Shown: positions 1 through 64,000 of the stretch, piece after piece
How positions within the stretch are numbered: the stretch's first letter is position 1
Layout of the letters: the number at the start of each line of letters is the position of its first letter
Position numbers and translations under genes: made by a program
Notes under the pieces: model-generated
Seen by the model: only the letters and a program-made list of their open reading frames with translations
Database searches by the model: none
Told to the model about the DNA's origin: nothing
DNA from: Candidatus Latescibacterota bacterium
Lineage (GTDB): Bacteria; Latescibacterota; UBA2968; UBA8231
Reading direction: 5' to 3'
DNA length: 64,000 nucleotides
NCBI GenBank assembly: GCA_965248265.1
Contig: CBDFJF010000002.1
Span: forward strand, 1,952,001 to 2,016,000

Positions 1-236
1 GCCACTTCCCGGTAGACGGCCTGCGTGACACTCTGGTGCATCGCCGTATACACACCGGTGAATCCGACCACGAGGACTGCTGCCACGCCTGTGAGCCAGT
101 AGTAGACGGACGATCTTGGTGAGGATGTACGTGTGCCGGCACCGAGGATCTCGTCGATTCTGGCGGCCGGCAGGGATTTCTCCTGGTAATGGCGGCGTAG
201 CGCCGCGTCCAGGTTCGGTTTTTCGCGATCGCTCAT
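1..236 (-). CDS. Putative membrane-anchored anti-sigma factor (runs off the window edge)
   Basis: Manual translation from ATG at 236, which overlaps the sigma stop (ATGA): MSDREKPNLDAALRRHYQEKSL...YYWLTGVAAVLVVGFTGVY. Short cytoplasmic N-terminus then one TM helix, directly downstream of an ECF sigma. Confidence 0.7.
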   Translation of the reverse strand, partial: MSDREKPNLDAALRRHYQEKSLPAARIDEILGAGTRTSSPRSSVYYWLTGVAAVLVVGFTGVYTAMHQSVTQAVYREV

Positions 237-718
237 GCTTTGCCCTCTTGCCTGTCTCCCCAGGACGGGTTCAGGTGGGCGGCCAGCTTCTTCTTGCCGC
301 GGTGCAGCAAGCTCAGGACCGTGTTGCGGGGGATGTCCATCAAGGCGGAGATCTCTCGAGCCGAGAATCCCTCGACGGCGTTGAGGTAGATGGCTTCGCG
401 CTCCTCCGGCCTGATCAGCGCCAGCGCCCGGTCCATCTCGTCGGAATCCACCTCAACAATTGTAGGTACCAGGGTAGATGCAAGGTTTCCATGCTCCTCC
501 TCGTCGAATGGCTCGAAGACGACCAGCTTGCTCCGCCGGTACCAGTCGATGTAGAGATTCCGAATCGCCGTGAAGAGCAGGGAGGGCGTCGGGCTCGAAC
601 CGTGACGGCGCAGCAGTCTCATCCATGCCTCCTGGACGAGGTCTTCGGCATCGGCCTCTCTGTGCGTCAGCGACAGCCCGTAGCGATAGCCCGACTGCAG
701 TAGATCCCTGTCTTCCAT
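233..718 (-). CDS. ECF-type RNA polymerase sigma factor
   Basis: Region 2 (DAEDLVQEAW, AIRNLYIDWYRR) and region 4 (REAIYLNAVEGFSAREIS...NTVLSLLHRG) motifs; 161 aa. Confidence 0.93.
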   Translation of the reverse strand: MEDRDLLQSGYRYGLSLTHREADAEDLVQEAWMRLLRRHGSSPTPSLLFTAIRNLYIDWYRRSKLVVFEPFDEEEHGNLASTLVPTIVEVDSDEMDRALALIRPEEREAIYLNAVEGFSAREISALMDIPRNTVLSLLHRGKKKLAAHLNPSWGDRQEGKA

Positions 719-742
719 TAGGCGAAACCCAGGCAGAACCCG

Positions 743-1138
743 TCAGGGACCCGCACTCTCCAGTTCGTATTTGCGTTTGACGCCGTCGACCTTGTGGACG
801 ACCCCCTCGAGAACCCGCAGCTCATCTCCGATACCGCCGACCAGGAAGTCGAGGTCGTACTGGCGTCCGGCGGCGTCGGAAAAATCGGCGCAACTCACGT
901 AGAACTCTGCCTTCTTGACGATGCCACTGTGCAGTTCGCCAAACTTCAATCGCAGGAGTTTGCCTTCAGTACCATCATAAATCACGTAGACGGAGTCCAC
1001 CATGCTGTCGGCGACATGGGTGGCCATCGCCTCGTGAATGTCAGCCCTGAGCTTGCCCTTGATGCTGGGATCATCCCCGGCGAAGGCGGCAGCAGCCAGG
1101 GTGAGCACTGCGACCATCGCCAAACAATAAACTCTCAT
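743..1138 (-). CDS. Secreted hypothetical protein, first gene of the ECF operon
   Basis: Signal peptide ending AFA; GAGGAGG RBS upstream; co-oriented with the sigma/anti-sigma pair. Confidence 0.75.
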   Translation of the reverse strand: MRVYCLAMVAVLTLAAAAFAGDDPSIKGKLRADIHEAMATHVADSMVDSVYVIYDGTEGKLLRLKFGELHSGIVKKAEFYVSCADFSDAAGRQYDLDFLVGGIGDELRVLEGVVHKVDGVKRKYELESAGP

Positions 1139-1204
1139 TCATGCCTCCTCTTGGTAGATGTCAGGACTGCAGGGTGCAGGCCTGGCTGTCATGGGTCTAC
1201 CTGG

Positions 1205-1233
1205 TAAACGATCGAAACGTCGGATTGATTGCA
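1205..1233 (-). promoter_or_regulatory. Possible ECF-dependent promoter
   Basis: Minus strand TGCAAT-N17-CGTTTA upstream of the ECF operon; a CGT-containing -10 is typical of ECF promoters. Confidence 0.35.
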
Positions 1234-1437
1234 GGGGCTGCGCGGATCCCTTTCGGGCACCGCTTGTGACTAGAGCATTTTTAACGTGTTTTTGTTACGT
1301 ATGATTACAAGAATACGCCAAATACAGAATTCCCTGGTGGATTTACACGCCAGGGATCGGGGACGGATGCTGGTTCTGACAGGAGCCCGTCAGTGCGGCA
1401 AGTCCACGCTCGCCATTCACTGACAGGAGGCACCTCC

Positions 1438-2832
1438 TTGATACCACGTCCGATCGACCTGAGCCAGGACCAGCTGTTCATCGACGATCGCTGGGTCGGA
1501 GAAACCCAGCGTCTGTCGCGCCTGTGGCACCGGGCCGAGATCTTTCCCGAACCGGTCGTGCGACCCGACAGACCGTGGGAGGGTTCGACGCTGCTGATGA
1601 CGGGTACCGTCTTCAAGGTCGCCGACACCTGGAGGATGTACTACCTGACCCGCGGCACGGCGACGGCCCCGCCCGCGTTCTGCGTCGCCGAGAGCGACGA
1701 CGGTCTGCACTGGCACAAGCCCGAGCTCGGGCTCTATGAGGCCGACGGCAGCCGCGACAACAACATCGTCTTCGCCGAGCGCTTCAAGTGCCCATCGGTC
1801 TGCTACGAGCCCGATGATGACGAGGCGCCGTTCAAGCTGTTCTACCACGGTCCCTCCAGCAAGGTCGACCCCGGCCTCTATGTCGCCGTCAGCAGGGACG
1901 GTTATTCCTTTGAGCGGCTTCCGGGCCCCATCGCCACCAGTACCGGAGAGCGCGAGCACGTGATGCTCGAGCGCATTGAGGGCAGGTATGTCGTGCTCTC
2001 CAAACCCGTGGACCCCTACGAGGTGACGGGCGGACGCTGCGTCGTCGTCATCACGAGCCCGGACCTGCGTGAGTTTACCGAGCCGCAGCTGATCATGAAG
2101 CAGGACCTGCTCGACGATTTCAACGCCGAGATCTACGGCATGGTGGCCTTCCCCTACGCCGATCGCTACATCGGACTGCTCGAGCGCTATCACGGCATCC
2201 CCGACGTCATCGACATCTGCCTGGCCTGGTCGGACGACCTCGTGAGCTGGCAGCGGCCGCCGCAGCGCGAGGCCTTCATCGGCGCCGAGTACCCGTGGAA
2301 CAAGCGCTGGAACAGCCCGGCGTCGTCACCGCCCATCCGCAAGGGCAATCAGCTCTGGTTCTACTTCGGCGGCATGAGCGGTGCCCACGACCACTCCAAA
2401 TCCAATGCCGCGCCCTGCTACGGCGCCATCGGTCTCGCCACCATCACCGTCGACCGCTTCGCGTCGCTGTCGGCGGGGTTCCGCGGCGGCAAACTCGTCA
2501 CCAAACCGATGACATGGCCTGGCGGCGATCTGGCGATCAATGCATCGACGTCCGCCGCCCTCGAAGGCGACCCGCGCCTGAAGGACGGTTCCATGCGGGT
2601 GGAGGTCCTCGATGAGGCGCTGCAGCCGGTGCCGGACTTCAGCGGCGAGGACGCGGCGCACTTCTGCGATAACATGCCGATGCGCGGCTTCACCGATTCG
2701 GCCGTCCTGCGCTGGCGGGGAGAAGAGCGCAGTCTCGACACCCTGGCCGGCAAGACGATCCGCCTGCTCTTCCGCATGGAGCACGCCCATCTCTACAGCT
2801 TCCGCAGTACCCGTGTAGAAGAAGCCTCATGA
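1438..2832 (+). CDS. Beta-propeller glycoside hydrolase-like protein (GH32/GH43/GH130-like fold)
   Basis: QLFIDD N-terminus, WRMYY, AESDDGLHW and SRDG/SDD boxes, C-terminal DRFASL...LYSF domain; AGGAGG before TTG at 1438; paralogue at 42913-44346. Confidence 0.75.
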   Translation: MIPRPIDLSQDQLFIDDRWVGETQRLSRLWHRAEIFPEPVVRPDRPWEGSTLLMTGTVFKVADTWRMYYLTRGTATAPPAFCVAESDDGLHWHKPELGLYEADGSRDNNIVFAERFKCPSVCYEPDDDEAPFKLFYHGPSSKVDPGLYVAVSRDGYSFERLPGPIATSTGEREHVMLERIEGRYVVLSKPVDPYEVTGGRCVVVITSPDLREFTEPQLIMKQDLLDDFNAEIYGMVAFPYADRYIGLLERYHGIPDVIDICLAWSDDLVSWQRPPQREAFIGAEYPWNKRWNSPASSPPIRKGNQLWFYFGGMSGAHDHSKSNAAPCYGAIGLATITVDRFASLSAGFRGGKLVTKPMTWPGGDLAINASTSAALEGDPRLKDGSMRVEVLDEALQPVPDFSGEDAAHFCDNMPMRGFTDSAVLRWRGEERSLDTLAGKTIRLLFRMEHAHLYSFRSTRVEEAS

Positions 2833-2848
2833 GTCAGGTGCACGACCG

Positions 2849-2956
2849 ATGAACAACCCAGTACAAGGACGCGTCGTTGAGAAAGGATCCGGCGAGGGCG
2901 TGCCGGAGATCCCCCCCTCAGTGCCTGGCGTCCGCAGGCCGCCAACCCGTGGATGA
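2849..2956 (+). pseudogene. 5' fragment duplicating the start of the 11292 metallophosphoesterase gene
   Basis: MNNPVQGRVVEKGSGEGVPEIP versus MSQPVQGRVIERESGEGVPEIP; 57/65 nt identical by manual alignment; then diverges and stops after 35 codons. Confidence 0.8.
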
Positions 2957-3002
2957 TCGGGAGGATGCTGTCGCGGAGTTATCGGGGTGATCCGTGGACG
3001 CG

Positions 3003-4052
3003 CTACAGCACGACCGGCCTTCCGGTGCGGGCCGACTCGTAAATGGCCACGATGATTTCGAGCGGCTTTCTGCCCTCGTGCTGATCGACCGCGGTCGGTC
3101 TGTCCTCTCTGACCGCCTCCACGAGGTCGGTGATCTGGAGAACATGGCCCGCCGCGTTCATGGCACCGGGATCACTGGCAGCTCCGCCGGAAGGATCGCT
3201 AAGGACCACATCTGCGGGGATCTCCTGTCCCTCGATGTCCCAGGACACCAGCACGTCTTCCGCCATCACGATGGTCCCGTTCTCGCCTGAGATCTCCATT
3301 CGGCGCGGATAACCCGGGTACACCGAAGTCGTGCCCTGGATGACACCGAGCGCTCCGCTTTCCCATTCCACCACGGCGGATGCGGTGTCCTCGACCTCGA
3401 TGTTTTTGCGCACGAGCGTTTTGACGATGCCGTGGATGGATTTGGGGCGACCCATCACATGCTGCAGCACGTCAATGCCGTGAATACCCTGGTTCATCAG
3501 CGCGCCGCCGCCGTCCATTTCCCAGGTTCCCCTCCAGCCGCCCGAGTCGTAGTACTCCTGAGAGCGGAAGAACTTCATATAGACGTCACCGGAAACCAGC
3601 CGGCCCAGCACGCCCTCATCGACGGCTCTCCTCAACCGGCGCAACGCCGGCGAGTACCGCAGCTGGGAGACGACTTCCATTTTCACGCCGCTCGACTCCA
3701 CCGCCTCTATGGCCGCGTCCGCCTCTTCGAGATTCAACGCCATTGGCTTCTCGACGACGATATGCTTGCCGGCTCTGGCCGCTTCGACTGACAGGCGAGC
3801 GTGATGACCCGTGGGCGTGCAGATGCAGACCGCGTCGACCTCGCTGCTTGCCAGGAGCTCTTCGACCGAATCGAAAGCCTGGCCTCCGTGTTTTGCGGTC
3901 AGCTTATGCCGGGATTGCCCGGTCACGTCGGCGGCGCCGACCAGCCGCGCGCCCTCCACGTCGGCCAACGCCGTGGCATGAAAGTTGGCAATCATGCCAC
4001 ATCCGATAATTCCGAACCCCATTCCACTGTTGCTCATCGTATTCAACCTCAC
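3003..4052 (-). CDS. Gfo/Idh/MocA family NAD(P)-dependent oxidoreductase
   Basis: GIIGCGMIA Rossmann motif, CTPTGHH, VEKPMA, GGGALMNQGIHGID. Confidence 0.93.
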   Translation of the reverse strand: MRLNTMSNSGMGFGIIGCGMIANFHATALADVEGARLVGAADVTGQSRHKLTAKHGGQAFDSVEELLASSEVDAVCICTPTGHHARLSVEAARAGKHIVVEKPMALNLEEADAAIEAVESSGVKMEVVSQLRYSPALRRLRRAVDEGVLGRLVSGDVYMKFFRSQEYYDSGGWRGTWEMDGGGALMNQGIHGIDVLQHVMGRPKSIHGIVKTLVRKNIEVEDTASAVVEWESGALGVIQGTTSVYPGYPRRMEISGENGTIVMAEDVLVSWDIEGQEIPADVVLSDPSGGAASDPGAMNAAGHVLQITDLVEAVREDRPTAVDQHEGRKPLEIIVAIYESARTGRPVVL

Positions 4053-5383
4053 ACAATATTAGAAGCGCCCCAGGCACCCATATCCGGTGGATTGCCCTCG
4101 TCGCCGGCCAGCAGCTCGCCGTAGTTGGCCGCCACTTTCCTGAAAGCATTGGCATATTCCTCGATGATCTCCGGCCGGTAGTGCTTGAACCAGGGGATCT
4201 CGAAGACCCGCTCGCTGAAGCCCTCGGTCGCAGGCAGGCTGCCCGGCGGCTGCCTGAGATCGCGGTCGGAGTTGGCAATTCGTGTCGGCTTGCCGTGGCC
4301 GTAGATGTCGGCCGTGTTGAACAGCGGGTGCAGGTGCAGTGGTTTGTTGCATCCGGGGACACAGGTGGTCGCACCCTCCGCCCGCACCGCCTCCGCGAAC
4401 CTGGATACCGAGAGATTCCCCAGCTGTGCGGGATTGTACAGACCACGGGCGGCATACCAGCCCCCCATCGTGCTGCCGCTGCCCTTAGGCGGCCGGTGGG
4501 CAACCACCCCCGGCACCCCTTCGAGCAGGTCCCAGAAGTGATTCATGGCCCTGTCGATCTGTGCTATGCGCTCATCGTAATACTTGAGCTGGACCTGGCC
4601 CACGGCGGCGCTCATCTGATGCATCCGGAATTTGTGCCCACCCATGGGCAATCCGGCATACGGCTGCAGGCTCTCGGTCTGCACGGTGTCGTCGAATCTC
4701 AGATAGTGTCCCCAGGCCACGCAGCGCTCGTGCACCTCCAGATCATCGGTGACGACGATTCCGGCCTCGCCGATGGCCATGCTTTTGTAGGTCATCAGCG
4801 ACATGGCTCCGACATCGAAGGTGCCCAGCTTCCTGCCCTTGTAGAGACTGCCCTGGCCGTGGGACACATCCTCGATGACCCGCAGACCGTGCTTGTTGGC
4901 GATCGCCATGATCGCGTCCATGTCGGCGGGATATCCCAGATAGTGGACGACCATGATCGCCTTGGTGCGATCGGTTATCCGGTGCTCGATGTCTCCGGGA
5001 TCGATACAGAGTGTGTCCGCGTCGATGTCGGCAAAGACGACGGTTGCTCCCAGGCTGTAGCACTGGAGGATCGACGCCCAGAAGGTGGCGCTGGGACAGA
5101 TGATCTCATCACCGATGCCGATCTTGCAGCCGAACATGGCCGAGTGCACGGCGGATGTTCCGTTGTTGGTCCCGAGGGCGTATTTCGTTCCCATCCACGC
5201 GGCGAACTCCTGCTCGAACTGCCTGGTCTGGTCGATATCCGACATCTTTCTCTGCCGCAGAACGCCCAGCACGGCCTCCTCGTCTTCGGATGTGACGATC
5301 GGCCACGTGAACATGTCACCGGGATCCCGCTGCACTGCCTTGGGCCCGCCCAGGAGCGCCAGTTGTGCTGAGATACTCATCAT
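4049..5383 (-). CDS. DegT/DnrJ/EryC1/StrS family PLP-dependent aminotransferase
   Basis: LALLGG start, NNGTSA, TKAIMVVH, IEDVSHG, SLMTYKS (PLP lysine), GEAG. Confidence 0.93.
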   Translation of the reverse strand: MMSISAQLALLGGPKAVQRDPGDMFTWPIVTSEDEEAVLGVLRQRKMSDIDQTRQFEQEFAAWMGTKYALGTNNGTSAVHSAMFGCKIGIGDEIICPSATFWASILQCYSLGATVVFADIDADTLCIDPGDIEHRITDRTKAIMVVHYLGYPADMDAIMAIANKHGLRVIEDVSHGQGSLYKGRKLGTFDVGAMSLMTYKSMAIGEAGIVVTDDLEVHERCVAWGHYLRFDDTVQTESLQPYAGLPMGGHKFRMHQMSAAVGQVQLKYYDERIAQIDRAMNHFWDLLEGVPGVVAHRPPKGSGSTMGGWYAARGLYNPAQLGNLSVSRFAEAVRAEGATTCVPGCNKPLHLHPLFNTADIYGHGKPTRIANSDRDLRQPPGSLPATEGFSERVFEIPWFKHYRPEIIEEYANAFRKVAANYGELLAGDEGNPPDMGAWGASNIV

Positions 5384-5410
5384 CCCTTCCTCCGAGTTTA
5401 TCCGGTACTG

Positions 5411-6709
5411 TTACGACCGCGCCGGATCCTGATCAATCAACTCATACACGAGGTGGTGGACACCTTCGAGCACTTCTTGCTCGGAAGCAGCCGTGTAGGC
5501 GCCGTCAGCCTCGTATCCTCCCTCATCGAGCATATGCGCGCGGGGAAAATATCCGACATCGCCCGATGTGTACCCCAGAACAAATACCTTTCCGTGTCCC
5601 GCCAGATCTTTTTCGATATCGAGTGCGTACTCTCCCATTGGCTCGCCGGGCAGTCCGACAAACCACACGTCACCGATCCTCATCGCCTTTATGGGGAAGT
5701 TCACGAAGCCGTCTTCGATACGGTCCCTCTTGTCCAACGCTCGATCCTGTTTTGCTTCATCGGCGGTTACCGCCAACATCTCGTGACCGGCTGAAATACT
5801 GAACGCCTGCTCGCGCTTATCGACAAACTCGCGCACCCTCAGCCTGGTGGCGACTTTCACAGCCTCAGCTCCGAGCGACCAGCCGCACCACATCACATCG
5901 ATCTCGCCGCCGCTGCGGCCAAAGTCGTCGACGCTCGATTTCCAACCCCCGATCGAGGGTAGATTCGCCCGAACATCACCGCTGCATCCCTGGAGAAACA
6001 TCGCCGTTGTCCTGGCGCCGAAGCTCCGCTCCACGAATGCTTTGGCCACACCCGGAAAGTCTGCAGTGATCTGGGTGTTGGCGCCACGGAAGACGTTGGC
6101 ATGACAGACGGCATGCATGATAACGGCCATGGGCTCGGCGCTGTCTCCATCATCGATGCGCAGGACTTTGACACGGTGGTCGCATATCCCATCCGGGTTC
6201 AGTCCGCTGTGGCACTTGCCGTCGGCATCGATGCACCGACGGTTGACGTTGAAGTCGATGATTCCCTCTCCATACCCGAGGCTTACCGGCCGCAGGTTGC
6301 CCACCGCCATGCTGACCGCGCCGGCAACCTTCGCCGTAACCTCATGCTGATAGCATTCATCGGTATGAAACCAGGGACTGCCGTGGGTATGTGATGTGTT
6401 GATGATGATGTGGTCCGGGGCAATTCCAGATGTTTCCCCGATGGCGGCTCTGAATGCATCGCCATCCCGCTGCATTGCCTGTATCGAATCCAGGGTCACC
6501 AGTGCCGCGCGCTTCTTCCCGTCGTCGAACACGACAGCCACTGCGTGAAGCGGATCGCGGATGCCGGTTGCAGGGCCTTCCCGGTCGGCATATCCACCGA
6601 GAGGAACCGATATGGGGGGCGTGATATCCACTCTGGCGATACCGGCCGCGAGATTGGTCAGGACCACTGCGTCGGGAGCTGGCTCATTTGGTTGCCCATT
6701 GTCTGCCAT
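5411..6709 (-). CDS. Neutral/alkaline ceramidase-like amidohydrolase
   Basis: RVDITPP, RDPLHA, SHTHGSP, CHAN, ADFPG, FLQGCSGD, LPGEP and GGYE motifs. Confidence 0.85.
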   Translation of the reverse strand: MADNGQPNEPAPDAVVLTNLAAGIARVDITPPISVPLGGYADREGPATGIRDPLHAVAVVFDDGKKRAALVTLDSIQAMQRDGDAFRAAIGETSGIAPDHIIINTSHTHGSPWFHTDECYQHEVTAKVAGAVSMAVGNLRPVSLGYGEGIIDFNVNRRCIDADGKCHSGLNPDGICDHRVKVLRIDDGDSAEPMAVIMHAVCHANVFRGANTQITADFPGVAKAFVERSFGARTTAMFLQGCSGDVRANLPSIGGWKSSVDDFGRSGGEIDVMWCGWSLGAEAVKVATRLRVREFVDKREQAFSISAGHEMLAVTADEAKQDRALDKRDRIEDGFVNFPIKAMRIGDVWFVGLPGEPMGEYALDIEKDLAGHGKVFVLGYTSGDVGYFPRAHMLDEGGYEADGAYTAASEQEVLEGVHHLVYELIDQDPARS

Positions 6710-6924
6710 GTGTATTCACCTTGATCAAATGGGTTGCAGGCTGTCTCAGTGTCCTACCTCTATAGTAGTCCGACTCCGGCTCAGCTCAATGACGGGGAGG
6801 GGCTCGTCAACAACCGCGCTTACCTCGAGCTGGCGCCATATGTCGGTCCGGAATTCCAAATGGCCGAAGTCGGTGCGCTCTGGCAGACATCACATGGGGG
6901 TGTCGGTTCCCTATCACAGCGACC

Positions 6925-8043
6925 TCACACCGTGACGCGCGCCCAGCGCACACTCAGCTGCGTCGAATCCGATCCCGCGTAGTAGATGAGCAGGACCTGA
7001 CCGTCTTCGAGCTCGACGCCGGCGGGATGTCCGAACGACCACACGGCCATACTGTCCCAGTACTCGTCGTAATCGGCACCGTCCATCCCGGCTTCACGGC
7101 CAGGGGTATCGTAAAGGGAAATCTCGCCGTCGTGGTCCCAGCTCCTGCCGTCATCGCCGGAGATGATCAACCGCATGGAGCCGGGCGAGTGCCGGTGCAC
7201 GTAAAACGCCAGCAGGCGCCCGTCACGCAGCGGGATCGGCGCGGCGATCTGGCCGTCGATGCCGGTCGAGACCGGCTCGCTCCAGGTCAGCGAGTCCGGG
7301 TCTCCCCATGCCAGGTGCAGCGGCACGTCGGTCTCTGTCTTGCGGTCGTAGGTCCAGAAGAGAGCGACAGGTCGGCCCGTCCGCGGGCAGACCGCCTGGC
7401 GTTGATCCCAGTAGACGTACTTGCGTCCGGGGTGGCTGGCGACTTCGGCGATGCGGTCGTAGGAGCGGCCATCGCGGCTGAACAGCCCGGCGGCCACCTG
7501 CAGCTCAGGTTCTCCGGGCGCCTTCGAGGCGCAGTGCTCGAACGTGAGCAGCCAGCCCTTGCCCGGGAAGCGCAGCGGAGCGCCAGCCAGCACGGACGAG
7601 TGCAGTGCGCCGGTGTCCAGGAGCTCGTAGTCGCTCCAGGTGCGCCCACCGTCATTCGACTCCGCCTTCAGCAGTTTCGCCGGAGCCAGCTCCAGCGTGT
7701 CGGGGTTGCGGATGACGTCAGGTGGTGTTTCGGATCGATCCAGCCACGACAGGAAGCCGACGAGCGTACCGTCATCCAGCTCGGTCAGTTCGGCGGCGCG
7801 CACTTCGCCCTCGACGCCATCGACGCGCGATTCGAAGCGTTCGCAGATCGTCCGCCACGTCTTGCCGGCATCCGTCGATTCGGCAATCATGCAGTTTCCG
7901 TCGGGGGACATCTTGGTGCTGCCGCGACGGCACGGGACCAGAATCACTCCGGAATCGAGACGGCAGATGGATGTGAAGAAATGGGCGCGCGGTCCGGAGA
8001 CCGCGTCCGCGTCGACGACGAACCCTTCGTCGATGATTTTCAT
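6925..8043 (-). CDS. BNR/Asp-box repeat sialidase-like protein
   Basis: Asp boxes STDAGKTW, SNDGGRTW, SRDGRSY, SGDDGRSW; GGAGG RBS before MKIIDEG. Confidence 0.85.
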   Translation of the reverse strand: MKIIDEGFVVDADAVSGPRAHFFTSICRLDSGVILVPCRRGSTKMSPDGNCMIAESTDAGKTWRTICERFESRVDGVEGEVRAAELTELDDGTLVGFLSWLDRSETPPDVIRNPDTLELAPAKLLKAESNDGGRTWSDYELLDTGALHSSVLAGAPLRFPGKGWLLTFEHCASKAPGEPELQVAAGLFSRDGRSYDRIAEVASHPGRKYVYWDQRQAVCPRTGRPVALFWTYDRKTETDVPLHLAWGDPDSLTWSEPVSTGIDGQIAAPIPLRDGRLLAFYVHRHSPGSMRLIISGDDGRSWDHDGEISLYDTPGREAGMDGADYDEYWDSMAVWSFGHPAGVELEDGQVLLIYYAGSDSTQLSVRWARVTV

Positions 8044-8144
8044 GTTTCCTCCATGGAGAGCGCTCGTGGATTTCCTGGCGTGAGCCTGCATCGAGAAGTT
8101 TAGTCCGCACACGACAACGCCTCCACCTCTCGGCAGTATTCCGT

Positions 8145-8444
8145 CTACCTGGTCCGGCGACAACGTCTGTACAACCGTGCCCAGTGAAGAGCATCTCGAC
8201 ATCGCGGCAAATCCGGTCTGTTAGGGAGCCCGCCGCCGGCCTCAATCTCTTCCGCCAGCACCCACGAGCTGGCGAGCGTGATACACGCCGCCAACCGCGA
8301 GACACGACAGCCGATCGCCAGCCCGATTGTGAGCGTGACGCCTGGTGCCTGAAACTTCAATGGTGTCTCGATGAATGACAGGCCGAGAGTCAGGCCGAAC
8401 CAGACTAGAGTCGTTGCGACCAATGCCACTCCCAGCATCATCAC
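8145..8444 (-). pseudogene. Small membrane protein (DUF4149-like), probably truncated
   Basis: WFGLTLGLSFIETPLKFQAPGVTLTIGLAIG resembles a conserved small membrane family; the C-terminal half loses hydrophobic character. Confidence 0.5.
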
Positions 8445-8456
8445 GCTCCGTCGTTT

Positions 8457-10442
8457 TCAGTATGGGTAGGCGAACACGGGCACATGGTTGCCGGTGCCGC
8501 CGAGGATGAAGTCGACGACCATCCAGAAGGCGGCGGCCGAGACCTGTCCCAGGATCATGCCCAGGAAGAAGGGCCGCAGTGCGAGGTAGTAGCGCACGCC
8601 GCCGTAGCGCAGGAGGACGGCCTTGAACGTCGAGGCCAGGAAGATACTGAACCAGGCGCGCTTGATGACGTTGCCGGCCGACACGGCGAAACCGATCGGG
8701 TGCAGGGGCCACCACAGGAAGTGGTGCCGCGCCCAGATCAGGGCCGCCATCACCGCCCCGCCCACCGCCGTCCACAGCGCCCGCGGCCACATGATGTCCG
8801 GCGACTCCGAGAACCCCATCGGATTCTGCAGCTTGTACTGGATGTGCGCGTGGGTGTTGCGGGGGTTCCCGATGAAGAACCAGCTCTCCAGGTTGACGGC
8901 GCCGTGCTCGTAGGCCGACCACAGGATGATACCCAGGGAGCCGGCCAGGGTCACGACGATGGCGACGACCATGACCCAGAACAAGGGCCGCTTGAGCGCT
9001 CCCACGCCTTCCGCCAGCTTCATCGCGTTGATGGCGGCCGCCATCAGCAGGACGCGGTTGCTACCGGTCCAGGAGAAGGTCAGGGCGAGGCTGAAGATAC
9101 CGGCGTCCGTCACGGCTGAGGTGCCGGCAAAGTTGGTGAGGATGGTCTGGGACGACACCATCGGCGACATGAATCCGAGTCCGGCCTCGGCGACGACGCG
9201 CGCCGTGAACAGGAAGATGGCGAAGGTCAGCAGCAGAAAAAGGACGGTGTAGAAGAGGGGCACTCCCGACATGTAGAGCCAGATGGTCGTGAAGGTGCCA
9301 CATCCCAGCAGGATCGCCACCGCAGTCCGGTAAGACAGAATCTCGCCGCTGTCGTCGACGCCGCGGCCGGTGATCACCTTGTGCCAGATCGCTTTGATGT
9401 GGCCGCGGCTGACCCAGGCGCCGAAGAGGACGAGGACGACCATGGCCCCCAGACCCTCGTGGGCGATCAGGAGGGTCCCCTCCATGAAGCGTTCGATCTC
9501 GCCCTTCAGGCGGTAACCGACCATGTACTGCCAGGTCATCTGCACCTGGGCAAGCAGGTGGAAGAACCAGAAGCTGGTGGCCACCTGCAGGCTGAGCAGG
9601 TAGGCCAGCCCGAGGACGGTGAAGCTGAGGTTGATCGCCACGGAGTGCATGTCCGGGAAGAGCTTGACGTAAGAGTACAGCAGCGGATCCGGCAGGACGG
9701 GATGGTAGTGGTGCAGTCCCTTCATGCTCAGCAGGATGAAGGCCAGGGCGAAGCCGGACCACATCAGTGGACTGCGGAAGAAGGGTCCCAGCACCTTGCG
9801 TGTCCCGCCCGTCTCCGCCATCTCCATCGGCAGCTGCACCAGAGGGAACGCCAGGCGCTCGTTTTCCACCCACTGGTGCCGCACCAGCACCATGGCGGCG
9901 ATCATCATCAGGTAGATGGCGAAGATGAAGGAGGCCCAGGCCAGCAGCGGCACCAACCAGGCACCCCAGGGCAGGGGCGCGCCGGCGGGCAGTCCCTGGA
10001 AGAAATCCCGAATGGCATTGGCGTCGGAGGGTACCATCCAGTCCCGCACCAGAGGGAACAGCAACTCCTCCCAGTTGTTCTCCGGCGTGGCGAAGTAGTA
10101 GACGGCCGGCAGCATCGGCACCAGGTTGGAAGCGAAGCCCCACGTCGGGATCGTCGACGCGATGATGAGCATGATGTAGATGACCGTCAGCTCGGCGCGG
10201 TTGAATGCCCACTTGGGACGGATCAATCTGATGCAGGGATTGAGAAGCAGGGTGACGAGGAAGAAGACGCAGATGGCCCCGGCGGTAATGTGATCGGAGG
10301 ACATGTCCGACGTCGACAGGACGATGCGCCCGTAGGTGAAGCCGACGCTGATGATGAGGGTCAGCAGGGTCCCGAAGATGACGGATCGCCAGGTGATGGC
10401 GGACCGCTTCGGGGATGCTGTGTCGGAAGGGAGGCTGGTCAT
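8457..10442 (-). CDS. Polytopic membrane protein, DUF6785/DUF6784-type (putative transporter)
   Basis: Many TM segments; RHQWVENERLAFPL, ARVVAEAG, WWPLHPIG, RYGG...PFFLGMILG motifs. Confidence 0.8.
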   Translation of the reverse strand: MTSLPSDTASPKRSAITWRSVIFGTLLTLIISVGFTYGRIVLSTSDMSSDHITAGAICVFFLVTLLLNPCIRLIRPKWAFNRAELTVIYIMLIIASTIPTWGFASNLVPMLPAVYYFATPENNWEELLFPLVRDWMVPSDANAIRDFFQGLPAGAPLPWGAWLVPLLAWASFIFAIYLMMIAAMVLVRHQWVENERLAFPLVQLPMEMAETGGTRKVLGPFFRSPLMWSGFALAFILLSMKGLHHYHPVLPDPLLYSYVKLFPDMHSVAINLSFTVLGLAYLLSLQVATSFWFFHLLAQVQMTWQYMVGYRLKGEIERFMEGTLLIAHEGLGAMVVLVLFGAWVSRGHIKAIWHKVITGRGVDDSGEILSYRTAVAILLGCGTFTTIWLYMSGVPLFYTVLFLLLTFAIFLFTARVVAEAGLGFMSPMVSSQTILTNFAGTSAVTDAGIFSLALTFSWTGSNRVLLMAAAINAMKLAEGVGALKRPLFWVMVVAIVVTLAGSLGIILWSAYEHGAVNLESWFFIGNPRNTHAHIQYKLQNPMGFSESPDIMWPRALWTAVGGAVMAALIWARHHFLWWPLHPIGFAVSAGNVIKRAWFSIFLASTFKAVLLRYGGVRYYLALRPFFLGMILGQVSAAAFWMVVDFILGGTGNHVPVFAYPY

Positions 10443-10779
10443 GCAACCCAACCTCTGCGCAATGCGAGCCTCGAGTACAAGATCAGAAACGCCTCCATAG
10501 CCAGCGGCACCAGCGCGATGTGAGCCGCCAGTGGTTGAACAATGCAATGCGCTGACGATTTCCGCAATCGTTGGTGCCAGATCGCGGTCTGAGTGGGGGC
10601 GATGCTGAGGCTCGAGGCCGGTCCTGTGCCACGCACATATCCGTGCCTATCCCGCCGCTCAGGCGAACCCGATCTCATCTCGACATCTCGCCCCGACCGA
10701 TCTACACTACCTAATAGCAGACTTTGTGCCCTGTGCTACCCTCAGTGCTACGAATGTCCCCCCAGCCCCGGAGCACGCC

Positions 10780-11295
10780 ATGCCTACTCACACCGGCGCA
10801 GTCGCAACAACCGGAGCCCTGCTGGTGATGGCAGCCACTTTCGCCACCTGCGGCTCGAGCGATAGCCCCACCGAGCCAGTCGCCAACTCCTGCTCCACCA
10901 CCATCCCACCTCAACCCGGGTTTCAGCCCCCAGAGCCCTGGCCGGTCACTCACCCGAACGAGGGGAGAGTCTGGTACGGTACCGGGGATCTCTGGACGTC
11001 GCTGGCCACCGACGGCAACCATGACTGGGGCAAGAGCGTGTGGTGGAGCGTCCACTTCGGCGGGGGGGCCATCGAGCCAGACCCCGAAATCGGTGTGGTA
11101 TGGCGCCGCCTCGACGATGGCTCGGCGTTGGTCATAGAAGAACAAGCCCCCGGAACCAACGCCTTCACCGAGGACCACGGCTGGGCCATGTTGAACGGGA
11201 TTGATCCCGACGAATCGGGATGCTGGGAGGTGACGGCCACTTACAGGGGCGCCACTCTCAGCTACGTCTATGAGTACACGGCTGACGACTCATGA
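10780..11295 (+). CDS. Hypothetical exported protein or lipoprotein
   Basis: Hydrophobic N-terminus ending FATC; C-terminal GCWEVTATY motif; stop overlaps the next start. Confidence 0.65.
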   Translation: MPTHTGAVATTGALLVMAATFATCGSSDSPTEPVANSCSTTIPPQPGFQPPEPWPVTHPNEGRVWYGTGDLWTSLATDGNHDWGKSVWWSVHFGGGAIEPDPEIGVVWRRLDDGSALVIEEQAPGTNAFTEDHGWAMLNGIDPDESGCWEVTATYRGATLSYVYEYTADDS

Positions 11296-13406
11296 GCCAA
11301 CCAGTACAAGGACGCGTCATTGAAAGAGAATCCGGCGAGGGCGTGCCGGAGATTCCGGTCACCAACGGAGAGTCGATCGTGCTGACCGGGCCGGACGGCT
11401 CGTTCAGCATCGACCTGGGGCCGCAACATCGATTTGTCTATCTGAGTACACCCGAGACCCATGACGTCGATGGGCTGTTCTACAAGGAGGCCTCCAGCCT
11501 GCGCGCTGATCCTCACGGGGCCGATTTTCATCTGGTAGCCGCACCGGAGAAGGCGAGTCCTGAATTCACGTTCGTGCAGATCTCCGACATCCACGTCATC
11601 GAGACCCAGAGCTTCCGCTCCATCGACCGCAATTCCCTGCGTTTCTATTCCAGCCGCGAGACCCTGGCCATGGCGCTGCATCAGATCGAGCGTGAGGCGG
11701 AGCCCGCCTTCATCGTGCCGACGGGGGACCTCACGCACCGGGGCAGCGAGGTGGAGTTGAGCAGCTGCCGGGACGCCATGCGCACGGTTGATACCCCGGT
11801 CTTAGCTCTCTATGCCGGACACGACGGCTCGACGGAGCACTTCGAGAACGGCAAAGGGAAAACGAGCACGCGGGTTTTCGAGGGGCTGTTCGGTCCGACC
11901 TGTTACAGCTTCGACCGGGGCGGCAAGCATTTCGTCCTCTACGCCGACGAGGACCTCATGTTCTCGGAGGAGGACCGGGAGCGCAAAAAGGCCTGGCTCA
12001 ACAGTGATCTGTCGATGCAGCCCCCAGATCGAGACATCTACGTCTTCGTCCACTGTCCTCCCACGACCGAGTTTCTGGAGAGCCTGGCGCAATACAACGT
12101 CAAAATGGTCATGTACGGCCATTATCACGCCAGCAAGCTGCAGCGGTTCGGCGACATCGATGTCGTGGGTACGCCGCCGGTCACCTTCGCCGGCATGGAT
12201 ACATCGCCAAGGGGCTATCGGTGGGTGCAATGCAACTCCAATGGTCACCGGATCGACTTCTGCCCCTTGAGTCTGTACGACGTGGCTGGCATGTCACGGG
12301 CGGCCGCGCCGGTCCTGCGCGGGAATGAATTCGGGAGGTGGCAGGTGAGGTGGAAGCAGGACCTGCCAGTGACCAGCCACCGCGCCGCGCCTGTCGCCGC
12401 CGACGGTGTCCTGCTGCTGAGTCAGCAGGACGAGACCCACAGCGGCCATGATGGCGTGCTGGCCCTCAACGCCGATTCGGGTGAGCTGTTGTACCATGTA
12501 GCCACGGAGACGTCGGTGAAGAACAGTGCAGCCCTGGTGCCGGATACCGGCAGCGCGGCGGCGCTGACGATCGCGGGTCGGCTGCACCTGTTCGACACCA
12601 AGACCGGGGAGACGCGGTGGACGCAGGAGTTGCCCGGGCATCCAATGCGGTATTTGTACACAACACCAGTCGCCGTTGATAGAATCATCTACGCCGGAGG
12701 CAAGGCAGGGTGCGGTGCCTTCGCCACCGAGGACGGGTCCCTGCTGTGGTACACGCCCCTCGAAGGCAGCTTCGATTTCCAGCCCTGCTTTGCCAGCCCG
12801 CAGGTGTTCGGGGACCTGCTCGTGGTCTCGCTTCAGGGTAAAGGCATGGCGGCCCTGCGGCGCAGCGACGGAGCTGTCGAATGGCAGAATGACTTCCGCG
12901 CCAAGTACCAGAGCGCGTCGGCCGTCGTTGCCGGCGACCTGCTGGCCACGGGGGGAAACTACACCGACCTGGGAGTGCTGTGGGGTGCCACCGGCGAAGT
13001 GGTCTGGCAGTTTCCCTACGAACACAAGTACGTCTGCGCCCTGGCTGCGGACGAGGGCTCGATGTACGCCGGAACGCCGACGGGGGAGCTGCAGTGCTAC
13101 GACCTGCAGACCGGAGAGCTGCGCTGGACCTTCCGCACCGGTGACGACCTCATGGACTTCTCGCCCTACCAGATGGGGGTACGGACCATCCTGGCAACGC
13201 CGGTACTGTTCAACGGCCACCTGCTGCTGGGCAGCTGCGACGGCTGGCTCTACATCCTCGACCCGGAGACGGGCGCCTGCCTGGATCAGACCTTCTTCGG
13301 CGCGCCGATCACGAGCGCTCCCTGTGCGGCCGGCGATCGGATCGGCGATCAGATCTACATCGCCACCTACGACCGCAAGGTGTACTGCCTGGAGCGCACG
13401 GAGTGA
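11292..13406 (+). CDS. Calcineurin-like metallophosphoesterase fused to a PQQ-type beta-propeller
   Basis: N-terminal Cna-B-like lead, SDIH, TGDL, AGHD and GHYH metal motifs, followed by Trp-docking repeats (TGETRW, DGSLLW, TGELRW). Confidence 0.88.
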   Translation: MSQPVQGRVIERESGEGVPEIPVTNGESIVLTGPDGSFSIDLGPQHRFVYLSTPETHDVDGLFYKEASSLRADPHGADFHLVAAPEKASPEFTFVQISDIHVIETQSFRSIDRNSLRFYSSRETLAMALHQIEREAEPAFIVPTGDLTHRGSEVELSSCRDAMRTVDTPVLALYAGHDGSTEHFENGKGKTSTRVFEGLFGPTCYSFDRGGKHFVLYADEDLMFSEEDRERKKAWLNSDLSMQPPDRDIYVFVHCPPTTEFLESLAQYNVKMVMYGHYHASKLQRFGDIDVVGTPPVTFAGMDTSPRGYRWVQCNSNGHRIDFCPLSLYDVAGMSRAAAPVLRGNEFGRWQVRWKQDLPVTSHRAAPVAADGVLLLSQQDETHSGHDGVLALNADSGELLYHVATETSVKNSAALVPDTGSAAALTIAGRLHLFDTKTGETRWTQELPGHPMRYLYTTPVAVDRIIYAGGKAGCGAFATEDGSLLWYTPLEGSFDFQPCFASPQVFGDLLVVSLQGKGMAALRRSDGAVEWQNDFRAKYQSASAVVAGDLLATGGNYTDLGVLWGATGEVVWQFPYEHKYVCALAADEGSMYAGTPTGELQCYDLQTGELRWTFRTGDDLMDFSPYQMGVRTILATPVLFNGHLLLGSCDGWLYILDPETGACLDQTFFGAPITSAPCAAGDRIGDQIYIATYDRKVYCLERTE

Positions 13407-13435
13407 CCGGGTACGGATAGACAGGAGCACGTTGG

Positions 13436-14287
13436 ATGAAACCGGAAGCCGCAGATCACGTATTGACCGAGCAGGAGCGCGAGCAGTTCGAGCGGGACGG
13501 TTACCTGATCATCGAAGACGCCCTGGAGCCGGATCACGTGCTGCGGTTGAAGGAGGCCGTAGACCGAGTCGCGACCGCGGAGCGGGCTGAACACGAGATT
13601 CCACCGGACAAGCGGGTGAGGGTCAACGACTTCACCTCCCGCGACGAGGCCTTCATGGACCTTGTGGACTGGTACCGGACCTTTCCCAAGGTGTGGGGGG
13701 TCCTGGGTTGGAATATTCAGTTATACGCGGCGACGCTGAAGGTCACACCCGCCAGGAACGAGGTGCAGGAGGGCGGGAAGATGAAGATGGGCTGGCACCA
13801 GGATACCTCGCGCCTGAACATCGAGCTGGAGACCTCACCGCGTCCGCGCATCTCGATGAAGATCGCCTACTTCCTCAGCGACTGCCGTGAGCCGGGACGC
13901 GGGAATCTGTACGTCATTCCGGGAAGTCACGAGATCAATAGCATCGACTTCGGGAACGGCGATCGGAAGAGTGAAGTAGATGGGGGCATTCCGGTGCTGG
14001 TACCCGAAGGCGGCGCCGTGTTGTTCGATCGCCGCCTGTGGCACTCGGCCAGCCGAAACTACGGGAACATGCCGCGCACCGTCCTGTTCTACGGGTACAG
14101 CTATCGCTGGTTTCGGCCCAGGGACGGCCAGTCAGCGGGCCGGTTCTGGGATGGTTTTGATCCGATCCGGCGGCAGTTGTTTGGGGCTTCGACTACCGCG
14201 AAGGGGTATACGTCGCCGACCGCGGAGGATGCGCCGTTGAGGGAGTGGATATGCGAGCATTGCGGGGAAGAAGCGGTTAGGGTGTGA
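13436..14287 (+). CDS. Phytanoyl-CoA dioxygenase (PhyH) family Fe(II)/2OG oxygenase
   Basis: FERDGYL, WHQD, IPGSH, LWHSA..N..R motifs. Confidence 0.92.
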   Translation: MKPEAADHVLTEQEREQFERDGYLIIEDALEPDHVLRLKEAVDRVATAERAEHEIPPDKRVRVNDFTSRDEAFMDLVDWYRTFPKVWGVLGWNIQLYAATLKVTPARNEVQEGGKMKMGWHQDTSRLNIELETSPRPRISMKIAYFLSDCREPGRGNLYVIPGSHEINSIDFGNGDRKSEVDGGIPVLVPEGGAVLFDRRLWHSASRNYGNMPRTVLFYGYSYRWFRPRDGQSAGRFWDGFDPIRRQLFGASTTAKGYTSPTAEDAPLREWICEHCGEEAVRV

Positions 14288-14581
14288 GGCGAAGCTCATT
14301 TACGAGCCGTGAACAGAATCGCCGTTTGCTTTTACCCAACCGAAAGGGAAAGGTGAGACACGGTGTAATTGTGAATCCTTGTCAATCCGTCGTGATCAAA
14401 CCCACGTTATGGTCGCAAAGGGCACACACCCTACAACTGATTCGGGTAACAGCACTTGAGGCGCACCTTGCACGCTGTCGGCACCACTTCGGGCGTGTTG
14501 CTATAACACATCTGCTGTTGCGACCGTACTCGGCTATGACACCTTGGACCAAGCCAGTGCTGAGGGGTGACATACGACTAT

Positions 14582-15199
14582 TCACAATGTGCACCGCCTA
14601 GCGACGATCCATCGAGTCGCCGTCTTCTGATCCCAGACATCTGAGGCGATCACTTCAAAGCCCGAAGCGCTTATGCTGTGCTCCAGCCTGGCTGTCGTGA
14701 GGCCGTGGATTGATGGAGCCAGGCCAACTGTCTGAAGCAGGCCGATCAGCAGTCGGAAGAGCCATCCCCGTTCTCCCAGGCACGGTGTCTGGCTGACCAA
14801 CAGCCCCTGGGGGAGCAGCAGATCCCTCAACCTCTCCAGTGTCGCTTCCACATCCTCCACCAGGTGCAGGACGTTCAGGGCAAGAGCAGCGGAGTAAGTC
14901 TTTCCATTGATCTCACGCACGTCGATGGTGTCAAACTGCATGTTCGCCACTCCGGCTGCCATCGCCTTGTCCCGGGCAAGAGCGATCATTCTGCTCGACG
15001 TGTCGATGGAATGGACCGACTGGACGGTTGTGGCCAGATCCACACTGTACTCACCGCTCCCACACCCGACATCGAGCAGGATGTCTTCATTGCTGAGAAC
15101 TTCTGCCACAGCTCTGATGGTCCGATCGTAGAGGGTGTCGTGATTTCGAATGTCGGCGTCGTACTTGTCCGCCCGGCGATCCCAGAATCTGGCGGTCAT
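14582..15199 (-). CDS. Class I SAM-dependent methyltransferase
   Basis: FWDRRADKY start, LLDVGCGSG motif I, NVLHLV; start overlaps the XRE stop (ATGA). Confidence 0.9.
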   Translation of the reverse strand: MTARFWDRRADKYDADIRNHDTLYDRTIRAVAEVLSNEDILLDVGCGSGEYSVDLATTVQSVHSIDTSSRMIALARDKAMAAGVANMQFDTIDVREINGKTYSAALALNVLHLVEDVEATLERLRDLLLPQGLLVSQTPCLGERGWLFRLLIGLLQTVGLAPSIHGLTTARLEHSISASGFEVIASDVWDQKTATRWIVARRCTL

Positions 15200-15444
15200 G
15201 TCGCGGAACGCCCCCCTTTCGTACGAGCACCGCTCGGGTACCCGAAGACATCGTCCAGGGGAACATCGAATACCTGTGCGATCTGGAAGGCCATCTCGAG
15301 AGAAGGTGAGTATCTCCCTTGTTCGATGGCGATGATGGTCTGCCGGGTTACCCCGACGCGCCTGGCCAGCTCGGCCTGAGTCATGTCGCCACTGGCCTGG
15401 CGCAGTGAGCGGATGTCGTTCGTCACCTTCGTCGGCTTCACCAC
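15196..15444 (-). CDS. XRE-family HTH transcriptional regulator
   Basis: MTQAELARRVGVTRQTIIAIEQGRYSPSLEMAFQIA signature. Confidence 0.93.
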   Translation of the reverse strand: MVKPTKVTNDIRSLRQASGDMTQAELARRVGVTRQTIIAIEQGRYSPSLEMAFQIAQVFDVPLDDVFGYPSGARTKGGRSAT

Positions 15445-15866
15445 GGCGGATGCCCCCGGCGATACGCGTGGATCTTCGCACCAGATCCGACGACGGACGA
15501 CAGGACGAACGCCAGATAGATGGCATTGCCAATCCAGAAGTGATCCGTCTCCATGACAGCCATGACGAGGGCAGCCATGCCTGCCACTATGACGACGAAC
15601 TGCCCGATATACTCACCGAAGTGGCCGATCTCGTGATCGCGTTGATCCACCTCGCCCACATCGTCCCGTACGATCGCGAACACGACTATGTGCGTGACGA
15701 TGGCGAGAATGATCCACGCGGCACACGCCCACAGCATCGCCTCCGCGTATGGGACATCAGTCAGCGGCTCTCCGTCAGCACGACTGAGGATCCGGGTCAG
15801 ATAGCCTGCGTAAACGAGCATTGGGATCAGCAGCATGATCCACGTGCTCTTCTCCTTGTAGGACAT
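15438..15866 (-). CDS. Membrane protein, DUF2178-like partner of the XRE regulator
   Basis: Four TM segments with a DQRD motif; overlaps the XRE start. Confidence 0.75.
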   Translation of the reverse strand: MSYKEKSTWIMLLIPMLVYAGYLTRILSRADGEPLTDVPYAEAMLWACAAWIILAIVTHIVVFAIVRDDVGEVDQRDHEIGHFGEYIGQFVVIVAGMAALVMAVMETDHFWIGNAIYLAFVLSSVVGSGAKIHAYRRGHPPW

Positions 15867-15878
15867 TTCCTTTCTCCC

Positions 15879-15944
15879 ATGTTAAGAATGTTTGACATTC
15901 AAGAAGATAGCTGCCGTGTATCGAATGTCAAGTATTTTTTACAT
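15879..15944. promoter_or_regulatory. Two 20-bp palindromic operators upstream of the membrane protein-XRE-methyltransferase operon
   Basis: ATGTTAAG-AATG-TTTGACAT (15879-15898) and ATGTCAAG-TATT-TTTTACAT (15925-15944); the second contains a minus-strand TTGACA. Confidence 0.7.
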
Positions 15945-15994
15945 GGAGTGGCTGATTCGGGGGATGAAACGGCCTACGGCGACATTTTCAGCTG

Positions 15995-16108
15995 TCACGT
16001 AAATCCAACGATTGCCCACAGGAAGTCTGCGTCAGCGCCGCTGGCTGGACTGGCGGGGAAGTGGAGGAGACCGAGGATGGCCAGGGTGATGGTGGATTTC
16101 GTGTTCAT
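15995..16108 (-). pseudogene. Signal-peptide-only ORF (5' remnant of a secreted-protein gene, or a small protein)
   Basis: GGAG RBS; MNTKSTITLAILGLLHFPASPASGADADFLWAIVGFT*, 37 aa. Confidence 0.4.
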
Positions 16109-16183
16109 GGGCCAGTGCGAACTCCAGATTAAGCGCCGGGTGTTGCCGGTTTCAGGCACGGCATGCGATCCGGCGTGGTTCGA

Positions 16184-16847
16184 TCAAGCGGCCAGACCCT
16201 TCCTGGACAATCTCCCAAGGTAGGTCTCCTCCGACAAGTAGAAATCGAAAAAGACCTGGTTGAAGTCGTCCGGGACGGATGCCTCTGGCAAGCCCGTGCC
16301 CATGATTTCAGTTCGCCACTTTTGAACCCGTGGAAACTCCTGGAGGAAATCGTAGCCGGCACCCTGTCGGATCAGCTCAGTGCGGTAGAGAATCGGCAGC
16401 CACCCGACATCCACGAAGCCAATCTCTGCACCATGGAAGAACGGACTCGAGCCCAGCTCGGTTTCCATGTGCCGGAAAAGGGGTGTGAGGTCGGCGGATC
16501 TCTCGGCCAACGTCTCCGCATCGGGGCTTCGCTGGGTCGAGCACTGGGTCAGGTAGTTGTCCGATGCCAGGTACGCGTGCGCTCGGGTCAGCGCCTTCTG
16601 CGTGGGATTCCCGGACAACAGCCGGCCAACGGAAAGCTCCTCGAGATACTCCATGATGGCGTCTGACTGAAACAGGCCCGCGCCCTCGTCTGTGATCAGC
16701 GCCGGGACTTCGCCTCCATCCGGGGACAGCTTCAACAGCCAATCTGGCCGAGGGTCCGACTCGACGTGCTCTACGACGTAGCGCATCTCTGTTGCCTCCA
16801 GCATGGCGCTGGACGTAGGGACAGATCTTCAGGCTGATGAGTTTCAT
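16184..16847 (-). pseudogene. Glutathione S-transferase family protein, frameshifted after codon 14
   Basis: MKLISLKICPYVQR (CPY motif, RBS AAGGAG) is in a different frame from MLEATEM...LSPDGGEVPAL...FQSDAIMEYLEE. Confidence 0.85.
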
Positions 16848-16937
16848 GCGATCTCCTTCGTCTTGATGTGAGTGACGCTTTCACACATGCAGACGGGGAA
16901 ATCGCAAAAAAGGACGCAACGATCGGGCAGGAAGAAA

Positions 16938-17552
16938 TCAGAGATCGGACCTTACGAAGGTGGTGACATATGTGCCTGTGTCTTCATTGCTCTGAGATTC
17001 TCCATCCACATGATGCCCTGCAACACGAAATCCACATGATACGAATGAGTCTATGTGGTTAGAGGTCAGCACCCATGGAGGACCGTTCTCAAAAGACCTT
17101 TCCTCTCCACTTACTTCGGCAATGACAAGGATCTGACCGCCAGGGGCTACAAAATTGGATAGATTGCGAATCAATTCCTTCTCGTACTTCGGGGGAAGGG
17201 CCTGAATCGTGAATATCTCAAGAACAAAATCAAATCTTCGTTGCCATTGAGGTTGAGCCTCCAGGAGATCGGCTTGTACGAAGTCCACCTTTGATAGAGG
17301 GAAGCGTTCTTTACAGAGTTTTACTGCTGTCTCAGACACATCGAAGGCTGTTACCTGGAATCCAAGAGATTCGAGTTCGATAGCATCGTCGCCCATCCCA
17401 CAGCCTACAACCAGTGCTGATTTGCCGTCACCTTCCAGTGAATGGTGGGTCAACCAATTAGCAAAAGAAGGATGTGTTGCCATGTTTGCCCAGGGAACAC
17501 CCTCACCATTGGCACTTGAACCAGCATATAGTGGCTCAAACCAATCTGAAGG
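16938..17552 (-). pseudogene. Class I SAM methyltransferase (TPMT/TehB-like), 5' truncated or nonsense-interrupted
   Basis: ALVVGCGMGDD, AFDVS motifs; the family-like segment PSDWFEPLYAG...VPWANM lies upstream of the ATG and is preceded by an in-frame TAA with no start codon; AT-richer than the flanks. Confidence 0.7.
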
Positions 17553-17593
17553 TTAGTTTTCCTGAATCCCGAATCGGTCTTGATTCTTGTTTG

Positions 17594-18385
17594 TCAAATT
17601 GTCCTTCGCGTTCGGCCGTAGACGTAGTGGGGGTCCATCGTTATCCCGCAATCCCATTCGACGGTGCCGTTCGCTACTCGCACCGCTGCGAAATCGTCAT
17701 ACGTGGTGATTTCATCGAAAGTGCCCGTTCTCATCCAGGAATTCATGTCGAGGAGGCCTGTTTCACCGGTGTCGAAAGTGACGACGAGCGAATTGTCCTG
17801 CTTTGGAATGACCTCGGTGACCATTGGACTTGCCTCCGATGTCGATAGACCGGATCCCTGATAGGCCTGTCCGACTTTCCAGCCAGCCAGCCTGAGAATT
17901 CGGTAAACGAAGGCTGTTTTTCCTTCGCTGTATGGACCTCTCCCTGATGGGAACTTGCGGATCAACTCCTTCTTGAGCTCCGCATACTCCTTGTGAGCAT
18001 CATGGTTGGCTCTCAGGTAGTCGCGGAACAGAATCTGGCGCACCCAGAATCCGCCGTGGTCCGTGTAGGCGATGGATAAGTGGAACTGGCGAGGGTTGCT
18101 CTTGGTGTAAAAATGACGCTCGGGCAAGCCGGAATGGGTGGCGGGGACGAATTCATACCCAATTTGCTCCAGGGATTCCGTGAATGCGTCGGCATCTTTC
18201 CAGCTCTGAATCATAACCGCGATATCGATAATCGGATTCGAAGGCATTCCTGCAATAGCCGTGCTCCCGATATGCTGGATTTCCAATGCGGCAGCGCCGA
18301 AGATCCCCTGCAAGTGGCGTTCTTCGGCGTTGTAGTCATCAGTCCAATTCGGCTGATAGGGGGTCAGCTGGGCTTGATTCTCCAT
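17594..18385 (-). CDS. GrpB (UPF0157) nucleotidyltransferase-fold protein fused to a C-terminal DUF2442-like domain
   Basis: IQHIGSTAI, PIIDI, FRDYLR, YAELK, YSEGKT (GrpB); then VTEV...LVVTFDTGETGLLDM...F..V.V..GTVEW..G..MDP..Y (DUF2442-like). Confidence 0.85.
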   Translation of the reverse strand: MENQAQLTPYQPNWTDDYNAEERHLQGIFGAAALEIQHIGSTAIAGMPSNPIIDIAVMIQSWKDADAFTESLEQIGYEFVPATHSGLPERHFYTKSNPRQFHLSIAYTDHGGFWVRQILFRDYLRANHDAHKEYAELKKELIRKFPSGRGPYSEGKTAFVYRILRLAGWKVGQAYQGSGLSTSEASPMVTEVIPKQDNSLVVTFDTGETGLLDMNSWMRTGTFDEITTYDDFAAVRVANGTVEWDCGITMDPHYVYGRTRRTI

Positions 18386-18442
18386 TTGAGCCTCACTTTG
18401 GCGTCTCAGTTTGTCGCCTCTCGAATTGTCTCCTCGATGACC

Positions 18443-18923
18443 TCAACGGGAGCCTCTCCACGGTGGCCACATATCGCTGGTCGTCCACTTTTTGAAGCCG
18501 GCGCGTACCAATGCTCCGCCCAGTATGGAACTCGAAAACCAGCAAAGCAGTGCGAAGAAGAGTGCCACCTGTACTGAATACCCTGCGATGCAAACTCCCG
18601 TGAGCCAGACGGCCCACAGGAGGATGATCTCAAACTGGTAGGCCCTGGAGCCTACCCCAATCAGGCGATAGACAACAAGGATGGCCAGGACTGTCAGCAT
18701 GTACATAGGCTTGACAGCGGTACCAATGCTTCCTGTCAATGGGGCAAGGGCGGAGCTCAGGACAGCAAGTGTTACCGCGAGAAGCGTACGCTGCCAGGAC
18801 AGCCACCACGGGAGAGCTGATCTGGGGCAGATCCCACCGCTTGAGTACAAGCGCCGACATCAGTGTGGCAAGCATCGCCATCACCACAAGTGCGGCAGCA
18901 TAGAGGTGAGTTGAAGTCATCAC
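18443..18923 (-). pseudogene. Multi-TM membrane protein with an apparent frameshift near 18790
   Basis: Hydrophobic N-terminus in ORF 18630-18923 continues as hydrophobic segments in ORF 18443-18850, another frame. Confidence 0.5.
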
Positions 18924-18939
18924 AAATGCGACCGACCGG

Positions 18940-18975
18940 CGACCATCGGGAGCGAACTGCAGCGCCTCGTTATGT
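18940..18975 (-). mobile_element. Truncated attC (left half only)
   Basis: Minus strand ACATAAC-GAGGC-GCTGCAGT, with the cassette gene's TAA stop inside R''; no matching L'/R' arm follows. Confidence 0.6.
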
Positions 18976-19293
18976 AAACATCAATTTTGATTTGACATCA
19001 CCACCGGCTAACTCACCATTCACATAGATGTGACAACCTGTGAGTATTCCAGGCCATTTGCTACCCAGCCTAACCAATATGTCGTACGACTTACCATCTT
19101 TTTCAACGAAGGCCTTATGTTCGCTTCCCATATTTTCCTTAAATCCATCTTCTACATCTTTTCTAACAGAGCTAAGAACCTGGCCATCTACCCATAATGT
19201 CTCCTCAGACGGCATACTAAGAGTATGTTTCCATCTATTTTCGAATTCGATGTGAATCTCTCCATTATCGTACTTCCATAGTTTTCCAGGCAT
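18970..19293 (-). CDS. Hypothetical protein, integron cassette gene
   Basis: 107 aa, visibly AT-rich, AAGGAGG RBS just after the attC GTT; stop codon lies in the next R''. Confidence 0.8.
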   Translation of the reverse strand: MPGKLWKYDNGEIHIEFENRWKHTLSMPSEETLWVDGQVLSSVRKDVEDGFKENMGSEHKAFVEKDGKSYDILVRLGSKWPGILTGCHIYVNGELAGGDVKSKLMFT

Positions 19294-19317
19294 TCAACCT
19301 CCTTAGCTGGTAGTTAA

Positions 19318-19438
19318 ATAAAACGCAGTGTTCAGCAGCGGACAGAGCCGCCGCTCGACACCTGAATCACGATTCGCTCAGCTGACGCACCGCCCCCCTT
19401 GATTCACTCTCAAACAGCCCGCTGAACACATGTTAGCG
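19318..19438 (-). mobile_element. attC-like recombination site (121 bp)
   Basis: Minus strand CGCTAAC-ATGT-GTTCAGC...GCTGAAC-ACTGC-GTTTTAT; complementary L boxes; no clear extra-helical base. Confidence 0.75.
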
Positions 19439-19610
19439 ACATGTAGATTCGCGTACGTTGCGACCGATGCGTATCCTTACGCAGATGGCGCTCCAGGGCG
19501 CCTCCTGTCCGCGGAAAGGGCCGGGCCCACCTGATTGTAGTGCCACGTCAAGTTATAGGACCTTCTTGGTCTGTGCGAGCGGACCCAGGCAACCTCGAGG
19601 AGGTCTCGCC

Positions 19611-20921
19611 ATGTCCGTCATTGAGTTCCCCTTCCGTTTCAGTTTCGAACAAGCCCGCAAACAGGCGAAGGATCTGCAGCGGGACCTGAGGGCCGGTGTC
19701 CCAACTGCGATGGACAGGCTCCGCGCCGTCCATCCAGATGGCGAGCGCACGGCGCCCACAAGACTCTCCGATGCACAACTGGTCATTGCCCGTGAGCACG
19801 GATTCGAGTCGTGGGTGCGGATGAAGAGGTACGCGCAGCCCGAGACAATGTACCAGAACGAGATGATCACCGAAGGCATGAACGAGGTCATCAATGGTCC
19901 TTGGGAAGATCAGTTGGTGATGCTGAACGACTTGGCTTCCGAGGCACTACGTCACTGTGGGATAGAGCCGTCTCGGATGAGCAGAGCCGGCCACATGGGG
20001 AACTTCGGCTTCTCTGACTACGCACTGGCGGTAGTCACTGACGGTTCATCGCCTTCGTATCTGGTCACAGTCCACTACACATATGACGACGTGTTTTCCT
20101 TCGATGAGATGCACAGGCAAGTTGCTTCACTCTGTGCTTGGCTCCACGCGCTGGATCGCGACACCGAACTCGACATCCAAGCCCCTGTACCTGATAGGAC
20201 TGGTGCGCTGTGTCAGCGCATCGACCACAGACCAGACGGCCCAGCAGCAGTATGCACAGTGCAACACTGGGTCAAGGGCCGCGATATCGTGGGCCCGGAG
20301 TGGGATGGCAGAGTCATCAAGCCCGGCGGCTGCTACGGAATAGAGTCCGACGCCGTGCGCAAGATGGGAGTCGTCCTCGCCACGATTCACACACATGGCA
20401 GGACGTGGCCTCGCCCTGATGGATTCAACCGGTTACAGACAGACTGGGTCGAAGACTTGTCCGAGCCCGAAATGAAGTACTGGGATACTGGCAAGCGAGA
20501 TCCAGAAGAAGCACGCATAGTCCGCACAGCCATGGAAGAGGTAGCTCGTTATCGAAAGGACCAAGGCGAACCATGGGGCCTGACGCATGGTGACTACCGC
20601 GTGCCCAATATCGTCGTCGATGGAAGTGAGTACAAGCCTATCGATTTTGACTTCTCGACCTTGAGCCACCAATTCGACGATGTCGGCTTCTTCCTGATTG
20701 ACATGCCTGAGCCGAGGTTGCGAGACGCGTTTCTCAACGGATATGAGTCCGTTTCGCCACAAGCAGCGAGCTTCCAGCGTCTCGTTGAGGGAACGATAAT
20801 CGCAGGGCGGGTCCGTCGTTGTGCCTGGGACTGGGGAGAGCATTTCCCAGAACGTCTCGTGCCGGAAAGTATCAGCTACCTAGCAGGCGAATCGTTCCTC
20901 CTGAGGCCATACTGTCGCTAA
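19611..20921 (+). CDS. APH/type II homoserine kinase-like phosphotransferase with an N-terminal helical leader domain (cassette gene, antisense to the array)
   Basis: THGDYRVPNI (Brenner motif) and IDFD; N-terminal FEQARKQAKDL...LSDAQLVIAREHGFESW leader; GAGGAGG RBS. Confidence 0.85.
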   Translation: MSVIEFPFRFSFEQARKQAKDLQRDLRAGVPTAMDRLRAVHPDGERTAPTRLSDAQLVIAREHGFESWVRMKRYAQPETMYQNEMITEGMNEVINGPWEDQLVMLNDLASEALRHCGIEPSRMSRAGHMGNFGFSDYALAVVTDGSSPSYLVTVHYTYDDVFSFDEMHRQVASLCAWLHALDRDTELDIQAPVPDRTGALCQRIDHRPDGPAAVCTVQHWVKGRDIVGPEWDGRVIKPGGCYGIESDAVRKMGVVLATIHTHGRTWPRPDGFNRLQTDWVEDLSEPEMKYWDTGKRDPEEARIVRTAMEEVARYRKDQGEPWGLTHGDYRVPNIVVDGSEYKPIDFDFSTLSHQFDDVGFFLIDMPEPRLRDAFLNGYESVSPQAASFQRLVEGTIIAGRVRRCAWDWGEHFPERLVPESISYLAGESFLLRPYCR

Positions 20922-21038
20922 CGAAGAGTTCAGCGGGTTGGAGAAACCGTTGAGCCGCGGCAACACTAGACAACGCGGTGCATCGGCAATCGCAATGCGA
21001 ATTCGTAATCGAGACGTCCGCTGAAACTCATGTTATCG
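20916..21038 (-). mobile_element. attC recombination site (123 bp)
   Basis: Minus strand CGATAAC-ATGA-GTTTCAGCGG...CCGCTGAAC-TCTTC-GTTAGCG; one extra T in L''; begins about 20 bp after the APH stop. Confidence 0.85.
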
Positions 21039-21057
21039 CTTGGTCGCTCTCCGTTCG

Positions 21058-22017
21058 CTACCGTTCGCAATTGTCACCGAGTATCTCCCTGCCGTATCGA
21101 AAGCCCTTCCGCTCTTCGTCCGGATAGCAAAGGCAGCGCAACACGATGGTCTTGAAGTGAGTCAACGATCGCTTCTTCAGGTCTGAGTCAGATCTCGGAT
21201 AGTGCTTGAGCGTGGAGTCAACGAATTGCTCGCCGTAGGACCAGAAGCCATAGAAGTCCTTAGCCGGATCCATGATGCTGACATCTCCCCAGTCGATGAT
21301 GCCCGTCAAGCGTCCGACGGCGGCGTCATGGTAAACGTGCTTGTGCCACATGTCGTCGTGAATGAACATCGCGTCGTAGGGCCGCTGCCGGACTTCGATC
21401 TCCGGAAGCCAGCGCTCGCAAACGGACCGCAGATCCGGAGGGATCACATCTGCTCGTCGCTCAAACCACTCAACCAAAGCTTTAGGCTCATTTGGGTGAA
21501 GTGGGGTCTCCTCCTCAACTCCCAAGGCTGTTGCCCGGCTGACGGGAAAAGAGTGGACCGCACCGAGGAATTCCCCTAGCTCTCGTGCCAGATCTGCTCG
21601 CCTCGCCTGCGAGATTCTGCGGAAACGCCATGGAGATAGCCGAGTGCCTCTCACCGCTTTGTATCCTGCGAAGTCGAGTGAGTCTGGGATGTAGGTGTAG
21701 GTCGGGATCGCTGTGGCGAAAAAACCCTGGATTGCATCCAACACCGCTCTCTCCCGAAGATGCTTCGCGATGTCCTCTATCTCGTTTCCTCTGACAAAGC
21801 GAAACACCAAACCGTTGTCAAGGAGGAACATGACGTGGTCTGAGCCATCCTGGACTCTCCTGTATTTCTTCCACGAGAGCTCTGGAAATGCATCCCTGAT
21901 ACGGCCAAGGAAGGTCTCCGAAGCGATTGCATCTCCGATCTCTGGTCTCCACGTCGATTTTTCAAGAGTCTCCGCCAGCGATGACCTGATTTGCTCGCCA
22001 TATACTTCAACACTCAC
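21058..22017 (-). CDS. Aminoglycoside phosphotransferase (APH) family protein, cassette gene
   Basis: LVFRF, IHDDMWHKHV (variant Brenner motif), GIIDWGD, DPAKDF. Confidence 0.85.
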   Translation of the reverse strand: MSVEVYGEQIRSSLAETLEKSTWRPEIGDAIASETFLGRIRDAFPELSWKKYRRVQDGSDHVMFLLDNGLVFRFVRGNEIEDIAKHLRERAVLDAIQGFFATAIPTYTYIPDSLDFAGYKAVRGTRLSPWRFRRISQARRADLARELGEFLGAVHSFPVSRATALGVEEETPLHPNEPKALVEWFERRADVIPPDLRSVCERWLPEIEVRQRPYDAMFIHDDMWHKHVYHDAAVGRLTGIIDWGDVSIMDPAKDFYGFWSYGEQFVDSTLKHYPRSDSDLKKRSLTHFKTIVLRCLCYPDEERKGFRYGREILGDNCER

Positions 22018-22091
22018 TGAGAATACTCCGTGCAGTTGCTCGCTACTATGACTGTGGGTGTGCGGTACTTCGATGGCCTACGGCCCGGTCA

Positions 22092-22209
22092 CGATAACGC
22101 AGGGATGACCTGCGAGGAATCACCGCTCGCCTCCGGTCCCCTGCCATAGCCAAACGTAAGCCCCAGTCCGTGAACCCCGTCAATAGGTCAGGTCCATCCC
22201 ATGTTATGC
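22092..22209 (-). mobile_element. attC recombination site (118 bp)
   Basis: Minus strand GCATAAC-ATGG-GATGGACCTG...CAGGTCATC-CCTGC-GTTATCG; extra G in L''; its GTTATCG is the exact complement of the next site's CGATAAC. Confidence 0.85.
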
Positions 22210-22487
22210 AGGACCGATGAGTTCTCAGGCTGGCAACGCCCGTTGCCAACCGAGGAACAGAGCCTCTGAGCGCCCAGTTCTCCCTCCCTTCGCGACGACC
22301 GCTCAAGTGGAGGGCCCATGTCCCCAGGCCTAGATCTGGGCACTGGCTCGCAGGCTGCGGGGCTCTAACTTATGGCCTGTGCGTGGCGCTGGTGTGGGCC
22401 GTTCGGTCCGACACCACCACGATTCAAGTCCGTCGCACCGCCTCGACCCCTGTGACGATCCTCGGACTCACTACGAAGGAGCTGCTC

Positions 22488-23651
22488 ATGTCCATCGCAG
22501 GCATCGCTGTGATCGTATCCCTGCTCGGGATCATCTCGGCTCGCCAGTCGAGCTCCACCGAACCGGAGCCCCCATCCCAGGCGCGCGTGCGCCTGGCCAC
22601 GCCCGAACAGCTGGCGGCCCTGCAGCTGGCTATGTCGAACAGAGAGCAAACAATGTCGCAGAGCGGACGCCGTGTCCTGCTGGACCACGAGCCAGGGGGT
22701 GGCGGCATCTCCGGCTGCCTGGCTCCCGCCCTGCGGACCGTCGGCATCGACTGGTCGACGGAGCGATATCAGGGCTTCCTGGGATTCTCCTACGACTTCA
22801 GCATGACAGAGGAAGGCGGCTTTTTCTGGCAAGGCACCGCGCTGCAGTGGAGCATCTTCTGGCCCATGCTGGACCATCTGCCGGTCAAGAGAATCGAGGC
22901 AACGCTGAAAGGCCCGAACGACACGCCTGAAAAGCACCAGGCCGCCAAGCGGCGCGGTTGGGACGCTGTGCGCGAGGAGCTCGACGCCGGCCGTCTGGCT
23001 ATCGTGTGGTCGCCGATGACAGCCGAACAGCGTTGGGCCGAAGAGCCACAAGGGCCTCTGCCCTGGATGTGGAGCCTCATCGTCGGCTACGACGACGACG
23101 CCGGTACCATCACGGTGCGTCACGACCACGCCGGCGAGTCCACGATCCGCTTTGATGAGCTGGGTCACGCCGACCCGTCCGGCTACTTCTGCGTAATGAT
23201 CCTGGATGCACCCGCCGAGCCCATGGACGAGTTGGCCGCGAACCGCCAGTCGCTACAGCTCGCCCTGGCGGCGTCTCGGGGGAAGTACCCGGGTTCACAG
23301 GAACCTGCCACCCATGGCCTGGCAGCGTACGAGGTGTGGCGCGCCGCGCTGCAGGCAGGCACCGGAGCGGAACAGCACGTCCCCTACCACGCCACCTACC
23401 TGACCCACAGGCGCGAAGAGGCGACGCGTTATCTGGCTCAGGTTGAGCACGTCTTCCCCGAGGCGGCACGGTCTCACGTACGCGCAGCGGCACAGCACTA
23501 CCGCGCAGAGGTCGACGCCATGAAGAAACTGCGGGAGATGTTCGAGGGTGGCGCTGCCGACCAGAAAGAGGGAGCAGCTCTGGTCAACAAAGCGCTTGAG
23601 CACGAACGTGCAGCGCTTGCCGAGATCCAGCGGGCTCTTGATGCCTCGTAG
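22488..23651 (+). CDS. Exported hypothetical protein, possibly BtrH-N/papain-like (cassette gene, antisense to the array)
   Basis: AAGGAG RBS, hydrophobic N-terminus, GCLAPALR...GFSYDF and WSLIVGYDD segments. Confidence 0.7.
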   Translation: MSIAGIAVIVSLLGIISARQSSSTEPEPPSQARVRLATPEQLAALQLAMSNREQTMSQSGRRVLLDHEPGGGGISGCLAPALRTVGIDWSTERYQGFLGFSYDFSMTEEGGFFWQGTALQWSIFWPMLDHLPVKRIEATLKGPNDTPEKHQAAKRRGWDAVREELDAGRLAIVWSPMTAEQRWAEEPQGPLPWMWSLIVGYDDDAGTITVRHDHAGESTIRFDELGHADPSGYFCVMILDAPAEPMDELAANRQSLQLALAASRGKYPGSQEPATHGLAAYEVWRAALQAGTGAEQHVPYHATYLTHRREEATRYLAQVEHVFPEAARSHVRAAAQHYRAEVDAMKKLREMFEGGAADQKEGAALVNKALEHERAALAEIQRALDAS

Positions 23652-23675
23652 AGCTACTGCCTCCGTCAACCAATG

Positions 23676-23694
23676 CCATAACAATTCATTATGC
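23676..23694 (-). mobile_element. attI-like integron attachment site
   Basis: Minus strand GCATAAT-GAATT-GTTATGG, the 7-5-7 layout of attI1 (CCCTAAA-ACAAA-GTTRRRY); GTTATGG matches 6/7 the complement of R'' GCATAAC of the first attC. Confidence 0.7.
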
Positions 23695-23989
23695 GCCACG
23701 ACGCATTTGCCGGCCAATCACCTCGTTTAGAGCCTTTGCACCCAAACGGGCAATCTTTTCAACTATTGGCCCCGCAGCCTTAACTCCTTCCAGCACAATG
23801 ACCATCGCGCACCACCCCAAAGTATAGCGGTTCGCATATCCGAGTATTCTCGGGCATTCCGTGACGGGCGCATACACGGCGATCCCAATAATCGGGACGC
23901 GTTTGGCCTGTATTACCTGGATATGTGGCGGGACAGATAACAAAGTATCCTCGCCACGCCCCCCTCCGTACTTCTACGGAGTACTGCAG

Positions 23990-24029
23990 AAACAGAAAAC
24001 GCCCGGACCATGTTCTGCGGTCTCGGGCG
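23990..24029 (-). terminator. Putative intrinsic terminator
   Basis: Minus strand CGCCCG(A)GACC-loop-GGTCCGGGCG followed by TTTTCTGTTT. Confidence 0.6.
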
Positions 24030-24070
24030 ATTGTTCATGCGTCGACTCCTGTTCAACAGTGAAGCGAAAG

Positions 24071-24261
24071 GCGTTACAGCGTACTCATCTTGCGGATCTC
24101 AACTCGCTGCTGCGGCCTGGAGCCTGTAGGGGAAGATTGTAGCCCATCTGCTTGGGTGAATCAACCCGCAAAGCCAGCACAGGCGGCTCAAGCAATCGCG
24201 GCGCCTTCCAGCGGTGTGGCCGCCGAGCTGGCAATCTGCTCGTGGTATCCTCCTCGCCCAG
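24071..24261. repeat. Diverged direct copy of 33704-33898 (oxidoreductase 3' end plus downstream promoter/leader)
   Basis: Shared blocks gcgttacagc, gctgctgcggcctggagcctgta, gattgtagcc, gcttgggtg; encodes remnant YHEQIASSAATPLEGAAIA* versus YHEQITTSAAKPLGGAAVS*. Confidence 0.88.
24136..24164 (-). promoter_or_regulatory. Sigma70-type promoter
   Basis: TTGATT-N17-TACAAT; the second copy at 33772-33800 reads TTGGTG-N17-TACAAT. Confidence 0.6.
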
Positions 24262-24370
24262 CTTGCCCTGGGCTTTGCCGCGGGCGCAAGCCTTGTTATT
24301 GCGGTCTGGGCCATGGTTTCGTAGCCTGCTTTCGGCAGATTAGAGTCGTCACGAACGGCCAGCGAGTGAT

Positions 24371-25128
24371 ATGGCGAGAATGAAGAGACGTGGTGCCCTC
24401 AGCCTTCTACTACTGTGTGGGATGGCTGCAGCCGAGCCTGGCGACAGTCCACCCACTATCCTGTTCTTCGGGGACAGCTTGACGGCGGGCTACGGCGTCG
24501 AGAAGACGCAGGCCTATCCGGCCCTGATTCAGGGTCGCATCGATTCGCTCGGTTGGGACTTCCGCGTGGTCAACGCCGGATTGGACGGCGAGACTACCGC
24601 TGCGGGTCTGCGGCGCTTAGACTGGATCCTGCGGCGACCGGTGGATGTGTTCGTACTCGAGCTGGGGGGCAACGACGGGTTGCGGGGGTTGCCGTTGGCG
24701 CAGACGGAGACGAACCTGCAGCAGATCCTCGATCGCGTCCTGAAGAAGAGTGCCGACACCGAGCTGGTGATAGCCGGGATGCAGCTGCCCCCCAATCTGG
24801 GCCCCGACTACACGTCACAGTTCCGCGCCATCTTCCCACGCCTTGCGACACGCAACAAAGCCGCTCTGATCCCATTCCTGCTGGAGGGTGTAGGGGGGTG
24901 GACGGGCTCATGCTGCCCGACGGCATCCACCCCAACCCGGCGGGACACCGACGCGTTGCTGACGTCGTGTGGGCGGCGCTGGAACCGGTGCTGCAGCGTC
25001 TTCGTGCCACCAGCGCTGACTCACTCGGCGCGGCGCAGGACCTCGAGGGGCGGCGCGGCCTGGATGCCGCGGCTGCTGGTGAGTCCGACCAGCACGGTGA
25101 TGAGGGGGATGGCGACACCGGCCAGTAG
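24371..25128 (+). CDS. tesA: Arylesterase/acyl-CoA thioesterase I (SGNH/GDSL), frameshifted in a G6 run at 24893-24898
   Basis: GDSLTAGYG, NAGLDGETT and ELGGNDGLRG are in one frame; the catalytic DGIHPN is in another; one extra G restores EGVGGVDGLMLPDGIHPN. Confidence 0.85.
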
Positions 25129-27567
25129 CAACGCCGGCCACGACGGGGCGAAGGTGATCTCGAACACGAACCGCGCAAGGGCCCAGCCGCCACCGAGCGC
25201 CAGCAGCAACCCGGCAAGTCCGGCGAGACTTCCCAGCAGCAGGTATTCCACCAGCAGAATGCGTCCCACCTGACGTCGGCTGGCGCCCAGAGTCCGCAGC
25301 AGGGCGCTCTCGCGCAGGCGCTGGAAACGACTGCCGGCGATCACGGCGACGAGGACGCACAGGCCGGTGCCCACACTGAACACGGATACCAGGCGCACGA
25401 CGACGGACACCTTGTCGAGCACCTGGTCCACTGTCCGCAGCACGAGATCGAGGTCGATGACGGAGACGTTCGGGAACTGACGCACCGTCCGTCGCTGCAA
25501 CGCGGCCCGTGTCTGGCCGTCGTCGGCACGGGTGACCAGAACATGAAACTGCGGGGCCTGCTCGAGCGCCCCTGCCGGGAAGACGACGAGGAAATTGGGC
25601 ATGATGCGTTGCCAGTCGACGGTGCGCAGGCTGCCGACGACGACGTCGATGGGCACACCCTCGACATCGAAAACCAGAGAATCCCCGATGCCGACGTCGA
25701 GGGCAGCAGCCACACCGACTTCCAATGATACTAACACCGTGTCCGCGACCACGCCGCGCCACTGGCCTTCGGCGATCTGCTCGGTTTCCGTCGTATGGTC
25801 GCGATAAGTGGAGCGGTACTGGCGTCGCAGGGCCCAGCTTCCTCGACGCTTCTTTCCGATAATGTCATCGACAGCAACGCCCTTCACCCGGGCCACGCGC
25901 ATCGGTACGACCGGTACCTGCTGGATGACCGGCATATTCATACTAGCCACCAGTTCGGCGACCGCTTCACTCTGATCAACCTGGATGTCGAACAGGACCA
26001 TATTGGGCTGGTCGCCCCCGCTGACGCTGTTGATGTGAGCGATGATGGAGCTCTGCGCCGTGTAGAGGGTGATGACGAGGAACGTTCCCAGGCCGAGGCT
26101 GACGAGCAGCAGGAGCGTCTGGTTGTGTGGCCGGTAGAGATTGGCCAGCCCCTGACGCCACAGATAGCTCCATCCGGTCGGGAAGAAACGCCGCGCGCCG
26201 GCACGCAGCAGCCGGGCGGCGCCGGTGAGCAGGCACATGGCCAGCAGCGTGCCGCCGGTGAAGTAGAAGGCATGGTCGGACCGGCCGGTGAGGACGTGGG
26301 CCAGCAGGTAGGTCCCTCCGCCGGCGAGCAGGGCCAGCAGCACGCGCAGGAGGAGATCACCGCGGTGCGTGCCGCTCTCGTAATCAGCGCGCAGCGCCAG
26401 CAGCGGTGAGACGCGGCGCACGGCCAGCAACGGCAGGGAGGCGAACAGCAGAGAGATGGCCGCGCCCACTCCCACGCCTTCGACGACCGACAGGGGTGAC
26501 AGCACGGCCTGCACGTCCCCGAGTTGTTGTGGCAGGAAGTCGGCGAGCAACCCGGGCAGCCACCAGACGAAGCTGAGCCCCGCGAGGGCGCCGGCAAGCG
26601 AACCGCTGACCCCCATGGCAGCGGCCTGGACCAGGTAGATGAGCAGGGTCTGGCGCGCGATGGCGCCGAGGCTGCGCAGGATGGCGACGGTCTCCAGCTT
26701 CTGCTGTACGTGAGCATGCACGGCGCTGGCCACGCCCACGGCACCCAGGAGTAGGGCAACGAAGCTGCCGAGGCCGAGGAAGCGGTAGAGGTTGCCCAGC
26801 GTCCGGCCGAGGCGGCGCTTGCGGTCGGCGATGGTGTCGGCGTCAGCACCCAGGCTATCGAGACGGGCGTCCAGCGATGAGGCCAGCTCATCGACGTCAC
26901 GGCCGTCCTCGAACTGGAAATACACCTTGTATTCGACAATGCTGCCGGCCTGGATCAGGCGCGTCTGTTCGATGGTGCGATAGGGAATGAAGACGACGGG
27001 CCTCACGTCAGTGCGCAGCGCGGTCTCTCCAGGCAGGTGCAGCAGACGTCCACCGATGCGGACATCTAATTGCCCGACGCGCAGGGTGTCGCCGACCTGG
27101 GCGCCGAACTGTAGCATCAGGCCATCATCGACGAGCGCCTCGCCGTCTTGCGACCAGGTGCGTGCCGCGGCCGCCGGGTCCGTGCCAAGCTCGCCGTAGA
27201 AGGGGAAGCCGCCTTCGAGTGCACGCACCTGAGCGAGCCTGGTACCACCGCTGGCCGGGAAGGCGATCATGGAAAGGAGCTCCACCATGCGCGCCTGCCG
27301 GCCAGCGAGCGAATCGATGAGTGCCAGCGTTTCCGCCTTGAAGGGCTCGCGGCTCTCGATCTCCATGTCGGCCCCCAGCAGGGTCGCGGCATGCTCGTCG
27401 ACAGCGTGTTCCATCGTCCGCGACAGTCCGCGCAGGCCGGTGAGGGCGGCGATGCCGACGGCGATGGCACTGGTGTAGAGCAACAGCCGCCACCGCCGCC
27501 CGCGGCTGTCGCGCCAGGCCATGCGCAGGGGCCATGGTATCAGGGCCGGCATCAGGGCACGCGGCAT
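25021..27567 (-). CDS. ybbP: ABC transporter permease, YbbP/FtsX-like
   Basis: MAWRDSR start, two FtsX-like TM domains, AILRSLGA and LLRTLGA motifs; linked to a YbbA-like ATPase and TesA. Confidence 0.9.
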   Translation of the reverse strand: MPRALMPALIPWPLRMAWRDSRGRRWRLLLYTSAIAVGIAALTGLRGLSRTMEHAVDEHAATLLGADMEIESREPFKAETLALIDSLAGRQARMVELLSMIAFPASGGTRLAQVRALEGGFPFYGELGTDPAAAARTWSQDGEALVDDGLMLQFGAQVGDTLRVGQLDVRIGGRLLHLPGETALRTDVRPVVFIPYRTIEQTRLIQAGSIVEYKVYFQFEDGRDVDELASSLDARLDSLGADADTIADRKRRLGRTLGNLYRFLGLGSFVALLLGAVGVASAVHAHVQQKLETVAILRSLGAIARQTLLIYLVQAAAMGVSGSLAGALAGLSFVWWLPGLLADFLPQQLGDVQAVLSPLSVVEGVGVGAAISLLFASLPLLAVRRVSPLLALRADYESGTHRGDLLLRVLLALLAGGGTYLLAHVLTGRSDHAFYFTGGTLLAMCLLTGAARLLRAGARRFFPTGWSYLWRQGLANLYRPHNQTLLLLVSLGLGTFLVITLYTAQSSIIAHINSVSGGDQPNMVLFDIQVDQSEAVAELVASMNMPVIQQVPVVPMRVARVKGVAVDDIIGKKRRGSWALRRQYRSTYRDHTTETEQIAEGQWRGVVADTVLVSLEVGVAAALDVGIGDSLVFDVEGVPIDVVVGSLRTVDWQRIMPNFLVVFPAGALEQAPQFHVLVTRADDGQTRAALQRRTVRQFPNVSVIDLDLVLRTVDQVLDKVSVVVRLVSVFSVGTGLCVLVAVIAGSRFQRLRESALLRTLGASRRQVGRILLVEYLLLGSLAGLAGLLLALGGGWALARFVFEITFAPSWPALLLAGVAIPLITVLVGLTSSRGIQAAPPLEVLRRAE

Positions 27568-27584
27568 CAGGACTGGGTGTCCTC
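27497..27584. repeat. Direct repeat, left copy (ATPase-end/permease-start junction)
   Basis: 88 bp matching 28294-28396; contains the functional permease start preceded by a copy of the ATPase C-terminus (EDTQS*). Confidence 0.9.
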
Positions 27585-27645
27585 AGCGGCGGGTTCTACT
27601 GCCAGCAGGTATCGGGCCCGTCGTATGGTGTCGCCCAACGCGGCA

Positions 27646-28022
27646 CTAGTGCAGCGAGAGAGGTACATGCTGGCTCAACTGCGAGAAATGCTTGTCGCGC
27701 GACAGGACTCCAGGCCATTGTGCATTGCGTGTTGAGCGATGATCAGGTCGGGCATCCCAACCTTGTTGATCCCGTTGCGCAGACAGGTGATCTGTAGTTG
27801 GACGATATCGTCCCAATCGATGTTGACAGGACGTCTATCTATCTCCTTCAGAAGACTGATCAGCCGTCGCTGACGACGCATGTGAAGAGCGGGGAGGAGT
27901 TCGGCGAGAATCAGGTCATTGACAACGACCAGGTTCTCATCAATCAGGTGATTCAACTCGCTCCCACGCCCCTTGCCGCGGAAGTACTCGATCCAGACTG
28001 AGCTATCGACAAGCACGCTCAT
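27646..28022 (-). CDS. vapC: PIN-domain toxin (VapC), frameshifted near 27708
   Basis: VLVDSSVW, LAELL, PDLIIA; the expected LSRDKHF...SLH* C-terminus is present in another frame, ending at 27646. Confidence 0.88.
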
Positions 28023-28213
28023 CCACGTTTCCTCAACGTGTCCAGATCCATATCCAGATCCACCTTCCCCCTATACTGCTTCAGCTTCTGTATCCGTCCC
28101 TTCCGCACGAAATCCTCAAGGGCTGCGATGATTACGGCTGTCTTGGTGCGCTGGTGAGACAACTTCATGGCCTCGGTGATCAGAGGCTCGGGCAGGTCCA
28201 GTGTCGTTCTCAT
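28019..28213 (-). CDS. vapB: VapB-family antitoxin
   Basis: MRTTLDLPEPLITEAMKL...TKTAVIIAALE ribbon-helix-helix pattern; stop overlaps the vapC start. Confidence 0.9.
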   Translation of the reverse strand: MRTTLDLPEPLITEAMKLSHQRTKTAVIIAALEDFVRKGRIQKLKQYRGKVDLDMDLDTLRKRG

Positions 28214-28224
28214 GCTATTCTCCC

Positions 28225-28263
28225 ATGCATATATTATAGCGAGTGTATGCATATAATATATGC
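28225..28263 (-). promoter_or_regulatory. vapBC promoter/operator
   Basis: AT-rich patch with palindrome GCATATA-A-TATATGC (28249-28263) and minus-strand TATAAT (28233-28238). Confidence 0.65.
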
Positions 28264-28293
28264 CTTTCTGGCCGTATTAGTCCATAGCGTCTT

Positions 28294-28396
28294 CGCCCAC
28301 GGCTGTCGCGCCAGGCCATGCGCAGGGACCATGGTATCAGGGCCGGCATCAGGACCCCCGGCATCAGGACCGATGGCATCAGGACTGTGTGTCCTC
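28294..28396. repeat. Direct repeat, right copy (true ATPase end plus abortive permease start)
   Basis: 103 bp; one extra 15-bp GGCATCAGG-N6 unit relative to the left copy; encodes MPSVLMPGVLMPALIPWSLRMAWRDSRGR then diverges. Confidence 0.9.
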
Positions 28397-29059
28397 GACG
28401 ATGCTGCCGCCCTTGAGGCGGATGAGACGGCCGGCGCGGCGGGCGAGCTCGACATTGTGGGTGACCAGTACCAGCGTCGTGCCGGCTTCTTGGTTGAGCG
28501 CGAAGAGCAGATCCTCGACGACGGCGCCGGTCTGGGTGTCCAGATTCCCCGTCGGTTCGTCCGCGAACAGGATGCGCGGGCGATTGATAAAAGCGCGGGC
28601 CAAACCGACGCGCTGCTGCTCGCCGCCCGAGAGCTGCACGGGGTAGTGAGACAGGCGATCGCCCAGGCCGACGCGGTGCAGGAGCTCGCGGGCGCTCTCG
28701 TCAACGCCCCGCTCACCCCGCAGCTCCAGCGGCACGGCGACGTTCTCGAGGGCACTCAGGGTTGGCACGAGCTGGAATGTCTGGAAGACGAATCCGACTC
28801 GTTCGTGGCGCAGGCGGGCGCGCTCGTCCTCGCCGAGATCGTTGAGGGTGACGCCATCCAGGACGACTGATCCGGAGGTGGCATGATCCAGGCCGGCACA
28901 CAGGCCCAGCAGCGTGGTCTTGCCGCTCCCGGATGGCCCGACGACGGCACAGGTGGAGCCGTCCTCGACCGCGAAGCTGACGTCGCGCAACACGGTGAGG
29001 TCGCCATCGCCACTGCGGTAGGTCTTCGTAAGATCACTCACTTCGAGCATGCCGCTCAC
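28379..29059 (-). CDS. ybbA: ABC transporter ATP-binding protein, YbbA/LolD-like
   Basis: GPSGSGKT Walker A, LSGGEQQR signature, ILFADEPTGNLD, VTH. Confidence 0.93.
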   Translation of the reverse strand: MSGMLEVSDLTKTYRSGDGDLTVLRDVSFAVEDGSTCAVVGPSGSGKTTLLGLCAGLDHATSGSVVLDGVTLNDLGEDERARLRHERVGFVFQTFQLVPTLSALENVAVPLELRGERGVDESARELLHRVGLGDRLSHYPVQLSGGEQQRVGLARAFINRPRILFADEPTGNLDTQTGAVVEDLLFALNQEAGTTLVLVTHNVELARRAGRLIRLKGGSIVEDTQS

Positions 29060-29961
29060 CGCCTGCCCCGCCGGCGCAGGATGTTCAACAGTCGCACAGG
29101 ATGGTCAGTCACAATGCCGTCCACTCCCAGATCGATCAGTCGTTCCATATCCTCCTCTTCGTTGACCGTCCACACCTGGACCGGGAGATTGCGCTGCCTG
29201 GCCACGGTGATGAAGCGTTCGTCTACCAATGTCAGCGGTCCGACACGCTCCGGTACCTGAAAGAGCTCGAAGTCCGAGGCGTAGAGGCCGTCGAGTCGCA
29301 GCAGATGACACAGCTCGTAGACGATCATATCGCCAGCCGCCGGCGAGGTGAGAACATCCGGACAGGCGGCGCGGAAGGCTCTCTGAATATCAGTGTGGAA
29401 GCTGGCGACCGTGACATTGTCGTGCATGCCGGCGTTGCGCACGGCCCCGCACAAGGCTATTGCCACGCCGGGATCGTTCGGCTTGATCTCAATGAGCATT
29501 CGTTGATCGGGGAAGGCCTCGAACACTTCGGCGAGAGTGGCCAGGCGATACCCCCGCCCCCGGAAGGGGTAGCTTCCGTCCTCGACCCGCCATCGGTAAC
29601 CGGCATCGAGCGCCTGCAGTTGGGCCAGCGTCAGCGAGTCCACGCGTCCAGAGCCGTCCGTCGTGCGATCGATGGTGCGACTGTGATGCATCACCAGCTC
29701 GCCGTCGGCGCTCAGACGAACATCCATCTCGAGCACATCAACGCCCACATCCACCGCTCGGCGGAACGTCTTCAAGGTATGCTCGGGGCCCAGCGCGCGC
29801 CCACCGCGGTGGGCGATGACGAGGAAGTCAGGGCCGGCGAAGTAGGGATGGGGAGGCAGAGGTTCGGACGGCCGTATGGCGGCGAGGAGTCCGGCCAGAA
29901 TATAGAGAGCCGGCAACAGGGCCAGGCAGTACCGGAGTATCTTGCGGCGTCCAGGTGTCAA
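29056..29961 (-). CDS. Glycerophosphodiester phosphodiesterase
   Basis: IAHRGG, PEHT, LEMDV, IEIK, WTVN, GIVTD motifs; N-terminal TM helix. Confidence 0.93.
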   Translation of the reverse strand: MTPGRRKILRYCLALLPALYILAGLLAAIRPSEPLPPHPYFAGPDFLVIAHRGGRALGPEHTLKTFRRAVDVGVDVLEMDVRLSADGELVMHHSRTIDRTTDGSGRVDSLTLAQLQALDAGYRWRVEDGSYPFRGRGYRLATLAEVFEAFPDQRMLIEIKPNDPGVAIALCGAVRNAGMHDNVTVASFHTDIQRAFRAACPDVLTSPAAGDMIVYELCHLLRLDGLYASDFELFQVPERVGPLTLVDERFITVARQRNLPVQVWTVNEEEDMERLIDLGVDGIVTDHPVRLLNILRRRGRR

Positions 29962-30024
29962 TCAATCGCCTTCTGTCGGAATTGAGTTGGGTAGAGACCG
30001 ATGTTGGATTGATCTCCACCGCAC

Positions 30025-30053
30025 TTGACAGTATGTCATAATTGACATATACT
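30025..30053 (+). promoter_or_regulatory. Sigma70 promoter with a palindromic operator for the toxin-antitoxin pair
   Basis: TTGACA-N17-TATACT with TATGTCA-TAAT-TGACATA in the spacer; ATG lies 6 nt after the -10. Confidence 0.85.
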
Positions 30054-30059
30054 GCGGTT

Positions 30060-30392
30060 ATGTCACCAGATGACAAGCCACTCGTCTGGCTTCACGGTGA
30101 GGTGACGACGCCACCCCTTACGCGTGAGGCCCGCATGGAAGCGGGGTTCCTCTTGCGCAGACTGCAGCAAGGTGACCGTGTGGGCATGCCGCATTCGCGG
30201 CCAATGCCATCGATCGGGCGACGTTGTCATGAACTGCGGATCCTCGATGAGAACCAGACCTGGCGCATTGTGTATCGGATCGACAGCGATGCCATCGTCA
30301 TCCTCGACGTGTTCTCCAACAAAACGGCGCAGACCCCCCGCAGAGTGATTGACGCCTGCAAGCGGCGCCTCAATGCGTTCGAAGCCATATGA
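30060..30392 (+). CDS. RelE/ParE-superfamily toxin (HigB/Gp49-like)
   Basis: PHSRPMPSIG, CHELRI, WRIVYR, KT..TP motifs; toxin-first gene order. Confidence 0.9.
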   Translation: MSPDDKPLVWLHGEVTTPPLTREARMEAGFLLRRLQQGDRVGMPHSRPMPSIGRRCHELRILDENQTWRIVYRIDSDAIVILDVFSNKTAQTPRRVIDACKRRLNAFEAI

Positions 30393-30408
30393 ATGAACGG
30401 TGTCTGCC

Positions 30409-30717
30409 ATGAAAACTACAAAGCGCAAGAAGCTGACGGCTGCCGGTTGGAAAGTAGGCTCAACTGCTGACTTCCTTGACCTCACTCCGGAGGAGTCCGC
30501 ATACATCGAGATGCGTCTCAAGCTGGCTGACGGCCTCAAGCGTCGGCGCCAGCAGAGCCGGCTAACTCAGGTAGAAGCAGCCAAGCTTCTGCAATCCAGT
30601 CAGTCTCGTGTTGCCAAAATGGAGGCAGGTGATCCCTCCGTCTCCCTGGACCTGCTGGTGAAATCCCATCTCGCCTTGGGCAGCTCGCCCAGCGATGTCG
30701 CCAAGATCATAGGATAG
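30409..30717 (+). CDS. HTH-XRE antitoxin (HigA-like)
   Basis: LTQVEAAKLLQSSQSRVAKMEAGD HTH; directly downstream of the toxin. Confidence 0.9.
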   Translation: MKTTKRKKLTAAGWKVGSTADFLDLTPEESAYIEMRLKLADGLKRRRQQSRLTQVEAAKLLQSSQSRVAKMEAGDPSVSLDLLVKSHLALGSSPSDVAKIIG

Positions 30718-30958
30718 GATCAAAGAAGGCGAACGCTGCGTGACGACAGGTCGTCCTGCAGTAGGAATGCCGTCTTGGCCGTGATCTCCCCGCAATAAAC
30801 TTCCCTCACTTCTTATTTGTCAATCCAACACAGTGCAGCAGCGGCCTGCGTACCTTGGACTTTGTGAGGGCACACTGTCACGTCACGGCCGAGATGAACC
30901 TGCTGTAGGTGGCCCTCCGCTTCGAGATCGCATCTTGCCACGAATACATGCTGTCACA

Positions 30959-30995
30959 TATATGTCTTGACATATAATGCGATCGCATGTAAAAT
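30959..30995 (+). promoter_or_regulatory. Promoter and palindromic operator of the marR operon
   Basis: TTGACA-N17-TAAAAT, with palindrome TATATGTC-TT-GACATATA overlapping the -35. Confidence 0.8.
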
Positions 30996-31040
30996 AGTGA
31001 GGCGGCTCGAGTGAACCTCGCAGGAGCGCGGAGTCCAGGC

Positions 31041-31484
31041 ATGGTCCCACGGCAGAGTGCGTACACCCTTAAGGACAGCTTGGGATATCGACTCACCGAG
31101 CTGTCTGGCGAAATGAAGGCGGAGATGCGTCGGCGCGTTTCCGAGATCGGGATCACCACTCAGCAGTGCGCGGCTCTCATCGTGCTGATCCGCGGGCGAG
31201 ATCTCAACATCACCCATCTTGCGGACGGCATTGGTGTGGATTTCGGAGGCACGAGCCGACTGGTGGATCGTCTCGAGGCGAAGGGCCTCGTCTCCGCGCG
31301 CTCGGACGGAACTGACCGGCGGGCCCGTCGGATCGAGCTCAGCCAGAAGGGACGCGACGTTGCGGAAAAAGCTGTGGCGGCTTCCAGGGAAACGAACGAG
31401 CTCTTCTTGAAAAGGGTTACCCAGAAAGAGGCGAAGCAGTTCCGGGAGATCCTCGAAAAGCTTCTGGGAGCACCGGGCGATTAG
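31041..31484 (+). CDS. MarR-family transcriptional regulator
   Basis: SRLVDRLEAKGLV...DRR...LSQKG winged-helix signature. Confidence 0.92.
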   Translation: MVPRQSAYTLKDSLGYRLTELSGEMKAEMRRRVSEIGITTQQCAALIVLIRGRDLNITHLADGIGVDFGGTSRLVDRLEAKGLVSARSDGTDRRARRIELSQKGRDVAEKAVAASRETNELFLKRVTQKEAKQFREILEKLLGAPGD

Positions 31485-31494
31485 GGGGCCAGTC

Positions 31495-32982
31495 ATGAAC
31501 ACGATGAATTACACTGCATCGAGATGGATCCTGATAACACTTTTCGTCGTGACCCCGTCTGTCGTTTACGCCCAGACCAACTCGGCGCTGGATCTGAACA
31601 ACCTTGCCAATTACGCCAATCAACCGGTGCCGTCCTATATCACCAGGGACAATACCCCGGCCAACAATCCGCTCACGGATGCCGGCGCCACCCTGGGCCG
31701 GGTGTTGTTTTATGACAAAAAGCTGTCGACAGACAATACGATCTCTTGCGCCAGCTGCCACCTGCAAGAGCACGCCTTCGGTGATACGGCTCAGGCAAGC
31801 GTCGGCGTGAACGGGACCACCGGTCGCCACTCGATGCGCCTCATCAATACGCGTTTTGCGGTGAAGGACCGTTTCTTTTGGGATGAGCGCGCCGCTTCAC
31901 TGGAGGAGCAAGCCACCATGCCGATTCAGGATCACGTCGAAATGGGCTTTAGTGGCGACAATGGCGATCCTGCATTTGACTCGCTTCTGAGCAAAATGGC
32001 AGATCTGGAATACTATCCGATACTCTTCGATTTCGTCTACGGCGACTCGGATATTACCGAGGAGCGCATGCAGCTGGCGCTGGCACAGTTCATGCGCAGC
32101 ATTCAATCCTTCGACTCCCGTTTTGACGACGGGCTTGCGCAGACGGGCGATCTCCAGGCGCCCTTTCCAAACTTTTCAGCGGTAGAGAATAATGGCAAAC
32201 AGTTGTTTCTGGGCACACCGGTTTTTGATAACAACGGCAATCGCACATCCGGCGGCTTGGGCTGTGCAGGCTGTCATGAACCCCCGGAATTCGACATCAA
32301 ACTCGACTCCGGAAACAATGGCTTTACCCAAAGCTTGGGTGGCGAAGGAGACTTCGACGTCACCCGCGTTCCCACCCTGCGGGATCTCGTAGATGCCAAT
32401 GGCAATTTGCATGCCGGCCTGATGCACACCGGTTCCATTAACAGCCTTCGGGCCGCGGTCGACCACTATGAGCGCATTGCAATTGTCAGGGGTAACGATA
32501 GCATCGATCAGGACCTGGTGATCAACGGCAACGGTTGGCATCTGAGAATGGGGCAGCAACAACGCAGCAATGTCGCCGCATTCATGGAAACATTGACCGG
32601 CTCGAATGTGTATACCGACAGCAAATGGTCGGATCCGTTTGACTCAAATGGTGATCTGATGGTGAGACGGGTGGACATTGCGACCAGTGTTGAGTCCGTA
32701 AGTAGGGTAGATGCTTTGACCTTTGAGCTGGAACAGAACTATCCGAATCCGTTCAATCCCGCCACGATCATTGCATACCGGGTTGCTCAGGCCAGCAGAG
32801 TGAGCCTGAAGATCTACAACGTTCTCGGTCAAGAGATAGCGACCCCGATTCACGATTTTCACGAGGCAGGAAATTACCGGTTCAGGTTTGATGCGGCCGC
32901 GCTACCTTCCGGCCTCTATTTCTATCGCCTGATTGCCGATGGTCAGCTGGTTCAGACCCGTAAAATGCTGGTGCAAAAATAG
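31495..32982 (+). CDS. Di-heme cytochrome c peroxidase/MauG-family protein with a T9SS type A C-terminal domain
   Basis: Signal peptide, LGRVLFYD, CASCH, FFWDER, CAGCH, VPTLR, MHTG; C-terminal QNYPNPFNP...YNVLGQ...SGLYFYRL...RKM. Confidence 0.92.
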   Translation: MNTMNYTASRWILITLFVVTPSVVYAQTNSALDLNNLANYANQPVPSYITRDNTPANNPLTDAGATLGRVLFYDKKLSTDNTISCASCHLQEHAFGDTAQASVGVNGTTGRHSMRLINTRFAVKDRFFWDERAASLEEQATMPIQDHVEMGFSGDNGDPAFDSLLSKMADLEYYPILFDFVYGDSDITEERMQLALAQFMRSIQSFDSRFDDGLAQTGDLQAPFPNFSAVENNGKQLFLGTPVFDNNGNRTSGGLGCAGCHEPPEFDIKLDSGNNGFTQSLGGEGDFDVTRVPTLRDLVDANGNLHAGLMHTGSINSLRAAVDHYERIAIVRGNDSIDQDLVINGNGWHLRMGQQQRSNVAAFMETLTGSNVYTDSKWSDPFDSNGDLMVRRVDIATSVESVSRVDALTFELEQNYPNPFNPATIIAYRVAQASRVSLKIYNVLGQEIATPIHDFHEAGNYRFRFDAAALPSGLYFYRLIADGQLVQTRKMLVQK

Positions 32983-33024
32983 ACGTTCATACACCAGTCA
33001 CCCAAAATGAGGGGAGAGGACAAA

Positions 33025-33681
33025 ATGATTCGTTTTTCCAGCAGGTTATTCGTTGCCTTGATAGCGTGCGGAGCCACAAACGGGTGGCCACAGACTACCA
33101 CACCTGATCCCCTGGACGTAATCCCCGCTGGCGAAATCGCCGGTGCCCTGAACGCGGCTTCTGTCAGGCAAGGACCGCCGCCCTTCACACCCGATGGCAT
33201 TCCCCATCAGCAACACGATCAGAACGCCCCGTTGGACATGCAGAATGCGTTGATAGCGTCGATTGAGGTCCTGCCCGGCGTGTATGTCACAGAAACGCAG
33301 TTTTCTCTTCGGGGCTCTCTGGGATGGAGACTGGAACCGGATTTCGGTACGGGACCGGATGACGCCTTCATCACCACTGAAACCCTGGAGTTTGGCCACC
33401 TGCATGAACCCTTGGACGGCAGTATGCATATGCTGCTTCCGTTGGCATTTTCCGCACTGGCGCTCGAGAAGGGCTGGGGGATCATTCATCCGTTGAGCGA
33501 CAACATCTCCGGCGAAAACTCAGAGTATGTCATGATTTATGGTCCCAGAGATGAAAACGAGCTGCGAACGATCTGGATAATCGCCCAGATCTCGTACTAC
33601 CACGCGCGCGGGTTGAGCATGGAGGTCACCTCGACGGCAATCACGCCCACAACGTTGGGCGGGATCAAGCAGGGCATGTGA
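33025..33681 (+). CDS. Exported luciferase-like (DUF5519-type) protein
   Basis: EFGHLH..DGSMH, GW...HP, IYGPRD..E motifs; signal peptide; TAITPTTLGGIK tail. Confidence 0.75.
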   Translation: MIRFSSRLFVALIACGATNGWPQTTTPDPLDVIPAGEIAGALNAASVRQGPPPFTPDGIPHQQHDQNAPLDMQNALIASIEVLPGVYVTETQFSLRGSLGWRLEPDFGTGPDDAFITTETLEFGHLHEPLDGSMHMLLPLAFSALALEKGWGIIHPLSDNISGENSEYVMIYGPRDENELRTIWIIAQISYYHARGLSMEVTSTAITPTTLGGIKQGM

Positions 33682-33703
33682 GTTGTGATCTGCATGCAGA
33701 AAT

Positions 33704-33898
33704 GCGTTACAGCATACTCATCAGGCTTGAATCTCAAGCCGCTGCTGCGGCCTGGAGCCTGTAAGGGGAGGATTGTAGCCAATTTGCTTGGGTGCACCAA
33801 TCCGCATAGCCGGCACGGACGGCTCAAGAAACCGCAGCCCCTCCCAGCGGCTTGGCCGCCGAGGTCGTGATCTGTTCGTGGTACTCCTCCTCGCCCAG
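33704..33898. repeat. Direct repeat partner of 24071-24261
   Basis: Contains the real 3' end of the oxidoreductase gene plus the shared promoter/leader. Confidence 0.88.
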
Positions 33899-34930
33899 GA
33901 CCTCTTTCTTGTTTCTTAACCGGGCCGGCTTGGGGACGATCTTCAGGCTGCGGTCGGCGATGGGGAACTTCACCGGGGTGTGGTCGTTGCGGTGTGATTC
34001 GCGCAGGCCGATGGCGATTTCGAGGACCTTGCGCATGTTGGCGCCGCTGCAGCGGGGCTCGATGTCCTGATCCAGCGACTCGACGAGGGACTGGATGCCG
34101 GCGCGCTGGCGGGTGCCGCTGGGGTTGATCCAATCCGCCCGGTCGCCGAAATCGTCGAAGAAGCTCTCATCCTCGACCAGCTTGCCTTGAGCCTTGCCGC
34201 GCCACAGGTGACCGCTGGAGAAGTCGGTATAGTAGACGCCTTCGGTGCAGAGGAGTTCGACGCCCCTGAGGAGGACGGGGTGTCGGTGAATGAAACCGTC
34301 GATGCCGTTGGTGAAGCGGACCAGACCGCCCATGTTCTGGTCGTTGTCGCTGGCCGGATCGTCGCACCAGCCGGTGACCCAGTCGACGTCGGCGTCGCCG
34401 GCGAACAGGCGCAGGACGCTCAGTCCCTGGCAGCCGCCGCCGGAAATCTCATTGGTGGGCATGTAGAGGTTGATGCTGCGGACCTCGCCGATCTCTCCCG
34501 AGCCGATGAGGCGTCTGACCTTCCAGTGCTGGGGCATGTTGCGGAAAGCGTCGCCGGCGGCCAGATGAATACCACGGGAGGCGCACTCCTCGACCATCTG
34601 GTCTGCTTCTTCGAGACTGACAGCCATCGGTTTCTCACAATAGATGGCTTTGATCCCCGGTGCTCGGGCGCAGTCGATGACGACCTGGGAGTTGGGACCC
34701 ACTGGCAGGATGGGCGCGACGATGTCGAGCTCTTCGGCGGCCAGCATCTCGTGGTAGTCGGCATATCCCTTTACCGGGAAGCGTTCCAGGAAGATGTCGA
34801 GATTGCCGGGGTCGGGATCGGCGGCGGCCACGACCTCGGTGCGGGGATTGCCCTGGTAGCCGCGCGCGTGCCCGTGGCCCTTGCGGCCGACGCCGATCAT
34901 GCCGGCGCGGTAGATTGGTTGTGTCGTCAT
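33824..34930 (-). CDS. Gfo/Idh/MocA family oxidoreductase
   Basis: GMIGVGRKG, CEKPMA; start placed at MTTQPIY; paralogous to 44352-45500. Confidence 0.9.
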   Translation of the reverse strand: MTTQPIYRAGMIGVGRKGHGHARGYQGNPRTEVVAAADPDPGNLDIFLERFPVKGYADYHEMLAAEELDIVAPILPVGPNSQVVIDCARAPGIKAIYCEKPMAVSLEEADQMVEECASRGIHLAAGDAFRNMPQHWKVRRLIGSGEIGEVRSINLYMPTNEISGGGCQGLSVLRLFAGDADVDWVTGWCDDPASDNDQNMGGLVRFTNGIDGFIHRHPVLLRGVELLCTEGVYYTDFSSGHLWRGKAQGKLVEDESFFDDFGDRADWINPSGTRQRAGIQSLVESLDQDIEPRCSGANMRKVLEIAIGLRESHRNDHTPVKFPIADRSLKIVPKPARLRNKKEVLGEEEYHEQITTSAAKPLGGAAVS

Positions 34931-35138
34931 GATGAGATACGATAGCTCGATGCGCTGCTCGTCGCCAGCAGCGCCATCCGAGTGATCAGCGTGCATCCCG
35001 CAGCAAAGTCGACCTCGCCTCAGTTGCCCCAACGGAGGTAGCTCGATACACTTCGAGCTGCTCCATCTCAGCGTGGTCGAGTTGCGTGTTCCAGCATTCG
35101 ACAACCGGACAACCTTTCGATCGCAGGCGGCGCGAATC

Positions 35139-35891
35139 ATGCCAGACAACCCAGCAACCGGTTTCGCCATCGCCTTCGGACGCTCCTTGCTGGGCGCCGG
35201 CCGCGACCTGCTTCCCATCGTCCTGGTCATCGCCGTGTTCCAGGTAGTCGTCGTAGACCAGTCCCTACCCGGAACAGCGTCCATCCTGGTGGGCTTGGTG
35301 CTGGTGGTGGTGGGCCTATCCCTCTTTGTGATGGGGCTGGACATCGGTCTGTTCCCGCTCGGTGAGGCATTAGCTGAAGAGTTCGCCCGCAAGGGGAGCC
35401 TGGCATGGCTGCTGGTGTTCGCCTTTGCGCTGGGGGCCGGCACTACGGTGGCCGAGCCGGCGCTGATCGCCGTGGCCCGGGAAGGGGCCGTGGCGGCGGC
35501 TGAGGCCGGAGTCATCGACGACACGCCCGACGCCATCGCCCGTTACGCTCTGGGTGTCCGGCTGAGCGTGGCCCTTTCCGTGGGTGTGGCCATCGTGCTC
35601 GGCGTGTTGCGCATCCTGCGCGGCTGGTCCCTGCCCGTGATGATCGTCTCCGGCTACGTACTGGTCATGCTCATGACGCTGGCCGCGCCGGCCGAGATTG
35701 TCGGGTTGGCCTACGACTCTGGCGGGGTCACTACATCCACGGTCACCGTGCCGCTGGTCACCGCGCTCGGGGTGGGACTGGCGCGCACGATTCACGGCCG
35801 TGATCCGGTCATGGACGGCTTCGGGCTGATCGCTCTGGCGTCGCTCACGCCGATGATCTCGGTCATGCTCTTCGGTTTGGTGATGAGCTAG
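35139..35891 (+). CDS. DUF1538 membrane protein
   Basis: [33 protein letters not shown] motifs. Confidence 0.9.
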
Positions 35892-35896
35892 GCGTT

Positions 35897-36658
35897 ATGG
35901 AAGTCCTCTTCAATCCCGTCGAGTTATTGCTGGACACTGTCCGCGACGTGTTGCCCGTGCTGCTCCTGCTGGTGGTGTTCCAGACCGTGGTGCTGCGTCA
36001 GCCCTTGCGCAGGCCGGGGCGCATCCTGTTGGGATTCGGCCTGGCCCTGGTGGGCATGGCCTGCTTCCTGGGCGGGCTGGATCTGGCGTTGTTCCCGACC
36101 GGACGCAACATGGCCAGGCTGCTGGCCGAGGGGGCGCAGGCGGACGGCGTCACACGCTGGACCGCATATGGCTGGGTCTATTTATTCGCCTTCCTGATAG
36201 GGTTCTCCACCACGATCGCCGAGCCGTCCCTGATCGCAGTAGCGCACAAAGCCGAGGAGTCATCACGGCGTTCAATTTCAGCCACCGGTCTGCGGGTGGC
36301 GGTGGCCCTGGGGGTTGCCGTGGGCATCACCCTGGGCACGTTCCGCATCGTCACCGGGACGCCGCTCTACCTCTACATCCTGGTGGGATACGTGGTGGTT
36401 GCGGTGCAGACGATATTCGCACCGAGGATGATGATCCCGCTGGCCTACGATTCGGGCGGCGTGACCACGTCTACGGTGACTGTTCCTCTGGTCGCAGCCC
36501 TGGGATTGGGACTGGCGGCCAACGTGCCGGGTCGCAGTACCGTGGTGGACGGCTTTGGTCTGATCGCCTTCGCCAGCCTGTTCCCGATCATCAGCGTGCT
36601 GGGCTACGCCCAACTGGCCCAGTGGCGTTCACGTTCTCGCACACAGACATCGAGTTAG
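35897..36658 (+). CDS. DUF1538 membrane protein (second subunit)
   Basis: [33 protein letters not shown] motifs. Confidence 0.9.
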   Translation: MEVLFNPVELLLDTVRDVLPVLLLLVVFQTVVLRQPLRRPGRILLGFGLALVGMACFLGGLDLALFPTGRNMARLLAEGAQADGVTRWTAYGWVYLFAFLIGFSTTIAEPSLIAVAHKAEESSRRSISATGLRVAVALGVAVGITLGTFRIVTGTPLYLYILVGYVVVAVQTIFAPRMMIPLAYDSGGVTTSTVTVPLVAALGLGLAANVPGRSTVVDGFGLIAFASLFPIISVLGYAQLAQWRSRSRTQTSS

Positions 36659-36669
36659 GGGGAAATAAC

Positions 36670-36996
36670 ATGGCCGACAAGTGCATCGTAGCCATGGTCA
36701 AGCCGGACCTCACGGACAAGGTAGTGGATGCGGCCAAAGCAATCGGCGCCACTGGAGCAACCATCATCGACGCGGCGGGGACGGGCGCGCGCGAGGCCAA
36801 GACGTTCTTCGGCTTGAGCCTCGACGTGCGCACCGAGGTCGTGCTGCTGCTCGTCAAAGAGGATGCCGTCGTCCCGGTATTGGACGCCATCCGCGATGCC
36901 GGGCACTTCCACGAGCCTGGCACCGGGATCGCGTTCGTGATGGCAGTGGAAGCCGCCATCGGCTTCGAGAGCCAGCGTGAGCCGCCCCCGACCTGA
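36670..36996 (+). CDS. PII-like signal transduction protein
   Basis: GATGATII.A.GTG and C-terminal PGTGIAFV motifs; 108 aa. Confidence 0.88.
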   Translation: MADKCIVAMVKPDLTDKVVDAAKAIGATGATIIDAAGTGAREAKTFFGLSLDVRTEVVLLLVKEDAVVPVLDAIRDAGHFHEPGTGIAFVMAVEAAIGFESQREPPPT

Positions 36997-37042
36997 GAGT
37001 GGCCAAGGGGCCGTGCAAAGGAGAGCCGAGGAGGAGCGTAGA

Positions 37043-37951
37043 ATGTCAGACACGATCAACGGCACCAGTCGATTGGGCATCCAGGACAGGGGATCTATGG
37101 AGCTGTCGCACGTCGATATCAAAAACGTCCTGACGCGCACGACTGGGTTTCTGAAGACGGTGACGTCGCACTCGTTGCAGCCCTACCGGGGGTGCTCGTA
37201 TGGGAACTCGCTGTGCGGCGTGGGATGCTACGTGCAGCACAGCCACTGGGTGACGAAGGGACGAGCGTGGGGAGGATTCCTGGAGGTGCGGCGCAACGCG
37301 GCGGCCGCCTATCGCGATCGTGTAGAGGCCGAGCGACGATGGGCACTAAAGACCCGTGGCCGATTCGGTATCTTCATGTCCAGTTCGACGGATCCGTTCG
37401 TCCCGCAGGAGTCGAAGTACGGTGTGTCGCGGTCTGTTCTCGAAGCGATGGTGGAGTCACCGCCGGATCTGCTGATCCTGCAGACTCACAGCCATCGGGT
37501 GACCGAATACACTGATCTCATCCAGGCAGTCGACGGTGTATGCGATGTCCGCGTTCATGTGTCGATCGAAACAGACATGGAATCGTTCCCCGGTCTGCCG
37601 CCGCACGCCAGTTCCGTCGACAAGCGGTTCCAAGCGGTAGAGGCGATACGAGACTCGGGGGTACATACGGTTGTCACCGTGTCGCCCCTGCTGCCGATTC
37701 AGGATCCGGAAACCTTCTTCGAGCGAATCGGGGCATGCGCCTCAGCGGTCGTGCTCGATCATTTCATCCAGGGAGATGGCTCCGAGGACGGCCAGCGTAC
37801 GCTACAAACACCCTTACCAGATGCCATGCGCGCCGTCAACGCAGAGTCTGTCGCACTGGAGTATCGGGATCGAATGGTTGAGGTGGCCGAACGGCGGATG
37901 CCCGGGAGGGTGGGCGTGAACATCGATGGGTTTGCGGGCAGGTTCGTATAG
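37043..37951 (+). CDS. Radical SAM protein, spore photoproduct lyase-like family
   Basis: LQPYRGC...C...CY, MSSSTDPF, SIETD, SPLLP motifs; alternative start at 37097. Confidence 0.85.
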   Translation: MSDTINGTSRLGIQDRGSMELSHVDIKNVLTRTTGFLKTVTSHSLQPYRGCSYGNSLCGVGCYVQHSHWVTKGRAWGGFLEVRRNAAAAYRDRVEAERRWALKTRGRFGIFMSSSTDPFVPQESKYGVSRSVLEAMVESPPDLLILQTHSHRVTEYTDLIQAVDGVCDVRVHVSIETDMESFPGLPPHASSVDKRFQAVEAIRDSGVHTVVTVSPLLPIQDPETFFERIGACASAVVLDHFIQGDGSEDGQRTLQTPLPDAMRAVNAESVALEYRDRMVEVAERRMPGRVGVNIDGFAGRFV

Positions 37952-37965
37952 CCAACCTGACAGGT

Positions 37966-38027
37966 CTCTTCGTTGACAACACGCCGTGTACGACACAGCT
38001 TGCGGGAGTGTGTGTAGTCACCGTGCG
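37966..38027 (+). repeat. Promoter-like segment duplicated at 46734-46797
   Basis: ctcttcgTTGACAacacgccg...cacagcttgcgg...tcaccgt is shared by both copies. Confidence 0.8.
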
Positions 38028-38091
38028 CCGCAGGTCGAGGTGACGGTGGAGTCCGAAGGGCGCATTGGATGAACCCCGACGAGAGAATGAC

Positions 38092-40551
38092 ATGGCAACC
38101 AGACTCCTCCCCGTAGTTTTCTTCCTGCTCGCCAATGCCGGACAAGGGGTGAATGCCCTCGTCCTCGTCGAAGACGGCGAGCCCCGGGCACAGATCGTGT
38201 TGGGCTCGCAACCCACCAAACTGGAGAGACTGGCCGCAAGCGACTTGCAGCAGTATCTGAAACAGATGTCGGGAGGAGAGCTGCCCATAGTCACCACGGA
38301 CGAGCCACCCTCTGGACCCGTGGTGCTGATCGGTCAGAGCAAGGCGGTGCGTGACCGGCTCGGAGCTCTGCTTGGAGAAGAGCATCTCGGGTACGATGGG
38401 TATGTCCTCAAAACCTTCCCCAACGGTCTGGTAGTCGCCGGAGCCGAATATCCTCCGGGCCGTGAGCCGAACCGCTGGCGGGACGATCGCTACAACGCCA
38501 ATGGTACCCGGTACGCCGTATTCGCCCTGCTCGAAGAGCTGGGCTGCCGGTTTTTCAACTCTCGTCCCGACGGCGAACACGTGCCGCAGTTAAGGACGAT
38601 TGCAGTCGGCGAGATCGATATCGTCAGCCGGCCGGACGTGGCGCTGCGCTACCTGTGGCTCAGTGGCGACTATGTTCCCAGAGAAACCAAATACGCCTTC
38701 GCGCTGTGGGCGTTGAAGAATCGGCTGGGTGGAGCGCAGATTCCTCACGGGCACAACTACATGGTCATGCTGCCGCCCGATCGCTACTTCGACGAGCATC
38801 CCGAGTATTACGCCTACGACCGGGCGACCGATCAGCGCACCATCATGACCCACGGCGACGGAGGTTTGTGCCTGAGCAATCCCGACGTCGAACGAATCGT
38901 CGTCGATGGAGTGCGCGACAGCTTCGACAGCCGCGATTCCTGGGCCTACTCCCTCAGTCCCAACGACGCGGCTCCCGAAGATTGGTGTGAATGTGATGCC
39001 TGTCTGGCCATGGACAGCGCACAACCGAATCCGGCATACCTCAGAGGCCTGGAGACTGACGCGCCGCGGCAGGTGATGGCGTTTCCCCGCATCGGACTGG
39101 CCACGCGCGTGTTGCAATTCAACAACCGGGTGGCCGAACAGGTGGCGCAGACCCATCCCGGGCGGCTGCTGACCTACTACTCCGATTACAGCAACATGCC
39201 TGGGCCACCAGTGCGGACCGACGGGACACTGATCATGCAGGCCCATCCCGCTGTGGTGCCGATCATCGTGCTGGACAAACGCTGGTGTTCCATTCACGGG
39301 ATAGACGACCCGGACTGCCCCCGCAACGCCGACTTCCGCTGGCGACTCGACGGCTGGCGCCGCACGGCCGACCGCTGGATGGGCCGCGAATGGATCGGGG
39401 TTTCGTTCCGGAGACCGACGCCGCAATACTCGCTCGCGGGTCCGCGGATTCGGTACTTCGGAGACCTGGGAGGGTTTGTCGGATACAGTGGCGAGATCCT
39501 GGGCCGGTCACCGGACACGGAGCTGACGCTGTATGTCCTGGCAAGGATGCTCTGGGATACCGACCTGGACGACCGGGCGCTGATCGAGGAGTACTTCCAG
39601 CTGTATTTCCAGGAAAGCGCCGGTCCCATGCGCGATTACTATCGCCGGCTCGACGAGGTCGCGCGTACACTCGGCGGCCACGCGTTTTACGTCCATTGGG
39701 ATCAGTGGACGCTCGAAGTGCTCGAAGAACTATCAGACTTACTGAGCCAGGCGGAGGGTTTGGCCCGCCAAGACATTGTCAAACGACGCCTGCAGAATGA
39801 ACGGAGCGCGCTGACGGCGTATACCCGGTTCAACACCGGCTGGTTCGCCTCCCGAGAGTGGGAAGCGGACGGCAGTGATGAGAGTAGACACCGGGCGGTG
39901 GCTCGCCTCGATTCCGGCATTGCCTTCATTCGCCGGATTGAAGATGAAGATATCGTCGATGACGTGCGGATGTCCCGCCATCTCGAAGCTGTCCGCTACG
40001 AAGTACTGAATGCAGTGGGAGAGGGGCAGCAGAGGGCCAGTGCCCGCACCTTCGACGGTTTTAGCGACCAGGAAACGTTCGGCGACCTGAGCACGGATTA
40101 CGAGGAGATCGTTTCCCTGCCAGAAGAGTGGAAGTTCCGCACCGTTTCCGAGCAAGCCGGGCTGCGGGAGAGGTGGTTCGCCGTGGATTTCGATGATTCC
40201 GATTGGGATGCGATTCGAATCGGGGAGTTCTGGGAGCTTCAGGGCTATCCCGATTACGATGGCCGGGCCTGGTACCGGGTAGAATTCGCGATCCCGTCTG
40301 TCCCGGCGGACACGCCGCTACTGCTCTATTTCGGGGCCGTCGATGAAAGCGCCGAGGTGTGGATCAATGGGCGCAAGGCCGGGCAACACCGGATCGGACA
40401 GAGCGGTTGGGACAAGCGCTTCGCCGTCGACATCACGCCGTTCGCGCGACCGGGGGATGACAACGCGATCGCCGTGCGCGTACGAGATGAGATCCACATG
40501 GGCGGGATCTGGAAATCGGTGAAGCTGTTCACGGCAAAGGCCGCTCCCTGA
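38092..40551 (+). CDS. Secreted DUF4838-type protein with a C-terminal GH2-like sugar-binding domain
   Basis: Signal peptide, HPEYYA, LCLSNPDV, LSPND, CECDAC; C-terminal YDGRAWYR, FGAVDE..VWING, GGIWKSV. Confidence 0.85.
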   Translation: MATRLLPVVFFLLANAGQGVNALVLVEDGEPRAQIVLGSQPTKLERLAASDLQQYLKQMSGGELPIVTTDEPPSGPVVLIGQSKAVRDRLGALLGEEHLGYDGYVLKTFPNGLVVAGAEYPPGREPNRWRDDRYNANGTRYAVFALLEELGCRFFNSRPDGEHVPQLRTIAVGEIDIVSRPDVALRYLWLSGDYVPRETKYAFALWALKNRLGGAQIPHGHNYMVMLPPDRYFDEHPEYYAYDRATDQRTIMTHGDGGLCLSNPDVERIVVDGVRDSFDSRDSWAYSLSPNDAAPEDWCECDACLAMDSAQPNPAYLRGLETDAPRQVMAFPRIGLATRVLQFNNRVAEQVAQTHPGRLLTYYSDYSNMPGPPVRTDGTLIMQAHPAVVPIIVLDKRWCSIHGIDDPDCPRNADFRWRLDGWRRTADRWMGREWIGVSFRRPTPQYSLAGPRIRYFGDLGGFVGYSGEILGRSPDTELTLYVLARMLWDTDLDDRALIEEYFQLYFQESAGPMRDYYRRLDEVARTLGGHAFYVHWDQWTLEVLEELSDLLSQAEGLARQDIVKRRLQNERSALTAYTRFNTGWFASREWEADGSDESRHRAVARLDSGIAFIRRIEDEDIVDDVRMSRHLEAVRYEVLNAVGEGQQRASARTFDGFSDQETFGDLSTDYEEIVSLPEEWKFRTVSEQAGLRERWFAVDFDDSDWDAIRIGEFWELQGYPDYDGRAWYRVEFAIPSVPADTPLLLYFGAVDESAEVWINGRKAGQHRIGQSGWDKRFAVDITPFARPGDDNAIAVRVRDEIHMGGIWKSVKLFTAKAAP

Positions 40552-40562
40552 GTTCGACGTTC

Positions 40563-41264
40563 CTACTTGGTCGCCTTGACGCTGTCAACGAGGGCTTGGG
40601 CCCGTGGCGTCGAGAACGGGAAGTTGTCGAGCACGTCATACTCCCACACGTTGGTCGGGAAGATGACGACCAGTTCTGCGACTTCGTCGTCCAGGTTCTG
40701 GAATGAGTGGGGCACCATGGGCGGAATGTTCACCATGTAGGGCCCCTTAAAGACGAAGATCTCGTCTCCGAGCGCGTACAGCACCGTTTGTTCTTTAGTC
40801 AGGACGTGGGATTCTTCGCCTTTGTGCGTGTGCATGGGCGGAGCGCCGCCCGGAGCTGTGTAGGTGATGCCGATGGTCAGGTTGCGGTAGCCGTGGCGCT
40901 GACCTTCCATCACGTGGACATACTCGCCCGGACCTGGATTGATGACGACGAGATCGTCCTTGCTCAAGGCGAAGTCGGGCACGGAATCCATGGCCGGCAT
41001 TTTCCAGTTTCCGGGAATCCTCCGGTTCTCGATGATCCCGTGCGGATGATGAAGCGCGTGGAGGGCTTTTCTGGTTGCATCGATCTTGCTGATGAGCTCT
41101 CCGTGCGCGACTTCTTCACCGGGCCGCGCATCGTTCTCGGTGTGCGTCACCGTCGGCTCGGGCGGGCCCTCGGGTTCGTGAGCGAGGATCGGCGATGTCG
41201 ACAATAGAATCAACCCGAGAATCAATCCGGTGGCATACGATAGGACAGGTGCAGGAACTCTCAT
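40563..41264 (-). CDS. Exported cupin-domain protein
   Basis: PPMHTH..EE and IPPMVPHSFQN cupin motifs; signal peptide; AAGGAG RBS. Confidence 0.85.
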   Translation of the reverse strand: MRVPAPVLSYATGLILGLILLSTSPILAHEPEGPPEPTVTHTENDARPGEEVAHGELISKIDATRKALHALHHPHGIIENRRIPGNWKMPAMDSVPDFALSKDDLVVINPGPGEYVHVMEGQRHGYRNLTIGITYTAPGGAPPMHTHKGEESHVLTKEQTVLYALGDEIFVFKGPYMVNIPPMVPHSFQNLDDEVAELVVIFPTNVWEYDVLDNFPFSTPRAQALVDSVKATK

Positions 41265-41482
41265 TTTGTGTTCTCCTTGTGCTCATTTGAGTGACAACAC
41301 CGAAAAATAAATGTAGCTGCATCATGAGACAATCATGGGGCGCTCTTCACAGCTCGAACAGCTTCCTCACTCTGCCCCGACGGATCGGGAACCGGCTGCG
41401 CGCAGGTCCGTCCAAACTTGCCTGCCGCCGGCACGCGCCCTAACCTGTCGTTGCCACCGACCAACCATCAGGAAACCACACA

Positions 41483-42871
41483 ATGCAAACACAGTTCGAT
41501 GAAACCGGATGCCACGTCCTGCGGGGCGTACTCACCGAAGCGGAGGTAGACCGCCTCGCCGGCCCGATCCGCGCCGCGTTCGCCGCCGGCGAGTACGACG
41601 GCTACAAGGAAGAGGCCGCCTATCCATCGCCAGGCGTCTACTCCATGGGCCCGCGCATCCTCGAGAAGCACCCGGAGATTGCTGAGGTCAGCCTGGCCCA
41701 TCCCGCCATCGTGGCGGCCATCGAAGAGCTGTTCGGCGAGCCGGCGAGGCTGGCGCAGTACTGGTCGATCATGCGACCGCCAGGCGCCGGCGTCGGCGAC
41801 GAACCCTTCGCGCCCGGCAGCGGCGCCCACTTCGACTACAAGCCGTGGCGCTGCGTCGGCTCGTTCGTGAAGTGGATGTTTGCCGTGGTCCCGTTCGTCG
41901 ACTACACCGAGGCCGCAGGCCCGTTCGCCGTCGCCCCGGGTTCACATCTGAAGACCCGGGTTCTTCCCTCCGACGGTCGCGTCCACCAGGTCGATGCCGC
42001 CCAGGTTCCGACAGCCTTGGAGACCGCTTTCATAGACCCCGGTCTGAAGAAAGGCGACGTGATCCTGGCGCACGGCTTCGCCTGGCATGAGGCCCGTCCC
42101 AACACCGGCGACAGCGACCGTTGCGGGCTGTACATGAAGTTCTACGCCCGGTCCTCACCCCCCGCCTGCGGCCCGATCACATACCCTTCCCAGGTCCACG
42201 ACTTTCTGCCCGACCAGCGCAAGTACCTGGTGCCCAACCACCGGGGTGACGGCAAGTACACTGCCCTGCGCGAGGGCCCGGTGGGAGGCATCGACGAAGC
42301 TCGGATGGTGATCGAAGACAGTGAAGGACGCGTCCTGCTCCTGCGCGACGGGGCTGACGGGTGGGCACTGCCCAGGTTCGCGGCAACGGAGGACGAATGC
42401 ACCAGCATCTTGGACGTCTGTAATGTGATGGGGTCCGTACTCACGCAGGCCCGCCAGCAACTGGGCCTGGTATTGCCCTGGCTCAGCTGGCTGCTCGACC
42501 TCCCGGGTTCCGCTCCGGACGGTGGGTCGGGGGGCGAGTGGCGCTGCCGCGTCTACGGTCACCGGCAGCCGGACGCCCTGCCGGAGCTCGGCGGCGACGC
42601 CCCCGAACATCGCTGGTTGACTGCTGCCGAGCTGAGTGCGGTGTCAGCCGATCAGCTCGAATGCGGCGGTGATGAGCGGCGTTGGCTGCGTATGTGGCAG
42701 GACGAGGAGGATGAGGAAGGGCACGCGGTCACCAGGAGTTTCGGCCTGCCGACCACCGACGTTGAGTATTATTCCTACAACCGCGGTGGCAACCCTGAAG
42801 GCAACTACCGTGTTGGCGTATTCGACAGTGAGGGCTGCCGGACGCCACCACCGCCGTCCAAGCTCGTTTAG
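41483..42871 (+). CDS. PhyH-family dioxygenase with a C-terminal NUDIX-like domain
   Basis: AHFD, PGSH, WHEARPN..R; then VIEDSEGRVLLLR...WALP NUDIX-like strand lacking the catalytic REUXEE glutamates. Confidence 0.8.
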   Translation: MQTQFDETGCHVLRGVLTEAEVDRLAGPIRAAFAAGEYDGYKEEAAYPSPGVYSMGPRILEKHPEIAEVSLAHPAIVAAIEELFGEPARLAQYWSIMRPPGAGVGDEPFAPGSGAHFDYKPWRCVGSFVKWMFAVVPFVDYTEAAGPFAVAPGSHLKTRVLPSDGRVHQVDAAQVPTALETAFIDPGLKKGDVILAHGFAWHEARPNTGDSDRCGLYMKFYARSSPPACGPITYPSQVHDFLPDQRKYLVPNHRGDGKYTALREGPVGGIDEARMVIEDSEGRVLLLRDGADGWALPRFAATEDECTSILDVCNVMGSVLTQARQQLGLVLPWLSWLLDLPGSAPDGGSGGEWRCRVYGHRQPDALPELGGDAPEHRWLTAAELSAVSADQLECGGDERRWLRMWQDEEDEEGHAVTRSFGLPTTDVEYYSYNRGGNPEGNYRVGVFDSEGCRTPPPPSKLV

Positions 42872-42912
42872 TGCGAACCAACAGGATGATTCGGGGCTTG
42901 ATGGCGGGTTTC

Positions 42913-44346
42913 TCAGCCCTCTTTGGCGTCGCTGCTGCGGAAGCTGTAAAGGTGGGCGTCCCGCAGGTGGAAGACCAGGCGGATACCGCGGCCGGCATGC
43001 TCCCTCATGCTCCTGTCGCCGGGCCAGCGGATCGCCGCCGCGTCGGTATCTCCCCTGGCGGGGTGGTTGCCCTCGAAGGACGCGCGCTGGTCTCCGGAAA
43101 AGCCGGCGACCGGCTGACCATCGGCGTCGAATACCTCGATTAACATCTGGCCGCCGGCCAGGCGTGGATCGGCGTCGAGCTCGCGCGACGTAGACGCGTT
43201 GACCATCAGATCGCCTCCGGGCCATTGCATCGGCTTCGTGACCAGCCGGCCATCCATGTAGCCGGCAGAGACGGATGCGAAGCGGTCGACGGTGATCTCG
43301 GCGAGGCCGATGTTGCCGACTTTGTGGGGTCCCTTCTTGACGTGGATGTGGGAGCCGCTCTGGCCGCCGAAGTAGATCCTGAGCTGGTTGCCGGATTGCA
43401 CCGGCCCCCCCGTCGAGCAGGTCGTCCACGCGGCGTTCCAGGGGAGGGTCGGACCGATGAAGGCCTGCCGATTCGGCGGCATGTGCCAGGTTTCCAGGTC
43501 GTGGCTCCACACCAGCATGATCTCGAAGTGGGTCGGAGCCCCGAACCAGCGCTCGGCCAGGCCGAGGTACATGTCGCCGTAGGGAAAACCGACCATGCCG
43601 TGATACTGGACATCCGGGGGATCGAGCAGGTCCGACCTGAGGATGATCCTGGTGTCGGAGAAGCTCTTGAAGTCGGGGCCCCGGGACATGCCGACGCTGC
43701 GTCTGGCGAGGCTCTGGTCCTCTTTGTAGGTGACCACGAATTCGCCGTTGACTTTCCGCGCCCACAGATAGTAGACGTCGCTGCCGGCCAGGGCTCGAGT
43801 GCCCTCGCGCCCGTCCTGGTAGTCGTGGACCGCCTCGCTGGGCGGATAGGGTACCACGACGTCAAGTTCGGTCCAGTGGTAACCGTCCTTGCTGACGGCT
43901 TCGTACATGCCGTAGACGGGATGGCCGGTCTTGCTGGGGCCGCGGTGGACCATGGTACGGAAGGGGTATTCGTCTTCCGGGTCGTGGTAGACGGACACGC
44001 AACGGCAGTGGGTGATGGCGATGTTGTTCTTTTTGCTGCCGCGGAATTCGTGAATGCCCAGTTCAGGTCGCGTCCAGTGGAATCCATCGGTGCTGTCGGC
44101 GACGCACATGGCGGCGCGAAAGTCGGGGGAAGCAGTAGTGTAGTACATCCGCCAGGCTTCACCGATCTTGAAGACCGTGCCGTAGAACGCCAGGTTGGTG
44201 CCCTCCCACGGCATCTCCGGGCGCATGACCGGCTCTGGAAAGAGGTGGGGCTTGTGCCAGATGCGCGTGAGCATCGACTGCTCCTCGATCCAGGTGTCAT
44301 CCAGGAACAGCTGGCTCTTCGTCAGGTTGTGCTCATGATCGTCCAC
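42913..44346 (-). CDS. Beta-propeller glycoside hydrolase-like protein
   Basis: QLFLDD, WRMYY, STDGFHW, DRFASV, HLYSF; paralogue of 1438-2832. Confidence 0.75.
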   Translation of the reverse strand: MDDHEHNLTKSQLFLDDTWIEEQSMLTRIWHKPHLFPEPVMRPEMPWEGTNLAFYGTVFKIGEAWRMYYTTASPDFRAAMCVADSTDGFHWTRPELGIHEFRGSKKNNIAITHCRCVSVYHDPEDEYPFRTMVHRGPSKTGHPVYGMYEAVSKDGYHWTELDVVVPYPPSEAVHDYQDGREGTRALAGSDVYYLWARKVNGEFVVTYKEDQSLARRSVGMSRGPDFKSFSDTRIILRSDLLDPPDVQYHGMVGFPYGDMYLGLAERWFGAPTHFEIMLVWSHDLETWHMPPNRQAFIGPTLPWNAAWTTCSTGGPVQSGNQLRIYFGGQSGSHIHVKKGPHKVGNIGLAEITVDRFASVSAGYMDGRLVTKPMQWPGGDLMVNASTSRELDADPRLAGGQMLIEVFDADGQPVAGFSGDQRASFEGNHPARGDTDAAAIRWPGDRSMREHAGRGIRLVFHLRDAHLYSFRSSDAKEG

Positions 44347-44351
44347 GTCTC

Positions 44352-45500
44352 TCACTCCACGATCTGATTCATGGCGTCGCGGTACCACTCGTCGCCGTGG
44401 ATCTCCTTCTTGTAGTTCCAGCGCCATTTGACGGGAAACAGCTGCAGAGACCGGTCTTCCAGCGGCATGGACACCGCTGCCTGGTCGCGCTGGGCCGAGG
44501 CGCGCATGGCCAGACAGATTTCGAGTGCCTGCTGCAGATCTTCGCCCGTCGTCAGCCGCAGTGGCGCCTTACCGTCCAGCCTGTCGACGATGGCTGCCAC
44601 CGTGGCTGTTATGCCGTCGGTGGAGATGACCCAGCCATCCTTGTCCCGCACTCTGGAGCCATCCGGATTGGAAGTGGGCGTGTTCTCGGGAAAAGCGCCT
44701 TCGACTTCACGCAGATCCCCCAGGGACCCGGCCTCGACGCCATCGGCCGGCTTCCACAGGCGCAGGTCCGGACTGCTGGAACTGTCGTTGAAGATCATCC
44801 CCCTGGTGCCGATGACCTCGACGCCCTTCCAGGGGTTGTTGTAGTGACAGAAGCAATCGATGCCGTTGGCGAAGCGGATGTGCCCGCCGATCTTGCCCAG
44901 GCTGGTCTGTCCCTCTTCGTGGGCTTTTTCATAGTCGCTGAAGGGATCGCCGGTGACCCAGCCCGTCACCCACTCGACGGCAGCGAAATCGGCGAAGTGG
45001 CGGGCAAGGTTGATGCTGTGGCAACCGCCCTGGCCGCAGTCGTCGTAGGTGTTGATGCTGTGCACGTCGCCGATCTCTCCGGCACGGATCATGTCGAGGG
45101 CCTGCCAGAAGTGGGGCCTGTTCTTGGAGACCAAACCGGCGGCAAAGGGGATGTCGCGCGAGCTGCACTCCTCAACCATGCGGTCGGCATCCTCGAGGCT
45201 GGCCGTCAACGGTTTCTCGCAGGAGACGAGTTTGACGCTGGCCCGGGCGGAGGCGATGACGGCGTCCGCGTTGGCGCGCACGGGCAGCACCGGCACGGAA
45301 ATGTCGATCTCTTCGTTGGCGAACATCTCCTCGTAGGTGTCGTAACCCCGGGCACCGAAGCGCTGGCGAAACAACTCTAGATTCTCGGGATCCGTATCGG
45401 CGCCGGCGACCACTTCGCAGCGCGGATGAACGGCGAAACCGCGCGCGTGATGGCTGCCTTGCCGGCCGACGCCGATGATACCTACGCGATAGGTTGTCAT
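44352..45500 (-). CDS. Gfo/Idh/MocA family oxidoreductase
   Basis: GIIGVGRQG and CEKPL motifs. Confidence 0.9.
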   Translation of the reverse strand: MTTYRVGIIGVGRQGSHHARGFAVHPRCEVVAGADTDPENLELFRQRFGARGYDTYEEMFANEEIDISVPVLPVRANADAVIASARASVKLVSCEKPLTASLEDADRMVEECSSRDIPFAAGLVSKNRPHFWQALDMIRAGEIGDVHSINTYDDCGQGGCHSINLARHFADFAAVEWVTGWVTGDPFSDYEKAHEEGQTSLGKIGGHIRFANGIDCFCHYNNPWKGVEVIGTRGMIFNDSSSSPDLRLWKPADGVEAGSLGDLREVEGAFPENTPTSNPDGSRVRDKDGWVISTDGITATVAAIVDRLDGKAPLRLTTGEDLQQALEICLAMRASAQRDQAAVSMPLEDRSLQLFPVKWRWNYKKEIHGDEWYRDAMNQIVE

Positions 45501-46639
45501 GGGGAATGCTCCTTGATGTAGTCTTCATTCAGATTTATACCGAGGCCGAGTCCGCCGGGCACGGCGATGTTGCCGCGCTCGTTCGGTAGACGCGGGGGGT
45601 CGATCTCGTGACCGTAATAGCCGTCGTCGTGCGGGGTGAAGACCTCGACCATCAGTCCGTTGGGGACCGCGGCTACGCAGTGAATGTTGGCGGCGTCGCC
45701 GATGTGTGCTGCCACCGGTATGCGGAAGGCGTCTGCCAGGGCGGCGATCTTGCGCCACTCGGTGATGCCGCCGCACATCCGGGTGGCGTCCGGCAGCAGG
45801 ATGTCCGCCGCTCTGCTGGTGATCAGATCGCGGAAACCCCACGACGTCTGATCGGTCTCGCCGGTGGCGATGGCGGTGTCGATGGAGTCGGCCAGATGCT
45901 TCATGCCGGCGATGTCGTCCATGAGCAGCGGATCCTCGAACCAGTAGGGATCGACCTCCTCCAAAGCCCGCATCTGTTTCAGCGTGCTGGAAACACCGCC
46001 GCTGTAACTGCCCGACATGTTGAAGTCCATCATCAAGCGGGCGTCGGGTCCGATGATCTGTCGCACCAGGCGGGCGCGCTCGAGGTCTTCGCGCACGTTG
46101 CGACCGACACGCATCTTGACGGCGGTGAATCCCATGTCGACGTAGCGCTGCATTTCGGGTCCGATGTACTCCATCTCGGCGCCGTGGTCACCGAGGCTGA
46201 TGTAGTGGCCGCCGCTGGCGTAGCACGGTATCTCATCGCGGAAACCGCCCAGGAGCTGGTGCACAGTCGTGCCCAGCTTCTTGCCGATGATGTCCCAGAT
46301 GACGGTGTCGACGGCGCTCATGGCACGCACCACCTCGCCCCGCGTGACCGGTTTGCGCCAGGCCTCGTCGTCACCGCCGAACATCCGGCGCCACAGGCGT
46401 TCGTAGTTGAGCGGGTCCTCACCGATGATGCGCGGTTTCAGGTAATCGAGGATGATGTCCGTCGACAACCCGTGCAGGGAGTGGGAGACGCAGACGCCGG
46501 TGATGGATTCATCCGTGAACACTTCGACGATGCTGAAGGTCCAACCCGAACGCAGAAACGACCCGGTCACCCGAGCATTGGTGAACGGTTTGTATTGGGG
46601 AGTGGCGATGCGCCGGATGCGGACGTCGGTGATCTTCAT
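45497..46639 (-). CDS. Mandelate racemase/muconate lactonizing enzyme family protein
   Basis: SAVDTVIWD, KMR, metal ligands MMD/FEDP/TGE, GGITE; start placed at MKITDV. Confidence 0.92.
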   Translation of the reverse strand: MKITDVRIRRIATPQYKPFTNARVTGSFLRSGWTFSIVEVFTDESITGVCVSHSLHGLSTDIILDYLKPRIIGEDPLNYERLWRRMFGGDDEAWRKPVTRGEVVRAMSAVDTVIWDIIGKKLGTTVHQLLGGFRDEIPCYASGGHYISLGDHGAEMEYIGPEMQRYVDMGFTAVKMRVGRNVREDLERARLVRQIIGPDARLMMDFNMSGSYSGGVSSTLKQMRALEEVDPYWFEDPLLMDDIAGMKHLADSIDTAIATGETDQTSWGFRDLITSRAADILLPDATRMCGGITEWRKIAALADAFRIPVAAHIGDAANIHCVAAVPNGLMVEVFTPHDDGYYGHEIDPPRLPNERGNIAVPGGLGLGINLNEDYIKEHSP

Positions 46640-46833
46640 GGTACAGGGACAAAGCGCGATATCGTCGCCACCGTCAAGATCGCGGCAGGTGCCGGGCTGT
46701 TGATTAGCGCTCGTTACCGGGCTGTGTAGCGCGCTCTTCGTTGACAACACGCCGCGCTTAGCACAGCTTGCGGACGTGTATGTGTGATCACCGTTCGTGG
46801 CGCCAGATGAGCCCAGACGAGTAGGAGTGTAGA

Positions 46834-47418
46834 ATGTCAGACACGATTAACGGCACCATTCGATGGTCGGGAGAGCACTGGATCAACTACATCCGCCGCT
46901 CCGGTGAGGAGGCCGACAGCGCCAGTATCAGCTTGTATCACACCTGCTATAGTGAAGCAGGGGCGGGCACCGTGGCCTTCGTCGACATCCCCGGAGCCGG
47001 ATTCGCAGCGCGGTGCACGGACAACCGCGAAATCGCCGACTGGATCTTTGACCAGTTGATCCGCGGTAGGGGCAATCAGTTCGACCGCGATCTTCCGGTC
47101 GTCGACGCGAGGTTCGACCGCAGTGGAGACATCCGCACCAACCCCTCCTGGACGATGGAGGCTGACGGTCACACCATCACGTCCACATGGAATCTGAGCG
47201 AGCCGGCCACGATCCATTGGGGCCCGGTGCCGTCTGGAATACCGAACGTGCAGATTTTCGCTCTGCTGTTCTTCACCTACGACGTGTCATTGATCTACAA
47301 CGGCGATTCGGTTGAAGGAGCGCCCTACACCAGGGACATCTGGCAGCCGACCATCGGAGGCGACCGCAGCTCCTGCGTTTTCGCACTGGCTGAAACGACC
47401 ATCAACATGGAAGGGTAG
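46834..47418 (+). CDS. Hypothetical protein
   Basis: AGGAG RBS, 194-aa ORF with WSGEHW and FALAET segments. Confidence 0.75.
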   Translation: MSDTINGTIRWSGEHWINYIRRSGEEADSASISLYHTCYSEAGAGTVAFVDIPGAGFAARCTDNREIADWIFDQLIRGRGNQFDRDLPVVDARFDRSGDIRTNPSWTMEADGHTITSTWNLSEPATIHWGPVPSGIPNVQIFALLFFTYDVSLIYNGDSVEGAPYTRDIWQPTIGGDRSSCVFALAETTINMEG

Positions 47419-47459
47419 GCGCTGCTAAACGGTCAGGAAGGGGGCGATGGGAAGCGGAC

Positions 47460-48332
47460 TCAGAATGCCGTGCGCCTTGAGCTGCGGGCGTCGCGCACCA
47501 GCTTGCCGCTGTGGTAGACGCCCTGGATAGCCCGGTCGCGCCAGTGTTCGGAGGCGTCGTAGTACTTCGCTTTAGTGTCCACCGTCGTCATCAGCACACC
47601 GGGGCGCTCGTTCCTCAGTTTGTCGGTGATGACGCCGTCTGGACGCACGAAGAAGCTGGACCATGCGCACGGCGGCGTGGAGCTGTTGTTGGAGCTGATC
47701 CACATGTGGTTGTTGGCCGCGTAAGTCTGCATGGTGGGTGGTACGATGATGCCCCAGATGTTCAGGCGCTTCAGCGTGGCCTTCGACATGCGCGCGTTGT
47801 GGTAGGAGTGAAACATCAGCTCGACACCGCGCTTCTTGTATTCGCGATACAGCTCGTCGTAACGGAAATCGTGGCAGATCTGGGCGCCGCAGCGCACCCC
47901 CTTGATCTCGAAGATGGAGAAGTGCGAGCCGGAACTGTAGTGCGCCAGGTCGTTGGTCTTTCCCGTGCGGTCCCCGACACAAAACATCTTGTCGTAACGC
48001 TCTACGAGCCGGCCCCGGTCGTCGATGATGTAGAGGCTGTTGTGGGGCTTGCGCCGACCCGTCAGACGGTGCGCTGAGCCCACGACCACCCACAGCTTCA
48101 GTTTCCTGGCCTCCTCGGCCACCTGCTGGTGGGCCTCGTCGAGCCGATCCCAGTCGAAGCCTTCCATCGATTTCATTTCCACCCCTGCGTAGCCGGCGAG
48201 ACAGACCTCGGAGAAGTGTGCCACGTGGGCACCGCGGCTCTTGGCCGCTTTCATCTGCCGCAGCACGCAACCGAGATTGTGCTCGATATCCGCTTCCACC
48301 GAAAACTGGCAGGTGGCCACCTTGAGTTTCAT
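47460..48332 (-). CDS. Carbon-nitrogen hydrolase (nitrilase superfamily)
   Basis: E-K-C triad in FSE, YDK and ICHD. Confidence 0.92.
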   Translation of the reverse strand: MKLKVATCQFSVEADIEHNLGCVLRQMKAAKSRGAHVAHFSEVCLAGYAGVEMKSMEGFDWDRLDEAHQQVAEEARKLKLWVVVGSAHRLTGRRKPHNSLYIIDDRGRLVERYDKMFCVGDRTGKTNDLAHYSSGSHFSIFEIKGVRCGAQICHDFRYDELYREYKKRGVELMFHSYHNARMSKATLKRLNIWGIIVPPTMQTYAANNHMWISSNNSSTPPCAWSSFFVRPDGVITDKLRNERPGVLMTTVDTKAKYYDASEHWRDRAIQGVYHSGKLVRDARSSRRTAF

Positions 48333-48431
48333 GCTTCTCGCTCCCTTGTTTCTCCATTCGGCGATCAGTGATCCGATGATCGACGGCCCGGCCTCACCGC
48401 CTTCACCTGGTTGTTGTAGAGTCGCAGACCG

Positions 48432-49409
48432 TCAGTTCATTTTCGTCATGTCTCTTCCAGACATGTCGTCCTGGTCTGACATGGCGAGGCGGAAGCCCGT
48501 GTTCTCACGCGTGGTCGAATCCGGCGAGCTGTTGCGGTGAGTCGTGCGCACGTTGGGCCGGGTCTCGGCGAAGAACCCGCCGCGGAGCACGCGTTCCTGG
48601 CCGCCCTCCGGACCTTTCGGGTTAACGGCCGGGCTGAACGAATAGTAGTTCTCTTCGAAGTAGTCGGAGCACCACTCGTAGACGTTGCCGGACATGTCCC
48701 AGACGCCGAAAGGGGAACGGCCGAGAGGGAACTCGTCAACGGGAAGGGTAGTGCCAACCATGTTGTTGGAGTTGCAGCGTTCTCCGTCTACGAAACGATT
48801 GCCCCAGGGATACAGACGTTCATCGTCGCCGCGCGCCGCCATCTCCCACTCGGCCTCGGTGGGCAGGCGGCCCCCCATCCACTCCGCGTATTCCCTGGCG
48901 TCATGGAAGGAGACGTTGACGACGGGATGGCGCGCCAGTCCGGTAGGATAGGTCCCGCGCTGCCAGTGGATCGGGGTGGTGTGACCGGTGCAGTTGACGA
49001 ACTCACGGTAGTCCTGATTCGTCACCGGATAGGTGTCGATGTAGTAGGAGGAGATCTGGACCAAGTGCGAGGGGCGCTCGTTGTCGGGTGAGTCTTCTTC
49101 CCGCCCGCCCATTGAGAACGAACCCGTCGGGATGTGGACCATCCTTCTCTTGTTGGCCTCGGGAAGCAGCTCCACCCGCCTCTGTTCGACCTCCTCCATC
49201 TGCAGATCGATGTCTTCCTGGCCGCTCCTGATCTGGACGAGGTCTTCCTGAACCTTGCCCATACGCTGCACCATATCCCGATGCCGAGTCTCCTGGTGGT
49301 CGATCATCTCCATCAGCTTCTTGGAGGGTTTGTTGAAGTCGAGGAGGAGCATGACGAAATACAGACTGATTGCGCAGGTCAATATCCACCACATCCAACT
49401 GTCAGTCAT
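48432..49409 (-). CDS. Membrane-anchored FGE-sulfatase (SUMF1) domain protein
   Basis: TM helix, coiled coil, FSMG, PVVNVS, RLPTEAEWE, DMSGNVYEW, RGG, GFR. Confidence 0.92.
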   Translation of the reverse strand: MTDSWMWWILTCAISLYFVMLLLDFNKPSKKLMEMIDHQETRHRDMVQRMGKVQEDLVQIRSGQEDIDLQMEEVEQRRVELLPEANKRRMVHIPTGSFSMGGREEDSPDNERPSHLVQISSYYIDTYPVTNQDYREFVNCTGHTTPIHWQRGTYPTGLARHPVVNVSFHDAREYAEWMGGRLPTEAEWEMAARGDDERLYPWGNRFVDGERCNSNNMVGTTLPVDEFPLGRSPFGVWDMSGNVYEWCSDYFEENYYSFSPAVNPKGPEGGQERVLRGGFFAETRPNVRTTHRNSSPDSTTRENTGFRLAMSDQDDMSGRDMTKMN

Positions 49410-49481
49410 AACCGATCTCTCCTGTATGGGGCTCTTGCGCCACGCGGCGAGCCCGGTCCTCCGCTCTCTCTAATGTTTCTA

Positions 49482-49718
49482 TTAACTAATCCTCACCGCC
49501 TCCACCAGGTTTTCATCGAAATAGTCGGTTCCGATCGTCACCATAAACTCACTCACATGCTCGGATCGAGCCAGGCCGACCCCTTCGAGGTAGGACCGAA
49601 CCGAGGCTAGCTCCGTGAGGCGGTTCAATCCTTGCCAACCGCCCGGCGGGCAAGTATCGTAGCAACCAGGTCCAGCGCCAAAAGGAGGCACTATCATGCG
49701 ATCTTTTTTTGTGCTCAT
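49482..49718 (-). CDS. Small hypothetical or chimeric ORF ending in a copy of the NHL gene 3' end
   Basis: Ends ...ENLVEAVRIS* like NNQVKAVRIS* of 53236-55374; AAGGA RBS. Confidence 0.35.
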   Translation of the reverse strand: MSTKKDRMIVPPFGAGPGCYDTCPPGGWQGLNRLTELASVRSYLEGVGLARSEHVSEFMVTIGTDYFDENLVEAVRIS

Positions 49719-49777
49719 CGCCGTCCTTTCCCCCTTGCTCGCCCCACCCCGCCCCGGAAGTGTTGCAGTCGACGCCC

Positions 49778-50758
49778 CTATATAGGAGTTGCCGACCAAA
49801 AGACAAATCGAAATACTGTCATATTTGAAGTATTCCCTATGTTTCCAACAGCTCGGGCTACTTCGATCCACTCGGGGTGGCTATCAGATTTAACCTCAAT
49901 CCTATAGTCGTTTGCTACCTGAAGCTCAAACGCTATCCTAATGACCAAAGATTGATCAGGTCCACTGTAGGATGGATCTGTTAAATCATACGAGAGTACG
50001 ATGTGTTCAGTTCCGTCTGCGGCAATAAACCCCTGCCTAATGAAGCCGCCCTCGACCAGCGGTTGGAATCCGATCTCACTTCCCGTTAATTCTGAGCTAT
50101 CCGTCACTACAATAATGTTCGAACCACTCGGGAAGAACGCAGCCCCCCCTTCGCCATCCGCCGGAGAGTCGTCCGTCAGCCGAACTGTGATGGCACTGGG
50201 AGTTTGTTCATCGCCGGACAAAGGAAGGCCACTCATGACATATGTGCCATCTTGGACCTCTACCGGCTCAAAACTTTCTATATCCAGACTTAGAGTATAG
50301 TCTGTCTCTTCTTCGCCAAATGAGAATACGACGACAATGTATTTTCCTGCATCTAAGAGTACACCTTCTTCAGAATAACCGGGCGGACGATAAGCGTACC
50401 CGACGCGGGTATATGTGTCATCCTCAACTTTCAATATGGAAAGCTGGGCTTCGATTGAGGTTTCTAAAACAATTGTCGCTATGTTAACAGGTTGATCTAA
50501 ATTCAATTCAAAAACGTGACCGGTCCCAGGCAACAACATACTCTGTATAATTTCATCCTCGGACAAAGAGCCCATTATTACAGCATTTACTCCTATTGCA
50601 GCTAACGTGATCTCGCTTTTCTCTACATCGCTTGAAAGAGAGTCAATCCTGGCCCCAAGCTCAGCTATATCTTCTTCAAGTTTGTCTATGTCCGTCGGTT
50701 TAGCAGACTCACATCCCATAAAACCAATAGCCAGCATGAAAACCAACATCCATCTCAT
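49778..50758 (-). CDS. Putative lipoprotein of unknown function
   Basis: MRWMLVFMLAIGFMGC lipobox-like, coiled coil, PPC-like LDAGKYIVVV segment; visibly AT-richer than the flanks. Confidence 0.75.
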   Translation of the reverse strand: MRWMLVFMLAIGFMGCESAKPTDIDKLEEDIAELGARIDSLSSDVEKSEITLAAIGVNAVIMGSLSEDEIIQSMLLPGTGHVFELNLDQPVNIATIVLETSIEAQLSILKVEDDTYTRVGYAYRPPGYSEEGVLLDAGKYIVVVFSFGEEETDYTLSLDIESFEPVEVQDGTYVMSGLPLSGDEQTPSAITVRLTDDSPADGEGGAAFFPSGSNIIVVTDSSELTGSEIGFQPLVEGGFIRQGFIAADGTEHIVLSYDLTDPSYSGPDQSLVIRIAFELQVANDYRIEVKSDSHPEWIEVARAVGNIGNTSNMTVFRFVFWSATPI

Positions 50759-50877
50759 TCCTCGAGTCTCCTCTCCACTCGGCAGCAGCGACAAAGCACA
50801 GCCGCGCTGAACACGCTTGCCCCTGGGTTTCTACATTGTCAGGTTAGGCGACGCCCCGAACGACGAACGTCGAGACG

Positions 50878-51297
50878 TCAGCTCTCGGGTAGACCCCAAA
50901 CTTCTGGCGTGGCTATCTCTACGCTATTCCCTCCCGGATCACGAAAGTAGATAGAATGGCCTCCACCCGGCCACGGGAAGTCCGCCTCAACCGCGACACC
51001 ATGCGAATTGAGGTGGGCTCTCCATTGCGCCAGTTCCTCCCTCTCGGCTCGAAAAGCCACGTGGCCTTCCCCGCTGGCCCCGTGGAGCGGTACCGGCACG
51101 CCGGAAACAGCAGCTTGGTGTTCGCGTGTCGATTCCGGGTTGAATACCAGAAAAACAGCTTCTCCGCAGCGAAAGAACGCGTGTCGATCCTCAACCCGTG
51201 CAAAGCATTCCAGCCCCAAGATTGTCGCGTAGAATTGTTCCGCCGCATCGAGGTCTGAGCAGTAGATGGCTGTCTCAAGTACACCGCGTGCTCTCAT
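50878..51297 (-). CDS. VOC/glyoxalase family protein
   Basis: VLETAIY, AEQFY, GHVAF, SIYFRDPGGNSVE motifs. Confidence 0.92.
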   Translation of the reverse strand: MRARGVLETAIYCSDLDAAEQFYATILGLECFARVEDRHAFFRCGEAVFLVFNPESTREHQAAVSGVPVPLHGASGEGHVAFRAEREELAQWRAHLNSHGVAVEADFPWPGGGHSIYFRDPGGNSVEIATPEVWGLPES

Positions 51298-51367
51298 GCT
51301 GTTTTCCTCATCTTCGGCGGTTAGTTCGCTTATGATGTCCTCTTGGGTTGCTCGCCGCTGAAGTCTT

Positions 51368-51454
51368 TCACTTCTCGGCCAAAAGCTCCTCCACGTGCTT
51401 TTGAAAGTCGAGCATATCGGGAGGAGTTCCGACATAGGCATAGCGCACGATTCC
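51368..51454 (-). pseudogene. C-terminal remnant of a TlpA/redoxin-like gene
   Basis: Manual translation GIVRYAYVGTPPDMLDFQKHVEELLAEK*, with no start and an upstream stop. Confidence 0.45.
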
Positions 51455-51560
51455 TTAGATCGCCATCAATCTCGATCCCCGTTAATCGCACAGATCGCAG
51501 GACTACGGAGCTACGGCTACAGCATCTGTCACGCGGGCTCTGAACAGTGGATGGATCGAG

Positions 51561-53057
51561 TCAGAATGCCTGATCCGTCTCCCTCATCGGTAGGCTAACT
51601 GTCACCTCCGTACCTGTCCCAACTTCGCTTTGGATCCGGATTTCCCCATGATGATCCTGGATAATCTTGAAGTCAGTGGACAGTCCAAACCTCATTTTCA
51701 TCCGGCTGTCACCGGTTTGAAAGCCAAAGTCGAAAATGCGCTCCAACTGTTCGGGTGGAATCCCTATACCTGTATCAGAGAAACAGATATAGACGGTGTC
51801 ATCTGCCATTGAGGTGCTGATCTCTATTTCTCCTGTGCCTTCGATGGCTTGAAGCGCATTCTTGAGAAGATGCATGAAGACCTGGTTCAACTGTCCGGGA
51901 GCGCAATACACCGGCTCGATATCACCGTAATTCTTGGTCACGGCGATCTTCTCACTGATCTGGCTTTCCAGCAGCGTCAGGGCGCTGTCGATCCCTTCGT
52001 GGATGTCCACCGTCTGAAACTCGGCCTCGTCCAGCCGGGCGAAATTCCGCAGGCTGCCGACCACAGCGCTCACACGTTCGGTACCGTTGGCTATCACCCG
52101 ATTGGCATTGGCCACTACTTCGAGCATTGACTGAATGGTCCGATTGTCCTTGACAGCGGGGAACGTGGTCTCAAGCGTCCGTGTCAGTTTGTCTACGGCG
52201 CGGATCAACGTGTCGTGCATACTGCCGATGGCCCCCAGCGGCGTGTTCATCTCGTGCGCCACGCCGGATACCAGATCGCCCAAAGAGGCCATTTTCTCCT
52301 GCATGACCAGTTGGTTCTGCGTCTCTCTGAGCAGGCGCAAGTTCTGTTCCAGTACCCTGTTCTGTTCCTCTACCCGCTGAAAATCGAGATAACGCACATA
52401 GCCCAACGACAGGGCATCAGTCAGTTCCTGGACGATGGTCAGGTGCTCTGCCACTCGTGTAGGTGTTATGAGGCCGACGATGCCATGCTCAAACGGCACG
52501 TAGTTAAAAGCCCATTCGGCTCTATCGGGTATTGGAATAGGCCGGTCCAGGCCCCAGGACTGGGTCATCGCCTCAAACCTTGACGCATAGTCCTCGCCGC
52601 TGACCGCAATCGTTATCACTTCCCCTCGGCGCCACGAATCGATCATTGTCTGATCCCTTGAACTGGACAATTTCACTTCCCCTACCACGATCTCGTCATT
52701 GAACTCAAACAAGTGGGACGAAGTCCATGAGATGCCGAACTTTCTCGGGTTGGGGAAGGCGTAGTAGCGTCTTCTAACATGAACACCATCCTCATCCTCC
52801 TCCAAGAATCGAATGGTGGGTCCCAAGTTCTCGATTCCCAGATTCACCATCTCCTCCCACATCATTCCCATTACCTTGAGGAGATCGTCGCTGGACCGCA
52901 TGGCCATAGCCTCTGCCCGCATCCGCTCTACAGCCAACTGACGCTCGACGCCGGATACATCGCCCCTCGTCACCTTCTTGCGGAGGTCGGCATTCTCACC
53001 ACGCAACTCATCCAGTTCCTCGATGAGCTGAGCCTTCGTCTTTCTCTTGTCATTCAT
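51561..53057 (-). CDS. Cytoplasmic sensor histidine kinase (GAF-like, HisKA, HATPase)
   Basis: EKMASLG, AHEMNTP H-box, QVFMHLLKNA, DTGIGI; no TM segment. Confidence 0.92.
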   Translation of the reverse strand: MNDKRKTKAQLIEELDELRGENADLRKKVTRGDVSGVERQLAVERMRAEAMAMRSSDDLLKVMGMMWEEMVNLGIENLGPTIRFLEEDEDGVHVRRRYYAFPNPRKFGISWTSSHLFEFNDEIVVGEVKLSSSRDQTMIDSWRRGEVITIAVSGEDYASRFEAMTQSWGLDRPIPIPDRAEWAFNYVPFEHGIVGLITPTRVAEHLTIVQELTDALSLGYVRYLDFQRVEEQNRVLEQNLRLLRETQNQLVMQEKMASLGDLVSGVAHEMNTPLGAIGSMHDTLIRAVDKLTRTLETTFPAVKDNRTIQSMLEVVANANRVIANGTERVSAVVGSLRNFARLDEAEFQTVDIHEGIDSALTLLESQISEKIAVTKNYGDIEPVYCAPGQLNQVFMHLLKNALQAIEGTGEIEISTSMADDTVYICFSDTGIGIPPEQLERIFDFGFQTGDSRMKMRFGLSTDFKIIQDHHGEIRIQSEVGTGTEVTVSLPMRETDQAF

Positions 53058-53235
53058 GGCAGTAGAATAACAACCCCGTTGTAGGTATCATGGGAGCAGA
53101 AGAAGACCGGCAGCAGGGCTATCGTAGCCCAGACGGACAGAGAGGGAGTTCGCATAGATCGCATTGATATCGACTCAGAGTTGGCCGATAGGGTACGGAG
53201 ATTCGGAGGGTGGGCCAAGCTGGGGGCTACTTCAT

Positions 53236-55374
53236 TTAACTAATCCTCACTGCCTTCACCTGGTTGTTGTAGAAGTCGCTGACTAACAGGATATGAGAGT
53301 CGAAGAAGCAGATCCCGTGGGGCTCATTGAACGGGGCTGATGTGGCAGGGGTGTCATCGGCTGCGTTGCCGTGCTCGCCGTTGCCGACGACGGTCTCCAG
53401 GCAACCATCCGCATTGACCCGCCGCACCCGGTTGTTGCCCATGTCGGAGAAATAGAGGTCGCCGCTCGACGGTGCCAGGGCGATGCTGCGCGGTGAGCTG
53501 ATCTGCGCCTCCACAGCCGGCGTACCATCGGGGGAGTAGCCGGGCTGTCCGGTGCCGACTACGGTCATTATGAGGCCGCTGGTCAGGTCGACCTTGCGAA
53601 TTACATGCTCGGTCATGTCGCTGAAGTAGAGGACCCCGCCGCCAGCTGCCAGGGCCAATTCTGATGGAGAACCGATGCGGGCTTCGGTGGCCGGTCCACG
53701 GTCACCGGTGTAACCGGGCAGACCAATGCCGGCCACGGTGGTGATGATGCCGGTGGCAGCCTCTACCTTGCGGATGCGTCCGACCGCCGTATCACTGATA
53801 TAGAGGTCCCCGTTGTCTGCGTAAACCAGGGCCTCCAAGAAGCCGAAGCAGGCGCTCACCGCTGGTCCACCATCCCCCTTGTCCCACTGCTGACCGGTGC
53901 CGGCAATGGTGGTAATGACACCGTCATCGCCCACGCGCCGCACGTGCGAATGCCGGCAGTCGGCGATGGTCACCCGTCCCAGCGAATCGACGGCGACGTG
54001 GCTCGGGTTGCCGAGGTAGGCGTCGTTGGCAGGACCGCCGTCGCCGCCATAGGCGCGTGCGCCGTTGCCGGCGACTCCGCGGATGATGCCGGTTATCGGG
54101 TCGATGGCACGAATGCGCTGATTCCAGCGGTCGGCCAGGTAAATATGCCCGTCGGGGCCGATGTCCATGCCCTCGACCCCGTTGAGGAACGCATTGGTAG
54201 CAACCTCGCCATCGTGGACACTGGTTCCGCCCAGAACAGTTGTGACGATTCCGGTGACGCCATCGTAACGGCGCGTGCGGCCGGAGCAGTCACAGTAGTG
54301 GACGGTGCCATCGGGATCGGCCCATACGCCACCTTCTATTGAAGCGACACGGGTTTGCGGTCCCGGCAGGCCCTCCGCGCCGAAACCAGGTTCACCGGTG
54401 CCCACCAGCGTCGTGACGATGCCGGTGGCTCCATCGACCTTGCGGACACGGAAGCCGTATTTCTCACCCACGTAGAGGTTGTCGTGTACGTCGAAGCAGA
54501 TGGCATCCGGCATCAGGATGCTGGCTTGCGTTGCCGGTCCGCCATCACCGTTGGAGGCGCGTTGGCCGTTGCCGAGTACCGTCGTGATGATGCCCGTCTG
54601 CATGTCGATCTTGCGAATGCGGTCGTTGGAGTTGTCGCAGACGTAGAGGTTGTCCTTCGAGTCGAAGGCCAGGTGTTCTGGATGCCAGAACGCGGCATCG
54701 ATGGCTGGGCCGCCGTCGCCGTGGTACCCCTGAAACGAACACCACTGGCCGCCGGCAGGCCGGCTGTTGCCACTCTCACTCGGATAATGGCGGGCGTCTT
54801 GACCGGCAAAGCGCTCGATGATGCCGGTCTTGGCATCGATACGGCGCACGTTGTTGGACCATTCGCCGGCTAAGAAGATGTCGCCGTTACGGGCTACGGC
54901 GATGCCGCAGGTGGTGTCGGTCTCTGCCTCCACCGCCGGTCCGCCATCACCTCCACGGCCAACCTTTCCACTGCCGGCCACGTGGGTGATGATGCCGGTG
55001 CGGCCATCGATGCGGCGGAAAATCGAGCAGTTCTGGTCGTTGACGTAGACGTTGCCCTCGTAGTCGAGGCACACATCGTGCGGATAACTCATCCGGGCTT
55101 CGTTCGCCGGTCCGCCGTCGCCGGTCCATCCGGGGATACCATCTCCGGCAAAGGTGTGGAGGATGCCGTCGCCGTCGATGCGCCAGACACGCTGCCCCTG
55201 GTAATCGGCAACGATGAGGTCGCCCCCATGCGGTTGGTTCGGCGGCAGGCGAACGATGCCGAAGGGCCAACCGGCGTCCGCCTCTTTGGCGGGGATGCCG
55301 TCCTGATAACCGGCGCCTGCGATCGTCATCATGTGGCCGGGGGCCAGCTTCTGAAAGCGCTCGTGCAGGTTCAT
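53236..55374 (-). CDS. NHL-repeat (teneurin-like) beta-propeller protein
   Basis: About 12 repeats of GIITTVAG..G..GDGGPA..A...P; no signal peptide. Confidence 0.92.
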   Translation of the reverse strand: MNLHERFQKLAPGHMMTIAGAGYQDGIPAKEADAGWPFGIVRLPPNQPHGGDLIVADYQGQRVWRIDGDGILHTFAGDGIPGWTGDGGPANEARMSYPHDVCLDYEGNVYVNDQNCSIFRRIDGRTGIITHVAGSGKVGRGGDGGPAVEAETDTTCGIAVARNGDIFLAGEWSNNVRRIDAKTGIIERFAGQDARHYPSESGNSRPAGGQWCSFQGYHGDGGPAIDAAFWHPEHLAFDSKDNLYVCDNSNDRIRKIDMQTGIITTVLGNGQRASNGDGGPATQASILMPDAICFDVHDNLYVGEKYGFRVRKVDGATGIVTTLVGTGEPGFGAEGLPGPQTRVASIEGGVWADPDGTVHYCDCSGRTRRYDGVTGIVTTVLGGTSVHDGEVATNAFLNGVEGMDIGPDGHIYLADRWNQRIRAIDPITGIIRGVAGNGARAYGGDGGPANDAYLGNPSHVAVDSLGRVTIADCRHSHVRRVGDDGVITTIAGTGQQWDKGDGGPAVSACFGFLEALVYADNGDLYISDTAVGRIRKVEAATGIITTVAGIGLPGYTGDRGPATEARIGSPSELALAAGGGVLYFSDMTEHVIRKVDLTSGLIMTVVGTGQPGYSPDGTPAVEAQISSPRSIALAPSSGDLYFSDMGNNRVRRVNADGCLETVVGNGEHGNAADDTPATSAPFNEPHGICFFDSHILLVSDFYNNQVKAVRIS

Positions 55375-56609
55375 GATATCGTGTTTCCTCGCTCCTGTTC
55401 GACCAGGGGGCGGCTGCCGTCGGCGGTGACGACGAAGGTCTGCTCGATCTCGACCGCACCGATCCCCGGCGCCATGACCGTGACCTCCAGATTGATGACC
55501 ATGTTTTCTTCCAGTGGCAGGTTGGACGGTTCGTCGACGCAGTCATCGCTGATGCTGAGTCCATTGTCGGGCACCAGTATCGGATAGTCGCGGATCTCGA
55601 GGCCGAGACCATGTCCGTGCGGAAAGGTGGCGGTGACACCGCGCGCGGCCATCGTTGACTGCATCGCCTCCTGGACGACCGACGACCGAACGCCGGGGCG
55701 GACGCAATCGACGGCAGCGGCCATGCAGGCCTGCAGATCACCGTAGCAGTCGCGCAACGGCTGTGGGGCCTCCGGCATTTCGATGGTCACGGCGGTGTCG
55801 GAGAAATAGCCTTTGTAGATACAGCCGAAATCGGCGCAGAGGATGTCGTCCTCGGCGAGGGCGTAGTCCGGCTCCTGCGCCAATCCCAGGCCGCGCAGAC
55901 TGTAGATGAAGTGTTCGAAGTCGGCACCCGAAGCGGCGACCTGAGACCGGTAATCCTGGATGGCTGCAGATAGACTCACACCTTCGAGGGTGCTCCTGAT
56001 GCTGGCGAGGCCGGCGGCCTCCGAGATGGCAGCGGCTCCGGCGAGACGTTCAATCTCTTCGTCGCTTTTCACCATGCGAATCAACCGAAACAGATTGGTA
56101 CAGTCCTTGAGTTGAGCGCCCGGAAGGGCGGCTCCGATCAGGCTGTCGTAGACATCTGGCAGGGGTTCGATTTCGAGGCCCAGGCAGGCGCCATCGAGGC
56201 CGCGGTCACGCAACAGCGATAACAGCGCGTCGGTCGGAGTCTCAGCCACGGTCGGCCGGGTCAGCAGCTCGTCGAGTGTCTGAAGTCGTTCCTCGAGCGG
56301 GTCGGCGGGCCATTCCAGGTGTAACCCGGGGTCGCCGTAGAAACGCAGATCGCTGATTCCAAGATCGACCGCGTTGGCGGCGAAGATGGGGTTGACGATC
56401 AGTGCGGGTTCGCCATCGCGCGGGTACAAGGCGTAGCCCTGGAATATCCGGTTGGGGCTGCCCGGACTCAGCATGTACTGCTTCATCAACGGATCGAGCC
56501 AGCAATAGTACTCGGTCAAGTAACGGATGTTGACCGGGGATGTGGCGATGATGGCATCCAGTCCGCACCGATCCAGGTAGGCTAGTGCGCGGGATTCATT
56601 TAGTAGCAT
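55371..56609 (-). CDS. M24 family metallopeptidase (Xaa-Pro dipeptidase-like)
   Basis: Creatinase-N lead, RMVKSDEEI, ligands DFG, YFSD, HGHGLG, NLE, EIE. Confidence 0.92.
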   Translation of the reverse strand: MLLNESRALAYLDRCGLDAIIATSPVNIRYLTEYYCWLDPLMKQYMLSPGSPNRIFQGYALYPRDGEPALIVNPIFAANAVDLGISDLRFYGDPGLHLEWPADPLEERLQTLDELLTRPTVAETPTDALLSLLRDRGLDGACLGLEIEPLPDVYDSLIGAALPGAQLKDCTNLFRLIRMVKSDEEIERLAGAAAISEAAGLASIRSTLEGVSLSAAIQDYRSQVAASGADFEHFIYSLRGLGLAQEPDYALAEDDILCADFGCIYKGYFSDTAVTIEMPEAPQPLRDCYGDLQACMAAAVDCVRPGVRSSVVQEAMQSTMAARGVTATFPHGHGLGLEIRDYPILVPDNGLSISDDCVDEPSNLPLEENMVINLEVTVMAPGIGAVEIEQTFVVTADGSRPLVEQERGNTIS

Positions 56610-56700
56610 GGCGTCAGTGTAGGATGATCCGCCGGGGGGTTCAAGACCATCTGCGTTGAGCGGGGTTGTGGCTATGACTAAGTTTCACCTATTCAATGAT

Positions 56701-56747
56701 CGACCTGAGTACACCGACCTGAGTACACCAACCTGAGTACGACAACC
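56701..56747 (+). repeat. 14-bp tandem repeat, about 3.3 copies
   Basis: cgacctgagtacac, cgacctgagtacac, caacctgagtacga, caacc; no spacers. Confidence 0.9.
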
Positions 56748-56760
56748 ATCGAGATTACAT

Positions 56761-57237
56761 ATGAAACTTCTGGCCCTTCGAATGATCCAAGCCGTTGCCG
56801 TCATTGCCCTATGCTGCCATCAGACCTCGGCAGCCACCCTGGAAGCAGTGAGTGCCGAAGTGGACAGCCTGTCCGCCGTACGAGATTCCCTACAGGCCGA
56901 CATTGAATTGGTTGAAGCTCAAGTGGACAGCCTGAAGGCTCTGCAGAAGGAGTTGGAAGCCGAACGGGAATCGGAGAAAGTGCCCGAGGTGTTCGTCGTC
57001 AATGAAGTGGTCGGTAACGCCATCGACGCCACCGAGCGTGACCGCTACGGCCTGTTTCCGAGCATTACCGAGTTTGTCTCAGCGACGTACTACAAGCGGC
57101 CCGATGGATCGTTCTATGTCGAGCTCGCGACCCGGGGTTCTGACGGCAAGAACAGCAAAACCCGCAACGATGTCGTCTCCGCCGGTATATCATACGTGCG
57201 CTCCAAGATCGAAAGCACTCAATCGAAGTCAGACTGA
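56761..57237 (+). CDS. Secreted hypothetical protein with a coiled coil
   Basis: Signal peptide, heptad-rich VDSL repeats, VGNAIDATERDRYGLFP domain. Confidence 0.75.
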   Translation: MKLLALRMIQAVAVIALCCHQTSAATLEAVSAEVDSLSAVRDSLQADIELVEAQVDSLKALQKELEAERESEKVPEVFVVNEVVGNAIDATERDRYGLFPSITEFVSATYYKRPDGSFYVELATRGSDGKNSKTRNDVVSAGISYVRSKIESTQSKSD

Positions 57238-58004
57238 GGAACGCGCGAGAACTCACGGTAGAACCGGGCCACCTCGGCGACTGTGATTTCCAGCATGGCG
57301 TTGCCGAGTTCAGATGTCGCTTCGGCCGGGTTGTCGGTGTGACCGGGTCCCTTCTGCCAGGTGCCATAGCTCTGGACGACGGCACCGGTGAGGTCGACGT
57401 CGAGACCGATGTCGGCGTTGGACACGTCGTCGACCTGCTGCCGCGCCGACTCGTCGACCCAGTCCGGCCGCAGGGCCATCACCATGGAGGTCTCGAACTG
57501 GCCGGCATGGCCGGGAATGCGAGAGGCCGGCAAGAGGTCCGCCTCCACCAGCGCGTCGCGGCACAAGTCCCAGTAGTTGCAGCTGGCGGCCACGATCGGC
57601 AACCCCATCCGATTGACGGCATCCTGGCCGACAACTCCGATGTGGTCTGAGTTACCGCCGTGTCCGTTGAGGATGACGACTTTGCGGAAACCACTGCGTG
57701 ACAGGCCGGCGACCACCTCGGCGACGACCTCTATGAAGGTAGCGCTGGTAAGGGTCAGGACCCCGCCGAAGGGCTTGTGGTGGAAGGAGCTGCCGAGGGC
57801 CAGCGGCGGTGCGATGACGACGGGCACCTGGTCGGCGGCCGCTTCAGCGGCGCGACGGGCGACGGTCGTACACAACAGGGTATCGGTGCCGACCGCCATG
57901 TGAGGCCCGTGTTGCTCGGTGGCTGCGGTCGGCAGGACGCCGATCGCCCGCGGGGCGATTTCCAGGATCTGCTCCCGGGTCATCTCTTCGAAAAGAACCG
58001 TCAT
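57219..58004 (-). CDS. Creatininase family amidohydrolase
   Basis: TEQHGPH, NGHGGN, HAGQFETS motifs. Confidence 0.93.
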   Translation of the reverse strand: MTVLFEEMTREQILEIAPRAIGVLPTAATEQHGPHMAVGTDTLLCTTVARRAAEAAADQVPVVIAPPLALGSSFHHKPFGGVLTLTSATFIEVVAEVVAGLSRSGFRKVVILNGHGGNSDHIGVVGQDAVNRMGLPIVAASCNYWDLCRDALVEADLLPASRIPGHAGQFETSMVMALRPDWVDESARQQVDDVSNADIGLDVDLTGAVVQSYGTWQKGPGHTDNPAEATSELGNAMLEITVAEVARFYREFSRVPQSDFD

Positions 58005-58043
58005 GTCATTTCCCTGGTGAGTGTCTCATGTTGTTCAAGGTCG

Positions 58044-59627
58044 TCAGCTCCTGGGCGCGCCGCCAGCGCCGACATGGTCGATCGGTAACACGATCGTGAA
58101 GCGGGTGCCCCTGCCGACTTCGCTGTCGACGAGAGCCCGAGCACCATGATTCTCCAGAATGTTGAAACTCGTGGACAGACCCAATCCGGTGCCCACGCCA
58201 ACACCACGGGTGGTGAATCCGGGATCGAAGATTCGAGGCAAGTCTTCCGGAGGAATGCCCACACCCGTATCCGTGATCGTGACGTGAACTTGGTCGCCGT
58301 CAGTCCTGGTCTGTATGGTCACGGTGCCCGATTCCTCAATCGCCTGCATGGCATTCGTCAACACGTTCATGAAAACCTGGTTGAGCTGATTGGCAAAGCA
58401 GTTCACGTGAGGCAGGTTGCCGAACTCTTTGACGATCTCTATGCGGCTCTTCATTTCGTGTTGGAGCAGGGTCAAGGTGCTCTCCAGGCCCTCGTGGATG
58501 TCGGCCTTCTGAAACGCGGCCTCATCGAGACGGGCAAAGTTCTTCAGACTCTGAACGATGGTACCGATGCGCTCGCTGGCTGTGACGATTACGTCGGTAT
58601 TGCTCTTCAGCGACTGAAGCGCCCTCATCATCCTGGGCTCCTCTCTGATCTGTGAGGCCTCAGGGCTGGCATCGACGGTTTCCATGATCCGGTCGACGCA
58701 CAGAGAAGAGGTGTCGGCGGCACTGTGCAAGGCACCTATAGGATTGTTGATCTCGTGTGCAACGCCCGCAACCAGGTTGCCGAGGGATGCCATCTTCTCC
58801 TTCATGACGAGTTGTTGTTGGGCCTGGCGCAGCGACGCCGCCATCTGCTCGAAGGAGCGTGCGAGGCTGCCGATCTCGTCCTTGCTGTTGATGCCCAGCT
58901 GCACGTCGAGGTCGCCTTCGGCCACGGAGTGGGCAGCTCGCTCCAGTTGGCGAACGGGGACAGCTATGAGCCGGACCAGAGTAAACGCGATTATGGCAGA
59001 GAGAGCCAGTGTCGAGACTAGCAGGATGAGCGTAACGTTTCGCGCCTTGTTGAAGGTGCGCTCGGCGCGTTCGGCAGCCTCGATGGAATTGGTGTTGTTG
59101 ACACGGACCAGTTCCTGCAGATCCCTGCTGAAGTCTTCATACACTTCACGGGCCTCGCCATTGAGCAGGGCGACCGCGCCCTCGCTATCGTCGTCTGCCG
59201 ACAGGCTCAAGAAGGCGAAGGACAGATCGAGGTACTCCTCCCATTTGGGGTCGAACCCTTCCTCGTAGAGGCTCTTCTCCGTCTCGGAATACAATCCCTG
59301 AGCCTCGGACAACTGCTTCAGTCGCTCATAGGCATCCAGGTTCTCATCGACCCGGTCCAGCAGTTCAACGATCGTGGTCTGTTGTTGGTCTCTTTGCTCC
59401 GTGGCGAACGCCAGCTGCAGCTGATTGGCGCGCAGTTCGGAGGTAGTGAGGTTGATGTGGGACAGGGCGATGACGCGCGGCAACCAACTGGTCGAGACCG
59501 TGTTGATTTCGTCCTTCAGCTTCGCCATCCTGGCCAGGGAATAGATGTTGGCGCAGGTCATGATCAGGAGGACGAGGCCGAAACCGAGGATCTGCTTCGA
59601 GCCGAGGTTCAAATCCCGAAAAGCCAT
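58044..59627 (-). CDS. Membrane sensor histidine kinase (four-helix sensor, HAMP, HisKA, HATPase)
   Basis: Two TM helices, DEIGSLARSF HAMP, AHEINNP, DTGVGI, FTT..VG.GTGLGL. Confidence 0.93.
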   Translation of the reverse strand: MAFRDLNLGSKQILGFGLVLLIMTCANIYSLARMAKLKDEINTVSTSWLPRVIALSHINLTTSELRANQLQLAFATEQRDQQQTTIVELLDRVDENLDAYERLKQLSEAQGLYSETEKSLYEEGFDPKWEEYLDLSFAFLSLSADDDSEGAVALLNGEAREVYEDFSRDLQELVRVNNTNSIEAAERAERTFNKARNVTLILLVSTLALSAIIAFTLVRLIAVPVRQLERAAHSVAEGDLDVQLGINSKDEIGSLARSFEQMAASLRQAQQQLVMKEKMASLGNLVAGVAHEINNPIGALHSAADTSSLCVDRIMETVDASPEASQIREEPRMMRALQSLKSNTDVIVTASERIGTIVQSLKNFARLDEAAFQKADIHEGLESTLTLLQHEMKSRIEIVKEFGNLPHVNCFANQLNQVFMNVLTNAMQAIEESGTVTIQTRTDGDQVHVTITDTGVGIPPEDLPRIFDPGFTTRGVGVGTGLGLSTSFNILENHGARALVDSEVGRGTRFTIVLPIDHVGAGGAPRS

Positions 59628-59635
59628 GACCGGGA

Positions 59636-60064
59636 TCACTCACTTTCAGGTATCACGAGGAGCGTTTTGACATGGTCGGTTGACATCGCCCTGCTGACAA
59701 AACTCAACGCTCCGGGCGTTGAGGCCACTTTTTCGAGGATTTCGCTTTCCGATTTCAGCACTTCTGGCGGGTCGCCCTCGCCGGAAAGCATTTTCTTCAT
59801 CCAGATCGACTTCAAACGTGAAGGCCTCTTGCCGAGGAAATCATAGAACGTCTTCTTGGTCGTGTTCTTCGGCTTCAGGTCAATCAAAACGACCGCGGTC
59901 TCGTCGGGCCACCGGTTGCGATCACCGGTGTAGTAGTCGATCAGGTCCGCGCGGCTCAGCGTGTCCAGCGGTACGGTTGGATGCGCGATGACGGCAACTT
60001 CGAAGTCGGAGCCATACGCCTGGGCAGCCACGGCAAGGGCAGCCAGCGTGATCCATGTCCGCAT
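59636..60064 (-). CDS. Small periplasmic PstS/PBP-like protein
   Basis: Signal peptide, VAVIAHP, LSRADL.DYYTG...W, VASTPGALSFV. Confidence 0.8.
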   Translation of the reverse strand: MRTWITLAALAVAAQAYGSDFEVAVIAHPTVPLDTLSRADLIDYYTGDRNRWPDETAVVLIDLKPKNTTKKTFYDFLGKRPSRLKSIWMKKMLSGEGDPPEVLKSESEILEKVASTPGALSFVSRAMSTDHVKTLLVIPESE

Positions 60065-61242
60065 CAGAACACCGCCGAAATGGCTGCGGTATAGAAATTG
60101 AGGTCACTCTTGGTAGTCCCTTCTGTAGGAGGGGTTTCTCTCGAGCGCCCAACCGCGTACCCGACCTTGAGAGCAATGCCGTCGGTGAGATCGTAACGAA
60201 GGCCGGCATTGGGCACCTCAATCCTGCCCTTGCCCAGGGTGGTCAACTCGTCTTCCTCCACCCAGTAGCTGACGTAGGAAGAGAACTCTTCCGTCCATTG
60301 GTAACCAAAGGTGAGATAGTAGAATTCGAGTCTGATCAGAAAATCAGGAATATCATCATCATAGCGGACTCTGATGTACTCCGACTCGAAATGGTAGTCG
60401 CCGAAGTGACCGGACAAGTCCGTGCCCAATCGAATTCTGCGCACTTCCTTGAAATCCGCTGGATTGTGGCCCAGCGCCTCGGCGCCGGTCTGGAAGAGGT
60501 TGGTGTAATCGTGTGTTGCCGATACGCCGAATTTCAAATCCCGGTAGCGCAGACCGAGGCGGCCGCCGATCAGGAGGGTGGCGGTCGTGTCGACACCGCT
60601 CTGGCTGTTTTCATCGTCATCGAACACCCCCGTGATGTCGGCGTTGTCGTTGATATTGGGACTGTTCCCAAGGTATGCGGCGTAGTCGATCTTGACCTCG
60701 CCCTTGGGCACGGAACCGTAAGCCTGAACGAAGGCTCTTGTCGGTGTGAATTCATCGAGGAGGATGATCTCGTTAAAGGAGGATTCGTACACCAGGGGTC
60801 TGATGATGTAGGGAATTAGGGGTGTTTTGTTCTTGATCTCGTTGAAATGATTGAAAATCGGAATCTGCAAGCCGAGCTTGAGGCTGAAGGCCCTGTTCAT
60901 GCGGTATCGCACCCAGGCCTCCTCGAGGTTGAAGGCTCCCCAGCGCCGAAACGAAGAGTAGGAGTTCACCATCTCGAGATTGACGAACGAGGTCCAGCGC
61001 TCGCTGACCGGTTTCTGCAGAAAAATGTTCAGTTGTTGCGTGATGAAGGAGTTCAGGGACTCCCCCTGCTGCGAAGTCTGGTCAGGAAAACGAACCTTCT
61101 GGTCCACCTGCTGGAAAATGTTTTGTGAGTAGCCGAAAATTCGCAGTCGGTCGTCCTCGGCCGCGGTGGAGTTGGCAGTGGCGATGGTCAGCAACAGGGC
61201 GATGAGGGTCGCCGTCTGGCGTTTCGATACTCGATCTGACAT
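60064..61242 (-). CDS. Outer-membrane beta-barrel (porin-like) protein
   Basis: Signal peptide, LEEAWVRY, alternating beta-strands, terminal Phe (AISAVF). Confidence 0.82.
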   Translation of the reverse strand: MSDRVSKRQTATLIALLLTIATANSTAAEDDRLRIFGYSQNIFQQVDQKVRFPDQTSQQGESLNSFITQQLNIFLQKPVSERWTSFVNLEMVNSYSSFRRWGAFNLEEAWVRYRMNRAFSLKLGLQIPIFNHFNEIKNKTPLIPYIIRPLVYESSFNEIILLDEFTPTRAFVQAYGSVPKGEVKIDYAAYLGNSPNINDNADITGVFDDDENSQSGVDTTATLLIGGRLGLRYRDLKFGVSATHDYTNLFQTGAEALGHNPADFKEVRRIRLGTDLSGHFGDYHFESEYIRVRYDDDIPDFLIRLEFYYLTFGYQWTEEFSSYVSYWVEEDELTTLGKGRIEVPNAGLRYDLTDGIALKVGYAVGRSRETPPTEGTTKSDLNFYTAAISAVF

Positions 61243-61397
61243 GATTCTCCAAATCTGTGATGGTGCGATCAATATGCCTTCCCCGAGCATGTGCGGCAAG
61301 CACTCTGGCCTGAGAGAATCCCCGGGTTTCACGAGGTTCGTTTGGAGTGCGACCAGTAACTTCTTAGGATACTGGACTCCCATCGGGATCCGAATCT

Positions 61398-62426
61398 ATG
61401 CCCATTCTTCCGTTTTTCGTGCGCCGCGGTTGGTTGATGACGAGCCAGTGGCTGACCGATCGCGACCGACCTGATCTCGAACGACTGCGCAGTCTGACGA
61501 GTCCGGAACGATTCCTGTGGGCGATCCTGCCTCATGCAGCGCGTACCTTCGGTTCCTGCATTTTGTTGCTTCCCAGAGACAAGGCCTACGCGGCCGCGGT
61601 CGGTTATCTCTACTGCCGCACGCTGGATACCTACGAGGATCTCGCCGCTGATCCCGCACCATTGCTCCAGACGTTCGGCAACCGCTTCGACGCCAGACCG
61701 TTGCCGCCGCCGCCGCACCTCGTCGATCCTCAAGTACAGGACATTCGGGATCGTGCTCACCTGGTTCTCGTGGAGTGCCTGGATCGAGTGGATGCAGTAT
61801 TCGCGCGTCTGGAAAGAACCCACCAGGAGTCGATCGCCCGCTGTGTCAGCGACATGGCGATCGGAATGCAGCAGCGCCGCGCCGACGGCTCAGGGGATGT
61901 GTTGGCTTATTGCCGGGCTGTGATCGGACATCCCGTCGTCTTCGCGCTGGAGCTCCTGCTGGAGCGCCGTCTAGATACGGAGGAGCGCGCCAACGCAATG
62001 CGAGTAGGGGAGATGGTGCAGCTGGCGAATATCACGCGCGATATTGAGAAAGATCTGTCCCGCGGTGTCGTCTACGATACGCGGCTACAGGACTCGCAGG
62101 ACAGCGACACGGTCCGCGCCGTACGGGACGATCTGATGCGGATGGCGTTGGAGCGGATGCCGGCCTACGAGCATCTCATGAGTATGTTGGAACTGCCGCG
62201 GTTTCAACTGGGAAGAGCCTCGGCGCTGCTGATGTTGTTGTTCACCAACCGCTACTACGATGAGTGTGCCCGGCGTCTGGGATATGAAGGATGGGCGGCT
62301 GCGGAGTCGACGGCAGGACTGTTCGCGCGTGTGTTCCCGGCGGCTTTCTCGCACCGCTATGCCATGAGAGTGGCGGGAGGCGTTGAGCGGGCCCTGGACG
62401 GCTTCAGTCGAACGGTGGATGGTTGA
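61398..62426 (+). CDS. Squalene/phytoene synthase family protein
   Basis: ARTF, YLYCRTLDTYED and QLANITRDIEKD Asp-rich motifs; start may be 61437. Confidence 0.88.
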   Translation: MPILPFFVRRGWLMTSQWLTDRDRPDLERLRSLTSPERFLWAILPHAARTFGSCILLLPRDKAYAAAVGYLYCRTLDTYEDLAADPAPLLQTFGNRFDARPLPPPPHLVDPQVQDIRDRAHLVLVECLDRVDAVFARLERTHQESIARCVSDMAIGMQQRRADGSGDVLAYCRAVIGHPVVFALELLLERRLDTEERANAMRVGEMVQLANITRDIEKDLSRGVVYDTRLQDSQDSDTVRAVRDDLMRMALERMPAYEHLMSMLELPRFQLGRASALLMLLFTNRYYDECARRLGYEGWAAAESTAGLFARVFPAAFSHRYAMRVAGGVERALDGFSRTVDG

Positions 62427-62433
62427 GTGATGG

Positions 62434-63996
62434 TCAAGTGGTCGCCACGGCGACCATCTGTCTCACCTTATCCACACTGAACGGTTTTTGAAGATGGTGA
62501 TCGAAGGCCTGTAACCTGGGATCGTCATCCGGCAGGTGCCAACCCGTTATCAGGATCGTTGCCAGTGACGGGTAGCGCTGGCACAATTCCAGGGCAACCT
62601 TGTCACCCGCCACATCAGGCAGTCCGAGGTCGACGAAGGCCACATCGAGTGTAACTCCTGCAAACTTCTCCCCGATGGCTTCCCGGCCATCTCGAGCTCT
62701 GTACACCACGTGATCGCGTTGGAGGCAAGCGGTTATTACCTCCGCCACGTGATCGTCATCTTCAACAACCAGTATGTTGCTGCGCCGGGTAACGGCCGAC
62801 GAAGGAGGCTCAGCTTCTTCTTGTTGGGGAATCGCGCCTCTCCATGCGGGCAGCACGATCGTGAAGACGGCCCCTTTGCCTGGAGCGCTCTGCACATCGA
62901 TGCTACCCTCCCAGCGGGTTACCGTGCCGTAAATGGTCGACAACCCCAATCCGGTGCCCACGTCCATCTTGGTCGTAAAGAACGGTTCGAACAGACGCCG
63001 ACGAGTGGCCTCGTCCATGCCGACTCCGGTGTCCTGGACAACCAGCTGAACAGCGTCGCTGTCGTCGGACGCAGTGCGAATCGTGATTGTGCCTCCGTCA
63101 GGCATGGCATCGACGGCGTTCAACAGCAGGTTGGTGAGAATCTCATTCATTCCGTTGACAGTACCGCTGACGTGCGGCACCGCTTCCAGTTCCATGACCA
63201 CTTCAATTGCGATGCCAGCAAATGCGGTTTCGTCCTGCCACCTGGGCCTGGTTGTGTGGACGGTTTCGCGAACAATTTCGTTGAGATCGACGGGCTCTTG
63301 AGGTTGTTCGCCTTCCATGCGCACGGCGCGATGAAGACGTTTGACGAGGTCGCTGGCCCTGACCGTGCTGGCGACGATCTCATCGATGCTGGAAGCGATT
63401 GCCTGGTCCTTGTTTTCCTCCTGCAGCAGGGTGGCGTACCCAAGAACCACGCTCAGCATGTTGTTGAGGTTGTGGCTGACGCCAGCGGACATTTCGCCAA
63501 GAGCGCGGAGTCGTTCCAGACGGACAAGCTCACCAGCGACCTTGTTGCGTTCCGTCATATCCTCCACCACGGCCTGCAGGTGAGGTATGTCCTGAATGGT
63601 CACCGGTCTCAGGCTCAATAGCGCATCGTAAGGCGTCCCGTCCTTGCGCTTGAACTTCACCTCCAGCTGTCGGACCGCCCCCTGCTCCTGAAGGAGTTGG
63701 AGCGCCCTGTTGCGTTCTTCGGGGTCGAAATAGAGCTCGGCGACTGTCTCGGTCGCTTCCATGTCCTCCGGAGTGTAACCGCCCGGCCTCAAGATCGCTT
63801 CATTGAAGGCGATGATCTTGCCGCTCATGTCCGTCACGCCCAGACCGACGGGAGCCGCCTCGAAGAGGACGCGGAATTTCTCCTCGCTCTCGCGCAATGC
63901 TCGCTCCGTGCGCTCGTGTCTCGCAACCAACTTGACCTGGATGAGGCCGAAGGCTATGAACAGCAAAAACAAGGCACCCCGGAAGTAGGCATCCAT
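62434..63996 (-). CDS. Hybrid sensor histidine kinase (TM, PAS, HisKA, HATPase, REC); may extend beyond the window
   Basis: PAS after ESEEKFR, SHNLNN H-box, FFTTK..GTGLGL, receiver ILVVEDD...VDLGLP...LQKP. Confidence 0.93.
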   Translation of the reverse strand: MDAYFRGALFLLFIAFGLIQVKLVARHERTERALRESEEKFRVLFEAAPVGLGVTDMSGKIIAFNEAILRPGGYTPEDMEATETVAELYFDPEERNRALQLLQEQGAVRQLEVKFKRKDGTPYDALLSLRPVTIQDIPHLQAVVEDMTERNKVAGELVRLERLRALGEMSAGVSHNLNNMLSVVLGYATLLQEENKDQAIASSIDEIVASTVRASDLVKRLHRAVRMEGEQPQEPVDLNEIVRETVHTTRPRWQDETAFAGIAIEVVMELEAVPHVSGTVNGMNEILTNLLLNAVDAMPDGGTITIRTASDDSDAVQLVVQDTGVGMDEATRRRLFEPFFTTKMDVGTGLGLSTIYGTVTRWEGSIDVQSAPGKGAVFTIVLPAWRGAIPQQEEAEPPSSAVTRRSNILVVEDDDHVAEVITACLQRDHVVYRARDGREAIGEKFAGVTLDVAFVDLGLPDVAGDKVALELCQRYPSLATILITGWHLPDDDPRLQAFDHHLQKPFSVDKVRQMVAVATT

Positions 63997-64000
63997 GGGT

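Follow-up and report, generated by a model that had tools for sequence, protein, structure and literature searches.

Scars in which a copy of a gene tip marks the site of an insertion are already known from bacteria. The closest precedents for those described below are the C-terminal displacement arrays of rhs genes, the T6SS immunity arrays of Vibrio and the element e14 at icd/icdC. In the rhs arrays (Jackson et al., 2009; PMC2935791), displaced partial copies of the 3' part come in direct orientation after an intact gene, with different DNA behind each fragment and frameshifts within the fragments. A long core segment forms the repeat there, with an amino-acid identity of 91.6% in Serratia and full identity inside E. 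coli loci, and toxin tips are the reported cargo (PMC2935791). The orphan immunity arrays of the Vibrio cholerae T6SS are portrayed as successive insertions at one conserved anchor, with older genes displaced downstream, a proposed one-sided anchor of homology and, as far as the account of the arrays extends, no mobile-element genes; its authors favour an event resembling homology-facilitated illegitimate recombination (HFIR), which replaces the old effector (Kirchberger et al., 2017; PMC5361080). The prophage e14, which excises by site-specific recombination, lies in icd with the intact end beside the insert and a diverged C-terminal fragment, the icdC pseudogene, at its far end (PMC13626634). 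In E. coli conjugation experiments, single crossovers with circular DNA left the lacZ end duplicated in 56 of 60 clones, over 109-950 bp in the 14 that were sequenced; the insert lies between direct duplications of the target-gene end, with no dedicated recombinase inside it in the clones as described (PMC3240628).

Here, we analyse a 64-kb window (the whole stretch of 64,000 nt) in which short, decaying copies of gene tips appear to be scars left where blocks of extra genes seem to have entered a resident gene at its tip, a second copy of which kept the gene whole. The scar type is a known one, here unusually dense and free of mobile-element genes. The layout at one locus (pair 5) is rhs-like, as is that of pair 4, which lies at a 5' end. 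In contrast to rhs, the repeats measure 39-200 nt at 80-94% identity, both the starts and the ends of ordinary metabolic, transport and beta-propeller genes are involved, and the cargo follows no toxin-immunity logic save for one VapBC cassette. The terminus is duplicated and no replacement is seen, unlike in the Vibrio model, and, unlike in e14, none of the seven cargo units carries a recombinase or phage gene. Repeat sizes overlap those of the lacZ duplications, but the latter arose from a laboratory plasmid with identical homology, whereas here the copies are 80-94% identical, the cargo is of chromosomal type and the donor is putative. Integron gene cassettes are likewise small units (here single-gene units of 0.7-1.0 kb and a toxin-antitoxin unit) in tandem between repeated boundaries, yet the boundaries here form no attC-like hairpin and share no core, the window has no IntI, and its larger units carry genes on both strands.

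Repeat pairs across the window

The initial annotation reported five loci with short, imperfect direct repeats of gene tips, and repeat search and self-BLASTN find all of them in place, give or take a few bases. The repeats form seven pairs. In each, one copy works as a gene start or end, and 0.8-9.8 kb from it, beyond unrelated genes, lies a dead fragment. Every intact copy includes the codon at which a gene starts or stops, and these genes have Pfam support or close orthologues; each outer flank of all seven pairs is contiguous with one copy. For two proteins, second copies were found by tblastn, the fragments comprising only their first 22-25 residues. At least seven cargo units are present; two termini are each used twice, which gives tandem arrays at 37024-46864 and 48392-53283, each of three copies and two cargo units. 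The cargo consists mostly of ordinary metabolic genes with mostly host-like GC3, while three cargo stretches are compositionally foreign and two units measure only 0.7-1.0 kb.

Self-BLASTN at word size 7, proposed for the genome in the initial annotation and run here on the window, recovered the scar pairs, one of them only in a second run. The first run (E<=1e-3) returned 19 non-self HSPs, six of which are scar pairs and 13 true paralogues or internal NHL repeats. As chance controls, the window was compared with its reversed, non-complemented self, which gave one HSP at E<=1e-3 (5.5e-4), and five triplet-shuffled windows gave none. Six of the seven pairs (E 3e-7 to 3e-52) lie far beyond this null best, while the pair 49477-49520/53231-53274 is marginal against the null on score, so that its case depends on where it lies, directly at a stop codon. 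All seven are direct, with a spacing of 797-9791 nt; by our own arithmetic, five random pairs in 64 kb would all be direct and within 10 kb with p ~6e-5. True paralogues are also common in the window: ORF 1393..2832 with 42913..44427 (45% amino-acid identity), three GFO/IDH/MocA, two PhyH and two DUF1538 genes.

The longest identical runs within pairs, judged by eye, span 15-28 nt. The 41 differences in coding parts fall on codon positions 1, 2 and 3 in the ratio 12/10/19, and the differing codons are 13 synonymous versus 21 non-synonymous, a pattern unlike that of two functional orthologues. With this pattern, and with post-insertion decay in the pair-2 fragment (see below), the proposal that the incoming copy was already diverged on arrival is not supported.

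Start of a metallophosphoesterase gene

The first pair (2842-2913/11285-11356; 72 nt, 86.1%, E 5e-17 by self-BLASTN) defines three features:

2842..2913, plus strand: scar 1 fragment, 7 nt of upstream DNA and the first 22 codons of a metallophosphoesterase/PQQ-propeller gene
2914..11284, genes on the minus strand: cargo unit 1, 8.4 kb (Pfam)
11285..11356, plus strand: scar 1 intact copy, the working start of gene 11292..13406 (704 aa)

The fragment begins 10 nt past the stop of ORF 1393..2832, and only residues 1-22 align to it in tblastn. The intact gene has MetallophosN, Metallophos and PQQ_2 matches in Pfam, and its orthologues (69-86% identity) share its N-terminal motif. The cargo encodes a GFO/IDH/MocA oxidoreductase, a DegT-type aminotransferase, ceramidase-like and BNR-like proteins and a DUF6785/DUF6784 membrane protein (Pfam), followed by a 744-nt gap; its GC3 of 0.67-0.89 is similar to that of flanking genes.

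End of a GFO/IDH/MocA gene and a nested VapBC unit

The second pair is the longest (24066-24261/33699-33898; 200 columns, 83.5%, E 3e-52):

24066..24282, minus strand: scar 2 fragment, a decayed 3' piece of a GFO/IDH/MocA gene and about 125 nt of downstream DNA
24283..33698, unstranded: cargo unit 2, 9.4 kb (Pfam)
33699..33898, minus strand: scar 2 intact copy, the last 25 codons of GFO/IDH/MocA gene 33824..34930 and 125 nt downstream

The left fragment is present as initially annotated, but it is actually longer, with a second match at 24248-24282/34167-34201 (E 2.4e-7). Its coding part consists of nine codons, a 282-nt deletion, 25 codons with a 1-nt frameshift, and a stop. The deletion lies between two sites identical at 12 of 14 bases (microhomology), and a glycine present in 37 of the 42 homologues listed is replaced by glutamate. 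To judge from its sequence, the fragment is thus a case of plain post-insertion decay, with a frameshift, a deletion and loss of a conserved Gly. The homology once extended at least ~375 nt into the gene body and, since the gene-body match at 34167-34201 lies across the deletion, once measured at least ~500 nt. The C-terminus of the intact gene is family-like. A consensus scan places a sigma70-like promoter, TTGATT-17-TACAAT, in the fragment, facing ORF 23689..23943; the site is degenerate in the intact copy 33699..33898. The two halves of the duplicated junction thus survive in different copies, the promoter-like site on the left and the coding end on the right, each in that copy alone.

Cargo unit 2 encodes a GDSL lipase, a MacB/FtsX permease, VapBC, an ABC ATPase, GDPD and MarR proteins, a di-haem peroxidase with a Por_Secre_tail domain and a luciferase-domain protein (Pfam), and within it GC falls to 0.55-0.59 at 30-34 kb. 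Nested inside lies the third locus, at the junction of the ABC ATPase and FtsX permease genes (27497-27573/28294-28370; 77 nt, 93.5%, E 3e-26):

27497..27584, minus strand: scar 3 copy at the working permease gene, with the last 5 codons and stop of the ABC ATPase, a spacer and the FtsX permease start
27585..28293, minus strand: cargo unit 3, 709 nt (Pfam PIN)
28294..28396, minus strand: scar 3 copy at the working ATPase gene 28379..29059, a dead permease-start copy with a 15-nt extra tandem unit

A further 22-nt match (27563-27584/28375-28396, 95.5%) continues the pair past the extra unit of the right copy, to which permease residues 1-25 align in tblastn; the working permease gene is 25021..27567. 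The cargo comprises an AT-rich palindromic promoter region, a vapB-like gene (28019..28252) and a PIN/vapC gene (27675..28022) that appears, from its sequence, to be frameshifted near the 3' end. No relative of this unit at >=90% was found in the protein collection, and no plasmid match.

Two tandem arrays

At the start of gene 46834..47418, two pairs (37024-37073/46815-46864, 50 nt, 90%, E 1e-11; 37966-38027/46734-46797, 64 columns, 79.7%, E 9e-8) delimit the following array:

37024..37073, plus strand: scar 4 copy A ('S1'), the first 10 codons of a gene of the 46834 type together with the ribosome-binding site
37074..37965, plus strand: cargo unit 4a, 0.9 kb, a PA0069/SplB-like radical-SAM gene (NCBIfam, below curated cut-offs; PHROGs)
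37966..38096, plus strand: scar 4 copy B, upstream element 'P1' (37966-38027), then likeness to the start region up to an ATG
38097..46733, unstranded: cargo unit 4b, 8.6 kb (Pfam)
46734..46864, plus strand: scar 4 copy C, intact, with element 'P2', spacer, ribosome-binding site and start of gene 46834..47418

The copies initially described here are present, but that description was incomplete, as a third, more diverged copy of the start region follows 38028, a weak gapped likeness judged by eye. The label 'promoter' for 37966/46734 was not confirmed by the consensus scan. Copy A is fused in frame ahead of the radical-SAM gene, whose family match starts only at about residue 20 (NCBIfam matches begin at residues 19-40). 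Two close orthologues begin MSDTI(N/D)GTIRW, which identifies copy C as the native start. Cargo 4b encodes a DUF4838/GH2_N protein, a cupin, PhyH, a 504-aa paralogue of ORF 1393..2832, a GFO/IDH/MocA paralogue and an MR/MLE enolase, with GC3 of 0.74-0.82 in the five of these six genes that were scored (all but the GFO paralogue).

The second array lies at the end of an NHL-repeat gene (48392-48429/53245-53283, 39 columns, 92.3%, E 3e-7; 49477-49520/53231-53274, 44 nt, 79.5%, E 6e-4, the pair seen in one self-BLASTN run only):

48392..48442, minus strand: scar 5 copy a, roughly 12 codons from the 3' end of the NHL gene (LYNNQVKAVR) with a 1-nt gap
48443..49476, minus strand: cargo unit 5b, 1.0 kb, FGE-sulfatase-family gene 48432..49409 (Pfam)
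49477..49520, minus strand: scar 5 copy b, 13 codons and stop (FDENLVEAVRIS, stop), the 3' end of doubtful ORF 49482..49871
49521..53230, minus strand: cargo unit 5a, 3.7 kb, a lipoprotein-like ORF, a glyoxalase-family gene and histidine kinase 51561..53057
53231..53283, minus strand: scar 5 copy c, intact, the 3' end of NHL-repeat gene 53236..55374 (ending FYNNQVKAVRIS, stop)

The C-terminus of the NHL gene fits its family (last six residues tallied in 120 proteins; 35 C-termini viewed). Copy a directly follows the stop of the FGE-sulfatase gene. It is without the last two codons and stop, and its continuation, PGRRSSDH and a stop, resembles no family C-terminus, so an extra deletion or another kind of join is needed there. 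The GC of cargo 5a is 0.52-0.55.

Mobile-element signals and relatives

The initial annotation had reported no transposase, integrase, tRNA or terminal inverted repeat, and this holds at the cargo boundaries and across the window. Searches of the window returned no tRNA and no Rfam family, and neither integrase nor transposase was found among 60 ORFs with Pfam, 24 with NCBIfam and 23 with PHROGs. By the same three collections, all seven cargo units are free of integrase, excisionase and phage-like genes. None of the 25 longest inverted repeats lies at a cargo boundary, the five sites share no core motif, and the boundaries have no hairpin-forming site (z-scores -2.3 to +1.5). The suggestion of an unrecognised trans-acting integration system is left unsupported by five sites that have neither a common core nor such a hairpin.

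The closest relative carries orthologues at >=90% of the CN hydrolase, FGE-sulfatase (that of cargo 5b) and M24 genes on a 1,144,417-nt contig. An NHL orthologue on the same contig (P0026) is near-identical save for a missing 57-aa repeat and forms its own 90% cluster. No orthologues of the glyoxalase and histidine kinase of cargo 5a were found on this contig at >=90% (90%-identity clusters), which suggests that cargo 49521-53230 is absent from the closest relative, as judged from protein clusters rather than the relative's DNA. The metallophosphoesterase and NHL genes, 39.8 kb apart in our window, have orthologues in a more distant relative that apparently share a 15,522-nt contig (also a 430,605-nt one). 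Co-location on relatives' contigs we infer only from contigs of equal size; a scan of genome contigs returned no close relative.

Origin of the scars

The general idea of recurrent gene acquisition is partly supported, as these look like recurrent insertion-junction scars unlike IS target duplications, but the routes as initially worded are not. To insertion-duplication, with at least seven separate insertions, we give an even chance of being the right explanation. Circular or self-circularised DNA would carry cargo genes beside a stretch that shares homology with one tip of a resident gene, spanning the first or last 10-25 codons and neighbouring intergenic DNA, and longer originally. One homologous crossover inside that stretch (Campbell-type, 'insertion-duplication') would join this DNA to the chromosome and yield flank, terminus copy, cargo, terminus copy, flank. 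The copy joined to the gene body would keep the gene whole, while the redundant one would decay by substitutions, frameshifts and deletions until only 40-200 nt stay recognisable. What we infer in this scheme is the donor's circular form and its origin in related bacteria, the single crossover, and how long the homology was at first. In favour of insertion-duplication are the layout of the seven direct pairs, their match to the duplications that single crossovers gave at lacZ, the formerly longer homology and the decay at pair 2, whose junction halves are kept in different copies, the lack of a common core, hairpin, recombinase or tRNA, the indirect signs that cargo varies among relatives, and the precedents. 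Counting against it, the repeats and their identical runs (15-28 nt) are short for RecA-dependent recombination, the join at copy a of scar 5 needs an extra deletion or another mode of joining, and copy A of scar 4 is without the upstream element and needs a further event. Remnants of longer homology were sought at the other four loci and none was found, pair 2 alone having one. The host-like GC3 of most cargo fits donors of the same lineage and, equally, internal rearrangement.

Site-specific elements of the e14/icd type, in which an integrase acts at an att site in a gene tip and the element carries a replacement tip, would produce a similar layout, provided that the gene for the integrase is no longer present or that it acts from another part of the genome. 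Two sites with tandem arrays do look like reuse of one att site, and the identical runs of 15-28 nt in each pair could, by eye, contain a core. Nevertheless, we regard this origin as unlikely given cargo units without a single integrase, excisionase or phage-like gene, five sites without a common core, and mostly ordinary metabolic cargo of host-like GC3 with two units of only 0.7-1.0 kb. Moreover, the pair-2 homology, at least ~375 nt into the gene body, exceeds that of the e14 case (about 165 nt). HFIR of linear transforming DNA, anchored at one end by gene-body homology and joined illegitimately at the other, needs no recombinase gene in the cargo, as seen here, and has been proposed for the comparable displaced-gene arrays of Vibrio T6SS clusters and rhs loci (PMC5361080). 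The usual product of HFIR is a recipient deletion of about insert size with 3-10 bp microhomology (PMC3240628). Classical HFIR, one of the routes initially put forward, therefore misfits as stated, because recipient-type sequence is duplicated rather than deleted at all five loci. A duplication would need an illegitimate join beyond the homologous crossover, which should be impossible for a single linear fragment and one chromosome, and HFIR is accordingly a distinctly improbable source.

Just as doubtful as HFIR is an origin with no import at all, in which the cargo is resident and the fragments are remains of paralogues or local segmental duplications deleted almost wholly in place. True paralogues abound in the window, the pair-2 fragment demonstrably shrank by deletion, the codon-position pattern suits decay in place, and most cargo is host-like in composition. 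On the other hand, all five fragments keep only the extreme tip abutting the outer flank, whereas random deletion of paralogues would leave internal pieces or mixed orientations, none of which occur among the HSPs; three cargo stretches are compositionally foreign, and one block is seemingly absent from the closest relative. That the repeats are artefacts, i.e., strain-chimeric assembly or short motifs matching by chance or conserved function, is very hard to credit. The source is apparently uncultured, with relatives only in metagenome-derived records, and the pair 49477/53231 is no better than the best reversed-window match. Six pairs, however, have E values of 3e-7 to 3e-52 against a null best of 5.5e-4, the window's proteins lie on one contig of 4,141,828 nt, and a mis-join would hardly give ordered same-strand copies edging seven blocks. 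Conserved function is unlikely, since the repeats include frameshifted, dead coding sequence.

Under insertion-duplication, selection would remove insertions that struck genes away from their tips, and this would account for the restriction of the scars to termini. As each crossover would regenerate the docking sequence, the same terminus could be used again and may thereby give rise to tandem arrays.

Direct repeats of gene termini

The window has a G+C content of about 60% and about 60 genes, for which Pfam matches include sugar-type oxidoreductases, dioxygenases, transporters, sensor kinases and beta-propeller proteins. The initial annotation had described five loci at which a gene terminus recurs as an imperfect direct copy, with a block of unrelated genes (the cargo) in between. 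A repeat finder and a self-BLASTN of the window at word size 7 recovered every listed pair. All seven pairs, referred to as scars, are direct, with identities of 79.5% to 93.5% across 39-200 nt and a spacing of 797-9791 nt, and each pair has one member joined to the gene body, with its partner adjoining the opposite flank.

Six of the pairs have E values between 3e-52 and 3e-7, and the pair 49477/53231 has an E value of 6e-4. As controls for chance, the window was compared with its reversed self, which gave one HSP at E<=1e-3 (5.5e-4), and five triplet-shuffled windows were searched, which gave none at this threshold. Therefore, six pairs are secure and the 49477/53231 pair is marginal. Among the 19 non-self HSPs, the 13 that do not belong to scars fall within true paralogues or the internal repeats of the NHL gene. 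By tblastn, the fragment of the metallophosphoesterase spans its residues 1-22 only, and that of the permease ORF residues 1-25 only.

Anatomy of the five loci

Features of the scars and their cargo (window coordinates)
Locus 1, fragment: starts 10 nt past the end of ORF 1393..2832; dead copy of codons 1-22 of gene 11292..13406
Locus 1, cargo: 8.4 kb of minus-strand genes between the dead copy and the working start of gene 11292..13406
Locus 2, minus strand: end of the working GFO/IDH/MocA gene 33824..34930, then 125 nt of repeat
Locus 2, second copy: beyond 9.4 kb of cargo, the last 25 codons and the same 125 nt; abuts ORF 23689..23943
Locus 3, within cargo 2: ABC ATPase/FtsX permease junction, doubled and flanking a 709-nt VapBC unit
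Locus 4: unit of upstream element, spacer, ribosome-binding site and first 10 codons of gene 46834..47418, occurring three times
Locus 4, copy A, 37024-37073: start part only, fused in frame ahead of the radical-SAM gene
Locus 4, copy B, 37966-38027: upstream element, followed by a stretch with weak, gapped similarity to the start part
Locus 4, copy C, 46734-46864: intact
Locus 5, minus strand: last 13 codons of the NHL gene, occurring three times as copies c (intact), b and a
Locus 5, cargo: two units between copies c, b and a, one a block of 3.7 kb with low G+C and one an FGE-sulfatase gene of 1 kb

The ORF next to the fragment of locus 1 (1393-2832), which belongs to the backbone, has a paralogue at 42913-44427 inside cargo 4b, on the opposite strand and 40 kb away (45% amino acid identity). 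Neither matches a Pfam family; the sole model that they match, and only weakly, is that of beta-1,2-mannobiose phosphorylase (score 23.7 bits, with a cut-off of 450). Between loci 1 and 2, a block at 14300-22300 is low in G+C (0.53-0.58, with GC3 down to 0.38-0.43) and encodes a GST, a methyltransferase, GrpB-DUF2442, two APH-family kinases and several ORFs without a family; no terminus scar is recognisable at its edges.

The repeated junction of locus 3 runs from 5 codons and their stop through a spacer to the permease start. An AT-rich palindromic promoter region belongs to the VapBC unit itself. The ATPase-permease spacer at 28343-28396 contains tandem 15-nt units (GTCCTGATGCC and 4 variable bases), of which the right copy of the scar has one more than the left. 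The PIN/vapC gene shows an apparent frameshift near its 3' end (27646-27740, minus strand), where the annotated frame ends in GLESCRATSISRS before its stop and an alternative frame reads LSRDKHFSQLSQHVPLSLH before its stop, the latter presumably resembling the usual VapC C-terminus.

At locus 4, the upstream element contains TTGACA, and a promoter scan found no consensus promoter in this element. A module of two DUF1538 genes and a P-II-like gene (35073-36996) occupies exactly the place at which copy A lacks its upstream element. Near locus 5, three sensor histidine kinases (51561-53057, 58044-59639 and 62434-63996) lie within 12 kb; the first is located inside the low-G+C cargo 5a, and the first two share 46% identity in their catalytic halves.

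Native copies and decay of a fragment

Close orthologues of gene 46834..47418 start with MSDTI(N/D)GTIRW, and thus copy C represents the native start of locus 4. The radical-SAM family match does not start until about residue 20 in the fused ORF, which marks copy A as foreign to the radical-SAM gene. At locus 5, the intact NHL end (AVRIS, then the stop) conforms to its family, as judged from 35 inspected C-termini and a tally of the last six residues across a set of 120 proteins; copy a departs after AVR, and its tail is unlike any family C-terminus inspected. The intact GFO end is also family-like, and its fragment carries Glu where Gly is conserved in 37 of the 42 homologues listed. As a means of telling native from imported copies, the metallophosphoesterase N-termini of relatives were not decisive, the NHL C-termini show only that the intact end is family-like, and the GFO C-termini reveal a decayed fragment and do not indicate the native copy.

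The fragment of pair 2 is longer than initially annotated. Its positions 24248-24282 match the gene body at 34167-34201 with 85.7% identity (E 2.4e-7 in a local search, 2e-3 in an all-against-all search) and encode RGKAQGKL, the same as in the intact gene. The two alignments of this fragment differ in their offset by 282 nt and overlap on a 14-nt stretch, which is present twice, with two mismatches, in the intact GFO/IDH/MocA gene. Accordingly, the fragment once measured at least about 500 nt, and a deletion at microhomology removed 94 of its codons; an additional 1-nt frameshift is present. The same local search revealed no further eroded remnants beside the fragments at the other four loci.

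In the coding parts of all pairs, 41 differences were counted, distributed over codon positions 1, 2 and 3 as 12, 10 and 19 and affecting 13 synonymous and 21 non-synonymous codons. An orthologue-like divergence with an excess at third positions is not supported by these counts (hand chi-square against a uniform distribution, p about 0.2). The pattern is unlike that of two long-functional orthologues; it agrees with neutral decay of a single copy, whether or not the two were different from the outset. In the left copy of pair 2, and only there, a sigma70-like site (TTGATT-17-TACAAT) directed towards ORF 23689..23943 is retained, so that either half of the duplicated junction persists at the place that needs it. 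An explanation of pair 2 as a non-coding RNA was rejected, since no Rfam family matched in the window and the repeat includes a dead coding end.

Search for mobile-element machinery

Searches of the window ORFs with Pfam (60 ORFs), NCBIfam (24) and PHROGs (23) found no tyrosine or serine recombinase, integrase, transposase or phage-type protein. A recombinase hidden among the unannotated ORFs was also considered and rejected: the large ORF 49778..50794 beside a scar reads as a lipoprotein, and NCBIfam and PHROGs returned nothing relevant. No tRNA gene is present in the window, and none of the 25 longest inverted-repeat pairs lies at an edge of the cargo. The initial statement that no transposase, integrase, tRNA or terminal inverted repeat accompanies the scars is thus borne out within the window, and the lack of a transposase and of edge inverted repeats, together with imperfect repeats of 39-200 nt, sets the units apart from IS elements and transposons.

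Integron-type cassette arrays do not describe the units either. When 11 repeat copies were folded as DNA, z-scores ranged from -2.3 to +1.5 and no conserved hairpin of the attC type appeared. A single recombinase would require a common core, and a comparison of k-mers among the five sites found none above the level of random controls. Polymorphic toxin tips with cognate immunity genes were not found as cargo, which includes FGE-sulfatase, histidine kinase, glyoxalase, radical-SAM and sugar-metabolism genes. An episomal origin of cargo 5a was discarded, as its plasmid matches cover only histidine-kinase motifs of about 90 nt in 13 Azospirillum records, and the VapBC unit had no match among plasmids.

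Relatives and possible variability of the cargo

Relatives of the window are nearly all metagenome records, and more distant homologues carry names including Latescibacterota, Gemmatimonadetes and Chloroflexi. Homologues of the NHL-repeat protein (53236-55374) with 62-66% identity are named from several phyla. A scan of genome contigs with the DUF1538 gene 35897..36658, picked so that flanks of 10 kb would take in pairs 2-4, gave, as the best 80 loci, matches of 60-81% protein identity, mostly from Desulfobacterales, and these 80 loci show no synteny or nucleotide similarity to the window outside the DUF1538-DUF1538-P-II module. The module itself, with 73-82% protein identity to modules in Desulfobacterales and allied genomes, looks horizontally acquired.

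The cargo of relatives was compared by exact-sequence look-ups of protein clusters at 90% identity. On one relative's contig of 1,144,417 nt, the genes for CN hydrolase, FGE-sulfatase and M24 peptidase each have an orthologue (at least 90%). An NHL orthologue (protein P0026) is present there too; it is near-identical apart from a missing 57-residue repeat and forms its own 90% cluster, and the NHL repeat number therefore varies between near relatives. No orthologue at this level of the glyoxalase and histidine kinase of cargo 5a was found on this contig. The glyoxalase gene has no relatives at 90% or more, and those of the histidine kinase occur only on contigs of 528,059 and 620,369 nt. These observations, resting on 90% protein clusters, fit an absence of cargo 5a (49521-53230, G+C 0.52-0.55) from the closest relative and do not prove it.

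In a more distant relative, orthologues of the metallophosphoesterase (P0005, P0024) and of the NHL protein (P0030, P0152) are located on contigs of equal size, 15,522 and 430,605 nt. If they share one contig, the two genes would lie within 15.5 kb there, compared with 39.8 kb here. In a related species (86% identity), three records have the full metallophosphoesterase N-terminus (P0020-P0022), and two others (P0002, P0016) start at the codon matching window codon 19, three codons from the boundary of scar 1. This difference hints at variation at the scar point, or merely reflects gene calling.

Origin of the duplicated termini

A single crossover with a circular molecule that bears a homologous segment leaves, as its characteristic trace, a direct duplication of the target on either side of the insert. 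In all seven pairs a direct duplication brackets the insert, with one copy contiguous with each flank, which is the hallmark of Campbell-type integration. We favour such an insertion-duplication, with a homologous anchor and later decay of the superfluous copy, over the alternatives and give it about an even chance of being correct. Precedents exist: among E. coli clones selected for homology-facilitated illegitimate recombination (HFIR), 56 of 60 were insertion-duplications, and the lacZ end was duplicated over 109-950 bp in the 14 that were sequenced (PMC3240628), while T6SS immunity arrays have been explained by successive insertions with one-sided homology (Kirchberger et al., PMC5361080). 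The weak points of insertion-duplication are the short present homology of 39-200 nt, which was formerly longer, at least about 500 nt, at one of the five loci and left no remnants at the other four, and the irregular junctions at copy a of locus 5 and copy A of locus 4.

The initial annotation had named HFIR after transformation, or an unrecognised trans-acting integration system, as examples of the route. According to PMC3240628, HFIR proper generally deletes recipient DNA and shows 3-10 bp of microhomology, whereas the recipient-type terminus is duplicated at all five loci, so HFIR of linear DNA did not hold up and is quite improbable here. Lost or trans-acting integrases of the e14/icd type would account for the family-like ends beside the gene bodies and the displaced fragments at the far sides, the replacement-end layout that a phage recombination system produces in e14 (PMC13626634). 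However, the scanned window ORFs include no tyrosine or serine recombinase within the elements, and although an enzyme encoded outside the window would be compatible, we regard this origin as unlikely; nothing, neither a recombinase in the window nor a shared core or hairpin, points to a dedicated integration system. In-place decay of paralogues is a distinctly doubtful source of the fragments. An artefact is very improbable; the window proteins lie on a single contig of 4,141,828 nt. What stands of the original proposal, partly supported, is recurrent insertion at gene tips accompanied by a second tip copy.

Implications for gene acquisition

The phenomenon is of a known kind. The three 3'-end copies of pair 5 and the three 5'-region copies of pair 4 have the layout of rhs/T6SS-type displacement arrays. 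In rhs, however, 3' tips are displaced, whereas gene starts and a promoter-start unit are involved here as well, with ordinary metabolic cargo; and the toxin tips and immunity-gene cargo of rhs/T6SS arrays are both missing. What sets the window apart is that seven units crowd into 50 kb, that gene starts and a promoter-start unit serve as sites in addition to gene ends, and that the cargo is ordinary and metabolic.

A bolder and rather unlikely reading is that gene termini serve as reusable docking sites for general gene gain, either with no need of a recombinase of their own or using a trans-acting one. Cassettes of 0.7-9 kb, each with a short gene-tip copy, would then pass between related cells and would insert and loop out at the matching gene tip, and the scars would form a readable, ordered record of acquisition. 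If the density of about one unit per 7-9 kb held over all 4.1 Mb of the genome, most accessory-gene acquisition in the organism would take this dominant route.

Most bacterial accessory genes reside in chromosomal hotspots without a mobile-element gene, and their route of arrival is usually inferred and not read from the DNA. Terminus scars provide exact insertion boundaries, their nested and tandem units give the order of events, and they offer a testable mechanism. If they are confined to this region, the window would simply be a zone of local plasticity, and its recombination scars would be ordinary ones. If they are common in this little-sampled lineage, one-sided homology with insertion-duplication would feed gene gain besides double crossover in flanking core genes, and gene starts and promoter-start units would be displaceable in the same way as rhs 3' tips.

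Follow-up and report, generated by a model that had tools for sequence, protein, structure and literature searches.

One chromosomal region of a Candidatus Latescibacterota bacterium carries genes set apart by long imperfect palindromes on the minus strand, raising the question of whether this row is an integron and, if so, what became of its integrase. We analysed a stretch of 64,000 nt around it (hereinafter the window) and find that 14305-23740 (minus strand) is very probably a chromosomal integron without its integrase gene, now decaying. This agrees with the core of a preliminary description of the locus, which had read it as an integron platform with an attI and cassettes and no integrase; the attC family, the attI homology and the absence of IntI all support that reading. 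The element is a real but ordinary case of a known kind in a little-studied phylum. Along the minus strand, the order is attI (crossover GTT 23682), three cassettes each closed by an intact ~120-nt attC, ~4.9 kb of small attC-less genes on that strand, among them two apparent pseudogenes, and a degenerate attC at 14305-14413 (Table 1); once this last site is counted, the element extends over ~14.3-23.7 kb, i.e., 9.4 kb. The cassettes would have been put in at attI by an integrase of a clade found in related genera, through attI x attC recombination with the bottom strand folded; a later deletion or rearrangement would have taken out intI and left a gene-fragment duplication beside attI, and the array, lacking an integrase, would now be static with its distal part eroding.

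Table 1. Features of the array, from its head to its distal end (positions in the window)
Feature	Positions	Strand	Basis or description
Duplicated fragment	24066-24262	.	Sits where intI is expected; blastn match to 33699-33898
attI (predicted)	23678-23740	-	Probable crossover at GTT 23682-23680; homologous to G031 attI
Cassette 1 gene	22383-23651	+ (inverted relative to array)	422-aa ORF, rare unnamed family
attC1	22088-22213 (core 22092-22209)	-	R1 model, profile arms, canonical MFE fold
Cassette 2 gene	21058-22017	-	319-aa APH-family kinase, Pfam PF01636 66.6 bits
attC2	20912-21042 (core 20916-21038)	-	R'' against attC1 R' 7/7; R1 model; canonical MFE fold
Cassette 3 gene	19458-20921	+ (inverted)	487 aa, C-terminal APH-type kinase domain
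attC3	19314-19442 (core 19318-19438)	-	R'' against attC2 R' 10/10; R1 model; MFE fold
107-aa ORF	18970-19293	-	Directly after attC3; G+C low, 0.46-0.49
attC-less run of small genes	14582-18923	-	G+C atypical, 0.47-0.63; split membrane-protein frame (18443-18923), GrpB-DUF2442, methyltransferase, GST in two frames (apparent frameshift), membrane protein, XRE regulator, second methyltransferase
Degenerate terminal attC	14305-14413	-	nhmmer 36.1 bits, E 9.2e-12 local, 1.1e-8 genome-wide

The head of the array and the absent integrase

The attI-like 7-5-7 string that had been described at the head of the array is present at 23694-23676, and the attI claim holds by homology to the attI of a complete integron in a relative (G031; contig C7, locus L062). 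About 40-60 nt upstream of the crossover are homologous: the 33 nt before GTT 23682 agree with the G031 attI flank at 23/33 positions, ranking first among the 181,870 GTT sites of the genome (next best, 20), and an anchored 60-nt alignment scored 15, 6 sd above shuffled sequences (3.4 +/- 1.8, maximum 8.5). On these alignments, the array is headed by a predicted attI. The homology leans mainly on this one relative, as the same 33-nt comparison gave 19/33 in G045 and 17/33 in G008 and G033; with the window flank as query, the top or tied-top match in G008 and G033 falls on the strand opposite to intI, ~325 nt upstream of it. A degenerate attI motif derived from this material found a single match in metagenome contigs, of the same sequence as G031 and hence not independent. 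As a candidate for a Pc promoter reading into the array, one sigma-70-like match also lies here (23717-23688, -), such matches being at shuffle level (2 versus 2.1 expected) in a phylum whose promoter types may differ. Since the similarity to G031 declines at a distance of 60-120 nt from the crossover, the end-point of the putative deletion is not located.

If no integron had ever resided at this locus, an integrase acting in trans could have inserted the cassettes by attC x attG recombination at a secondary site of the genome, making the 'attI' a mere target. Such an origin would suit the spread of the attC family through this genome, where R1, a model built solely from the window's three attC sites, finds eight more sites at four other loci, so that one family occupies five dispersed loci of an IntI-less genome, and at two of these (C2:3891407 and C2:1155949) there is only a single site. 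It would also suit the efficient insertion at GWT sites which the portion of 10.1101/2022.09.11.507474 consulted reports and proposes as the origin of small CALINs and single sites, and the figure, from an extract of PMC4889954, that 95% of CALINs have no intI pseudogene nearby. The cassette ends are equally compatible with it at the head: all three complementary pairs read as first described (7/7, 10/10 and 6/7), of which the 6/7 between attI and attC1 is at chance level (3/6 in our own measure, which 48% of unrelated pairs reach). Heptamers like those at the heads of cassettes were likewise at chance level upstream of the other arrays, the fifth locus being left out of this count. However, homology to attI is not expected of a random GWT target, and the 33-nt flank is the best match in the genome to the G031 attI flank, the other four attC loci having none; we thus regard a secondary-site origin as quite improbable and retain a resident integron as the preferred reading.

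No tyrosine recombinase lies beside attI, as previously noted, and no integron integrase or remnant of one was found in the 7.3-Mb (7.32 Mb) assembly of two contigs (estimated completeness 92%). The best match in the genome to TIGR02249 (cut-off for IntI, 265 bits) reached 239.6 bits; it is encoded on the other contig and is missing profile positions 178-232. Searches by tblastn with the IntI of G031 and G008 recovered general tyrosine recombinases only, none of them closer than 1.2 Mb to the window on contig C2; a blastn comparison of 23600-24400 with IntI loci recovered no intI remnant, and the ORF at 23861-24142, where intI would start, showed no similarity to IntI by BLASTP. An intI with its extra domain, adjoining and divergent from the array as in a complete integron, is accordingly absent from the window. 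In the expected position, a duplicated chromosomal fragment occurs as had been described: 24066-24261 matches 33699-33898 with 83.5% identity over 200 nt (blastn). It corresponds to the last ~75 nt and the ~125 nt downstream of a 570-aa GFO_IDH_MocA gene (33824-35536, -), and the copy at 24066-24262 carries a 1-nt deletion. Two explanations had been offered, that intI was lost or that the array is served in trans: loss accords with the lack of any detected IntI or remnant in the assembly, whereas service in trans is left without a resident candidate because neither contig yielded an IntI.

An intI could have gone unassembled given the two contigs and the completeness estimate, and the integron might then still be served by a cognate-clade intI in the unassembled part or on an unbinned replicon, the array being a second docking platform in trans. 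The intact appearance and canonical folds of attC1-attC3 speak for this, as do 37-nt matches, almost identical to the attC1 3' arm, on other contigs of the same sample, which place the site family elsewhere in the community. Against it stand the 7.32 Mb in which no IntI was found, the gene-fragment duplication where intI should be, and the apparent pseudogenes and truncated terminal attC, which point to decay; continuing service therefore strikes us as very unlikely, and loss of the integrase is preferred. The contigs assembled from four runs of a single sample, possibly the one from which the genome comes, are identical over the stretch with no joint at any attC; as contigs drop rare variants, their coverage says nothing about excision.

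The attC sites and their family

A scan for paired AAC...GTT arms over 13500-24500 (minus strand) yielded exactly the three imperfect palindromes first reported, each at a score of 18 versus 0.17 per shuffle, and by the measures that follow these three ~120-nt minus-strand sites are, as judged from sequence, true attC sites. All three end in an inverse core AAC (R'') and a core GTT (R'), a pair retained in 35-37 of the 37 distinct sites of the family alignment. They are alike (mean column identity 69%), attC3 being atypical in having no extra base in L'' and extra bases in L'. With a profile built without the window's sites, the attC1 arms scored 33.9 bits (5') and 30.0 bits (3'). The R/L-box folding predicted for the bottom strands was borne out: trimmed to the site boundaries, the bottom (+) strands form an R stem and, beyond an internal loop, an L stem that carries a bulged base (MFE of -13.0, -23.6 and -14.8 kcal/mol, values given with no shuffle control), and folding with flanks added was canonical for attC2 only, with weak z-scores (-0.3 to -1.9). 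The stems covary: the L helix is 94.8% paired over the 37 distinct sites (24-44% in slid controls, the alignment being fitted to the model) with changes on both sides, i.e., compensatory ones, in 7 of 11 pairs, and an independent MAFFT alignment of 18 bottom strands analysed with RNAalifold recovered the helix and left two single bases of the '' arm unpaired. Further, adjacent sites obey the junction rule, as expected of cassettes that were once circular: the R' of one site and the R'' of its successor agree on average at 4.53 of 6 positions (15 adjacent pairs), versus 2.52 of 6 in non-adjacent pairs (n=427) and 2.6 in same-site pairs.

Searches of 60 relatives with R1 recovered sites in nine genomes. 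For example, G031 has 11 in a row, adjoining and divergent from an IntI of 350 bits against TIGR02249, and G008 has four beside an IntI of 351.7 bits. The attC type occurs in all four relatives whose IntI scores 350-367 bits and in none of the five with an IntI at ~460 bits. On this sequence evidence, the window sites are assigned to an attC family found in related genera together with one particular long-form IntI. That they are ordinary intergenic hairpins (terminators or REP-like repeats) resembling attC by chance is hardly credible, for although the weak z-scores of the individual sequences folded with flanks and the lack of any Rfam match within the window might suggest it, the same family occurs in arrays adjoining true IntI genes in two other genera, its stems carry compensatory changes, its junctions follow the rule, and terminator-like sites are at shuffle level (3 versus 3.2 expected).

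Cassette genes and the distal end

The locus had been presented as four cassettes on the minus strand. The strand does not hold for the genes at 22383-23651 and 19458-20921, which are on the plus strand, and the fourth cassette fails with the half site (18940-18975) said to close it, the array instead running ~4.6 kb further. That half site scores -10.1 bits against the family 5'-arm profile, a value reached by 0.39% of genome positions; it matches the preceding junction at only 2/6 positions, and nhmmer with filters off found nothing there. The cassette 1 protein has a weak, sub-threshold match to BtrH_N and belongs to a family of eight proteins (E<=1e-5, itself included), none of them named; a homologue with 33% identity adjoins an attC in G039. 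The cassette 2 kinase is distantly like APH(2'') and Mph (best NCBIfam match 51 bits, versus a cut-off of 600), and the kinase domain of the cassette 3 protein spans residues 297-431 (PF01636, 44.9 bits). The APH-like cassette genes of the window array and of array B, another array, are not close paralogues. With PADLOC, the cassette genes gave no defence-system match and the distal genes just generic methyltransferase and HTH matches.

The 107-aa ORF has no family match and no attC of its own, and R1 with filters off, the arm scan and nhmmer --max detected no further attC between 14.4 and 19.3 kb; one candidate at 17562-17492 reached an arm-scan score of 12, at which five are expected by chance, and was rejected. 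The ~4.9-kb attC-less stretch need not consist of eroded cassettes. The terminal relic, which the preliminary description overlooked, still spans profile positions 5-111 of 130, which cover R'', L'' and the central region, and has lost its L'/R' end; it scores 7.2 bits with R1, has a non-canonical fold, and adjoins a convergent chromosomal gene (13436-14287, +).

In all three relatives examined for synteny (G015, G012 and G007), a block of GDPD, ABC ATPase, FtsX and GDSL genes is preserved, with nothing from 10.5-24.3 kb of the window beside it; as these are other genera, synteny neither dates nor delimits the insertion. The nearest genomes are likewise from other genera (flank proteins at most 68% identical), so that cassette turnover at the locus is not observable.

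Relation to known integrons

The window array resembles a CALIN (at least two clustered attC with no integron integrase nearby): it is small, with three intact sites 1.1-1.5 kb apart and one relic, at least two attC lie within a few kb, and no intI lies within 10 kb. Most of its cassette genes have a function that is unknown or unlisted. The genome has no IntI, as for half of CALINs, and no intI pseudogene lies nearby, as for 95% of them, in the part of PMC4889954 drawn on here. It differs in having an attI, recognisable through homology to that of a sister genus with a complete integron (attI annotation by IntegronFinder is limited to classes 1-3, according to the same partial source), and in the 69% similarity of its three attC, which in CALINs is described there as particularly low. 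To the integron of G031 it is linked by the shared attC family (R1 scores 30-63 bits), the homologous attI flank, the same polarity, with the array reading away from attI, and the junction rule. Unlike the window, G031 encodes a 416-aa IntI on the strand opposite to attI, at a distance of 293 nt from it; its chromosomal context is another one, without GDSL lipase or FtsX permease neighbours, and no cassette gene is common to the two.

Sedentary chromosomal integrons have homogeneous, lineage-specific attC repeats, for instance the Vibrio cholerae repeats. Similarly, the window's long (~125 nt) attC type, conserved in its central part too, recurs across several genera of one family; in contrast, arrays here are short (2-4 sites per locus in this genome, 11 found in G031), and the window platform is dead. 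A broader proposal would be that the family has an integron system of its own, made up of an IntI clade of long form (~416 aa), an attC type of ~125 nt whose central region is conserved, and a recognisable attI, and that IntI-less members, this genome with its five attC loci among them, trade cassettes in trans; we consider this doubtful, if conceivable. Were it true, integrases would come from community neighbours and 'dead' platforms would stay live docking sites.

The array leaves current views of integrons unchanged and provides a well-delimited example from a candidate phylum, Candidatus Latescibacterota, for which no integron study was found in the literature as represented by titles and the beginnings of abstracts. 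It illustrates how an attI can be recognised through homology in an integrase-less array and how an attC type peculiar to a lineage follows a single IntI clade, and it is consistent with arrays eroding from the distal end after integrase loss; with its two APH-family kinases of putative function, the locus also samples, on a small scale, the environmental cassette pool. The isolated attC and small integrase-less arrays scattered in this genome further recall the attG/SALIN insertions treated in the section of 10.1101/2022.09.11.507474 used here, a class to which the lone sites C2:3891407 and C2:1155949 may belong; the window array differs from these in that it begins at an attI-homologous sequence, not an arbitrary GWT.

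An attC family shared with relatives

The three ~120-nt imperfect palindromes of the preliminary description are present at exactly the positions it gave, in minus-strand reading, each with ...TAAC at its start and GTT... at its finish. They share 69% column-by-column identity, and attC1 and attC2 carry one base more in the 5′ arm than in the 3′ arm. When we scanned 13500–24500 for paired AAC and GTT whose inner arms are complementary, exactly attC1–3 scored highest (three observed at a score of 16 or more, vs. 0.4 per shuffle). Cut at these exact ends, their bottom strands (plus strand) give minimum free energy folds, computed without a shuffle control, in which a terminal R stem is followed by a small asymmetric loop, then by an L stem bearing a bulged base on its 3′ arm, and by a variable head; with flanks added, the attC fold was kept by attC2 only and the z-scores were unimpressive. 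Rfam gave no match within the window.

A covariance model (R1) built from the window's three sites alone recovered eight further sites at four loci in the same genome (7.32 Mb; contigs C1 and C2), and matches in 9 of 60 relatives. The four-site array among these has cassettes encoding an APH-family kinase, a GNAT acetyltransferase, a PhyH dioxygenase and unknown proteins, with an XRE regulator and a NUDIX gene upstream, and shows neither an IntI nor an attI-like flank; in the two-site array, the attC at 2927433 terminates in GTA in place of GTT. In the relative G031, eleven matches in a row adjoin and read away from a gene scoring 350 bits with the integron-integrase profile TIGR02249 (cut-off 265), and in G008 four matches flank an IntI of 351.7 bits; the IntI proteins of both carry the IntI-specific insertion. 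With stricter filters, the window's attC type occurred in all four relatives with an IntI at 350–367 bits and in none of the five with an IntI near 460 bits. Across 37 distinct sites, in an alignment fitted to the model, 94.8% of the L helix is paired and 7 of its 11 pairs have changed on both sides, as against 24–44% pairing when the partner is slid by 1–3 columns. An independent MAFFT/RNAalifold analysis of 18 bottom strands likewise recovered this helix and left two isolated columns unpaired on the '' arm. The IntI-linked sites of the relatives and the stem structure thus lead to the same conclusion: the window's three sites are attC sites.

The IntI proteins linked to this attC type in G031 and G008 are of a long form, ~416 aa in length and extended at the N-terminus by ~100 residues; their relatives, 41–60% identical over nearly the full length, are found in MAGs labelled with many phyla.

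Coordinates and properties of the features discussed (C1 and C2, contigs of the window's genome; L-numbers, loci)
Feature	Position	Strand	Remarks
attI crossover	window 23682		GTT
attC1	window 22088–22213	minus	
attC2	window 20912–21042	minus	
attC3	window 19314–19442	minus	
Degenerate attC	window 14305–14413		profile of 39 sites: 36.1 bits, E 1.1e-8 genome-wide
Proximal cassette protein, 422 aa		inverted	rare; 8 relatives (itself among them) at E≤1e-5
Proximal cassette protein, 319 aa			APH-family kinase; far below cut-offs of named resistance enzymes
Proximal cassette protein, 487 aa		inverted	APH-type domain
Genes of ~4.9-kb run		minus	107-aa ORF, two-piece membrane-protein frame, GrpB-DUF2442, two methyltransferases, GST, membrane protein, XRE regulator
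Apparent frameshifted GST	window 16184–16847		first ~14 codons (N-terminus) in another frame
Apparent frameshifted membrane-protein gene	window 18443–18923		split over two frames
77-nt direct repeat	window 27497–27573, 28294–28370		94% identical; at 5′ ends of FtsX permease gene and of neighbouring frame
Four-site attC array	C2:29137–34203 (29–34 kb; L018 7138–12204)	minus	R1
Two-site attC array	C1:2927433–2928862 (2.927–2.929 Mb)		R1
Single attC site	C2:3891407–3891535		R1
Single attC site	C2:1155949–1156079		R1
301-aa tyrosine recombinase	C1:1754240–1755151 (L001 1183–2088)		
Long-form IntI, G031	L062 15209–16456		
Long-form IntI, G008	L063		

Cassette junctions, attI and extent of the array

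The hallmark of once-circular cassettes holds for this attC family: the 6 nt past GTT agree with the 6 nt that precede AAC in the following site at 4.53 positions on average (15 adjacent pairs; four sites without a clear AAC or GTT excluded), vs. 2.52 in 427 non-adjacent pairs and 2.6 when the opposite ends of one site are compared. On this 6-position measure, the 7/7 and 10/10 complementarities described at the window's internal junctions stand, as 4 and 6; the 6/7 claimed between the head site and attC1 becomes 3/6, a value reached by 48% of unrelated pairs, and is not above chance.

Homology bears on the head site itself. The first cassette boundary of G031, fixed independently, is a GTT heptamer exactly complementary to R'' of the first attC; it lies on the strand opposite to intI and 293 nt upstream of that gene. 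The 33 nt preceding this GTT match those preceding the window's GTT at 23 positions in the same register, the single best value among the 181,870 GTT sites that the window's genome has on its two strands (next best 20; mean 8.1, sd 2.4 among 4,024 GTTAT sites). When the proximal 60 nt were aligned from the anchored end, the score was 15, vs. 3.4 ± 1.8 in 200 shuffles (maximum 8.5), the signal being gone by 200 nt. In G045, a stretch ~290 nt upstream of intI matches at 19/33, and in G008 and G033 the window flank as query retrieved, as top or tied-top site, one on the strand opposite to intI and ~325 nt upstream of it; the flank sequence is absent from the other four attC loci of the window's genome. 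This homology, coming chiefly from one relative, G031, shows that the attI proposed in the preliminary description is a real site.

The half site proposed at 18940–18975 failed all tests applied; found instead was a degenerate attC, which retains R'', L'' and the central region, lacks the L'/R' end, and lies immediately beside a convergent chromosomal gene, on the margin of a region of atypical G+C. The ~4.9 kb from there to attC3 are taken up by small minus-strand genes among which no attC could be detected; this run is probably the array's distal part in an eroded state. Among the proximal cassettes, the 422-aa protein has a relative adjoining an attC in G039 (one case).

The missing integrase and the origin of the array

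Searches with TIGR02249 and tblastn found no IntI in the two-contig, unclosed assembly, bearing out the reported absence of intI beside attI. The best profile match, a 301-aa tyrosine recombinase on C1 and so not on the window's contig, scores 239.6 bits in two pieces, skips profile positions 178–232, the IntI-specific part, and reaches 207 bits on a XerA-type model; tblastn with the G031 and G008 IntI retrieved general tyrosine recombinases only, none close to any attC locus. Only ~690 nt separate attI from a conserved GDSL-lipase gene. This interval includes an unassigned 84-aa ORF and the duplicated fragment noticed earlier, a 200-nt copy (83.5% identical) of sequence from an oxidoreductase gene 9.6 kb away, covering that gene's 3′ end and what lies downstream; the ORF at the expected intI start is unrelated to IntI.

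[quoted passage not shown] According to that study, half of CALINs lie in genomes without IntI, a nearby intI pseudogene is absent for 95% of them, and intI loss is one proposed origin. Here, intI would have been removed by deletion or rearrangement. Cassette insertion at secondary genomic sites, the rival origin put forward by Loot et al. (bioRxiv 10.1101/2022.09.11.507474), fits the genome's two single attC sites but not the window array, which begins at an attI homologue. Judged by titles and the starts of abstracts, the literature yielded no integron study of Candidatus Latescibacterota.

The cumulative GC skew decreases over C1 as far as ~2.94 Mb and increases over C2 as far as ~3.46 Mb, as would be expected of the two arms of a single chromosome; if the contigs are such arms, the window's attC bottom strands would lie on the lagging-strand template.
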